From a virus (taxonomy: Duplodnaviria; Caudoviricetes): 43,123 nt of DNA. Both the position numbers and the translations under genes were made by a program. The notes under the pieces were generated by a model that was not told the origin of the DNA, did not search any database, and worked only from the letters and a program-made list of their open reading frames with translations. Positions 1 through 43,123 of this stretch are shown here, piece by piece. The stretch covers positions 1 through 43,123 of the IMG/VR virus record IMGVR_UViG_3300022177_000076; one strand, 5' to 3'. The first letter of the stretch is position 1; each line of letters opens with the position of its first letter.

Positions 1-909
1 ATGAAAACAGCCCAATTCCACCTGCTTGACGCGCTTGTTGAAACCTTCCTTTTCGACCGCAAGGTACAGAACTTCACGCCCGGGACCGTTACTTACTACC
101 GCGGCAAACTGAAGCGTTTCCGCCTGTACTGTCAGCGGGTTGGCATAGAGTATGTAGAACAAATCACACCAGACACCTTACGTGGTTTCCTTGCCTTGTT
201 GGAATCTGACGGTCTGGTCCCTGGTGGAAGGCTCGGCCATTATCGCGCGGTCAAAACCTTCCTGCGTTGGTTCGCGCGTGAAACCGCGCCCGAAGCCTGG
301 TCTAACCCAATTGAAAAGGTCAAGCCGCCCAAAGTGCTGGATGCGCCTATCCAACCTATCAGTCTGAAAGATGCGGAGCGTGTGCTGAGTAAATGTCCTG
401 CTGACCTGAAAGGTACGCGCGATAAGGCAATATTCCTGTTGCTGATTGATACCGGTATCCGCGCGGCTGAATTGCTCTCGCTCAACACGGATGATGTTGA
501 TTTTGTGACCGGATCTGCGCTGATCCGCGCTGGAAAAGGCGGAAAAACGCGCATAGTCTATTTTGGCAGTCGCACAAAGAAATCCCTGCGCCGTTATGTC
601 TCAATGCGTGACGACGAAGCGGACCCGCTGTTTGTCTCCGTGGATGACCGCGCGCGCCTGACTTACTCCGGTCTGCGTTGGATCGTACTGAATCGCTTTC
701 GGGATGCCCGCGTCCGCCCCCGCGGAATTCACACCTTTCGCCGCCTGCACGCCTTGACGATGCTGCGCAATGGCGTGGACGTTATCACCCTCTCGCGCCT
801 GATGGGACACTCCACCACCGACGTTCTGCGCCGCTACCTTGCCCAAACGGATGAAGACTTGCATATCGCCCACGCCCGCGCAAGTCCGGTGGACAAAGGT
901 CTGCTGTGA
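1..909 (+). CDS. Tyrosine recombinase/integrase (XerC-like)
   Basis: Catalytic motifs TGIRAAEL, GKGGK, HTFRR, LMGH...RRY; N-terminal core-binding region. Confidence 0.95.
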   Translation: MKTAQFHLLDALVETFLFDRKVQNFTPGTVTYYRGKLKRFRLYCQRVGIEYVEQITPDTLRGFLALLESDGLVPGGRLGHYRAVKTFLRWFARETAPEAWSNPIEKVKPPKVLDAPIQPISLKDAERVLSKCPADLKGTRDKAIFLLLIDTGIRAAELLSLNTDDVDFVTGSALIRAGKGGKTRIVYFGSRTKKSLRRYVSMRDDEADPLFVSVDDRARLTYSGLRWIVLNRFRDARVRPRGIHTFRRLHALTMLRNGVDVITLSRLMGHSTTDVLRRYLAQTDEDLHIAHARASPVDKGLL

Positions 910-1401
910 TTCGCACATTCTGGAAATATCCCAGCGTTTCTTTGCGTTTTGACTCTAAATGAATAAAGACTCGCCGCGCACACTAATCGCGGATTTCAGG
1001 CTGTTTTTTGAGTCTGCACGGATTTTAGGCAGTTTGCGAAAATACCGGCTTTTCCGGTTGTGCGTACTTATGCGGATAAGATACGCATAAAGGGAAATGT
1101 TCGTATACATCCGAGTAAAGATGCATACAAAAGTTATGTCAAAGTTTTGACAAAACTGGTTATATCGTAAACTTTTGTCAATTTACTGAGAGAATTTCGG
1201 TATGGCGAAAACTTTTTGTCGGTTATGTTACACAAATGTTTTTGTGCGTCAAAAGTGAGATACAAGGCGCACCATTAGAAAGTTTACGAAATAGCCGTTA
1301 AAGGTAGAAATAATTCATACCTTTAACTTGTCGGTTATGTTCTATGGATTTCAGGAATTTGGAATTTTGTCGATTATGGTCGAGAAAAATATAAATAAAT
1401 G

Positions 1402-1500
1402 ACCCGCCCTGGTCCGCTGACTGTTTCTCACGCGCCCGTGAGGTTGCCTTGCCCCAACATCGGCTGCGCTTGCTCTGCTGGGTTGCCGCGCGCGGCGGGT
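1402..1500 (-). ncRNA. Candidate ~100-nt structured sRNA
   Basis: Extended -10 TGGTATAAT at 1513-1521 (minus), terminal stem ACCCGCC/GGCGGGT, T-rich tail. Confidence 0.4.
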
Positions 1501-1536
1501 ACTGTTATCAATATTATACCATACCTTCGCTCCATA

Positions 1537-1602
1537 AGCTGGTGGCGGGAATCGAACCCGCGTTCCGAACGCTTACAAGGCGTTCCACAGCCATACACCA
1601 GC
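1537..1602 (-). ncRNA. D-armless tRNA-like RNA, anticodon UGU (Thr-like)
   Basis: Acceptor GCTGGTG/CACCAGC; anticodon arm AACGC-CTTGTAA-GCGTT; T arm GCGGG-TTCGATT-CCCGC; only 11 nt in place of the D arm. Confidence 0.7.
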
Positions 1603-1610
1603 AAACCATT

Positions 1611-1680
1611 AGGGCTGTTCGGAATTGAACCGATTTTCTGACCACCTCAGCTCAGGCGTCAGAGCGCGCCCGCCGGCCCT
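1611..1680 (-). ncRNA. Second D-armless tRNA-like RNA
   Basis: Acceptor AGGGCCG/CAGCCCT (1 mismatch), T arm TCGG-TTCAATT-CCGA, elongated middle arm TCTGAC...GTCAGA. Confidence 0.5.
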
Positions 1681-1682
1681 GT

Positions 1683-1723
1683 ATTCCTGCTATTCGGGAG
1701 TGGTATGCCAGAATAGCAGGAAT
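1683..1723. repeat. 13-bp perfect inverted repeat (terminator or processing stem)
   Basis: ATTCCTGCTATTC ... GAATAGCAGGAAT directly after the phosphoesterase stop. Confidence 0.6.
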
Positions 1724-1730
1724 TGCCAGA

Positions 1731-3029
1731 TTACACCCTCACATTGCTATTGACTATCGCCTGCAGCCCGCGCTCCTTATCCCACACGAACGCCTGCGCG
1801 CGCCGCGTTGTACCAACAAATCCATTCTCGCTATGCCACGCGTCTGCTGCGGTTATGCTGCTGATTCGCCGGAATACAATCCCGCCTTTATCCAGCGTGT
1901 TCTCAGTATGCAGGTGCCCGAGATGATACTCGCGCCAGACTGATTTACCCCACGCTTCCGGAGCTTCCACCTGCATCAGCCCCTCAATGCGTTTTCCCTC
2001 TTCAACCCCATGCGCGAAGCCAATCAAGCTGGACCCATAACTGAAATATTTCCGGCGCGTGGGGGATAAGTTCACCTCAACGCCCTTACATTCCGCGTAT
2101 CTTTGCGCCAGCCCAACGGTCGCAGTATAGGAAAGGACCGTATCGTGGTTACCTGGTATCCAGATGATTTTCACGGGCGCGATTGCCCGGCATTGCTCCA
2201 CCGCCCAGACTAAAAGCTCCACACCTTTACTGTACATCTTTTGCCAGCGAGTATCCGAATCTAATTGTGTTCCAGCCGTTGTAGTGGTCTGTGGTGTGTC
2301 AAAGTGGAAGTAATCCTGCCCGATTGGGAACAAAATCAACTCCGGCTTTCCAAACAACCCCGCCTTGCTGAGTAAATCCACAACTGTTTTTCGCCACAAC
2401 TTTTCCGCGATTTTCAGGTCATAATCCTGCCCGCCGGTCTCTTCACCCCAAGCCAGCTTGCCCAGATGAAAGTCCATAATCGGCAGTTCAAGCAGATACT
2501 TCCCGCCGCGATATTGATATGCTGTCAGCTCAGGCTCAGGCAGGTTTTTGAATATTTCAAGCACCTGGTCACTGGTTAGATTGCCCCCCAGCGGCTTGAC
2601 CGTCAGCGTAACCGAATATTTCCGGTTGGTATGCAGCACGCCCTCGCCGTCCGCGTTTTTGAGCGTCACATCCCACGAGCCGGTGATGAGCTTGCAAGTC
2701 ACCACTTCCCAAAGCAGCGGGTCAAACCCGCATTTTTTCATAATCGAAGTCGGCGAGGCAGCTTCTTCCGGCGTCAGATACACATCCCGCTTGATGGTCT
2801 GCGTCTGGTCTTTATTGAAAGTCGTTTCCTCATGCGAACAGCGTTGCGCTTGTTCGGGTGGAACAGCCGTGCCCGCGCCCATCTTTTCAAGTTGCAGAAT
2901 GTGCAGTTTGATACCCGCGAGATACTTCTTCGCGTTGTGATAGGTTATATCTTTTCCGTACAGCCTGCGTAGTTTTTCCTGCGCATTCCCGCCGCCGTCA
3001 GCCAGCACCTGCTGTTCAAATGAGTTCAC
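1731..3029 (-). CDS. Calcineurin-like metallophosphoesterase
   Basis: DFHLG, GQDYFH, GNHD, HG and GHLH metal-binding motifs. Confidence 0.85.
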   Translation of the reverse strand: MNSFEQQVLADGGGNAQEKLRRLYGKDITYHNAKKYLAGIKLHILQLEKMGAGTAVPPEQAQRCSHEETTFNKDQTQTIKRDVYLTPEEAASPTSIMKKCGFDPLLWEVVTCKLITGSWDVTLKNADGEGVLHTNRKYSVTLTVKPLGGNLTSDQVLEIFKNLPEPELTAYQYRGGKYLLELPIMDFHLGKLAWGEETGGQDYDLKIAEKLWRKTVVDLLSKAGLFGKPELILFPIGQDYFHFDTPQTTTTAGTQLDSDTRWQKMYSKGVELLVWAVEQCRAIAPVKIIWIPGNHDTVLSYTATVGLAQRYAECKGVEVNLSPTRRKYFSYGSSLIGFAHGVEEGKRIEGLMQVEAPEAWGKSVWREYHLGHLHTENTLDKGGIVFRRISSITAADAWHSENGFVGTTRRAQAFVWDKERGLQAIVNSNVRV

Positions 3030-3032
3030 AGA

Positions 3033-3140
3033 TTATCGCTCTTGAACCGTGATCCAAATCGAGCGTTCGTCCGTCCGCCCCTTGCTGGTATATCCGGATG
3101 TGCCGCGCTTATGTGTTTGTCCTGATTCCGACAGGCTCAT
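3033..3140 (-). pseudogene. 35-aa ORF, probable internally deleted phage tail/fiber adaptor gene
   Basis: ATGA overlap with the lysin stop, AGGAGG RBS, ends TSKGRTDERSIWITVQER*. Confidence 0.4.
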
Positions 3141-4570
3141 TGTTTCCTCCTGTAACTCGTACATTGCAGGGTAGCCTTTTTATACCTGTCCCTGTATCTG
3201 ATAAGCACCCCATCCCAGGGGTCGTAAATCCATAACACGTCATTGCCTCTGTTTACTGAGCAAACCCAGTGCTCATTGAGAGGCGCGGACGCTTCGATAT
3301 GGTCTACGAGTATCACCAACCCGCAGCCAGCCTGCACCTTCGCTATCATCTGCGCGTCAGTCGGGTTATACATCCGCCCGTCCCAAACGATTTCAGGGTG
3401 CTGTTCTTGCACCCTTTCCCAGATTATTTTGTTGCTCTCAAAATATCCGTTGTTCTCTGTACGCCATTTGTTATCTACAAATGGGTTCGTAACCACGCCC
3501 AACTGGTTCAGGACATTCGCTTCGCTGGTGATTACACAGCCATAGCCCCCGATAGTGGATGTTCCCGTTCCCAGCCGCTCATTGACCCAGCGCGGGTCTT
3601 TTTGCCAGTACAACGCCCCATAATACGGTTCAGTAATAACAGGCGGCGGCTGAGGCGGCGTATTATCGTCAAGCTTTTCAAGCCACGCGCTGTTAGACCA
3701 TCCACCCTTGTTATGGCGGCTCCAACCAAGCGCATTCTCGTAGACTTCCACGATAGTTCCAAAAACCATTGCGGGTGCGGATATTGGATAGCTGTATCCC
3801 GCGCCCGACCGGACGTTCAGTCCGGCGGTTGCGGTAACCCGCGCAAGATATGCGGGTTCAGGTTCAGGCGGCTCAGGTTCCGGCTCCGGCTCAACTTCCC
3901 CGTAGCCAAACCACTCCCGCACATCTGCGTCGCTTCCGTTCCATCGGTCATAGTCCAGCACTTTACTCGCGCAATTGAACAGCGGCGGCATCTGGTCGCC
4001 CGTCTGGTGAACGCGCCAAGTACTCACGCCATTGGGCAAAGCAGGCGGCGGTGTTTTCTCTTTCGCGTACTGTCCCGGAAGTGGCAAGAGATAATGCGCA
4101 AGCCAGTAATCAAGGTTCTTCGGCAGCCGCGCCATATCCACATAGGTATTTAACCATTGCGCCCGTGAGTAAATTATCGGGTATCTGCCTGTTTTCTCTT
4201 TGAGATACTCCAACGCGCCAAGCAGCCAATCGGTAACCTGCTTTTTACTCAACCCCATATGGTTTTCCATATCCAGCACAAGGCGGTCGTGTACATCCGG
4301 CTTGACAACGGACAGAAACTTATCCATCTGTAGCTTCATATCAGCCGCCGGATAGCAATAATGATAGCTTCCCAGTGGAATATCAACCCTTGCCGCCTCG
4401 CGCTTATAGTACGCGTATCGGGGGTCGGTGTATCCGTAGCTGACGGTTGCTCTCGCGAAGATGAAGCTGACCTTTTCGGAATGTCGTTTCATCGCATCAA
4501 AGTCCACCAGCTTGCTTCCGTCATCAAAGCACTGGTATTTACTCAAATCTATTCCAAACGCATGGCTCAT
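3137..4570 (-). CDS. Modular endolysin: GH25 muramidase + SH3b + C39-like peptidase
   Basis: GIDLSKYQ and LDME (GH25); EP/PP linkers; GLNVRSGAG (SH3); Q.DPRW...GYGC...HWV...DP (C39-like). Confidence 0.9.
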   Translation of the reverse strand: MSHAFGIDLSKYQCFDDGSKLVDFDAMKRHSEKVSFIFARATVSYGYTDPRYAYYKREAARVDIPLGSYHYCYPAADMKLQMDKFLSVVKPDVHDRLVLDMENHMGLSKKQVTDWLLGALEYLKEKTGRYPIIYSRAQWLNTYVDMARLPKNLDYWLAHYLLPLPGQYAKEKTPPPALPNGVSTWRVHQTGDQMPPLFNCASKVLDYDRWNGSDADVREWFGYGEVEPEPEPEPPEPEPAYLARVTATAGLNVRSGAGYSYPISAPAMVFGTIVEVYENALGWSRHNKGGWSNSAWLEKLDDNTPPQPPPVITEPYYGALYWQKDPRWVNERLGTGTSTIGGYGCVITSEANVLNQLGVVTNPFVDNKWRTENNGYFESNKIIWERVQEQHPEIVWDGRMYNPTDAQMIAKVQAGCGLVILVDHIEASAPLNEHWVCSVNRGNDVLWIYDPWDGVLIRYRDRYKKATLQCTSYRRKQ

Positions 4571-4611
4571 AAACCGTTCACTCCCATTCGTGCGCCGTTG
4601 CGCAGTAAATA

Positions 4612-5412
4612 TCAGGCGATTTCATAAGTAATTTCAAACCCAAGTGCATCGCCCTGCCCCCACGTAAATGGGGCAGTAGAGTTTAGATTATTCAAGTTCG
4701 ACCCCGGCGTTGGGTCAATAAACAGACTAATCGTGTTCGTAGAAACGGACGGTGCTATTTGTGCAGTCCGCTCATAATTCCCGGTGCCGGATTTCCGCAT
4801 ATGGGAAATACCATAAAAATTGATGCCGGGCGTGTTCACCGCAGCAATGGGCAGCGAAAACGACCAGTTCCCCGACCCGAACGTTGTAGTGGAGCCGCAG
4901 TACAACCCAAGCGTATACACGCAAACAGTGCCAAATACAGCGTATCTGCCCGACAGCGTTCCGTTTCCCACACTGGGGTTTATTGAAGCCCCAGTCCACG
5001 TTGGGGTGTAGGCTTGCCACTGCCCAAAGGTTGTGCCGGTAATTCCGCCAATTTTCAGCCACTTCAACGCGCCGGCGCTGTCATCCCAAAACAGCACCCT
5101 GTCCGCATCAGGGTCTGCAAGGTCTTGCAGCCCTAAAAAACTAAGCGATAACGTCCTGTTCGCCGCCAGCGTTCCGCCGCCAGTTAAGCCAGTGCCAGCC
5201 GAAATGGAGACCGCCGAGTGGTCAATATGTTTATTCCCCACAAAGTTTTTCAGCGCGTCATGGTCTACTGCTGAGCCGGACGCCTTCAATAGTTCGGTTT
5301 CAACTGCTGAAATTTCAGATTGTATGTCATTAATATGTGATGCGTATATCTTATCTACGCCGTCTACCTTTGTTGTAAAACTCTTTACTCCGCCCGGAAA
5401 TGTCGCTGCCAT
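4612..5412 (-). CDS. Tail fiber/receptor-binding protein
   Basis: AGTGLTGGG repeat, WQAYTPTW...FSLP C-terminal fiber domain, distal tail position. Confidence 0.7.
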   Translation of the reverse strand: MAATFPGGVKSFTTKVDGVDKIYASHINDIQSEISAVETELLKASGSAVDHDALKNFVGNKHIDHSAVSISAGTGLTGGGTLAANRTLSLSFLGLQDLADPDADRVLFWDDSAGALKWLKIGGITGTTFGQWQAYTPTWTGASINPSVGNGTLSGRYAVFGTVCVYTLGLYCGSTTTFGSGNWSFSLPIAAVNTPGINFYGISHMRKSGTGNYERTAQIAPSVSTNTISLFIDPTPGSNLNNLNSTAPFTWGQGDALGFEITYEIA

Positions 5413-5425
5413 AGTTGTTTCTCCT

Positions 5426-5962
5426 CTAAAATATTTGTACGCCGCCCACAATGGACGACTCATAGTTAATCGCCAGATACGGCGATGGTGATTTCCCGAT
5501 AACCGTTGCTCCTCTGCTCGACCCAGCCTCTCTCAGTAAAATCACATCCAGACCATTAATAACACCCAGCAGTTCCGATAAACTGGTTATGGGTACTGCA
5601 TGCCATCCTGTGATTCCCAATTGCGCTTCCGCGGTCATCGCAGCGAGGGAGCGGTCCTCACTCACGCCGTCACATCCCGGCTTATTCCACGCGCCATACC
5701 CCCAGCCGGTATTCGCCCAGGTCGCGTTCACGCCGCAGGCCCGGTTCACTTTGTATGCCCTCCACGGCATGTCGGTAGCCGTTGTGCAATATAAATTCAG
5801 CGTCGCGCTCAATATCTGACCGGAAAAGCCATCGTTATTAAACTTAATCAGCGGTCTCATTCCCGAATCGACTTTCATATAGGAATCGTTGCCGTGAGGA
5901 ATAGTCTGATCATTACTCCATAACCACGTTCCCCACTGCATATAAACCTTTTGTATTGGCAT
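5426..5962 (-). CDS. Tail-associated protein, DNRLRE-like carbohydrate-binding domain
   Basis: R.LIKF...ILSATLNLY...ATW...AW..PG pattern; position. Confidence 0.5.
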   Translation of the reverse strand: MPIQKVYMQWGTWLWSNDQTIPHGNDSYMKVDSGMRPLIKFNNDGFSGQILSATLNLYCTTATDMPWRAYKVNRACGVNATWANTGWGYGAWNKPGCDGVSEDRSLAAMTAEAQLGITGWHAVPITSLSELLGVINGLDVILLREAGSSRGATVIGKSPSPYLAINYESSIVGGVQIF

Positions 5963-5965
5963 CGC

Positions 5966-6724
5966 TTATCCCGTAATTTCCAGATACACAGTCAGCCCGA
6001 AGGCTCCACTGCCTTGCGCGGTTATGTTTACGCTGAATGAAGCGAAAGATTCCGCTGTACGATAACTCGCATTTATAGACCCGATTGAATCGGACCATGC
6101 ATCCTGATTAATCGTTATCGTCCCCAAAGTACCGCCCTGATTCACCAGGGTAATCCCGACATTGCCACTGGTGCTTACCGAGCCAAGCAGCACCGCTGAC
6201 GCGCCTGTAATGATATGCCCGTTCACCATCGGCGGCCACGCGAACACGCGGGTAAAGTTTTTCACAATCACCGCGTCCTCCAGCCCAAAAATCGGAATAG
6301 CCACGGTGCGTTTGATAGCCCCAAGTTTATCCTCAGTAACCGCGTCATCAGCCAGCTTTCCGGTCGTAATAGAACCTGTCGCTATGTTCGCCAACGCCGC
6401 GCCTGCCGCCATCTGGGCGCTGCCGACGACGCCGTTTGCAATCTGGTTCGCCGCGCTCACGCCCCCCGCCGCGATTTTTCCGGCAATAACCGCGCCCCCC
6501 GCCAGCTTTCCACTGTTCACCGCGCCATCTGCCAGTTTTGAGTTCTCCACAACCCCATCTGTAAGTTGGTCCGTATTGATTATTTTCAATTTATCCATCC
6601 GCACGCGTTTTGTCTTCGTCTCATCGTTATTATCAGACGCATCAACAATCGGCAGCTGGTCTGCCGCCGCGCTGTCCGCCATTTCCGGCAATTCACTGAT
6701 TTTTGCCAATAAGGGGTCTGCCAT
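5966..6724 (-). CDS. Tail fiber protein with KLADGAV-type repeats
   Basis: Repeated SKLADGAV/GKLAGGAV/GKLADDAV decads. Confidence 0.7.
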   Translation of the reverse strand: MADPLLAKISELPEMADSAAADQLPIVDASDNNDETKTKRVRMDKLKIINTDQLTDGVVENSKLADGAVNSGKLAGGAVIAGKIAAGGVSAANQIANGVVGSAQMAAGAALANIATGSITTGKLADDAVTEDKLGAIKRTVAIPIFGLEDAVIVKNFTRVFAWPPMVNGHIITGASAVLLGSVSTSGNVGITLVNQGGTLGTITINQDAWSDSIGSINASYRTAESFASFSVNITAQGSGAFGLTVYLEITG

Positions 6725-8163
6725 CAGTTCATCTTCTCCAATCCAACAAGTTCAGCATCCATCAGGTACCCGCCCGATAAATTGCTCACCGTTCGTATAA
6801 CCACCGCGTTGATATCTTTCCCATACAGCGAATCAACCAACTCAATTTGCCCGGGCAGCAGCTCAGTAGTTGGGAACATCGTCAGGCTCTGCTGATAACG
6901 CATTCTTGCAAACTCCACCAGAGAATCAAGCACATCCTGCGCCATCGAAGCCGTCACAAGCATGGCTTTGTCAATTTGCCATATATTTGGCGCGGCGGAA
7001 ACTGTCCGGAATTTGGCGTAAAAATCCGTCCCGTATTCAGCGTCACCATAAGACTTACCGGATGAATACTCTTTGGTTGCTTCCGCTTCACCGTAGCTGA
7101 ACACCCGCATAGAGTCAACGTACGGATATCCGCGCACCACCACATCCCCCGCCGCGGTAACATGCAGATACACATAATTGACCCCGAATTCAAACGCGCC
7201 TGCAAAGGACAGGATTTTCCCATCCTCAGTAGTAAGCGCATGACTCATATCCTCTGTCATCAGATACGCCGGCGTAGCCCCGACCCCCTCAGCGGTCACC
7301 CCATAGTACGGCTTGTTGTACAGAATCTTATAATCGCCCGGCTCCAGATACGCGGAGTAAATCTCCTCCTGAATCATTCCCTGAGTAAAGTCGTGCGAAA
7401 TCAACTGAATGCCGGTCACCAGCGGGGTCAGCTTCAATGCCTGTTCATCGGTCTTATCCGCCGCGGAAATTACCCCGTCGTATTCAATGCCGCCATAATA
7501 AATCGCGCCATAATACGCCTCCCCGTATTCCACCGGCGGATCGTTGATTGCACCAACAGGCAAAAGCGCATCCCAAAACACGATGTACTTACTGTTCGCG
7601 GTAAGCGCGCGACACCGTCCGGCAAATAACACGTGCTGCAAGGCTTCCCGGGTCGTACCCGCCGGCAGATATCCTTTGAGAAGACGTTCCTCAATAGCTC
7701 CCTCTTCACCCCATCGGAATGGAATGCCCACAGGGTCAAGTACGGTCTCCACGGCTTGCCGCAGCGTAACATCAGTCGCCCAGAACATCCCGTCAAACGG
7801 AATAGTATCCAGCACCCCGATTGCATCCTGACAGATAAACTCAAATTCGCCTTCAGTCGGATTGTGCCATTCCTTCAGGTAAAACCGCCCGATATAGTGC
7901 TCAGTAGAAACGTTCACCTCATCATCGTAATATTCGTATATATCCACGATGGTATTGTTGACCAACTCCTGATAAAACTCACCATCGCTGAACGGCGAAA
8001 AGCGCGGGTCCAGCGTGTAAATCCGGATAATCGCCTCGCTCACCGGCAGCTCTATACTGAGCGGGCTGATTTCCTGCACCACTTCCGCCTCAATCACATC
8101 CACATCGCGGAACTCGATGGTCTGATTTCCCAGTGAAAGTTTGATAATCGGATAGGTAATCAT
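6724..8163 (-). CDS. Baseplate hub/tail protein
   Basis: 479-aa acidic ORF after the Dit-like gene; position. Confidence 0.6.
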   Translation of the reverse strand: MITYPIIKLSLGNQTIEFRDVDVIEAEVVQEISPLSIELPVSEAIIRIYTLDPRFSPFSDGEFYQELVNNTIVDIYEYYDDEVNVSTEHYIGRFYLKEWHNPTEGEFEFICQDAIGVLDTIPFDGMFWATDVTLRQAVETVLDPVGIPFRWGEEGAIEERLLKGYLPAGTTREALQHVLFAGRCRALTANSKYIVFWDALLPVGAINDPPVEYGEAYYGAIYYGGIEYDGVISAADKTDEQALKLTPLVTGIQLISHDFTQGMIQEEIYSAYLEPGDYKILYNKPYYGVTAEGVGATPAYLMTEDMSHALTTEDGKILSFAGAFEFGVNYVYLHVTAAGDVVVRGYPYVDSMRVFSYGEAEATKEYSSGKSYGDAEYGTDFYAKFRTVSAAPNIWQIDKAMLVTASMAQDVLDSLVEFARMRYQQSLTMFPTTELLPGQIELVDSLYGKDINAVVIRTVSNLSGGYLMDAELVGLEKMN

Positions 8164-8528
8164 GGTCTCTTCTGCCGTGAAACAAATGAAGTCGTCAAAC
8201 CTTTCCAGTATGTCATGCCGTCTTTTTGCCTCAACACCTGATGCCTGGTGTTCGCGAAATATCCCTCAATCGTGCGCGTACCAAGGACCGTTGGTAATAC
8301 CACCGTATGCCACGGCACCGGCTCAGTAAGCTTCCACCATAAATCCGCGTATACGCTCGTTCCCCTGGTCGAAGGCGCAAATTCTATTTCGTAGTTGTCA
8401 TATACCCCAATCAACTCGCGGTGCAATATACCATCATTGGTTCGCTCCGCGTATTTATCCAGCATGTCCGCAGCTGCCGTCAGACTGACAATTGGTATGT
8501 TGTATTCAACATCGTCGATTATTATCAT
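8160..8528 (-). CDS. Distal tail (Dit-like) protein
   Basis: Follows the tape measure gene; ERTNDGILHRELIG motif. Confidence 0.6.
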   Translation of the reverse strand: MIIIDDVEYNIPIVSLTAAADMLDKYAERTNDGILHRELIGVYDNYEIEFAPSTRGTSVYADLWWKLTEPVPWHTVVLPTVLGTRTIEGYFANTRHQVLRQKDGMTYWKGLTTSFVSRQKRP

Positions 8529-11071
8529 GCCGCGCCCGCCTTGGTAACCATGGACCTGCCAATCCGGCGGCTCTCTCTGTCCCAGCTTTCATACACCACC
8601 CGCCCGTCGAGTTTCAAAACATTATGGATCGTCTGCGGTTGGCTGTTCATACCCCGCAGTTCGTCCTGAATGATCTGCCTCAGTAAGCTTTCGGGGGCTT
8701 CGATATTGCGCCCGCTTCTCTGGTCGCCCAAAATCGCCGCAAAAGGCGCGTTTGGGGGGATCACCGCGCCAGTGGCAAGGTAAGGAATCCGCCTGATATA
8801 AACAGGCTTTATGTTGATACCCCAGGTTTCTTCTTTATTGAACGGGTTGGTGAAACTGAGGGTGTTCAACTTTTCGATGATTCCGTTGATACCCAACTCT
8901 ATTGCGCCGATCATATTGTTTATAAACTTGATAATGTGATTAATGGCATCCCTGATCGTAACTTTTATGCCTTCCCATGTATCAGTAGCCCACGCAGATA
9001 TGTCATCCCACATCTCGTTAAACTTTGTGCTTATCGGGGTGATAACCTCATCCTCAAACCAGGTGCTGACTGTCTGCCAAACGCCTTTGATATCGTCCCA
9101 AACGCCCGTCACCTTCAGGCTGATTTCATCCCATTTCTCAGTAAAGTAACTCTTGATAGGAGTTAATACCTCTTTATCAAACCAATCTTTAGCCTCATCC
9201 CATGCATCTTTGATATCCGTCCAGGTATCTTCAGCCCATTTTTTGATTTCATCCCACGCTTTTTTGAACGCATCTTTTATCGGCTGTAATATTTCTTTGT
9301 CAAGCCATGTCCCAATGTTCGTCCATGCGGTTAACATGCCTTCTTTCAAACCATCTATAAGATAACCGCCTTGTTCGGCCATTACAGTGGATGGTGAAGC
9401 AATCCCAAAAGCTTTTTTGAAACCCTCCATAAACGGATCAACAACATTTTCTTTTATCCATTCATAAATGCCAATTGCCGCGTCTTTAATACCTTGCCAA
9501 AGACCAGCCCAAAAATCACCACCCTTTTCAGCTATTTTTTCTTTGAAATAATCTGCAATGCCTTGAACTACTCCATCAATTTTTTCAGCTAATGTCCCTA
9601 TTATGGTAGCAACAGCCACTAAAGAGCTCCCAAGAAGCTCAAATACACGGCTTACAATTCCGCTCCAGTCCACGCCTTCCAGGAATCCTGCGATGCCGTC
9701 CCATACAGATGTAGTAAACTGTGCCCAGTCGAACTCTTGTACAAAACCAATCAAAGCGTCAAGACCGCCTTTTACTCCATCGCTAAGCAAACCGCCTAAG
9801 CCACTAAACACGCCTTTCCAATCAAAACCTTCGATTGCTGAATTTAGTTTGGCTGCCAGTTCGCCGGCTATTCCCTTGTAATCAATGCCTTGTATTTTCT
9901 CCCTCAAAGTATTAATGCCCGATACTATCGCGCCTGAAAGCCACCCGCTGATGAAATTCAAGTCGCCGGATCCGAATACGGACTTGATCTCTTCAACAAA
10001 TCCTCGCAATCGCTCCTCTAATTCATCCAGCTTTTCAATAATTGGTGAATCGGAAATTTCCGGTATCTCAATTACAGGCGTTTCACCGCCCCCACCACTA
10101 CCACCGCCCCCGCTCGATTGTGCTAACACATTCAATTTGTCAAATGAAGCAAGCGAACCCTTAGCCGCTTTTTCACTGTCTTCAATCCCGTCAGCCAGTT
10201 CCTGATAACCGTTAGCTGCTTCATGCGCGTTTTGGCCTAAATCTCTCATGCCCACATTAGTACCAAATAATAGGTTCATCACCCGCCCGACAATATTAAA
10301 TAATTGTGTAAAAGAATTAATTGCAGTCAAAATATATGGGATAAAAGCGTTAAGTACAGGGATTAACGAATTTCCAACTGCGGTTTTTAAGTTCGTAAAC
10401 GCGGCTCCCAGTTGAGCCACACGCCCTGCGTAAGTGTTGGCATATTTGGAAGCCGCCCCCGCAAACACTGCGCCTTCAGCCATAAAACCGTTTATTTCAG
10501 CTTGCCTTTTTTGTGCAAGGGTCAAATTGTTCGCAGTAGTTCCGATGGCTGCCGCATATTCCCTCCACATCATGGCAACATTCTTTTGAATGCCCACGCT
10601 GTCAGTTAACAGCGAGTTTTCCATTCTCAAACCTTGAGTTGCTTTTTCAATTGCCTCGCCCATTGAAAACTGACCCTGACGTCCATATGCCGCCGAGTCT
10701 TTCATGACGGTTAGTAACTTTTCAATCTCATCGGAGCCATATCCCCGCATGACAAGATTCTGATAAGCCTTTACCGCGTCAGTCATAGGCACTAAGCCAT
10801 CAGAGATGTACTCTTCAATAAAACCTTTTGCCCCTGCAAATGAACGGTTGTTCGCCTGCATAACGAAATCTAACCCAGCCCAGGCGCTTTCAGCCTTAGA
10901 AGCAGCATCAACCGCGGCTTTACTAAAATCAATTATCGTTTTAACGCTGAAAGCAATGCCAATTGCCACGCCGATTTTACCGAGAATTGCCGTAACTTGG
11001 TTAAGCCCTGCATTAATGCCCTTTGTATCAAGTTGGGTCTTAATCCTTACTTCACCGGCATAAGTTGTCAT
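8525..11071 (-). CDS. Tape measure protein
   Basis: 848 aa, W/F-spaced amphipathic repeats, FGIASPS and IPYLATGAVIP motifs. Confidence 0.92.
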   Translation of the reverse strand: MTTYAGEVRIKTQLDTKGINAGLNQVTAILGKIGVAIGIAFSVKTIIDFSKAAVDAASKAESAWAGLDFVMQANNRSFAGAKGFIEEYISDGLVPMTDAVKAYQNLVMRGYGSDEIEKLLTVMKDSAAYGRQGQFSMGEAIEKATQGLRMENSLLTDSVGIQKNVAMMWREYAAAIGTTANNLTLAQKRQAEINGFMAEGAVFAGAASKYANTYAGRVAQLGAAFTNLKTAVGNSLIPVLNAFIPYILTAINSFTQLFNIVGRVMNLLFGTNVGMRDLGQNAHEAANGYQELADGIEDSEKAAKGSLASFDKLNVLAQSSGGGGSGGGGETPVIEIPEISDSPIIEKLDELEERLRGFVEEIKSVFGSGDLNFISGWLSGAIVSGINTLREKIQGIDYKGIAGELAAKLNSAIEGFDWKGVFSGLGGLLSDGVKGGLDALIGFVQEFDWAQFTTSVWDGIAGFLEGVDWSGIVSRVFELLGSSLVAVATIIGTLAEKIDGVVQGIADYFKEKIAEKGGDFWAGLWQGIKDAAIGIYEWIKENVVDPFMEGFKKAFGIASPSTVMAEQGGYLIDGLKEGMLTAWTNIGTWLDKEILQPIKDAFKKAWDEIKKWAEDTWTDIKDAWDEAKDWFDKEVLTPIKSYFTEKWDEISLKVTGVWDDIKGVWQTVSTWFEDEVITPISTKFNEMWDDISAWATDTWEGIKVTIRDAINHIIKFINNMIGAIELGINGIIEKLNTLSFTNPFNKEETWGINIKPVYIRRIPYLATGAVIPPNAPFAAILGDQRSGRNIEAPESLLRQIIQDELRGMNSQPQTIHNVLKLDGRVVYESWDRESRRIGRSMVTKAGAA

Positions 11072-11655
11072 TTTTCACCGCCTTCGCTCAGTAAAGCGTA
11101 TAAGTCCGCGTTTTCGTTCTCTTCAAAGTCCATATATTCGTCAAACTCCGGCAGGTCGAAAGCATCGCCCATTTTCAGCGCGTGCTCTCGTTCCTCTTTG
11201 GTCGCATCGCCATTCTTAACCCGCCGCCGCAAATTAACCACCGAACTAAATGCCGTCTCCGCGCCCAGGTCCATAAACAGCGATAAAAACTGCCACCAGT
11301 GCAAGTCCGCCTTCTGCAGGTCAATATTGTGCGTTTGCCGGAACGCGGCATAAATCAGGCTCGCGTCCTTCTCAAACGAATACAACCTGTGATGGTCCGC
11401 AAAAGGATTCTCGCCTTCTGTTTCTTTTCCCCCGTCCAAAAACTTGATTCCCAGCCGCACCGCCTCATTGACATTGTCCGGTATAGCACCTTTGTATAAC
11501 CTTCTCAGTAAAAGCACCGCCTTCTCATCATCCGTGATATCCTGATCTTCAAAGTCCAGAATGCACTGGATGCCGCTGCGAAAGTCCGTGTTCAGCGGAT
11601 ATTCCACGCCGTCAACCTCAACTGCTTCCGGTAATTCGTCAGTCAGGATGTTCAC
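11068..11655 (-). CDS. Gp15-family tail assembly chaperone
   Basis: LNTDFR, YSFEKDA..IYAAF, LHWWQF motifs. Confidence 0.85.
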   Translation of the reverse strand: MNILTDELPEAVEVDGVEYPLNTDFRSGIQCILDFEDQDITDDEKAVLLLRRLYKGAIPDNVNEAVRLGIKFLDGGKETEGENPFADHHRLYSFEKDASLIYAAFRQTHNIDLQKADLHWWQFLSLFMDLGAETAFSSVVNLRRRVKNGDATKEEREHALKMGDAFDLPEFDEYMDFEENENADLYALLSEGGEK

Positions 11656-11656
11656 G

Positions 11657-12091
11657 CTATTTCAATGCCTTTTTACCGGTCGGCTTATTCAGGCGCTCCT
11701 CAATCTTTGCGCTGCTTTTGGCTTCAAATTTTGTCAATACAAAAGACAAAAAGGTCGTGAAACTCTCAAAATCAAAGCCGTCCGCAAACACCATCGCGCT
11801 CGTGCCTTCGCCAAATACGCCATCAAGCCCCGCCATAAAGTAATCGGCCAGTTCCACCATCAACTTTACTGAGGCGTCAACCTGCAGCGGAAAGCCTTCT
11901 TCGCCTTCCCCTTCGACCGTTTCAATTTCAGCGATTTTCGCCTGTACTTCTTTTTCTTTTCGGGCGGCGTCTTTCGCAAAATCAAACAACCGCGCCCGCA
12001 AATGCACATCCTCAGTATTGAAGCGGATCACCCGCGCGGGGTCATCATCAAACATGATCTCAGTGCGCTTACTGAACGTTAGTTTTTCCAT
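11657..12091 (-). CDS. Tail assembly chaperone
   Basis: Between tail tube and Gp15; LDGVFGEG motif. Confidence 0.65.
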   Translation of the reverse strand: MEKLTFSKRTEIMFDDDPARVIRFNTEDVHLRARLFDFAKDAARKEKEVQAKIAEIETVEGEGEEGFPLQVDASVKLMVELADYFMAGLDGVFGEGTSAMVFADGFDFESFTTFLSFVLTKFEAKSSAKIEERLNKPTGKKALK

Positions 12092-12106
12092 TATTCAAAT
12101 CCTTTC

Positions 12107-12130
12107 TGCCCCCGCATGACACGGGGGCAT
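12107..12130 (-). terminator. GC-rich hairpin after the tail tube gene
   Basis: TGCCCCCG-CATGACA-CGGGGGCA; no clear U-tract. Confidence 0.4.
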
Positions 12131-12136
12131 TAAGTC

Positions 12137-12655
12137 TTAAGTGGCAGCCGTGAATACTTTGAGAACTGGCTCAAACGTACCCTTCACCGGATCACCAGCA
12201 TCGTAAATTGTGTACTTGATTTTTGCGGTGTTCGGACCGCCTTCGCCGCCGATTGATTCAATACCAATCGTGACTTTCACCTTCTCAGCCGGCCATTCCA
12301 GAACTGGCAATATCTCAGTGCCCGTATTTATTGAGGCTTTATAAGCCCACACGTTCACCATTTCGGTTTGCAGACTTTCCAGCACCGCCATATTAATCCG
12401 CATAGTGTCGATGTAATCAAACACATCATCGCCCGGATACACCACCCCTTCAATCGCCATAGAGCGCTTATATCCGGTTATTTCCGTGATGGTGTTATCC
12501 ATCGTAATATCGTAGGTTTCCTCAGTAACAGGGTTATAAGCTATCTCGCTCGCGGCAACTTTATGCCCAAGTCTGCTCCACGCAGCGGCTGAGCCGGTTG
12601 TGTGCGTGTCGAGATAGTGCTCAATTTTTAATCGTTTCGCTTGTACTCCAGCCAT
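12137..12655 (-). CDS. Major tail (tube) protein
   Basis: YNP.TEE..DI...ITGY, GD.VFDYI, I..IGGEGG, GDP.KGTF motifs. Confidence 0.8.
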   Translation of the reverse strand: MAGVQAKRLKIEHYLDTHTTGSAAAWSRLGHKVAASEIAYNPVTEETYDITMDNTITEITGYKRSMAIEGVVYPGDDVFDYIDTMRINMAVLESLQTEMVNVWAYKASINTGTEILPVLEWPAEKVKVTIGIESIGGEGGPNTAKIKYTIYDAGDPVKGTFEPVLKVFTAAT

Positions 12656-12667
12656 GATCCATTCCTC

Positions 12668-13075
12668 TCATTCTTCGTAAATCAATTTGCACAGGATTTG
12701 AAATACACCCGTGTTTTCCGCGCGCTCGATGATCGTTGCCGTATCCAGCGCCTCAATAGATACCGCGGTCTTGCCCGCGTCCAGAGTTGGCAAAGTGCCT
12801 TTTTCCGTCTGTTCGTCCAGCCAGTCGGCGAATTCCTCGTAAAATTCCGCCGCGTCAAGACCGCTGTCATCCGCCAAAACCTCAATTGCCCCAAATGCAA
12901 ACGGGTATTCAACTGTTTTCCCGCCAGTGATATCCTCAATCACCTGCTTTCCAGGGATCAAAAACACCGCGTAAGACAGTGGATTAGGGTTCAGCATTTC
13001 CACCCATACAGGGCGGTTGCTTTCCAACGCCTGATAAGTCGCCAGGTAAACCTGAATTGCTTTGATGTCGCTCAT
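12668..13075 (-). CDS. Tail terminator/completion protein
   Basis: FYEEFADWLDEQ...LP and FQI.CKLIY motifs; position. Confidence 0.65.
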   Translation of the reverse strand: MSDIKAIQVYLATYQALESNRPVWVEMLNPNPLSYAVFLIPGKQVIEDITGGKTVEYPFAFGAIEVLADDSGLDAAEFYEEFADWLDEQTEKGTLPTLDAGKTAVSIEALDTATIIERAENTGVFQILCKLIYEE

Positions 13076-13491
13076 TAGTCCTTCCATGCCTTTTTGGCAA
13101 CGCCCGCTTTAATTTGTTTTAAGTGAACCGCCATAGCACGCTCGAACCAATAAGGCCCGCCATTCGGGTTAATGTTTTGCGTTGTCTTGCGATTTACCAG
13201 GTGATATTGCCGCCATGCGTAAGGCGCGATCCACGCCACCTCGCCGCTTCCAGGCTTAGTGCCCAAAATACCGCTTGTGATCAACATGGAAGTTACCTTT
13301 GGCACATATTTGTTCGAATAGCGTAAAACCTCGCTGTCAAGAAACTTCTGCGCGGTATTGATGTTCTCGTTTTGCCGTCTGAAGTAGTCATTTTTCCAGG
13401 TGAGTTCAGCCTCGATTTTGCCATTCGCTGTTTTTACATACTTCACCCAACCTCTCGGTGTTTCAATAAACTTAAGCGTCTTAGCCATCAC
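13075..13491 (-). CDS. Minor capsid/tail completion protein
   Basis: AQKFLDSEV...YVP, APYA.RQY, GPYWFERA motifs. Confidence 0.75.
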   Translation of the reverse strand: MMAKTLKFIETPRGWVKYVKTANGKIEAELTWKNDYFRRQNENINTAQKFLDSEVLRYSNKYVPKVTSMLITSGILGTKPGSGEVAWIAPYAWRQYHLVNRKTTQNINPNGGPYWFERAMAVHLKQIKAGVAKKAWKD

Positions 13492-13838
13492 GCGCCTCCA
13501 ATCTGAATATGCTGCATACCGCTAAACCCGTAATCCTTCAGGTCAACGCTCGTGATCTTGACGGAGTGCGGATACAGTTTCAGCAAGTCCGCGATCTTGA
13601 AAGAAGTCGTGATCTCATTAGCCACAACCCCCTTCACCAGATAATCGCCGACCTTGAATCCAACCGCGATATCAGGCACATAAACCCGCACCCGATCCGC
13701 CTCCATCGAACCCGACTTGATCACATTCGCGGCTTTGCTTTCCTCCCACATCACGCCCTCCACCACCTGACGGGTATAGGTCATGGCGTTGTTCACTAAC
13801 GACCCCGTATACCAGGTCATCGAATGCGGCGCGTACAT
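13488..13838 (-). CDS. Head closure protein
   Basis: Position; GD.LVKG and H..IGG C-terminus. Confidence 0.6.
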   Translation of the reverse strand: MYAPHSMTWYTGSLVNNAMTYTRQVVEGVMWEESKAANVIKSGSMEADRVRVYVPDIAVGFKVGDYLVKGVVANEITTSFKIADLLKLYPHSVKITSVDLKDYGFSGMQHIQIGGA

Positions 13839-14224
13839 CAGGCAACCCCTCGATACATCAAGCCAGTGAGCGCCAGATATTGTTCAGCAACAGCCTGAAT
13901 GGTCGCCGCTTCCCGCTCTTTAGCCACATCCGCGCTTGCATACTTTACTGAGTGATCACCAACGCTCTCACTTTCAATGCCCGCGGGCTGAAGTCCAGCC
14001 GCCGCAAATCCGTTCAGCACCTCTGCAATCGCACAGGTCGCCATTTTTATGCGGTCAATAAGGGCGGTGTTTGTGTTCTCAGTAATGACAGCACCCGCGC
14101 GGTTCAATGTCAGGCGCTCCACCTCATAAGAGGCACGCTTTGCCAGCGCTTGGAACATGGCGGCAGAGATGGACGTTCCACCGTATGTGTTCAGATAAAA
14201 TGTGTAGTCCGCGTATCCGTCCAT
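13838..14224 (-). CDS. Head-tail connector/adaptor
   Basis: YADY.FY..YGG, SESVGDHSV.Y, YL..TGLMYRGV motifs. Confidence 0.85.
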   Translation of the reverse strand: MDGYADYTFYLNTYGGTSISAAMFQALAKRASYEVERLTLNRAGAVITENTNTALIDRIKMATCAIAEVLNGFAAAGLQPAGIESESVGDHSVKYASADVAKEREAATIQAVAEQYLALTGLMYRGVA

Positions 14225-14239
14225 CTCTTACCTCCCATA

Positions 14240-14494
14240 TCAAAATACGATCCAGTTGATCACGTCAGCAGCAGTCAAGACAAAAGTCGATGAGTTATTC
14301 TCAATTTTGAGAACCCCGCCGGTAATTGATCCTTTTGCAGCAGTAGTAGCTTCTACCCCTGCTCTAAAAACCTGAAAGACAAATCCAACCGCATTAGGTT
14401 TGCCTGTGTTAATAGTTATCGACGTAGGAGTACCGGATACCGTATACGTCCCGCCAACTGGGATCTTGCTTGCCCAATCAATTCCCGAAGTCAT
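14240..14494 (-). CDS. Small virion (decoration-like) protein
   Basis: Beta-rich 84-aa ORF in the head cluster. Confidence 0.45.
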   Translation of the reverse strand: MTSGIDWASKIPVGGTYTVSGTPTSITINTGKPNAVGFVFQVFRAGVEATTAAKGSITGGVLKIENNSSTFVLTAADVINWIVF

Positions 14495-14496
14495 TT

Positions 14497-14961
14497 TTAC
14501 GCTCCCTCCATCCAGAGGATATAACCGTCAATCTTGCCAGCCGTAAGAGCTGCCGTTCCAACAGTCACAGTAACGGCTTTTTCCTCAGTCAACTTGATAG
14601 GTTGCGCGATAACAGCCGCCATCGGTTTTTGAGTGGCAAGTGTCAGGCTGGCTTTTGCGGTCGCCGTCAACAGGTCGTTTGCAGCCACCAGGCTAATTGC
14701 CACAGTCGCATTTCCGTCCGAAGTTACCGCAGTAATCACGTCAATAAACCCGCCATATACAATCGCGTTATCGGGAATTTTGACCGCCATTGGATGCGCG
14801 GCAACCGTCTTATTGCTTACCGGTGTGCTTGCCGCGTCATTCGCGTCAGCATCAAAAGTGAACTTACTTACGTGCATTCCAGCCAAAGATGCGAGCGAAT
14901 CAAAGTTATCATTCACATCCTTCAACCAGCCTGCTCCAACAATAGGTTTTATCGCTGCCAT
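14497..14961 (-). CDS. Capsid decoration/spike-base-like protein
   Basis: Directly after the capsid gene; IP.NA....ID V.TA, ALTAGK pattern. Confidence 0.5.
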   Translation of the reverse strand: MAAIKPIVGAGWLKDVNDNFDSLASLAGMHVSKFTFDADANDAASTPVSNKTVAAHPMAVKIPDNAIVYGGFIDVITAVTSDGNATVAISLVAANDLLTATAKASLTLATQKPMAAVIAQPIKLTEEKAVTVTVGTAALTAGKIDGYILWMEGA

Positions 14962-14969
14962 GTCAGCAC

Positions 14970-15857
14970 CTATGCTTTCTTGTGCAGGTAAATACCTTTT
15001 ACCTTGTTCTCATATACAAAAGCGTCATGATAGATCCGGTATTGGATCAACCAACCGTCTGAAGTCTGATTGTCATCAGGCCCAAACACTTTCAAGCTTT
15101 CGTGTTTCGCCACCTGCAATACTGAGCTCGGATGAATCATCATAAAGTTGATGTCCTTACCGGCTCCGCCATTCTTGGTATAACCGCCCTCGTTCACACT
15201 CGTGCCCGCGTCAAGGTCGATCTGAGTATAGAAGCGGGTCTGAGGAACCATAATCACTTCCATGCCGTCGAATTTGCTGACGCTGCGATTCACTTCGCTT
15301 TCGTTCGCCAGGAACCGGCTGACCTTGCCTTCCAGTAAGTTGAGGCAGTCTTCCGAAATATAAAGCAGCCGCCCCTCGCGAGGAACTTCCTGCTTATTCA
15401 ATGCCAGCTTTGCCGCGTCAATTGCCGTCAAAATGCTATTCGCGTCCAAAGTTGCCCCAGTTGTGGTTTGAATGCTTGACCAGCTTGCATATTTGGCAAA
15501 GCGATAAGCATCCAGCTCCGGTGCCACCTCAGTGCGAATAAACTCACTCGCCAGCGTGCCAAAGGCCATCCCGAGAGTTTCCTCATCATCCATGCGGTCA
15601 ATCACAAACGCCCGCCCTCGTTCAGTCGCCAAAGTCAGCGCTTCCCAACCGGCAGTAATTTGCCCGGCTGGATAACCACTTACACGGCTGTAAGTACCCA
15701 GACCAATCGGGTCAGTCTTGAAAACCTTCACAACATTCGCGCCCGCGAAATTTACGGGCTTAGTTAATGCGTCCATCCTTGCGGTTAGCGACGCTTCCTT
15801 GTAGATTTCATCCAGAATAGGCTGGAATTTTTGTGCTAAAGCAATACTCTGTGCCAT
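14970..15857 (-). CDS. Major capsid protein
   Basis: F.IDRMDDEET, PELDAYRF, INFMMIH, YRIYHDAFV motifs; follows the scaffold gene. Confidence 0.9.
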   Translation of the reverse strand: MAQSIALAQKFQPILDEIYKEASLTARMDALTKPVNFAGANVVKVFKTDPIGLGTYSRVSGYPAGQITAGWEALTLATERGRAFVIDRMDDEETLGMAFGTLASEFIRTEVAPELDAYRFAKYASWSSIQTTTGATLDANSILTAIDAAKLALNKQEVPREGRLLYISEDCLNLLEGKVSRFLANESEVNRSVSKFDGMEVIMVPQTRFYTQIDLDAGTSVNEGGYTKNGGAGKDINFMMIHPSSVLQVAKHESLKVFGPDDNQTSDGWLIQYRIYHDAFVYENKVKGIYLHKKA

Positions 15858-15871
15858 TAGTTATTTTCCTT

Positions 15872-16396
15872 TCATTTGAGACCAGCCGCCTTCCTCATCG
15901 CCCGGACTAAGTCCTCATCCGGGTCGGCAGACGCACCTGGTTTATGTTTCACCCCGTCAACGATTACCGTCTCGGGCTCAGTAAATTTGCTGTTCTCAGT
16001 AAGGAACGCACTCAGGTTCTTTTCAAAGTCGCCTTCAAGCTTGCCAACCTTGAACATCACATAATCCACGTCCCCGCCCTTCACGCCTGCCAAAATAATG
16101 GCTTTTTCGCGCTCAAGGTTCACGGCTTTTGCCTCGGCAGCTTGCAGCGCCTTTTCGCGCTCTGCCGCCTTTTCGGCTTCGGTCTGCTGAGACTTCTTCC
16201 ACTCGCGATAAGCTTTCAACTCATCTGCTTCCGGTTGGTTTTTACGCTCCCGCGCCAACCGCTCAGATACAATCCTGTCAAGCTCCGCCTGTGTGAATGT
16301 CTTTTCCGGTTCTTCCGTACTTGATTTTTCCGCAGCTGTCTGCGTATTTTCCTGAGCTTCCTCAGTAGTGGTTTTGGCTTTCTCTTCGTCTTCCAT
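15872..16396 (-). CDS. Capsid scaffolding protein
   Basis: KTFTQAELD.IV..RL.RE motif, charged coiled coil. Confidence 0.85.
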   Translation of the reverse strand: MEDEEKAKTTTEEAQENTQTAAEKSSTEEPEKTFTQAELDRIVSERLARERKNQPEADELKAYREWKKSQQTEAEKAAEREKALQAAEAKAVNLEREKAIILAGVKGGDVDYVMFKVGKLEGDFEKNLSAFLTENSKFTEPETVIVDGVKHKPGASADPDEDLVRAMRKAAGLK

Positions 16397-16450
16397 GATT
16401 TTGTTCCTTTCCGTTTATGCGCCCGTCGGCATGTAAAGGCGTGATGGGGA

Positions 16451-16549
16451 GTTAAAACAAACGCCCGGAACACGGCTGCTATTTCAAGCAACATGTCCCA
16501 GGCGGAAAACTCTGGCATCACTATTCAGTTGTAAATAGATTATACCACA
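16451..16549 (-). promoter_or_regulatory. Late promoter plus structured leader/terminator (copy 1)
   Basis: TGTGG-TATAAT, ACAACTGAATA, hairpin ending GGGCGTTTGTTTT; 22-nt identity with 23950-23971. Confidence 0.65.
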
Positions 16550-16579
16550 AAATCAGAAAAGCAAATCAATTTCCGTCAT

Positions 16580-16648
16580 TTACCCGTCATTGTCGATGTA
16601 GTTCTCCACCACATCGCGGATGCTGATTTCTTGCAGTTCGATTTTCAT
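16580..16648 (-). pseudogene. Truncated N-terminus of a DUF262/HNH-type restriction endonuclease
   Basis: MKIELQEISIRDVVENYIDNDG*, ATGA-coupled to the methylase stop. Confidence 0.65.
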
Positions 16649-17673
16649 AAACCTATTACCTTCTTTTTTATTATTAGCCTTGTGTACATCCTTTTACCAT
16701 TGATATAAGGGCGTCCTTTTTTCAATGATATATCAACACCTGTCTGACCAAGTATTTCGAATTGCTCAGGATTATATTTATCGAGGAATGTTATTGGAAC
16801 GCCCATAAGACCATTGAAGTCGCAGGGAATTTCAGCCACCTTATCCACATTGATGGCGTCGTAGTTGTCGTAGGTTGGGTACTCCTCGGGCGTGTAACGC
16901 TTGTAGAGCGTGAGGCTCTCGTGGCGTTTGCTGGTATCCAGATTGGTATACCAACATCCCATAATGTGCTTTATGCGTTTTCCATCGGTCACTTTTTCAA
17001 AATCGTATCCCTCGGGAACAATAAACCACATATCGTCATTAATGTTTCGATATCCCAACCAAATCTGACTGTTTTTGATTAATTTAAATATTTCTTTATA
17101 CGTGATTGCATTCTTATTGCCAATAATGATGAACTTCTTGTCATGCTCCACCAACTGCGCGACGTATTCCCGGAAGAGGGAGAAGGGCGGGTTGGTCACC
17201 ACGATATCGGCTTGTTTCAGCAATTCCACGCACTCCGCCGAGCGGAAGTCGCCGTCGCCCTCCAGGAACGAGAAAACATTCTTGCGGTTCTTCAACAGGT
17301 TTTCCACGTCGGTCAGGTCCACCGCGCCGTCCCGGTTCAAATCCGGCACCTCCGTGATTTCTATCTTGTAAGGTTTGCTGCCAGCCCCCTTCCTGACCCC
17401 CGGATTCCGGACTTCAAACAGCGGCAGCTGCCCGTAAGCCACCGGGGATTCGGAATAGCTGGTGGCGATGAGCTTCTTCAGGCCCAGGTAATTGAAGTTC
17501 ATCGCAAAGTACTTGAAAAAGTTGCTCTCGTAAGGGTCGTCGCAATTGCACAGGACCACCTTGCCGTGGAAGTGCTCCTTGTAGTGGCGCAATTCCGCCT
17601 CAATATCCGGCATCTGCGTATAAAACTCGTCGGCTTTGTTCTTTTTGGCTTTATCCAGGTCTCTCACAGACAT
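16645..17673 (-). CDS. Adenine-specific DNA methyltransferase, EcoRI-methylase family (start moved to ATG 17673)
   Basis: K.DEFYT, CNCDDP..SNF, GDFRS.EC, VTNPPFSLFREY, GVPITFLDK motifs. Confidence 0.92.
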   Translation of the reverse strand: MSVRDLDKAKKNKADEFYTQMPDIEAELRHYKEHFHGKVVLCNCDDPYESNFFKYFAMNFNYLGLKKLIATSYSESPVAYGQLPLFEVRNPGVRKGAGSKPYKIEITEVPDLNRDGAVDLTDVENLLKNRKNVFSFLEGDGDFRSAECVELLKQADIVVTNPPFSLFREYVAQLVEHDKKFIIIGNKNAITYKEIFKLIKNSQIWLGYRNINDDMWFIVPEGYDFEKVTDGKRIKHIMGCWYTNLDTSKRHESLTLYKRYTPEEYPTYDNYDAINVDKVAEIPCDFNGLMGVPITFLDKYNPEQFEILGQTGVDISLKKGRPYINGKRMYTRLIIKKKVIGL

Positions 17674-17768
17674 CCTGCCCCGCGCTCCTGTTTCGCATCC
17701 GTTATTGTGGAACACAGCTATTGTAACCAATTCCGTCCGCTTGTGGGTTTTTTCACCGCGGTGAATGT

Positions 17769-17840
17769 GTAGGGGCGAAGCACCCTGATGAGGAGCTTCT
17801 TTGCCATCCGGCTGCCGGGTGGGGGCGCTTCGCCCCTGCG
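17769..17840. repeat. REP/REPIN-like inverted repeat
   Basis: GTAGGGGCGAAGC ... GCTTCGCCCCTGC with GTAG tetranucleotide. Confidence 0.6.
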
Positions 17841-18024
17841 CCGCCCGTGCGTTCACGGTAAAAAGCCCAACCCTTACAGGCGGAGATCGCGCCGGTCTTG
17901 CGTAGCACCCCGGCACCAAAGGTGCGTGTGGGCAGACCGCGCGCGCCGCAATCTCTCACCCTCCCCCTTCTCATCATTGCCCATAGGGCGCTATAGTCCG
18001 AGCCTGATCCAGACGCGCCCCTAT

Positions 18025-18137
18025 TTGCGATTCTGTTTTGTTTATGCTATACTGTAGTTGCTCTGAGGTGGGAAGACACCCCCCACGCCCAGAAATGGAC
18101 AAGAGATGCCGATGTCGTGCACGGTGTACGGAGCACC
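18025..18137 (+). ncRNA. Promoter plus structured sRNA copy 1
   Basis: TTGCGA-17-TATACT; closing stem TGCTCTG/CGGAGCA; GAGGTG..CACGC..CAA.AGATG core. Confidence 0.65.
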
Positions 18138-18195
18138 ATTCCGGTGAGATGATAGAACGAATCTATTTATCAAGGCCGGTTTTATTATCAATTAT

Positions 18196-18324
18196 TTGCA
18201 ATTCTGTTTTGAATGTGCTATACTTTATTTGTCTGAGGTGAGAAATTTTGCCACCCACTCACACACTGAGTCCGTAAAAGGCCAGTCAAGGTAGATGCAG
18301 GGCGTGGTGGACCTGCCAGACAAA
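18196..18324 (+). ncRNA. Promoter plus structured sRNA copy 2
   Basis: TTGCAA-17-TATACT; closing stem TTTGTCTG/CAGACAAA; same core as copy 1. Confidence 0.7.
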
Positions 18325-18352
18325 AGAAGCCGATATTTTCTCGGCTTTTTTT
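18325..18352. terminator. Bidirectional intrinsic terminator
   Basis: AAAAGAAGCCGA-TATTTTC-TCGGCTTTTTTT between sRNA copy 2 and the muF stop. Confidence 0.8.
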
Positions 18353-19955
18353 ATTGAGTGCTCCGCCCATTCTCAAGCCCTTGTAAGTATTCCTTTACTT
18401 TAGCAAATCGATAACTATGGATTGAATTTAGTTTTACAGGGTCGTTCGTTACCCATAAGGCTGCCCGAAGATATCTATCAACATCGTATTTTTTATAGAG
18501 AATTGCTATTCTGGGATCGAAGGTGTTAGTATGAACATCATCTGGCTTTACTACCATCCTAATTAGGTCCTCCATCAAACCTTTCATTTCTGGGTGGGTT
18601 TCATAAATATGGTTTCTTCTCTCGCCAGTAAGAACCCATTTATTGGTTTCTATATCCGACCAATAACGTTTTACTCTCTCTGGGACATCACCCAATATCA
18701 AGACATGTTTTTCTTCATTCAAGGAGTTGATCTGAATTACTTTTTGATCTAAGGTTAGGTCAGACGCATCAAACCAGCCAGGGGGATAGGACGTCTCTGC
18801 TTTCACAGGTCTGAACCCACTCACAGCCGCCCTGTCCAACGCCGCCGGTGTCTTGAACAGAGTCGTTATCTCCCCATACTTCTGCTTCAACTGGTTCAAG
18901 CGCAACTGCTCCACCTTCCGCGTCAGATCATCACCCGAAGCCGCTGCCAACACCGCACGATCTTTCGCCTTGCGCATCTCCGCTTCGATCCGCCGCTGTA
19001 ATTGGGTCGCTTCATAAGCCGTGTATTCCTTGCCCTCAAAAACCCGCTTCTCAGTAGAATTGGCAATCATCGCCTGACGTTCCGCCTCCGTATACAGAGG
19101 GCTCGATACGCCCAGGATTATCGGCATGAATGTATGACGGCAGTTCCACATTCCAAAATCACGTGGCAACTCCTCTTGTATCTGCTCAAACTCCGCCTTG
19201 CTGAATTGCCGCCCCTGAAATGGCAGATGATCCGGCGCGCAAAAATTGTGCGCGTCAATTTCCACCCCGTCCGCGCCAAATTCCTCCCCCGTTTGCCGCG
19301 CAATTTCATGCGCAATGTCCTTCACCCCGTCAATCACGTTTTGCCGCATCGCGCTGTCAAGACGGCGCGAGTAACCACTCTCATAATCAAGAACTCTGAT
19401 ACCGCTGTCCGCTGTTTGCTTCAATGCCTGCCGGAATGCGGAATTATACGATTTTTGCCCCGTTGCGACCTCAGCGATAGCCTGGTCAACAAGATTATGA
19501 TAATGCTCTTTGAAGCCTCTGTAAATTACTTTGCCATCAGCATTCATTACTCTGAATCCAATTGCCCCTGTATTACTGAGGTTGGCAAACGTACCGCGCG
19601 TGGTCGCCGCCACACCCCTCACAAAGTTGATTATCGCCGTCTGATATTCAATTGGTATCTGCTCTAAACCCTTCGCCGCGTAATACTTGTTCGCGCTCTT
19701 ATAGGCAAGTTTCGCCGCGGTAACATATATTTCCTCAACGCTGTTTGCCGACCGCCCCAGTTCGTTCAGAATCTCGCGATATAGCCTCTCCGCCTCTCTG
19801 TCAGCCCCGCTGAGCGTAAAAAGCCGGTCAAATCCCGACCCCCTGGCAGCCAGCGCGATCCTTTTACCCAGCGCCTCCAAAACGCGCGAATTGAGCCGCT
19901 CTAAACCCACTCCCGCGCCTTTGGCAATCTCCTCAAGCCATTTGAGAGTAAACAC
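18351..19955 (-). CDS. MuF-type minor capsid protein with C-terminal PBECR-like nuclease extension
   Basis: H..CAPDH...QG and NCRH motifs; C-terminal LTGERRNHIYETHPE...KPD...YKKY...SIHS. Confidence 0.85.
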   Translation of the reverse strand: MFTLKWLEEIAKGAGVGLERLNSRVLEALGKRIALAARGSGFDRLFTLSGADREAERLYREILNELGRSANSVEEIYVTAAKLAYKSANKYYAAKGLEQIPIEYQTAIINFVRGVAATTRGTFANLSNTGAIGFRVMNADGKVIYRGFKEHYHNLVDQAIAEVATGQKSYNSAFRQALKQTADSGIRVLDYESGYSRRLDSAMRQNVIDGVKDIAHEIARQTGEEFGADGVEIDAHNFCAPDHLPFQGRQFSKAEFEQIQEELPRDFGMWNCRHTFMPIILGVSSPLYTEAERQAMIANSTEKRVFEGKEYTAYEATQLQRRIEAEMRKAKDRAVLAAASGDDLTRKVEQLRLNQLKQKYGEITTLFKTPAALDRAAVSGFRPVKAETSYPPGWFDASDLTLDQKVIQINSLNEEKHVLILGDVPERVKRYWSDIETNKWVLTGERRNHIYETHPEMKGLMEDLIRMVVKPDDVHTNTFDPRIAILYKKYDVDRYLRAALWVTNDPVKLNSIHSYRFAKVKEYLQGLENGRSTQ

Positions 19956-19958
19956 ACC

Positions 19959-21446
19959 TTACTCAGTATCCGGGAGCGTCGCTTCTGTTTCGTCCGCCCC
20001 TTCTGCCTCATCCAAAAGCAAAGCCAATCCGCCCGATTCCGCCCTGATAACTTCCAAAGCCTTCAGCGCTTCGTCCGCGCTCTCCCCCATAAACCTTTCG
20101 CGATATTCCTGCTTACTCCGCAAGCCCTGGGCAACCTCTTCCTGCCAGACTTTCCGCTCAGTATACTCATCAACAATGTAACTGTCATCAGCCAGCACCC
20201 GAACCTCAACGCTGTCTTTCACACCTGACACTCTCAAAACGTTCGCCCCGATCCAGATCACCGCCTCAATGATCTGCTTCAACGCCGCCTCAACCCCGAT
20301 CATCTCACGCGCCACATTGCGCACCAGCCCCTGTTTTGAGCCGGTATACTCAGTAGCGGTTTTTACCATGCCGTCTTCATCGAGTTTGTAAAAACCCTTG
20401 CCCAGACCAATCTTGAAACTAAATATATCCATCATCCGCTGCACGCCGTTCGCGTTCTCTTCCACGCGCAATTGCGGATTGTATTCTTCCAGTAAGGATT
20501 TCTCCCCGCGCATTTTATCGCCCACATTAATAAACAACTGCGTGCCCATCATTTGCGGAGCGTGGAATTGCCCCTTATCATCAACGGCGAACAAGCTGGA
20601 ATTCATGAACACCATTTTCCGCCCAAGCTGGAAGTCAACAATAAAATTATCAAACGCCGTATCCAGCCCGATCAACACATCCTCATTGCCGTCCAGAATA
20701 CCCGCGCCAAACGGACCCGCGCTGTCATAGCGGTTGTACCCGGCCTTCCTGATTACTGAGAACCACGGAATAGCCGATCCAGTCCGGATAACCCGCGGAA
20801 CGCCAACTAATTTACCCTCTTCATTCAACGTGAAATAAGTAATTGTATATTGCCCGCCCTCAACCAAGTGCATGGACACGGACTGGAATTTTTTATCTCC
20901 CTCAGTAAAATCCGAAATAAACGCAACTTCCGAAACAATCCCATTCCGGTGCGATATCGGAATAATCTGATCCCCCGCCAAAAAGTTCAGCCCGATATCT
21001 TTACCGCTCAGTAATACGCCATTATCCAGCCGCGTCTGCGCCTCTTCCACATACGCCTCAAAGGCAGCCGTGCCCGCCCAGCGCGAAGTTACAACCAGCT
21101 CATTCGCGTTCCGCCGGAAGTCATTATCGCCCAACACGCCGCCGCGCCCGTCTTCACCCTGCAGCCAGTTTTCAGTAGGCTTATGGTCCAATTCAAACAC
21201 CGTCAGCTCGTTCAGCAGCAACGCCCCCCAATCCTCACACGCCCGCTTAAGCATGTCCGTCCGGTGCCGCTTGATGGTCGCCTGCTTATTGGCAACCAGA
21301 TCAACGCTCATGGTGTACTCATAAAACTCAGACACCTCGCCGTTCAGCCAGTCTCGCCAGTCGGCAATTTTCTCGTACATCACTGAGTAAGGAATTTCCC
21401 GCCCGAACTCTTTATTGATGATCTCAATTACTTGTTTTTGATCCAT
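19959..21446 (-). CDS. Portal protein (A118 Gp6-like)
   Basis: Follows terL; ACEDW..LL.NE, KTATE, DDS.IVD motifs. Confidence 0.9.
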   Translation of the reverse strand: MDQKQVIEIINKEFGREIPYSVMYEKIADWRDWLNGEVSEFYEYTMSVDLVANKQATIKRHRTDMLKRACEDWGALLLNELTVFELDHKPTENWLQGEDGRGGVLGDNDFRRNANELVVTSRWAGTAAFEAYVEEAQTRLDNGVLLSGKDIGLNFLAGDQIIPISHRNGIVSEVAFISDFTEGDKKFQSVSMHLVEGGQYTITYFTLNEEGKLVGVPRVIRTGSAIPWFSVIRKAGYNRYDSAGPFGAGILDGNEDVLIGLDTAFDNFIVDFQLGRKMVFMNSSLFAVDDKGQFHAPQMMGTQLFINVGDKMRGEKSLLEEYNPQLRVEENANGVQRMMDIFSFKIGLGKGFYKLDEDGMVKTATEYTGSKQGLVRNVAREMIGVEAALKQIIEAVIWIGANVLRVSGVKDSVEVRVLADDSYIVDEYTERKVWQEEVAQGLRSKQEYRERFMGESADEALKALEVIRAESGGLALLLDEAEGADETEATLPDTE

Positions 21447-21447
21447 A

Positions 21448-22764
21448 TCACCTTACTCCCAACTCGTCAATAAACGGCTCCCAGCTGTATTCCCAGGCGT
21501 CCGCAATGTCAGCCACATCGGGGTCATTATCCAGGCGCGTGTCTTCCACTTTTTTCTCGTCCCACACCTGATTTTGCAGACTGTGGATTAACATCGGGCA
21601 GCTGCTCATAATCGCCAGCCTGCCCTGATTTAATAACTTTTCCTGCGCGTAAATTCGGGTGTTGATCTGTTCCTTATCCGCCATCACCGCGCGAACAGGT
21701 AATTTTTCCCGCGCCAATGCCGCGTTGATCCCATTCACAATCGTCTCCGGGTGATCACAAAATGCGTAAGTGTGCCGCGCGCGTGGATACGCGTCCAGGG
21801 CGTCTCGCACAAACTTCACAAACTCGCTCTCGATCCGGTCCGGCGCCACCCCCTTGCTCAGTAACTTATACTCTTGCAAGGCTACAACCCCCCGCACGGA
21901 CAGCCTTATCCCGCTGCAAACAAATATCGTATGGCTTGTGCTTTCCCCAAAGTCAATCCCATACGTAATAAACCGGATATCATCAGGCGCGCGGTCAATA
22001 ATCCACTTTTCCGGCTCATCCGCGAATTGCCCGAATATCAACCCCTCAGCAATCACCCGCTGCCCCAGAATATCGCGCTTGTACCATACGGAATTTGGGT
22101 TATAAAGCGCCTTGATTTCCTCACGCCGTTTCTCAGTAATGGAATAATTGTCATCAATCGTGAAGTGCTGATATTGATACCCCTCAAGCCCCTGTGTCCT
22201 GAATAAGTCAATGTAATCAGAATAAATCTTATGATTCGGATTACACGGGTTCAAATCCCAAAGCGTCAGCGGGTCCAGCGCCGCAGCCTGCCGGCCCAAA
22301 GCCACCTTTACAAAACTGATCCGGCTGTCGGTGCTGTCAAAATGTTCATTGATTTCTGTCGCGATCCACATACCGTACGAGTTGCCCAAAATCCGCTTGT
22401 AACTGTCCGCCTTCGCTCCGCCGACAAAGATAACGACCTTTTCCCCCGTTTGCGTTTGGATGTAAAGCGCCTCATTATCGCGGTATTTTCCCCATCGGCA
22501 GCGCCCACGGAATAAAGCCTCAAGCCCAAAACCATTACAGACACCAATGTTAAGTTTTGCATTAGCCAGGGTTGAACCGCTCGCCAGATGTATCTTGTCC
22601 CGGCACACCTCAAGCCGCGCCGCCATGATGATACAGTGCGATATCGTCTTGCCGCTCCGTATTGCGCCCTCAGCAACCGACATCCGCGCTTCAAGCCCAC
22701 GCTCAATATAATCAGCATGTTTCAAAGACAACGGCGCAAAGGGAATAGACCGCTCTAAAATCAC
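21448..22764 (-). CDS. Terminase large subunit (PBSX-like)
   Basis: EGAIRSGKT Walker A, DLNP, GIDFG nuclease motif. Confidence 0.93.
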   Translation of the reverse strand: MILERSIPFAPLSLKHADYIERGLEARMSVAEGAIRSGKTISHCIIMAARLEVCRDKIHLASGSTLANAKLNIGVCNGFGLEALFRGRCRWGKYRDNEALYIQTQTGEKVVIFVGGAKADSYKRILGNSYGMWIATEINEHFDSTDSRISFVKVALGRQAAALDPLTLWDLNPCNPNHKIYSDYIDLFRTQGLEGYQYQHFTIDDNYSITEKRREEIKALYNPNSVWYKRDILGQRVIAEGLIFGQFADEPEKWIIDRAPDDIRFITYGIDFGESTSHTIFVCSGIRLSVRGVVALQEYKLLSKGVAPDRIESEFVKFVRDALDAYPRARHTYAFCDHPETIVNGINAALAREKLPVRAVMADKEQINTRIYAQEKLLNQGRLAIMSSCPMLIHSLQNQVWDEKKVEDTRLDNDPDVADIADAWEYSWEPFIDELGVR

Positions 22765-23249
22765 GCTTCCTCCCGTTCCTTTGCGGCTTGAATCATATCA
22801 ACCACCGCCGATAAATCCTCAACCCGCTCCTGGCTCGCGCCCGTGATTGAATCCATTTTCAGGAACCGCCCCAGCAGTTCCAGCGCCCGCTGTTTATCGT
22901 ACAATTCCAGAACAGGTGTTCCATGTCGCGTGTACGAGATTTTTTTCACCACATCGCCGGCTCTCTTGATGGCAGCCCAATCAAGGGTCGCTTTGCCGTT
23001 CGCGTCCACTGTCAGAAAATCGCCCAAACCTGCCCTTGCCTGGTTGGTCAGCCTGACCAACACCTCATCAGCCGTCGCGCCCATTTCTTTCAAACGCTCA
23101 TTCACCAGCTCCGCGATTTCCGGATTGTAAAGCAGCCGCCAGCCGGTTTTCTCCGGCGATTTATACCCCGCTTTCGTCGCTGCCTCCCGCGCATTCCAGC
23201 TGACCAGATAGTATTCAACAAACGCGCGCTGCCTGGGTGTTAGTGACAT
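22761..23249 (-). CDS. Terminase small subunit
   Basis: LTPRQRAFVEYY...NA..AA.KAGY, K..ALELLG motifs. Confidence 0.9.
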   Translation of the reverse strand: MSLTPRQRAFVEYYLVSWNAREAATKAGYKSPEKTGWRLLYNPEIAELVNERLKEMGATADEVLVRLTNQARAGLGDFLTVDANGKATLDWAAIKRAGDVVKKISYTRHGTPVLELYDKQRALELLGRFLKMDSITGASQERVEDLSAVVDMIQAAKEREEA

Positions 23250-23255
23250 AATCTG

Positions 23256-23654
23256 TTACTCGTCTGCCTTATGTCCATTCATCGCGTCCAGTCGCGCCGT
23301 CAGGTCCAATACCTGCTTTTCAAGCTCGCGGATACGGTCATCGCGCCGGTTGATCGCCTTCTGCATCTTCTCAACCTGCAAGGTCAACTCTTCGTTTTCT
23401 TTCTTCAGCTTTTCGATAGTGACCTCACGGGTTTCAATCTCGCATTTCAGACTGTCAACCTTAGCCTCAAGCGCGTTAACCTTCTCCCGAAGCGCCGTTA
23501 GCTCCTCAGTATAATGACTTGCCAGAACATCAACGCAATCCGCCTGAATCTTCTTGCTTTCAGCCGCAACCTTGCCCCGATTCGCCATGGCATTAATCAG
23601 CGCAACAAGGCTTCCCCCTCCAAGCCCTGCTATGACTATCGCGCCCCAGTCCAC
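23256..23654 (-). CDS. Membrane-anchored coiled-coil protein (holin/spanin-associated?)
   Basis: N-terminal hydrophobic helix followed by a long heptad coiled coil. Confidence 0.55.
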   Translation of the reverse strand: MDWGAIVIAGLGGGSLVALINAMANRGKVAAESKKIQADCVDVLASHYTEELTALREKVNALEAKVDSLKCEIETREVTIEKLKKENEELTLQVEKMQKAINRRDDRIRELEKQVLDLTARLDAMNGHKADE

Positions 23655-23656
23655 GA

Positions 23657-23932
23657 TTACCCTGCGCCAGGGTTCGCGGCGTTCCTCACCGCGTTGTACA
23701 CCCCGCTCGCGGTTATGCCCAGCGCCAGCCCGTAAATCGCCGCGCCGAACCAGCCGGCAAAGCCAGCCGGTACGCCCAGGCTGATCTGATACAGCACGCC
23801 CAGCGCCAGCCCGATGCCCATACTGAGACCAGTCAGCAACTTACCCGACGCCCCAAAGGCCTTCGTCAGCTCAACCAGCCCCATCACCACAAATATAAGT
23901 GGCACTCCCGATACAATCTCATTCCATTCCAT
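23657..23932 (-). CDS. Putative holin
   Basis: 91 aa, 2-3 hydrophobic helices, VE..K and GL.ASG.Y-like motifs, GGAGG RBS. Confidence 0.7.
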   Translation of the reverse strand: MEWNEIVSGVPLIFVVMGLVELTKAFGASGKLLTGLSMGIGLALGVLYQISLGVPAGFAGWFGAAIYGLALGITASGVYNAVRNAANPGAG

Positions 23933-23949
23933 CTTTACACCTCCAGGTG

Positions 23950-24047
23950 GTTAAAACAAACGCCCGGAACATAACCGCCATCTCATGCGACCTGTCCCGG
24001 GTGGAAACTCCGGCATTCCTGTTCAATTGTTCTTACAGTATAACACA
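23950..24047 (-). promoter_or_regulatory. Late promoter plus structured leader/terminator (copy 2)
   Basis: TGTGT-TATACT, ACAATTGAACA, hairpin ending GGGCGTTTGTTTT. Confidence 0.65.
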
Positions 24048-24072
24048 AAATATCTCAAAACTTCCATAGGAT

Positions 24073-24318
24073 TTACTTCCTCTCGCGCGCTTCCAAAACC
24101 CGCTTAATCAACCTGCGCAGCTTAATGTCCGGAACAACCCAATAAAGCGACTCCCCGCACTGTCTGCAATGCGCGTCCATCCGGTGAATAAGCACATTGC
24201 CGCACTCCAGAAAGCCAACCCCATCGATCTCAAACTCCCGCCCGATCTCCTGACCGCACTTCGGACACCTGACAGTTTCACCGCGTTCGTGCAATCGCGG
24301 CGCGGGTTCGCTCATCAT
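24073..24318 (-). CDS. Zinc-ribbon protein, possible late regulator (Com-like)
   Basis: VRCPKCG ... CRQCG; last early gene before the late promoter. Confidence 0.55.
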   Translation of the reverse strand: MMSEPAPRLHERGETVRCPKCGQEIGREFEIDGVGFLECGNVLIHRMDAHCRQCGESLYWVVPDIKLRRLIKRVLEARERK

Positions 24319-24515
24319 CCCGTTTCCTCGCTCCGCATGTCCCAAAGTTTCCACCCCCGCCGCTCACATTCCGCATCCGCAATCAGCCGGCAGCCTGCAA
24401 TCGATGGACCCTCAACGATAAAAGACTCCTGGGTATTGTCATTAATAACCCGATACCTGTACACATCCTCGCTCTGTAAAGCCGCAAGAAGCGCCTCGCC
24501 AATCGTACCCATCAT
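24315..24515 (-). CDS. Hypothetical phage protein
   Basis: Coupled ORF within the operon. Confidence 0.5.
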   Translation of the reverse strand: MMGTIGEALLAALQSEDVYRYRVINDNTQESFIVEGPSIAGCRLIADAECERRGWKLWDMRSEETG

Positions 24516-25399
24516 CCACCTCCCAACATCCTCAATGCATCCGTGTTGCTCAGATTATTCAACCTGGCAAACAGGTTCACCACATCCAAAGGCTTCGCCG
24601 TGCAGCCCGAAAAACACCCGCATAACTGCCGCTCGGTATCCACCCAGAACGACGGATTGCTATCCTCATGAAATGGACATTTTGTCAGTCCCCAGTGTTC
24701 ACCCGTAAACGAAATCTCGCCCAGATAATCCTCGATCCTGTGCGCCTTTTTCACCTCCTCGATGTTCACACCGATTTTCATATCCAAAACCTGGGCGGGC
24801 GTGCGGTCAACAACTTCCCAATCCACTTTGCGCGTAGGTATCGCCGTCCTCTCAGCCAATCTCAGCGTCTCCGCGGGGAACAACTCAGTAAGCGACTGCC
24901 AGGTGGGAAAACTACCCGCCTGGTATTCCACATAAACCGCCCCGCTCGGATGGACGGACCCGGGCAATGTCACCAACCCGCCGCGCCCTTTGATATCAAT
25001 TTTCCCGAAATGCAGATTCCGCACCTCATCCACGCACCGCGTATACACATGCAGCCCCCGCGAAGTGCGCACCTTGTATGCGTCCCGCAAGATCGCCTGG
25101 GCGACTGGGTTCGCTGTTCCAGCCCACAAGGACCAACGCATGTATTCAGTCAGATCGTCAAAGTCGATCACCACCAGATTATTTGTTCCGGTCACAACAG
25201 CGCCGTTCGATGGCACCCTGAACCACCGCAGCAATTCATCCTCAGTAGGCAGCCGATCCTTATACACGCCCCACTTGAGCCGCGGGATTTTTGTCCCCAA
25301 ATGACACGGAATTACTGAAAATCCCTGATGGACGAACCAAAAGACCGTGGGCAGGTCAACACTCTCAATTATGTCTGTTTTCATCTCAAAAAGCTCCAA
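24512..25399 (-). CDS. Bifunctional primase-polymerase with C-terminal CHC2 zinc finger
   Basis: GFSVIP..K.P, VIDFD, T.RGLHVY, PGSVHPSG; CPFH.D..PS...CGCF.GC. Confidence 0.9.
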   Translation of the reverse strand: MELFEMKTDIIESVDLPTVFWFVHQGFSVIPCHLGTKIPRLKWGVYKDRLPTEDELLRWFRVPSNGAVVTGTNNLVVIDFDDLTEYMRWSLWAGTANPVAQAILRDAYKVRTSRGLHVYTRCVDEVRNLHFGKIDIKGRGGLVTLPGSVHPSGAVYVEYQAGSFPTWQSLTELFPAETLRLAERTAIPTRKVDWEVVDRTPAQVLDMKIGVNIEEVKKAHRIEDYLGEISFTGEHWGLTKCPFHEDSNPSFWVDTERQLCGCFSGCTAKPLDVVNLFARLNNLSNTDALRMLGGG

Positions 25400-25402
25400 A
25401 AG

Positions 25403-25617
25403 TGCAGGGTTTGCAGGGTTTGAAGTGCCGATTTCATAAAGTTTCTTTAATCCTCACACGTAAAACCTTATACATTAGGGGAGTAAGCAAAAGCTGCATT
25501 TCAACGAGTAACCCTGCATAGAGGGTAATAATATAGTTAAGCGAAATGCCCTTTTAAACCCTGCAAACCCTGCAGATTTATGCATTTTTGTTACTTTTCC
25601 GCTTAAAACCTTATACA
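25403..25617. repeat. Putative replication origin with iterons
   Basis: Five AACCCTGCA units (two inverted tandem pairs plus one) and two TAAAACCTTATACA in an AT-rich gap between helicase and prim-pol. Confidence 0.7.
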
Positions 25618-25627
25618 ACATATTCTC

Positions 25628-27538
25628 TCATTTCCTGTTGAATCGGTACTCTAAAATTCTTGTACGATTTTCCTGACTTTCCATATCATAGCGATCCTTT
25701 AACACACTCCTGACGTTCATCAATCGCCTTCCAAAAGCCTTCACGCTGCGCGGCCAATCACTGTCGGGTTTGTTGCCGCCAAACAGCAGCTGCTGCGCTT
25801 CGGTGTAAAGCTCCCGTGCCGTCACCCAACGGCCAACGTTGTTTACTATCTTGAGAGCGGAAACACTCGTGTCATTGATCCACGCGTCAACCGCTTCGAT
25901 CACAATCTCACCGTCCGCGAGAAAGTTGTTTTGCGCCAGTTTGAGATCAGTAACGATGTCTTCCCAGAGATCCACCTTGTCGGCTTGTGTGCTCATCAAT
26001 CGCCCCAGCGCCTCCCAGTCCGCCATACGGAGAGTGGATGTCGAAGGCAGGTCGCCCTTTTGCAGCTCCCTGACCACGGCATTCAGGTTCGTCAGCAGAT
26101 CACCCCACCAGGCATCGCGCAGCGCGTCAATTTCAGTCAGGAACAGCGATTCGCGGCGGCGGTCGTCATCATCCACCCGGTTGAGCGGCAAAAGTAATAA
26201 ACGGTCGCTCAGATCATCCCTGCGCAGAGTGTCAGGAGTCCGCGCGGTCATCGCGATCCAGCAGCGGTATTTGAGGATGCCGAGTTCTTTCGAGGTATAC
26301 AGCTTTCGATATTCGTCCATCGCCCCGGTCGAAATCCGCGCGAGTTTATCCTGCAGCCAGCCTTCCATGGAGTCGAGATTATCCATCGCGTACAGGTGAT
26401 AATGAGACGCTGTTACCGAGAAGTCATCCGCTTTGGCTGGCACTCCGCTCACTTGCGCCCATTGGCCAAATAACAGCCTCAGTAAAAGGCGCAGCGCCAT
26501 GGACTTGCCGGACCCTTTTTCACCCAGCAAAACCATCATAGGTTTCGTCGGGCAAAGTTCGTTGAAAAACAGTGTTTGGGTCCAAACTTTGTATGCCCAC
26601 GCGTGCTTGCGTTTATTCCAATTGGGAATATCCGCGATAATCTCTGTTGCATGTTGGGGGTTGGTAAAGTCCGGCTCGTAGGGTTCCCAGAAATGCAGAT
26701 CGTCAAAAATAACCGCGCCGTCGCCATTGTCCCTGAGTGTGATCGTGTCGCCGTCCAGACAATAAATTTTGCCATCAAACCGGCTTACCCACAGAACTTT
26801 TGCATCCTGGTCAAAGTATGCCAGCCGCATCACCTGTTTGACCTCGCTGTTCAGGATCGCCGCGCTTTTGCATGCGTTACTGAGCACACTGAAGCCAGTC
26901 GAAGCCGGATTGACCCCGGTGAGCTCGTGTAGCCACGCGTGCCAGCGTTCCGTGTCAAGTTCAAATAGCCGGTATTTCTGATGCCAGAGGTAGAAAAGTT
27001 CCGCCTCCGGCGTGCGAATGAATTTGCCGTTCGCGTGCAGCCAGGTAAGCAGCAGGCTCTCCGCGTTAGCCAGACGTATGTTTGCGCTCACGCCCTGCAC
27101 AGGTGTAAGGATGTCTTCCAGCGCATCCTGCAGCTTTGGGTCCGGCGGGTTCATCAGGGGGTTTCCCAGTCGCTTGCCCCGGGCTGCCGTAAATCGTGCC
27201 CCCAGTTTCAGCCGCTGGTAATTTGTGCCCAATTTTGCCCCCTGAGTCGATACCAGGCTGCTTACTGCCAGCCCAAGAGCACCGTCCATGTGGCTGCAGA
27301 CTTCAGTGATCGCTTCCCTCACAGGGCGGTTGTTTACCACCATCTCAATCCACATTTCCCGCCATGGGGAGCAATTCAGCTTCGGCGGTAGCGGCGGTTG
27401 ATCCACCTGATACGCCATGGCAATGATCTCAAGTTCATCACGCCAGGTATCCCCGTCCAGCGTGCCATACTCAGCCAGCAGCTCTGCCTGGTCGACCGCC
27501 GGAATTTTTAGTTTCGTCAATACCGCGTCAATAATCAC
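25628..27538 (-). CDS. Primase-associated P-loop helicase/ATPase
   Basis: GEKGSGKS, AMDN, RKLYT, DL.DR, RMADW motifs; winged-helix-like C-terminus. Confidence 0.8.
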   Translation of the reverse strand: MIIDAVLTKLKIPAVDQAELLAEYGTLDGDTWRDELEIIAMAYQVDQPPLPPKLNCSPWREMWIEMVVNNRPVREAITEVCSHMDGALGLAVSSLVSTQGAKLGTNYQRLKLGARFTAARGKRLGNPLMNPPDPKLQDALEDILTPVQGVSANIRLANAESLLLTWLHANGKFIRTPEAELFYLWHQKYRLFELDTERWHAWLHELTGVNPASTGFSVLSNACKSAAILNSEVKQVMRLAYFDQDAKVLWVSRFDGKIYCLDGDTITLRDNGDGAVIFDDLHFWEPYEPDFTNPQHATEIIADIPNWNKRKHAWAYKVWTQTLFFNELCPTKPMMVLLGEKGSGKSMALRLLLRLLFGQWAQVSGVPAKADDFSVTASHYHLYAMDNLDSMEGWLQDKLARISTGAMDEYRKLYTSKELGILKYRCWIAMTARTPDTLRRDDLSDRLLLLPLNRVDDDDRRRESLFLTEIDALRDAWWGDLLTNLNAVVRELQKGDLPSTSTLRMADWEALGRLMSTQADKVDLWEDIVTDLKLAQNNFLADGEIVIEAVDAWINDTSVSALKIVNNVGRWVTARELYTEAQQLLFGGNKPDSDWPRSVKAFGRRLMNVRSVLKDRYDMESQENRTRILEYRFNRK

Positions 27539-27544
27539 AGGGCG

Positions 27545-28108
27545 CTACGCTTTCAGCAGTAAGGTCTCAATACTTTTTGCCAGCTCTTTTGCGCGGTCAG
27601 CGCTTATTGTCTCTCCACCTGTCGCGCTTGCCAGCTTACTGAGAAAGTCCCTGCCAGCCGGGCGGTCTTCCGGACCGACGTAAATGGTAGATATTTTGTT
27701 CATGTATGTTCTCGCTATGGCGGTTGCGGCTTCTCTGTCATCGGGTTCGCCGTCAGAAATAACAATGATGGAAACCCCGGGCAAGTCAGCGAGTTTGGCG
27801 AACCTCAGCGCCGCCGATAGGTTGGTTGAATTTCCAATCAAAATCGGCACACCTCCCGGGCAAAACTCCGCGCGGTCAGAAAACGCAATTACCGCCACCT
27901 TCCCCCGGCGCGCCCGTTGAATATTCGCAAGCTCCTCACAGGCAACAGCATAGCGGGTTTTCCCCCCGCGCGAGTCCTGGGTAAGCATGGATCCGGAAAC
28001 ATCAACGATGGTTACAATTTCAGCGGAAGAAAAAATCTCCGCGATTGACTTCCCTGTGCTGACCGCGACGTCCTGGATAGAGCCTTCGACGATTGCAGTT
28101 TGTTGCAT
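27545..28108 (-). CDS. vWA-domain protein
   Basis: MIDAS DVSGSM, T.L..AL, VISDGEPD. Confidence 0.9.
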   Translation of the reverse strand: MQQTAIVEGSIQDVAVSTGKSIAEIFSSAEIVTIVDVSGSMLTQDSRGGKTRYAVACEELANIQRARRGKVAVIAFSDRAEFCPGGVPILIGNSTNLSAALRFAKLADLPGVSIIVISDGEPDDREAATAIARTYMNKISTIYVGPEDRPAGRDFLSKLASATGGETISADRAKELAKSIETLLLKA

Positions 28109-28134
28109 TTTTTCCTCCTTTACTGAGTAAAAAG

Positions 28135-28335
28135 CTAAGCCTTGTGTCGCTTGTTCCACAGCTCATCCGCGAGCTGTTGCACCCGCGCCTCATCAAACTG
28201 ACTTGCCGGAACGCTCATCGTGGACAGTCCGCAGTCAACGCAGTAAATTCGCATCCAGGTGCCATACACTTCGAACTGCACCCGCGCTTCGCCCCCACAG
28301 CAGGGGCAGGGTTTAATGGTGATGTTATCGGTCAT
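28135..28335 (-). CDS. Lar-family restriction alleviation-like zinc finger
   Basis: KPCPCCGG...C..CG...WN.R. Confidence 0.75.
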   Translation of the reverse strand: MTDNITIKPCPCCGGEARVQFEVYGTWMRIYCVDCGLSTMSVPASQFDEARVQQLADELWNKRHKA

Positions 28336-28775
28336 TCCTCCACCTCCGGAGGTTCTGGGAGCGCGCACCAGCCTACAACATGTTTAGCTTGACACCATTC
28401 CCGTCTACCTGTATCCCCGATTTCCAACATCACGTCAATCCGTATCGTTTTCCGCCCCCACAAGTCCAGTAAAACCCATACGGGCTGGCGCAGTTCTGGC
28501 AGTCTCTCCTCAACCGGAATCCACACGCTTGCCGCCTTAAGCCGCGCGTTCTCCGCTTCAAGAGTGGCGATTCGTTTGTTCAACGCGTCCTCAATCGGAC
28601 GGGTGTTCCAGTCTTCAAGTGTAAAAGACCCTGCTTTAGTGAAATGAGCCGGGCACTTCTCATTGTTGCAGTGATATAAATAATATTCTCGCGGATTTTT
28701 ACCGAACTCCCGCCACAAGTTTCCCTGTGGTGTTTTCCCACAGAACGAACACGGTTTTAGTTCTTGTTCCATCAT
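28332..28775 (-). CDS. Lar-like zinc finger fused to a DUF551-like domain
   Basis: LKPCSFCG...WNTR; WIPVEERLPE...W..LPEPP. Confidence 0.7.
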   Translation of the reverse strand: MMEQELKPCSFCGKTPQGNLWREFGKNPREYYLYHCNNEKCPAHFTKAGSFTLEDWNTRPIEDALNKRIATLEAENARLKAASVWIPVEERLPELRQPVWVLLDLWGRKTIRIDVMLEIGDTGRREWCQAKHVVGWCALPEPPEVEE

Positions 28776-28924
28776 TCACGCTCCTTTCCAACCCAAGTGG
28801 GCTTGCCCCACTCGTCAACTTCCTCTATATCGTGCTCGTCCATTACAATCGCGAACACCACACCGCTGAGCACCACCGCCCAGCCTGCTAATAAACCTAC
28901 GGCAAAGCCTGCTATAAACATCAT
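28772..28924 (-). CDS. Small membrane protein
   Basis: MMFIAGFAVGLLAG hydrophobic helix, GGAGG RBS. Confidence 0.5.
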   Translation of the reverse strand: MMFIAGFAVGLLAGWAVVLSGVVFAIVMDEHDIEEVDEWGKPTWVGKERE

Positions 28925-29283
28925 TTCACCTCCTCTTTTGCCAACCATTTCGGGATACTCTGATAACACCAGTATGGTATCCGGCACATCTGTGCCATCC
29001 ACCACCACGGCTTCCCCTCTTTATGCCAGCGGCGAATGCGCTCCTGGTTAGCGAGGATTTGCGGTCGCGTCCAATTGTCGGGATATTTCTTTGGCTCCGG
29101 CAACTCCATAGGCTCGCCAGCTTCGCGGCTCTCACCAGTCGGGACGTAATCGCTGCAGTCCTCACCTTCAAACTGGAAACGCCAGGCTGGGAATGTGCCG
29201 ACCCGCAGAGCACACTTGCCTACAATCGGGTCGGCATCTCGCAACCAATTCCTGCAATTCAGGCAGCTATCCCTCACAACCAC
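28921..29283 (-). CDS. Cys-rich hypothetical protein with HTH-like C-terminus
   Basis: CLNC..W...C...C motif; coupled ORF. Confidence 0.5.
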   Translation of the reverse strand: MVVRDSCLNCRNWLRDADPIVGKCALRVGTFPAWRFQFEGEDCSDYVPTGESREAGEPMELPEPKKYPDNWTRPQILANQERIRRWHKEGKPWWWMAQMCRIPYWCYQSIPKWLAKEEVK

Positions 29284-30107
29284 TCCTCAACCGGCGCTTT
29301 CGCGCCAACCGGCCACGAAACAACCAGCACGCGCCCTTGTGGGTCAACAATGTCTTCCCACGACAGGATTTTTGACGCCTCAATAATCCCAAGCTTCCTG
29401 ACGCCCTCAACATGGATGATGCCGGTACGCAGTGGGGCTCGGTAACCATAAGAACGCTCCAATACGGACGCCCCGCTTGTTCCAACCAACGCCTCAAACG
29501 CCATCCCCGCCTCATAGCGCGCGCGTGTTTCCGCATTACTGAGCACGTCATACGCCTGCTTCACTCGCATGAACACGTCCGCGGCGCTCTCTTCCTTACA
29601 CACGTCCGGGTGCCAGATTTTCGCCATTCGCCGGAAACCCGCCTTGACCTCATCATCGCTCGCGTTTTTGCCAATTCCCAGCACGGCAAAATAGCTGTCA
29701 TTTCCATCAGGCGTTTTTACTGAGCCGCCAAAGAAGTCTCTCAGCACTTGCTCCGGAAAAATCACCCCCCAATTGCTGCCGCCCAATCCAATCAATCCAT
29801 AAGCGTATGAAGCGCCGTCCGCCCGCGCCTTACAGGCGCCCACATACCGCACTACCAACTTTTGCGAGATCTTCGTCTGATAATGGTCCCTGATTTCCGG
29901 GATCGAGACCGTTTCCCCCAGGTAGGCCTCAATCCACTGCGCGATGGACGGCGCGTAATGTGGACTAACCCGCCATATCTTGCGCGTCGCATCGTATTTC
30001 CTTTCAGCCTGCGGTAGCCCCTTGATAGAGGCTACCAACGCGGCATTGTAGGGCGTGCTGACAATCAACGCCTCACCTTCAATTTCCAAACTGCTTATGC
30101 GCGTCAT
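29274..30107 (-). CDS. J-domain (DnaJ-like) protein with HARP-like N-terminus
   Basis: YFAVLGI...VKAGFRRMAKIWHPD...AYDVLS; N-terminal PYN..LV..IK.LP..RKYD..KIW. Confidence 0.85.
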   Translation of the reverse strand: MTRISSLEIEGEALIVSTPYNAALVASIKGLPQAERKYDATRKIWRVSPHYAPSIAQWIEAYLGETVSIPEIRDHYQTKISQKLVVRYVGACKARADGASYAYGLIGLGGSNWGVIFPEQVLRDFFGGSVKTPDGNDSYFAVLGIGKNASDDEVKAGFRRMAKIWHPDVCKEESAADVFMRVKQAYDVLSNAETRARYEAGMAFEALVGTSGASVLERSYGYRAPLRTGIIHVEGVRKLGIIEASKILSWEDIVDPQGRVLVVSWPVGAKAPVEEWL

Positions 30108-30116
30108 CTTTACCGC

Positions 30117-31163
30117 CTATAACAGACCTAAGGCTGCCGCGCAGCGTTCAATTCCAACCGCGCTCTCCGGCAGTTCCCCGCCATTGGCTTTACGCACCTC
30201 ATCCTCACCAAAAGCGGCAATCAGGTCGTCTGCTGAGTAAACAGGCGCAGCCATCCGCGCCGCAATTGCCTGCCGCTTCGCTTCCGCTTCTTCCTGGACT
30301 TTGATATCCGCTTCGATCCGGTTGATGTGCAGCGCGTCTTTTTGGTCAGCAGTCAAAACGCCGTCCAAAATGGAGAATTCAAACTCATTCGGAATTTCTG
30401 TTTCTTCCGGCTGCCTGTCGCCAATCGGCTCATCCCAGTATTCCAAAATCCGCTTCCACGTACAGGGGTTCACCTTACGCGGCAAAACATTGATGGGTAC
30501 AATCCCCTGCTCAGTAACAGACACCTTACTCAGCCGCTTCAGCACCAGTCCAATCGGTGCGGGACCGTCCGGGTTATGGCGCGTCCAGATGCGCAGGCGG
30601 GATTTTTCCACCACGGGTTTCTTACAATCCGGGATTTCCGCGCCAGTTTTAACTGAGCCAATCGTCTGGTCTTTGAGATGGGTAATCAAAATCACCAGCG
30701 GCGCAACCTGCAGCATCTCATCAATCACCGCAGCCTCATAGTCAAAGCTCACCTTCCAGATTTCCATTGCTTTGAATGTGCCGCTCGCGCTGAAAAACTG
30801 CTTGAACCGCTGGGGCTCTTTCTGCACCACCGGATGAAAGGTGTTCTCAAAGCGCGTCCAGGTATCAAAAACCAGCGCCTTGAACCCTTTGCCTTTGAGC
30901 TCGTGAATGTTCTGCATCACATAGTCGTGATATTCGAGTTCACGCATACCGATAGTGGCTTGGGTCAAATTGACGTAAAATCCAAATGGCGTACCCGCCT
31001 CTTTCAACTGATCTGCGATCGATTGCGTTTTGAGGTCATCGTCAAAAAAAGCAATCTCACTCGGTTTGAAACCGTTCGCAATTGCAAATGTGGTCTTGCC
31101 TGTATCAGGCTCTCCTGTCACATGTACAAGACCGGTTATGGGGTTTGAGTTTCGTTTGTTCAT
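30117..31163 (-). CDS. AAA/RecA-like ATPase (Sak4-like)
   Basis: GEPDTGKTT, LVFDT, ILITH motifs. Confidence 0.75.
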   Translation of the reverse strand: MNKRNSNPITGLVHVTGEPDTGKTTFAIANGFKPSEIAFFDDDLKTQSIADQLKEAGTPFGFYVNLTQATIGMRELEYHDYVMQNIHELKGKGFKALVFDTWTRFENTFHPVVQKEPQRFKQFFSASGTFKAMEIWKVSFDYEAAVIDEMLQVAPLVILITHLKDQTIGSVKTGAEIPDCKKPVVEKSRLRIWTRHNPDGPAPIGLVLKRLSKVSVTEQGIVPINVLPRKVNPCTWKRILEYWDEPIGDRQPEETEIPNEFEFSILDGVLTADQKDALHINRIEADIKVQEEAEAKRQAIAARMAAPVYSADDLIAAFGEDEVRKANGGELPESAVGIERCAAALGLL

Positions 31164-31175
31164 TTTTCCTCGTTT

Positions 31176-31913
31176 CTATGCTTCAGTTTCTATGGTTACA
31201 ATTTCTAACTTTTCATCCGGCTTCAGCTTCAAAGCCGCGCGGATGGTCTTCTTCACATTTTTGGGGATGCCCCTGTATTCCGTTTCAGGGTCCGTCAGCC
31301 CCACCAGTGCCCACCCTGGCAGGTCGCCCGCGTAGTCCATGGCGATTTTCAGCCGTTCCAACCCGATCCCGGGCAGCGACGCGATCACCTGGTGCCCCGG
31401 GCTCAGTATGGCTGGGAATTTTGGCGGCAGGATTTGTTTTTGCGCCCTTCTGTCCCGCCCGGCCAATCGAATCACCGCGGCCTCATAATCGTTCTCAGGG
31501 CAGAAAATAACGCCGATGCCCAACTCTTGTATACTGAGCAGCTCCCCCATAACGGACGCCCAATTCCAGCCGGTCACGCCGCGGTTACTCATTACCTTTC
31601 CGTCTGGGGTTGGGTGCATCGTTCCGGTGATTATCAAATACGGCCATACGCTGTCCATAGTTGACGGGCTCATTTGCGCGTCAAACCTCGCCTGGGCGCA
31701 CCGCCCCATTTGGTTGATCAGCCGGTCGTTGCCCATACTCCCAAGCAGGTCATCGCTGCATTTGCGCTCAATCACCAGCGTGCAGTCGTCATCGCACAAA
31801 ACATGCAGGTCGCCATAATCCAGGGCTGTTACCGCCGTCGGTACACCGCCAAAAGTCAGCTTCTGGATGTGTTCTGGTTCGCGTGAGTCAATGACTGCTG
31901 TTGTTATGCCCAT
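31176..31913 (-). CDS. ERCC4-type nuclease
   Basis: IDSRE, GD, IERK..DL..S, HhH LPGIG. Confidence 0.88.
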   Translation of the reverse strand: MGITTAVIDSREPEHIQKLTFGGVPTAVTALDYGDLHVLCDDDCTLVIERKCSDDLLGSMGNDRLINQMGRCAQARFDAQMSPSTMDSVWPYLIITGTMHPTPDGKVMSNRGVTGWNWASVMGELLSIQELGIGVIFCPENDYEAAVIRLAGRDRRAQKQILPPKFPAILSPGHQVIASLPGIGLERLKIAMDYAGDLPGWALVGLTDPETEYRGIPKNVKKTIRAALKLKPDEKLEIVTIETEA

Positions 31914-31946
31914 CGTATTCCTTTACTCAGTAAAATGTCTTGCCAA

Positions 31947-32014
31947 CGCCGCGCCGGGGAGTCGAACCCAGCAGGAGGAAAGGAGGAGGAAACCTCCCGG
32001 GCCATCCGCGCGGC
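31947..32014 (-). ncRNA. D-armless tRNA-like RNA with CCUCC repeats in the middle arm
   Basis: Acceptor GCCGCGC/GCGCGGC, T loop GGG-TTCGACT-CCC, middle arm GGAGG-TTTCCTCCTCCTTT-CCTCC. Confidence 0.6.
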
Positions 32015-32021
32015 AGCCCTG

Positions 32022-32147
32022 CTATGCGAACACTGATGCTAAGAAATTTTCATTTGCCTCCTGGTCCCGTTCAATGGCTATCTCAATTGCGTCTTCGGGC
32101 GAAAAATAGCCCGGGTCATCAACATAGGCGTTCACAAATTCGTCCAT
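32022..32147 (-). CDS. 41-aa acidic protein
   Basis: MDEFVNAYVDDPGYFSPEDAIEIAIERDQEANENFLASVFA*, starts 1 nt after the upstream stop. Confidence 0.45.
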   Translation of the reverse strand: MDEFVNAYVDDPGYFSPEDAIEIAIERDQEANENFLASVFA

Positions 32148-32148
32148 C

Positions 32149-32820
32149 TCAGCCGCCTATGGCTTGCGAAACTAATTCAATGACCTCATCGCTGGTTGCG
32201 GTGAAGTATTTTTTCATAATTGGTGATGCGTTGATTTTTGTTTCAACGATTGGCAAGATTTCGTCCATTCTGGCTTTCTCCTTCGCCGCGGACCGTACAG
32301 TCGCGCCAAGAAATTTTAAGGCTGTTTCATACTCAGCTCCATTTTCAGGAACCGGAGCGGCTTCAGTGCTTGCTTCCGCGCCGCCCATGCTGTTCGCCAG
32401 AAAATTCTGTTCGCATTCGGTCGCGTTTTTGAAAATTTTGACGAAATGCATATAGGTTTTGTTCTTCACTTCGCCCTGGGAGTTTGTGTACGTATCGCCG
32501 GTCGGCTCAAACTTAATGCGTACGTGCTTTCCGTCAATTTTTGACGCCTGTACTCCGGCTGCCAAAATGGACTCTTGCGTCAGCTTCCATTCTTTGCTGG
32601 TCTGGATCAGGCTGCGTTCTGCCAGATTCGCGCCCTGGATGTTCAGCGGCACCACGCTCAGGTCAATGGCGTGAACCATGGACTTATGCACCGCCGGGTC
32701 AAAGACGATTTTTCCCTGCCCTTTCACCAGGGCGGCTTTCCATACATAGACGGAAACTTGGCCCCAAATTTCATAGCTGGGAGGTAATACGGGTTGGTCG
32801 AGAATATTCATGTCTGTCAT
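32149..32820 (-). CDS. Hypothetical protein, possible SSB/recombination accessory (start moved to ATG 32820)
   Basis: AAGGA RBS; position upstream of ERCC4 and ATPase genes. Confidence 0.55.
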   Translation of the reverse strand: MTDMNILDQPVLPPSYEIWGQVSVYVWKAALVKGQGKIVFDPAVHKSMVHAIDLSVVPLNIQGANLAERSLIQTSKEWKLTQESILAAGVQASKIDGKHVRIKFEPTGDTYTNSQGEVKNKTYMHFVKIFKNATECEQNFLANSMGGAEASTEAAPVPENGAEYETALKFLGATVRSAAKEKARMDEILPIVETKINASPIMKKYFTATSDEVIELVSQAIGG

Positions 32821-32897
32821 GGTGTTTTCCTTTCGTTGGTTAGTTGAATGTGTTGGCTCGGTAAAGTGTCGTTGTGTACTCCAATAGGCTCCTTTGG

Positions 32898-33002
32898 TTA
32901 GTTGAGTTTGTTTACTGCGCTGCTCATCTCGTCGATGTAATCGGCAATCCAATTCAGCGCGATAAGTATGCACGGCAGAAGAACCATCAGCGCGGGTTTC
33001 AT
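32898..33002 (-). CDS. 34-aa hydrophobic peptide
   Basis: MKPALMVLLPCILIALNWIADYIDEMSSAVNKLN*, GGAGG RBS, ATGA coupling. Confidence 0.45.
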   Translation of the reverse strand: MKPALMVLLPCILIALNWIADYIDEMSSAVNKLN

Positions 33003-33106
33003 CGCTGCCCGTCCTCCGGTATGCTTTCAAGCCACGCCACCGCGCCGATAATCAACGCAGCCAGCGCAATCCACTTCAAAATCATTAACAGCCAATACGC
33101 GTCCAT
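32999..33106 (-). CDS. 35-aa single-TM peptide
   Basis: MDAYWLLMILKWIALAALIIGAVAWLESIPEDGQR*. Confidence 0.45.
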   Translation of the reverse strand: MDAYWLLMILKWIALAALIIGAVAWLESIPEDGQR

Positions 33107-33173
33107 GCTTCTGCTCTTTCAGTCGCCACCCCCCAGGCAAAAATCGTGCAGTCCGGGATTTGTTCAAATGCTT

Positions 33174-33569
33174 CTAACGCCCCCATGGTGTCACCTCAAC
33201 ATTGTCCTTTTTCGCCTCTTCCTGGCTGACTGCTCTGTAAATGGTTGGTCCCAACTCGGTAACTACCGGCTTTGGCCAGATGTAAATCTTGTTGTCGCGG
33301 ATCGCGGTCGAGACCGCCCCCTTACCAAGAATCCACTGCGCGTGCGACATATGGTTGATCCGCAGGCGGCGCATATCATTTTTGGACGTGCCCTCTGGAT
33401 AGGTGGCGCACAGTATTTCCCCTGGCTTCAGATACAGCAGGCGTTGATGAAACTCATTCAGCTGGTTGCATGGCAAAGCGGGTACGAGGTCAACAATTTC
33501 AAATAATGGGTCGGGTCTTTTATAGTCTTTACGTCTCATTTCTCTCCTTATTTGGTAAAATTCATCCAC
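33174..33569 (-). CDS. Hypothetical phage protein
   Basis: 131-aa ORF in the early operon. Confidence 0.5.
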   Translation of the reverse strand: MDEFYQIRREMRRKDYKRPDPLFEIVDLVPALPCNQLNEFHQRLLYLKPGEILCATYPEGTSKNDMRRLRINHMSHAQWILGKGAVSTAIRDNKIYIWPKPVVTELGPTIYRAVSQEEAKKDNVEVTPWGR

Positions 33570-33591
33570 CTAATACAGAAAGGCGGCTAAC

Positions 33592-33846
33592 ATGGGTGAT
33601 AAAAAGTGTTGGCGTTGTAAAGCAGCTGCCCGGTTTTCGATATTGATTTCTCCTGGTAAAGATCGCTGGTATCTGCCAAATCAGAACGCCAGAAATTCAG
33701 GGCCTCCGCTGTTGGAAGTTTGGCTTTGTGAAACTTGTGCGCATGAGCTTGATTCATTGCTTACTTCCTTTCTTCCTGCTCTGGGAGATTCGTTACTCTA
33801 CGAAGATCGTCCACCGTCCCTTTTCGTCCACAAGCCAGACAAATAA
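33592..33846 (+). CDS. Small C2C2 zinc-finger protein, opposite strand
   Basis: GAAAGG RBS; CWRC ... CETC. Confidence 0.5.
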   Translation: MGDKKCWRCKAAARFSILISPGKDRWYLPNQNARNSGPPLLEVWLCETCAHELDSLLTSFLPALGDSLLYEDRPPSLFVHKPDK

Positions 33847-33967
33847 AATCTTTTTCGTTGTAGGCTAACGAGGGCTTATGGTCGTCATGAAACGGGCATA
33901 ACATGAATTTCCATGCGACTACCTCTCTTTTTCTTTTAGGCTCTCTACGGGCTGATTGTTCTTTCAT
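33761..33967 (-). CDS. Stand-alone CHC2-type zinc finger
   Basis: CPFHDDHKPS...FICLACG.KG. Confidence 0.7.
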   Translation of the reverse strand: MKEQSARREPKRKREVVAWKFMLCPFHDDHKPSLAYNEKDFICLACGRKGTVDDLRRVTNLPEQEERK

Positions 33968-33970
33968 TCT

Positions 33971-34219
33971 TCACTCCTTTGCTTCATAAATTTTCTTGAT
34001 TGCCATAACCTTTTCATCTGCTTTTTTCAGCTTCAGGATCACCCGCCCCACCAGTCGGTAGGTTTCGCTCCCGTCCAGCCGTACATTCAAAAGAGTTTCT
34101 AATTCGCCGTTGATCTCGCGGTGGATCGCCTGCAGGTCCTCAAGCTGCCAAAACGTCTTATATCCGCCTTGCTTCGCCCGCTCGCGTTTGGTGCCGTTTT
34201 CAGGGCAAATTTGCGCCAT
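33971..34219 (-). CDS. Hypothetical early protein
   Basis: Coupled ORF after the Cro-like gene. Confidence 0.5.
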   Translation of the reverse strand: MAQICPENGTKRERAKQGGYKTFWQLEDLQAIHREINGELETLLNVRLDGSETYRLVGRVILKLKKADEKVMAIKKIYEAKE

Positions 34220-34221
34220 GT

Positions 34222-34437
34222 TTACGCCACTTCCTGGGATTCGCCGTCTGCGTTTGCTATGCTGTCCTCATGAGCATTGAGTTCGGCAGTCGCAGCGTGT
34301 CGCAAGCGGTACTCCCGCCGGATCAACCACGCCGCCTGGTTGCCGATCGTCCGCATATCCTCAGCCGCCAACGCCTTGATCATCGGCTCGATGTCTGTGT
34401 CTTTGATTTGGATCATGTAACTGTAGGGTTTTGCCAT
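34222..34437 (-). CDS. Ribbon-helix-helix (Arc/Cro-analog) regulator
   Basis: IKALAAEDMRTIGNQAAWLIRRE; divergent from the repressor. Confidence 0.7.
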   Translation of the reverse strand: MAKPYSYMIQIKDTDIEPMIKALAAEDMRTIGNQAAWLIRREYRLRHAATAELNAHEDSIANADGESQEVA

Positions 34438-34573
34438 TGCGCCTCACTATTTTGTGTTGGAGGAAGAGAAATTCTTCCCAGTGACAATAGTGTAAGGCAT
34501 ACTAAACGATTTGTCAAGGGGAAGAATAATTATTCCCAGTAATTTAGTGAAAAGAGGTAGTATGTTACTGCCA

Positions 34574-34903
34574 ATGGACAATATTTCAGAATTTCTTACC
34601 GCCGAAATGAATAAGGTTGGCATGAACCAGTCTGATTTGGCACGTAAAAGCGGCGTTTCAACTGGTCAGATTTCCCGTCTTATTAATGGCACCCGTGGTG
34701 TGGGTGAAAAATCTTTACGTGCCATTGCCGAAGCTCTTAGCGTTCCCCCAGACGTTATGTTTAGAGTAGCAGGCTTTTTACCCCCCGCGCCAGCCAAAAC
34801 AGAGCAAACAGAGCGGCTGCTCTACCTGTTCAACCTGATGGACGCGCGGCAAAAAGAAATCCTGCTCTCCCAGGCTAACTGGATACTGCAGGAAAAGCCC
34901 TAA
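34574..34903 (+). CDS. XRE-family HTH phage repressor
   Basis: MNQSDLARKSGVSTGQISRLING...IAEAL; start could also be 34562. Confidence 0.9.
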   Translation: MDNISEFLTAEMNKVGMNQSDLARKSGVSTGQISRLINGTRGVGEKSLRAIAEALSVPPDVMFRVAGFLPPAPAKTEQTERLLYLFNLMDARQKEILLSQANWILQEKP

Positions 34904-35151
34904 CCACCCCGCTGGTAAATCACGATTTGAACCATACGCCCGAATAATCGGAATGAGTAAATGGTCATCAATGGAAATTTCACACGCTTCATTTCCGCCG
35001 CTCCTTACTCCCATTATAGAACGGGTGTTCTAATTATTCAAGAGGACAAAAGCGGACTCAATTCACAGTTCAGATTTGTATGGCAAGGTTCCTGATGCTT
35101 TTACTGAGAGAAAATAATGGCACTAAATGCGCTCTCAACGAAGCGGCTATA

Positions 35152-35222
35152 CGTAACGTGGCCAAGTGGCAAGGCAAGAGTCTGCAAAACTCTCATCATG
35201 GGTTCAAATCCCATCGTCGCCT
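35152..35222 (+). tRNA. tRNA-Cys(GCA) copy with disrupted 5' acceptor strand, probable right att site
   Basis: Intact D, anticodon (GCA 35184-35186) and T arms; 3' strand CGTCGCC pairs only 3 of 7 with 5' CGTAACG. Confidence 0.85.
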
Positions 35223-35318
35223 CTTTTTTATGTCTGCTGGCAGCTTCGCAGCATCTCCCTCATAAACAAACTTTCAGACAGGTTCCTCACACAGTCATTT
35301 TCCCAAGCTTGTCTGCTC

Positions 35319-35346
35319 TTGACAATGCGCATATTATGCGTATAAT
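35319..35346 (+). promoter_or_regulatory. hicAB promoter with palindromic operator
   Basis: TTGACA-16-TATAAT overlapping the imperfect palindrome ATGCGCATA-T-TATGCGTAT. Confidence 0.75.
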
Positions 35347-35366
35347 ATGGCTAACAAAAGGATGAT

Positions 35367-35537
35367 ATAAAAAAAAGAGACTTGGAGAAGCTTCTGCTTA
35401 AGAACGGATGGACTAAAGTCGAAGGCGGCAAGCACGAAAAATGGGTCAAAGGAAATGAAACTGAGATGCTTCCGAGGCACACGGAAATAAATGAAATCCT
35501 TGCCAAAGACATTATTAAAAGGAGAGGGCTGAAATAA
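35367..35537 (+). CDS. hicA: HicA-family mRNA interferase toxin (ATA start, or inactivated)
   Basis: IKKRDLEKLLLKNGW...GGKHEKW...LPRHTEINEILAKDIIK; no in-frame ATG at the N-terminus. Confidence 0.8.
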   Translation: MKKRDLEKLLLKNGWTKVEGGKHEKWVKGNETEMLPRHTEINEILAKDIIKRRGLK

Positions 35538-35555
35538 GCTCACACCAGAGGAAAT

Positions 35556-35954
35556 ATGAAACGAACCTATCCAGTAGTAATCGAAGATACAGGCGAGAAA
35601 TACATGCTTGTCCGCGTGCCCGATTTTGACCGTATGACCCAGGGTAAAGACCTGGCCGAAGCTATCGATATGGCTCAGGATTTGATTTGTATGCTGGGTA
35701 TTGACATGCAGGATAAAGAACAAGGTCTTCCTGATCCTTCATCAATTTTTGATATTCAGCTTCAGTATCCTGGGGCAATCGTTACCCTGGTCAATTCAGA
35801 TATCGAAAAGTACCGTAAAGCTATTGAGTCCCGCTCTGTCCGGAAAAACGTCACGATCCCAGGTTGGTTAAATGCAGCCGCGGAGGACGCTGACCTCAAC
35901 TTCTCTGAAGTACTACAGGAAGGCTTGAAAGAGAGACTACAGCTTGACCACTAG
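35556..35954 (+). CDS. hicB: HicB-family antitoxin
   Basis: YPVVI..VPDF..TQG.DL.EAI.MA; VRKNVTIPGWL...NFS.VLQE. Confidence 0.93.
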   Translation: MKRTYPVVIEDTGEKYMLVRVPDFDRMTQGKDLAEAIDMAQDLICMLGIDMQDKEQGLPDPSSIFDIQLQYPGAIVTLVNSDIEKYRKAIESRSVRKNVTIPGWLNAAAEDADLNFSEVLQEGLKERLQLDH

Positions 35955-35990
35955 CGAGTGGTTAAGACAGTGAGTAAGCCATATGCCCAA

Positions 35991-36026
35991 TCGCGCTGGT
36001 CTCCTGACCAGCGCGATGTGTTTTTG
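35991..36026 (+). terminator. Terminator after hicB
   Basis: TCGCGCTGGTC-TCCT-GACCAGCGCGA followed by TGTGTTTTT. Confidence 0.65.
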
Positions 36027-36068
36027 CTTGCGCCTTTCACGCTGCCTGTTCTGAGTTCGTAGAACGGC

Positions 36069-36101
36069 AGATCGCCACGTCGCTACGCTCCTCGCGATGA
36101 C
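36069..36101. repeat. Half of a small dispersed palindromic (REP-like) element
   Basis: AGATCGCCACGTCGCTACGCTCCTCGCGATGAC resembles common intergenic GATTGC...CTCGCAATGAC units. Confidence 0.45.
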
Positions 36102-36333
36102 GAAACACGGGAATTCTCCGAGTTGGGCTCGTGAGTTAGAAAGACCTCAGTTATGATCCCCACTTACAGTCTGCCCACATACACATTCAGCCAGGCGCGG
36201 CGGCTTGAAATGCGCAAGCCGCCCTACGAAATGATAAAGGGGAGACCTAACGGTCAGCCCACGCGCGCGGTCTGGAGACCGGCGCGATCCGAGGCAATGA
36301 TAAACCGGCGAAGATCCTCTAACCGGGAATCCT

Positions 36334-36735
36334 CTACGATAATCGATGGAAAAGCACTGCCAGGACAATGAACATACCCCAAATCCTGTGTACCTGTGCC
36401 ATTTTCTTACGGCGTTCCTTGTCTTTTTGCTTGGTCAGCCCAAAGCTCAAAACAGCTTGGATAGCCAAAGCCAATCCAGCAACCAAACCCGCTACGGGAA
36501 CCATTCCATCTCGCGCGAACTGCAAAATAAAGTGCACTGTGATTGCTCCCACTGCTAAAAACCCAGCATAACGGTGGTTTTTATTCACGAACTGAAATGT
36601 CTTTTTGATCCAAGAAGGCAGAGTTTTTCCGTCCTTGCGCAACTGCTCAACCACGACCTGTAAAAGCGGGCGGGAAGTTAAAAAGATAATAGAGATCAAA
36701 CCGATTACACCAAAAACTTCACCTAAATTTTCCAT
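36334..36735 (-). CDS. Membrane protein with His-containing TM helices (cytochrome b-like)
   Basis: Four hydrophobic helices with HRY, VH, VHR and FH. Confidence 0.65.
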   Translation of the reverse strand: MENLGEVFGVIGLISIIFLTSRPLLQVVVEQLRKDGKTLPSWIKKTFQFVNKNHRYAGFLAVGAITVHFILQFARDGMVPVAGLVAGLALAIQAVLSFGLTKQKDKERRKKMAQVHRIWGMFIVLAVLFHRLS

Positions 36736-36754
36736 ACCTTCTCCAATTAAATGA

Positions 36755-37570
36755 TTATTGTATTAGTAACCTGACCAGCTCCGCCAGGTTTTCACATACC
36801 AAATCCGGCTGATACTCCGAGTTTTCCAGGTCATTAACCTTTGTTTCGCCGCTCAAGACAAGCACGGTTTTCACGCCCGCGTTTTGACCAAGCGCAATAT
36901 CGGTATACAGCCGGTCCCCCACCATCACCAGGCTTTCCGGCTTCACGTTCAGGCTGCCCGCCAACTGCTCCATCAAATTCCGGTCAGGCTTCCCGAAGAT
37001 CTTATCCGGCACGCGCCCGGTGGATTTCTCCACCAGCGCCATTATAGCTCCAATATCCGGAATGAGCCCATCTGGCGTCGGGCAGTTGATGTCCGGGTGC
37101 GTCGCATAGTAGGGCAGCCCCTCCCGCGCGAACCTGCACAGCCGCACCAGCTTGGCATAGGTCAATTCCGTATCATAGCCCAAAACGACAGCGTCCGGCC
37201 TGCGCCCGTCCAACCTCACCCCTGCCGCGCGGAAATCATCCCGCAGGCTGCGCGTGCCAATCAGGCAAATCTTTTTGCCCGGGTAGTTTACTCGCAGGTA
37301 TCGGATTGCGGCGTCTCCGGCAGTAAACACGCGCGCGTCGGCTTCCCTCACTCCGAACCCCATCAGTTTCCTGACATAATCCGCCCGGCTGCGCGAGGTG
37401 TTATTCGTCAAAAAGGAAAATGGTATACGCAGCCGGTTCAGGAGCTCCAGGAATTCCAGCGCGCCCGGCAGCAGGCGATCGCCCAGGAAGAATGTCCCAT
37501 CCATATCCAAAATAAAGCCTTGTGTCTGCCGCAAAGATTTCATGTACAAACTCACATTTGATAATAGCAT
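36755..37570 (-). CDS. HAD-IIA (NagD-like) phosphatase
   Basis: DMDGT, LTNN, FGKP, VGDRLYTDI, VLSG motifs. Confidence 0.93.
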   Translation of the reverse strand: MLLSNVSLYMKSLRQTQGFILDMDGTFFLGDRLLPGALEFLELLNRLRIPFSFLTNNTSRSRADYVRKLMGFGVREADARVFTAGDAAIRYLRVNYPGKKICLIGTRSLRDDFRAAGVRLDGRRPDAVVLGYDTELTYAKLVRLCRFAREGLPYYATHPDINCPTPDGLIPDIGAIMALVEKSTGRVPDKIFGKPDRNLMEQLAGSLNVKPESLVMVGDRLYTDIALGQNAGVKTVLVLSGETKVNDLENSEYQPDLVCENLAELVRLLIQ

Positions 37571-37627
37571 TCACCTGACTACAATGTTAGCAAGAATAAA
37601 TCTTTGCAACCGTAGAAAGCAGGTAAG

Positions 37628-37834
37628 ATGACCAACAAAACCTATTTTATCCCGAATATTCACTGCATGCACTGCGTGATGCACATTAAGAACCGCCTGA
37701 ACGAAATTGAAGGCGTTGAAAACGTGGAAGCCAACGCCCAGACCCGGGAAGTGGAAGTGGAATTCAGCAGTCCCGCGACCGAGGAAGCCATCCTGCAGGC
37801 GCTTGCTGAAATTAATTACCCGGCGGAGCTCTAA
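37628..37834 (+). CDS. copZ: Copper chaperone
   Basis: IHCMHC HMA motif, 68 aa, directly upstream of copA. Confidence 0.88.
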   Translation: MTNKTYFIPNIHCMHCVMHIKNRLNEIEGVENVEANAQTREVEVEFSSPATEEAILQALAEINYPAEL

Positions 37835-40255
37835 ATGTCTGATAAACAGCAGGTCACGCTGCCGATCCTGGGGATGACCTGCGCCAACTGCGTCGCCGCC
37901 GTTGAACGCGGTTTATCCAAGGTGGACGGCGTGGACGCGGCGGTTGTGAATCTCAGTTCAGAACGCGCGTCCGTCAGCTACGACCCGCAAAAAACCGGCG
38001 TCCCTGCCTTGGTGGAGCAAGTTCGCCAAACCGGCTACGAGGTCGCGCTGGGCGAAGCTTCGCTGGGTGTCATTGGCCTTTCAGACCCTGCCGACGGCGC
38101 GCGCCTGGAAAAAGCGTTGAACTCCGTTGAGGGCGTGCTTTTCAGCCAGGCAAACCTGGCCAGCGAGCGCGTGCTTGTGCGCTACGTTCCCACAATTCTA
38201 AGTCAGTCCGAAATCCGTCAGGCCGTTGCGCGGGCTGGCTTCCGCCTGGCTGAGGAAAGAACCCTGACGGAAGACCCCGAAGCCGCTGCCCGCCAGAAAG
38301 AAACCGCCCACCAAAAGCGCATGCTCATCATCGCGCTCCTCTTCACCATCCCGCTTTTCGCGCTCTCAATGGGCAGGGACTTTGGGCTGCTGCCAATGGC
38401 GCTTGCCCACGCACCCTGGATGGACTGGCTGTTCTTCGCGTTGGCAACGCCCGTGCAGTTCTACGTCGGCGCCAGCTATTACGCAAATGGTTACAAATCG
38501 CTGCGCAACAAATCCGCGAACATGGACGTGCTGGTCGCGATGGGCACGTCCGCGGCGTACTTCTATTCGATATTCGTTCTGCTCGGTGCGGTTCCCGGGC
38601 ACGGCTACTTTGAAACCTCCGCTGTGATTATCACGCTGGTGCGCCTGGGCAAGTTCCTGGAAGCGCGCGCTAAGGGCGGCGCGAGCGAAGCCATTCGCAA
38701 GCTGCTTTTCCTACAGCCGAAAAAAGCGACTGTCATTCGCGAGAGTTTGGAAACTGAGATACCCGCAGACCAGGTGCTTATTGGGGATATCATCGTGGTC
38801 CGTCCGGGCGAGAAAATCCCGGTGGACGGCTCCGTGCTTGAAGGCAGCTCCAGCGTGGATGAATCCATGCTCACCGGTGAATCCCTGCCAGTGGAAAAAA
38901 GCGCCGGCGCCCCGGTTTTCGGCGCCACTCTCAACAAAAACGGCAGACTGGTGTTTGAAGCCACCAAAATTGGCCGCGATACCGTACTCTCCCAGATAAT
39001 TCAGCTGGTTGAGAACGCCCAGGCCAGCAAAGCTCCCATCCAAAAGCTGGCAGATAAAATTTCCGCGGTTTTTGTCCCGATTGTCATCGCGGTCGCCGCG
39101 CTAACCTTCCTGATTTGGTATTTCCTGGTTCCTCTACCGGCAGATTCAGAAGTCTCCCTGCTGGCGCGCGCGCTGATTAACATGGTCGCGGTGCTCGTGA
39201 TTGCCTGCCCGTGCGCCATGGGCCTTGCCACCCCGACCGCCGTAATGGCAGGCACCGGGCGCGGCGCGGAACTTGGCATTCTGGTAAAGACCAGCGAAAG
39301 CCTGGAAATTGCCGGGCAGATTGACACCATCATCCTGGATAAAACCGGCACGCTTACCCGCGGGCAGCCGGCCGTCACTGAAATCGTGCCGTTGGCCGAG
39401 GGCTGGACGGAAGACCAGGTTTTGGCGCTGGCGGCTTCCGTGGAAGCCGGCAGCGAGCACCCGCTCGGCGAAGCGATTACAGCCGCTGCCAAAGCCCGCG
39501 CCCTCAGCCTGCAAACCGTTGACCGCTTCAGGTCCTCTTCCGGCAAGGGTGTCTCGGCGGAGATGGACGGGAAAAAGCTCTCGGTTGGCAGCCGACGTTA
39601 CCTTGATGGCTTGCAAGTGGATACCAGCCGCGCAGAAGACGTCCTTGAAGAGCTTGAAAAGCAAGCCCGCACGGTCGTCATGTTGGCAGCGGATGGGATA
39701 TTGTTGGGCGCCTTCGGGATTATGGACACGCTAAAGGAAAATTCAGTCAGCGCGGTAGCGGAGCTGCACCGGCTGGGGCTTAAGGTCGCGATGCTCACCG
39801 GAGACAACGCCAAGACGGCTCAGGCGGTCGCCAGCCAGGCTGGCATTGACGAAGTCTACGCGGACCTGCTGCCAAAAGATAAGACCGGGCAGGTGCAGCG
39901 GCTGCAGGCAGCCGGGCATAAGGTCGCCATGGTTGGCGACGGCATCAATGACGCGCCCGCGCTCGCTCAGGCGGACGTGGGCATCGCCATTGGCACCGGC
40001 ACGGACGTCGCAATCGCAGCCGCGCCGATAGTGTCCATCAGCGGCGATTTGCAGGCTGTTCCGCTGGCAGTGCGCCTATCCCGCAAGACGCTGAAAACCA
40101 TCAGGCAGAACCTGTTCTGGGCGTTTTTCTACAATGTCATCCTGATTCCGGCCGCCGCCGCGGGATTTCTCAATCCCATGCTGGCAGCTGGGGCGATGTC
40201 CTTCAGCAGCATCTTTGTGATTACCAACAGCCTGCGCCTGAAACGCTTCAAGTAA
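37835..40255 (+). CDS. copA: Cu(I)-translocating P1B ATPase
   Basis: [40 protein letters not shown] and MxxSS motifs. Confidence 0.96.
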
Positions 40256-40566
40256 GCCGCGTCGGCCAGCTGCTTTTCCAGCTCCGCCGCGCGCTCCTGG
40301 GCTTTCGCCAGCTCGCTCTTGTTCGCGTCTTCCGCGGCCCGCTTTTGCTGTACCAGCGTCTTCAGCTCGCCCAGATCGGCCAGCCCCACATCCGCCAGAA
40401 CAGCCTTCAGCTCGCGTTCAGCCCGCGCCTTGATCATCCGGTTCACTTCGTCCTGAGAAAACACCTGCCCGCCAGCCCCGCCGCCGTTCGCGGTCGCTTC
40501 TCCGGCCTGTTCACTGGTCTGAGGGTTTTCAGTTCCTTGATTGGCTTCTTGTTCAGCCATCTTCAC
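40256..40566 (-). pseudogene. Capsid scaffolding gene truncated at the copA stop
   Basis: FSQDEVN.MIK.R..RE, KSEL.KAQERA; frame then runs into copA antisense. Confidence 0.75.
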
Positions 40567-40756
40567 ATCTCCCCACCGATTAACCGCTGGTGTCGCGTAT
40601 TTGAATCAAAAAAACCCGAAGCTGCAGACCTCTTTTGGGTCCACAGCTCCGGGTTAAGTGCCTCGTGAGCTATGCTTGACTAACTCAGTATTCGATTTGC
40701 ATTAGTGTAGCACAAAGAATCTAAAAAAGCAAATGCAACACTGTCAAATTACCACG

Positions 40757-41020
40757 TCAATCTATGTCAGGGTAAGTGTAATCAAGCGCAAGAATCTTAT
40801 CCTTTTGCGCCCGGATCCGCTCAATAATCTGGTTATATTGCGCGTGTTGTTCAGGCGTGAGTGGTTCTAACTGAATTTCTTTCAATCGGTTGACAACAGC
40901 AGTCCAGTCATAAGAAATACTGACTTGATTGAATTCAGACCACGGCAAATCAATGGTTTCGATATCCAGCAATACGCCAGAAATGAACTTTAGTTCCCTG
41001 TCAATAACTTTCTGATCCAT
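40757..41020 (-). CDS. Putative immunity protein for the orphan toxin cassette
   Basis: 87 aa, overlaps the cassette end. Confidence 0.55.
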   Translation of the reverse strand: MDQKVIDRELKFISGVLLDIETIDLPWSEFNQVSISYDWTAVVNRLKEIQLEPLTPEQHAQYNQIIERIRAQKDKILALDYTYPDID

Positions 41021-41646
41021 ATTATGTCACTTCGTCTATTGTCGGCGAGTATTTCCTCTAATGTAATTGTTTGATTCGCGGTCACTAATTGACCTAATTG
41101 GGTTCTGTACTCAATTATTATTATACCCTTACTGTCTGGTCCTGCCAAATTTCCAGCTTCTCGTAAAAAACCCAGTTGTAATACCCCTTGAAATCTACTT
41201 ACCATGACTCCAGTCGAAGGGTCTTTAATAACTTCGACAATCGACTGATAATACTGATTAGGTGTTGTTCCAACTGGCCACTCGTTGTGAGTCACAACAT
41301 GTCTGAGATAGTGTACTTCGCCTACTCCCAACATGTCACTACCTTTTATCACCTTACCCTGCCAGCTTACGCCTGAAAGCCGCCCACCTGCTTTTTCCAG
41401 CAAGCTGTCATTGAACCCGCGTTCAGCTACGAAACTGGTGATCTTCCCGATCTCCCTGTTCGTCAGCGGTCTCAAATCTAAACTCGCGAACTTGATCAGC
41501 TCATCCGCGTTCAGGTTCTCCTTTGCCAGTCCGTTCTGCGTCAGGCGCAGGTAATAATGAGCGTCTTCCTCCCCCAGAAGATCCTTCAGGCTCTTCGCCC
41601 CCCTGCCCGCGCCCCAAACGGGGCTGTAGGTCTTCTTCTCCTGCTG
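40990..41646 (-). pseudogene. Orphan MuF C-terminal toxin cassette (BECR-like RNase?)
   Basis: Frame open upstream of 41475 without ATG; begins KKTYSPVWGAGRGAKSLKDLLG; HYLRHV..EWP.GTT..QY. Confidence 0.7.
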
Positions 41647-41647
41647 C

Positions 41648-41896
41648 TTACCCCTCGGGAAACAACCGTTTCTTCACCTGCTCAGCTTCCTCCGCGGTGA
41701 TTTCGTCAATGTCTGCCCAACCATCACCTGCCCCGGTGATGTCCATCCATACTTGTCCATCCTCTGGAGGAACTGTCCAGCGCTCATTGCCCTCATACCT
41801 CTCCACATATGGCAATTTTGTACGGTAAAGCCTAACTGCTTTTTCCAATAACGATCCATTATCCATACAATATGCACGTACATAATACTTCCACAT
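41648..41896 (-). CDS. Putative immunity protein for the MuF alarmone-synthetase toxin
   Basis: 82 aa, AAGGAG RBS, directly downstream; ..DEIT.EEAE motif. Confidence 0.7.
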   Translation of the reverse strand: MWKYYVRAYCMDNGSLLEKAVRLYRTKLPYVERYEGNERWTVPPEDGQVWMDITGAGDGWADIDEITAEEAEQVKKRLFPEG

Positions 41897-41905
41897 ACTC
41901 TCTCC

Positions 41906-43123
41906 TTATGGCCAATCTGTGTAGTAATCGTAGTTTTTGGGCCTTATAAAGCCTTCCCACTGTTTTTTCATCCATTCATCAGTCAGGTCTTTCAGCTCCT
42001 TGCTCACATTACTGGACCGGTTGACTTCGTAATCCTCGTGATTCAAGGATTTTATGCGATAAGACTCTTCGGTGTGAAATTGTAGCTCAAAGGTGATGTC
42101 ACCATTTGAAAACACAAGATGTAATCCTTCGTAGTTTGTCCCTGAGCCAAAATAGTTGCGAATCTTTTTAATGGAGTATCCATTCCCCGCCAGACCTGTT
42201 GTGATAGTTCGTGCTTTTTCAACCAAATCTTTCTCTGAAAATATTGCTGTATATCTGAGCGAATCTGTAACGAGCTTTATTGCATCTGCGGCAGGAATTC
42301 CTCGGGTTTGTGATATTTCTGTTATCTTTCTTGCCAGGCTGGACTCGCTCTTAATCCTGAAATCCAGGCCTGCCAGATGGCCGTCCAAACCCTGAACCAG
42401 ATTTCCCAACGATGTTGTCATTTGCGGTTCCGCGCCTTGTATCCGCTTCAAAAACGACTTGGCAAGTTCCTCAGCCTCCGCGCTCGCCGCTCCTTTTTCG
42501 GTCCTGAGCAAACGCAAGTACTCGGAGCCTAGTTTTCTGTACTGCTGAGCATTAGTATTTCCTACAAGTTCTTTCAGGCTAATTGGCGCTCTTCCTGCTC
42601 CCCATTGCGCCGACCAGGTTTTTCGTGAAATCTGATCAAACTGTATTATACCACTTCTCCAACTTGTCCAGCGCCCTGGTCCTAAGATTTTTATCTGCTC
42701 TTCCGCTTTCAAACCCCGGAAGTACGCCTCCCCTGTCATTTTCCGCTGCGCGTACGTCCGCTTCTGCTCATCCGACAGCTTGTACTTCTTCGCGATCTCC
42801 TCAAACGACGGACCAGCCTTAAGCGCGAGTGGGCTCAACCCACGTCGCGCAATGCCCGACACATCGGTGTCGGGCTCAACACCAGAAAAGTCAAACCCCA
42901 GCTCAGCGCCCAGCTCTTCCCAGCTTTTCGTAACAGGGACAGAGCAGCACCTGCAATTGATATGGCTCTCCATATGCTCTTCAACCGGATGAATGCTGCC
43001 GTGCATGCTAATGCACACCGGGCACGTGTTCCCCGTCAGCGCCGCCTGCCAGCGCCAGCCCGACTTTTTGCATTGCCCAAACTGCCACCGCGCCCGTTTA
43101 GCAGCACAACGGAGCTTGGGCAT
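41906..43123 (-). CDS. MuF head protein with C-terminal RelA/SpoT-like nucleotidyltransferase toxin (5' end uncertain)
   Basis: TCPVC..MHG...HINCRC (MuF); RIKS.SSLARK, D.LRYT, NY.GLH, FELQFHT (synthetase). Confidence 0.88.
   Translation of the reverse strand: MPKLRCAAKRARWQFGQCKKSGWRWQAALTGNTCPVCISMHGSIHPVEEHMESHINCRCCSVPVTKSWEELGAELGFDFSGVEPDTDVSGIARRGLSPLALKAGPSFEEIAKKYKLSDEQKRTYAQRKMTGEAYFRGLKAEEQIKILGPGRWTSWRSGIIQFDQISRKTWSAQWGAGRAPISLKELVGNTNAQQYRKLGSEYLRLLRTEKGAASAEAEELAKSFLKRIQGAEPQMTTSLGNLVQGLDGHLAGLDFRIKSESSLARKITEISQTRGIPAADAIKLVTDSLRYTAIFSEKDLVEKARTITTGLAGNGYSIKKIRNYFGSGTNYEGLHLVFSNGDITFELQFHTEESYRIKSLNHEDYEVNRSSNVSKELKDLTDEWMKKQWEGFIRPKNYDYYTDWP

What the first reader, a model, noticed from the sequence alone, without database searches (positions are those of the whole stretch)
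1184..35108. Prophage-wide dispersed heptamer CTCAGTA/TACTGAG (~48 copies) written into coding sequence
Seen in sequence (manual count). CTCAGTA on + at 1902, 5532, 6332, 6862, 7225, 7900, 8322, 8679, 9137, 11087, 11504, 12011, 12521, 14078, 15977, 15995, 16361, 19050, 19962, 20157, 20349, 20901, 21007, 21857, 22132, 23505, 24884, 25241, 26478, 30510, 31402, 31926. TACTGAG on + at 1184, 3254, 8055, 11867, 13946, 15120, 19574, 20754, 23821, 26878, 27637, 28121, 29537, 29718, 31532, 35102. About 4 would be expected in 35 kb at equal base frequencies (2 x 35000/4^7). The motif often extends to CTCAGTAA, occurs in both orientations and in different frames (T-E, L-L-S/R, L-S, S-V), so amino-acid usage does not explain it. 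I found none in 35.2-40.6 kb (hicAB and host genes) and one in the second phage (40684). Inference: a DNA-level signal under selection in the phage. Options are stoperator-like repressor sites, sites for a genome-coating or packaging protein, a Chi-like protection or recombination cue, or a self-mark or decoy against a host defence system.
Basis: partly seen in the sequence, partly recalled or inferred. Interest (0 to 1): 0.9.

Follow-up and report, generated by a model that had tools for sequence, protein, structure and literature searches.

The report
Phage primase's private start word
A seven-letter DNA word written 48 times into this prophage's genes travels with one unusual phage primase across dozens of related phages and small mobile elements, and is likely the start signal that this enzyme needs to prime DNA replication.

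Summary
The 48 copies are real: all coordinates match, and 45 lie in genes against 3.8 expected after codon shuffling. The word is not host-wide. In Anaerolineaceae-family genomes it stops at prophage borders.

It tracks one gene, the primase at 24512-25399: a pRN1-type AEP catalytic domain joined to a DnaG-type zinc-binding domain (ZBD).
- 68 of 81 dereplicated primase loci are enriched; six loci with the same VWA gene but no such primase are not.
- The word persists across four helicase types and in 4-10 kb elements with no virion-gene hits.
- Read as 5'-TACTGAG-3', it favours opposite strands either side of an iteron cluster just upstream of the primase.
- Its 5' side has an 8-nt C-rich flank, the size of a pRN1 primer.
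- Its fourth base (T or C) covaries with one ZBD residue near known DnaG specificity residues, and this held in held-out loci.

Best reading (0.85): the primase's template recognition site, too rare by chance and so selected into genes. Priming is untested, and polarity is only partial.

The parts
1184..35108 (.). 48 dispersed copies of 5'-TACTGAG-3' (32 on the - strand, 16 on the + strand); 45 in genes, 3 intergenic (1184, 31926, 35102); likely primase recognition sites
24512..25399 (-). 295-aa primase: Prim-Pol AEP domain (residues about 22-157, motifs D79/D81, H117, D135) plus a C-terminal CHC2 zinc-binding domain (C241, H244, C262, C266); carries 2 sites itself (24884, 25241)
   Evidence: Pfam PF09250 + PF01807; PDB profile hits pRN1 ORF904 and DnaG ZBD; conserved columns; model pLDDT 89.9 and Foldseek
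24629..24631 (-). Codon for ZBD residue R257, in the turn before the strand bearing L259/C260; a basic residue here goes with TACTGAG, and D/Q/E (less clearly N/L) with TACCGAG or a mix
   Evidence: strand positions; alignment to 1d0q/2au3
25403..25574 (.). Predicted bidirectional origin: five 9-nt iterons (TGCAGGGTT x2 inverted to AACCCTGCA x3) around an AT-rich spacer, between helicase and primase; motif polarity changes here
25628..27538 (-). 636-aa P-loop ATPase (weak VapE-like hit), predicted replicative helicase; replaced by VapE, D5 or AAA_25 helicases in relatives that keep the word
33761..33967 (-). 68-aa stand-alone CHC2 zinc-finger gene resembling the primase ZBD; role not tested
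34222..34903 (.). Divergent switch region: 71-aa gene (RHH-like by position; the equivalent gene in G011 hits RHH_1) and XRE repressor; no copy of the word here
1..909 (+). Tyrosine integrase at the left end of the prophage
35152..35223 (+). tRNA-Cys at the right end of the motif-bearing region, likely the integration site; host genes follow
   Evidence: host-like genes

Best explanation
5'-TACTGAG-3' is likely the single-stranded template site that the phage's own primase (an AEP catalytic domain fused to a DnaG-type zinc-binding domain) must read to start a primer. Inferred steps: the helicase opens the iteron origin at 25403-25574 and two forks move out. The ZBD reads the heptamer on exposed template, with residue 257 helping to set the fourth base. 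The AEP domain then builds a short, G-rich primer of about 8-9 nt on the bases 5' of the word. A 7-nt word is expected only about 4 times in this genome, so selection has written it into coding DNA about every 0.7 kb, more often on the lagging-strand template of each arm; sites on the other strand would serve the opposite fork, rolling-circle replication or restart. Shown here: enrichment, confinement to the element, linkage to this primase, a strand shift at the iteron cluster, the one-sided flank and the residue-base covariation. Not shown: binding, priming and origin activity.
For: (1) Linkage. 91 of 120 primase-selected loci of at least 5 kb are enriched. After dereplication at 90%, 64 of 81 have the T-form and 4 more the C-form; at 50%, 18 of 26. 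Among loci selected by the VWA gene instead, 48 of 57 with this primase are enriched and 0 of 6 without it. Nine motif-poor capsid relatives, 86-100% complete, have no such primase. Mosaic G006 has a DnaB_2-type initiator and 0 of its 12 sites in the early region (p=0.012). (2) The word persists with VapE (40 of 47), D5 (7 of 9), AAA_25 (9 of 11) and window-type (10 of 12) helicases, while the iteron sequences differ between phages. (3) Six small integrated elements share only the primase, integrase and a helicase fragment with the window; they hold 53 sites in 40.9 kb against 2 in 65.1 kb of flank. In 3 of the 6 an inverted pair sits beside the iterons. (4) Polarity. In co-oriented genes, TACTGAG:CTCAGTA is 74:136 in the 5 kb upstream and 131:45 downstream (p=9e-15), with 29 of 33 loci in the same direction. 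The central base of the palindromic form shifts too, and fourfold-site GC skew rises at the same point in 57 of 68 loci. (5) C is enriched at -9..-2 on the 5' side only (0.35-0.38 against 0.22-0.29), on both strands, in 56 of 62 loci, and not around control words. pRN1 primers are about 8 nt and start outside the motif (PMC8718748, Introduction). (6) ZBD residue 257: the C-form is enriched in 1 of 53 loci with a basic residue and 9 of 14 with a non-basic one, the best of 655 column tests. In held-out loci T:C is 222:23 against 21:13, p=5e-5. L259/C260 sit where S. aureus I56/C57 set DnaG specificity (PMC2978363). (7) Per-strand spacing is more even than random in 5 of 16 tests, against 1 of 8 with strands pooled.
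Against: There is no biochemical test. Polarity is partial: both strands are 5-10-fold enriched in every region. The window's half-genome test gives p=0.11 (p=0.02 within 10 kb), G011 shows no clear switch, and D5-type loci do not reach significance (p=0.18). 13 of 81 primase loci are not enriched; 6 fall in two long-branch clades, but the other 7 are nested among enriched loci with only 4-7 copies. The residue rule has exceptions: L608 (N, 7 T:0 C), L464 (L, 6:0) and L574 (Q, mostly T). The tree-based test has only 5 independent pairs; none goes the wrong way, but 5 cannot reach p<0.05. The primase-negative control group is small (6). Element borders were drawn by eye after the sites had been seen. 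The GC-skew shift could partly reflect early versus late gene class.
Confidence: 0.85

Rival explanations
1. The same primase/ZBD protein, or the stand-alone ZBD gene, binds the word for something other than routine priming, such as loading or restarting the replisome, autoregulation, or marking DNA for recombination.
For: It explains the gene linkage and residue covariation equally well. Both strands are enriched, and the primase gene holds about 2.5 sites per kb, well above other regions.
Against: It does not predict a one-sided, primer-length C-rich flank or more even per-strand spacing. Catalytic AEP motifs are conserved.
Confidence: 0.07
2. A dimeric phage regulator (XRE repressor or RHH protein) binds the palindrome TACTSAGTA, or its half-site, genome-wide as a stoperator or coating protein.
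For: In 21 of 81 loci most sites are the full palindrome; G011 has 43 palindromes among 44 sites. XRE and RHH genes are present in the window and in G011.
Against: There is no site in the switch region. Six small elements have no hit to the window's repressor yet carry the word. G006 and motif-poor G029 have related repressors without the dispersed pattern. The palindrome's central base is strand-polar, which a dyad would not need. Only 4 window sites match the TTACTNAGTAA palindrome.
Confidence: 0.04
3. A host factor of Anaerolineae (a defence enzyme, methyltransferase or nucleoid protein) reads the word, and mobile elements gain it as a self-mark or decoy.
For: All carriers with a host label point to Chloroflexota or Anaerolineae. 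The window also avoids GGCC (25 against 103 expected), so host restriction does shape this genome.
Against: The word is not enriched in host DNA. Related prophages in genomes of the same order that lack this primase also lack the word (G224, G251). It covaries with a phage-encoded residue and changes strand bias at the phage's iteron cluster.
Confidence: 0.03
4. The word is a packaging or virion-coating signal.
For: Sites run through the whole phage genome, including structural genes.
Against: 55 of 80 capsid-related loci lack it. Terminase and portal types vary among carriers. Small elements with no virion-gene hits carry it.
Confidence: 0.01

Closest known systems
pRN1 ORF904 primase-polymerase (Sulfolobus plasmid; 5'-GTG-3' site)
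   Same: Closest catalytic domain by profile (E 3.5e-19) and by fold (3m1m, 1rni). It primes about 8 nt outside its motif (PMC8718748), which matches the 8-nt 5' flank seen here.
   Different: ORF904 reads a triplet with a helix-bundle domain and is fused to an SF3 helicase. Here a CHC2 ZBD takes the place of the helix bundle, the helicase is a separate and exchangeable gene, and the word is 7 nt and selected into the genome.
DnaG and T7 gp4 zinc-binding domain specificity (S. aureus I56/C57, T7 D31/H33)
   Same: Same CHC2 ZBD fold (1d0q, 2au3). The covarying residue lies two positions before the pair equivalent to I56/C57 (PMC2978363).
   Different: Those enzymes have a TOPRIM catalytic domain and 3-5-nt sites that occur often by chance. 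Here the ZBD is joined to an AEP domain and the site is 7 nt, extending to 9 in some lineages.
Phage NrS-1 PrimPol (5'-TTTGGTTA-3' and GTG-type sites)
   Same: [quoted passage not shown]
   Different: It uses a helix bundle and a fused helicase. The paper suggests the 8-mer serves initiation at a specific site and does not describe genome-wide enrichment in the passages read.
RSF1010 RepB' with ssiA/ssiB
   Same: An element-specific AEP primase with a long site on each strand at the origin (PMC8567376). This resembles the inverted pair beside the iterons in 3 of 6 small elements.
   Different: ssi sites are 40-nt hairpins present once per strand. Here the word is short, repeated 20-77 times in whole phage genomes, and the window's own origin has no such pair.
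Mycobacteriophage repressor-stoperator systems (features recalled)
   Same: Many copies of a short word spread across a temperate phage genome.
   Different: Here it is mostly coding, occurs on both strands relative to transcription, is absent from the switch region and is linked to the primase rather than the repressor.

Membership tests
pRN1 ORF904-type Prim-Pol | AEP catalytic domain with motifs I-III | tested here: met
   PF09250; D79, D81, H117 invariant and D135 at least 90% conserved in 53 sequences; fold match
pRN1 ORF904-type Prim-Pol | Helix-bundle (PriCT) domain reads the template | tested here: not met
   The C-terminus is a CHC2 ZBD; relatives with PriCT are fused helicases and lack the word
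pRN1 ORF904-type Prim-Pol | De novo primer synthesis next to a recognition motif | not testable with these tools
   Only the indirect 5' flank signal
DnaG/T7-type ZBD primase | CHC2 zinc-binding domain | tested here: met
   PF01807; C241, H244, C262 invariant and C266 at least 90% conserved; 1d0q rmsd 2.0
DnaG/T7-type ZBD primase | TOPRIM RNA polymerase domain | tested here: not met
   The catalytic domain is AEP
DnaG/T7-type ZBD primase | Residues at the beta-4 strand set a template base | tested here: inconclusive
   Residue 257 covaries with base 4; this is correlation only, with 5 independent pairs and some exceptions
Replication priming site (general) | Strand bias that changes at the origin | tested here: met
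   Pooled 74:136 against 131:45; 29 of 33 loci; partial, and the origin is predicted from iterons
RepB'/ssi-type origin priming | One long hairpin site per strand at the origin | tested here: not met
   48 dispersed 7-mers and no inverted pair at the window origin; a pair in 3 of 6 small elements only; hairpin folding not tested
Repressor-stoperator system | Sites at the immunity switch and tied to the repressor | tested here: not met
Host-wide motif (Chi, KOPS, uptake sequence) | Enriched across the host chromosome | tested here: not met
   0.02-0.06 per kb in 5 genomes; no palindrome excess in 151 class genomes apart from repeat-element ends in G094; confined to prophages in host contigs
Methyltransferase target site | Word follows a phage methyltransferase and is modified | tested here: not met
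   The window's EcoRI-family methylase had no hit in 21 motif-rich capsid loci or 18 other records; modification itself not testable

The most novel reading that the evidence does not exclude
A family of Anaerolineae phages and small integrated elements runs replication on a private addressing system. A hybrid AEP-ZBD primase demands a 7-9-nt word, tunable by one ZBD residue, and each element writes that word into its own genes. Priming would then be efficient only on 'self' DNA, so forks from an induced prophage would run short of priming sites at the host border. Capsid-less elements with the same word could share or compete for the primase.
Probability: 0.35. Interest if true: 0.88.

Novelty: new variant of a known kind. 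Interest (0 to 1): 0.74.

Why it matters
Known primase sites are either short words that occur by chance or single origin signals. Here a primase appears to need a word so long that whole genomes are rewritten at synonymous sites to supply it. The natural T/C variants point to one residue and one base, so how a zinc-binding domain reads its template can be tested with one small protein and a few oligonucleotides. The word also marks prophage and mobile-element borders in uncultured Anaerolineae, and it predicts origin position and lagging strand from sequence alone. It offers a general rule for other unexplained dispersed phage motifs: check the primase first.

Tried and rejected
- High-GC viral contigs found by the palindrome scan (G012, G013; G015 shares their genes) carry tandem heptamer arrays in clusters, not dispersed sites. 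They share no proteins with the window and were dropped.
- The 21 palindromes in host genome G094 are scattered over 21 contigs, and 7 of 14 fetched sit at ends of a repeated element. Not the same feature.
- The EcoRI-family methylase and the phrog_704 protein do not track the word.
- The integrase is shared with the small elements but also with motif-poor G028 and with G006, and the sites are not confined to att ends.
- A hairpin reading was rejected: the C-form and the CA/CG-extended forms break the palindrome without compensation.
- A linker column tied to the 3' extension was not convincing on re-test.
- No alternative word was found for the 13 non-enriched loci; the middle part of that output was cut.
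- The first primase alignment included two helicases by mistake and was discarded.
- Scans with single early proteins gave 0 and 1 loci.
- INPHARED and PLSDB hold no record covering 80% of the primase.
- The careful tree did not finish, so quick and FastTree trees were used.
- The window's own host chromosome beyond about 5 kb of flank was not available, so same-host controls come from related prophages.
Full report
OBSERVATION. CTCAGTA/TACTGAG is the top 7-mer in 1-35200 (48 against 3.6, second-order Markov). In 47 called genes there are 45 sites against 3.8 in 500 synonymous-codon shuffles. Sites use four codon contexts (x-T-E, L/I-L-S/R, L-S-x, x-S-V). Against relatives, sites are kept more often than identity predicts (20 of 28 at 84% identity, where 30% is expected; 10 of 24 at 69%, where 7% is expected), and losses are balanced by gains elsewhere. 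Density is conserved more than position.

SETTING. The window is a whole virus record. It holds a temperate tailed prophage from the integrase (1-909) to tRNA-Cys (35152), about 5 kb of host-like genes, and a fragment of a second head module. The flanking copper ATPase is closest to Chloroflexota/Anaerolineaceae MAGs (66-75%). The phage primase was found in 21 of 401 genomes of that family, and the two organism-labelled names among its 120 listed homologues are Anaerolineae and Chloroflexota. The host assignment is an inference from these.

NOT A HOST MOTIF. Five nearby genomes have 0.02-0.06 sites per kb against 1.36 in the prophage. The palindromic form is not in excess in 151 class genomes, apart from G094, where 7 of 14 fetched copies are ends of a repeated element. 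In host contigs the word stops at the prophage: G627 has 29 sites in 40 kb and 0 in about 80 kb of flank; G284 56 against 3; G525 58 against 2; G612 is weaker at 16 against 2.

WHAT IT TRAVELS WITH. Of 80 loci chosen by capsid protein, 21 are motif-rich, 4 intermediate and 55 poor, so it does not follow the virion module. In one search the primase had hits in 3 rich and 0 poor loci. The primase is a pRN1-type AEP domain plus a DnaG-type CHC2 zinc-binding domain.

Linkage tests. Of 158 primase-selected loci, 120 were at least 5 kb and 91 of these are enriched at p<0.001; the seven weakest hits scored (L420-L427, 24-33% identity, mostly AEP only) have 0-3 copies. Of 175 loci of at least 7 kb, 156 carry AEP+ZBD, giving 81 representatives at 90% identity: 64 T-form and 4 more with only the variant TACCGAG. 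Selection by primase is circular for gene content, so I selected 80 loci by the VWA gene instead. Of the 63 with enough sequence (17 dropped), 48 of 57 with AEP+ZBD are enriched and 0 of 6 without it. Nine motif-poor capsid relatives, 86-100% complete, have at most a fused AEP-helicase, and two motif-poor prophages in genomes of the same order have no hit. Complete phage G006 shares several structural genes at 75-94% with carriers but has a DnaB_2-type initiator; its 12 sites all lie outside the early region.

The helicase is exchangeable: the word occurs with VapE (40 of 47), D5 (7 of 9), AAA_25 (9 of 11) and window-type (10 of 12) helicases. Six 4-10 kb integrated elements in MAGs (five beside a tRNA and integrase, one cut by a contig end) have no virion-gene hits and share only primase, integrase and a helicase fragment with the window. 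They hold 53 sites in 40.9 kb against 2 in 65.1 kb of flank. I drew their borders by eye after seeing the sites, and they could be decayed prophages. In three of them CTCAGTA and TACTGAG form a close inverted pair right beside the iterons. Such pairs are not a feature of the phages (7 of this type against 15 of the opposite type).

POLARITY. Between helicase and primase the window has five 9-nt iterons in inverted arrangement around an AT-rich spacer (25403-25574). Seven relatives examined have inverted or iterated repeats at the same place, with different sequences. Reading this as an origin rests on recalled SaPI and P4 origin layouts. In genes co-oriented with the primase, TACTGAG:CTCAGTA is 74:136 in the 5 kb upstream, 131:45 at 1-5 kb downstream and 156:79 at 5-10 kb downstream; 29 of 33 loci shift the same way. 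Codon-shuffle-normalised folds also cross (6.1 and 8.9 upstream; 9.1 and 5.6 downstream). The palindrome's central base shifts likewise, as does the C-form (5:10 against 29:15, p=0.04). Fourfold-site GC skew rises at the same point in 57 of 68 loci. By standard fork geometry this puts TACTGAG on the lagging-strand template of both arms. Against this: both strands stay enriched, the bias is gone 5-10 kb upstream (65:58), G011 shows no clear switch, and the window gives 14:3 against 4:7 within 10 kb (p=0.02) but p=0.11 by halves. Per-strand spacing is more even than random in 5 of 16 tests, against 1 of 8 pooled.

FLANK. Over 1067 sites, positions -9 to -2 on the 5' side of TACTGAG are C-rich and position -1 is almost never G. 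The excess holds on sense and antisense strands, for palindromic and non-palindromic sites, in 56 of 62 loci and in the window (110 of 384 against 187 of 816). [quoted passage not shown] I read the flank as the primer template; that is inference.

RESIDUE-BASE COVARIATION. Among 67 enriched representatives (13 non-enriched loci and gappy L501 left out), the share of the C-form follows ZBD residue 257. The C-form is enriched in 1 of 53 loci with R/K/H and 9 of 14 with other residues, including 3 of 3 with D. This is the best of 655 column-by-class tests (p=6e-8; the next column gives 3e-4), and it holds among loci of at least 50% GC. The residue changes 7 times on the tree. Five independent pairs never go the wrong way but are too few for significance. 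In 52 held-out loci under 90% identical to the training set (2 could not be scored), T:C is 222:23 for basic and 21:13 for non-basic residues (p=5e-5; per locus p=0.011), with exceptions L608 and L464. Residue 257 lies in the turn before strand 259-262. L259/C260 align with the DnaG positions three and two before the third zinc ligand, where S. aureus I56/C57 and T7 D31/H33 set specificity (PMC2978363; two passages read). This is the most direct link between this protein and this word.

MECHANISM. Shown: enrichment, confinement, gene linkage, strand shift, one-sided flank, covariation. Inferred: the helicase opens the iteron origin, the ZBD reads 5'-TACTGAG-3' on single-stranded template, and the AEP domain makes a short primer on the 5' side for a polymerase to extend; no stand-alone replicative polymerase gene was found in the window. 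Because the word is rare by chance, selection supplies it roughly every kilobase per strand. The palindrome in some lineages is read here as a 3' TA extension of an asymmetric site. 13 of 81 primase loci are not enriched: six lie in two long-branch clades, four of them with a divergent ZBD, and seven are nested with 4-7 copies.

COMPARISON AND NOVELTY. It works like a primase recognition site. It is not a member of the ORF904 family (no helix bundle), the DnaG family (no TOPRIM) or the ssi family (not a single long hairpin per strand; PMC8567376, passages read). Active T7 sites number about 26 and are chosen by flanks from a common pentamer (PMC12839067, abstract only). PMC5862659 (passages read) has no occurrence of CHC2, zinc or ZBD in its main text; its supplements were not opened. 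Searches for the motif words, for primase plus over-representation, for AEP plus CHC2/DnaG and for Anaerolineae prophage primase returned no description, judged from listings. The library lacks most subscription papers. No cultured phage or plasmid record covers 80% of the primase. Stoperator, Chi, KOPS and uptake-sequence features are recalled, not read here.

VERDICT. A real feature, likely a long primase start word kept genome-wide by selection (0.85). New variant of a known kind; interest 0.74.

Noticed in passing
window 1-35230: GGCC is strongly avoided in genes (25 against 103 in codon shuffles), which suggests a HaeIII-like host restriction system.
   Followed up: partly
window 16645-17919 and 18228-18324: An EcoRI-family adenine methyltransferase gene and a skipping-rope RNA (RF02924) are inserted in the head module; this stretch is one of the longest motif-free gaps (16361-19050).
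   Followed up: partly
window 33761-33967 (-); L298:5618-5887: Stand-alone CHC2 zinc-finger mini-genes resembling the primase ZBD occur in the window and in G009; they could modulate priming.
   Followed up: no
window 1-35200: Weaker words CGTCCAT (17 against 3.5) and GAGTAAA (17 against 3.5); CGTCCAT recurs in close relative L001 but not in more distant ones.
   Followed up: partly
window 40250-40566: The copper ATPase stop codon abuts a scaffolding-protein gene cut in mid-frame; the second phage fragment (40256-43123) resembles G006-type head genes. This may be a deletion junction or an assembly join.
   Followed up: no
window 1182-1194 and 35100-35112: Two of the three intergenic sites share a 13-nt context (TTTACTGAGAGAA), one downstream of the integrase and one just before tRNA-Cys.
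   Followed up: no
window 1538-1612 (-): A tRNA-Thr(TGT) lies inside the prophage between the integrase and the lysis module.
   Followed up: no
L649, L650, L651, L653, L654, L655: 4-10 kb integrated elements in Anaerolineaceae-family MAGs with helicase, iterons and AEP-ZBD primase (five beside a tRNA and integrase) but no virion-gene hits; candidate phage satellites. Three have a second motif pair or site at the far end of the element.
   Followed up: partly
L325-L338 (G094): A repeated element whose ends begin with TACTCAGTA followed by conserved arms; possibly a MITE or IS with TA target sites.
   Followed up: no
L287-L293 (G012, G013, G015): Unrelated high-GC viral contigs carry clustered tandem arrays of the heptamer GTACTGA/TCAGTAC (seen in G012 and G013).
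   Followed up: no
primase genes of 81 loci: The primase gene itself holds about 2.5 sites per kb, mostly on its sense strand and often at recurring positions (for example the LPTE motif).
   Followed up: partly
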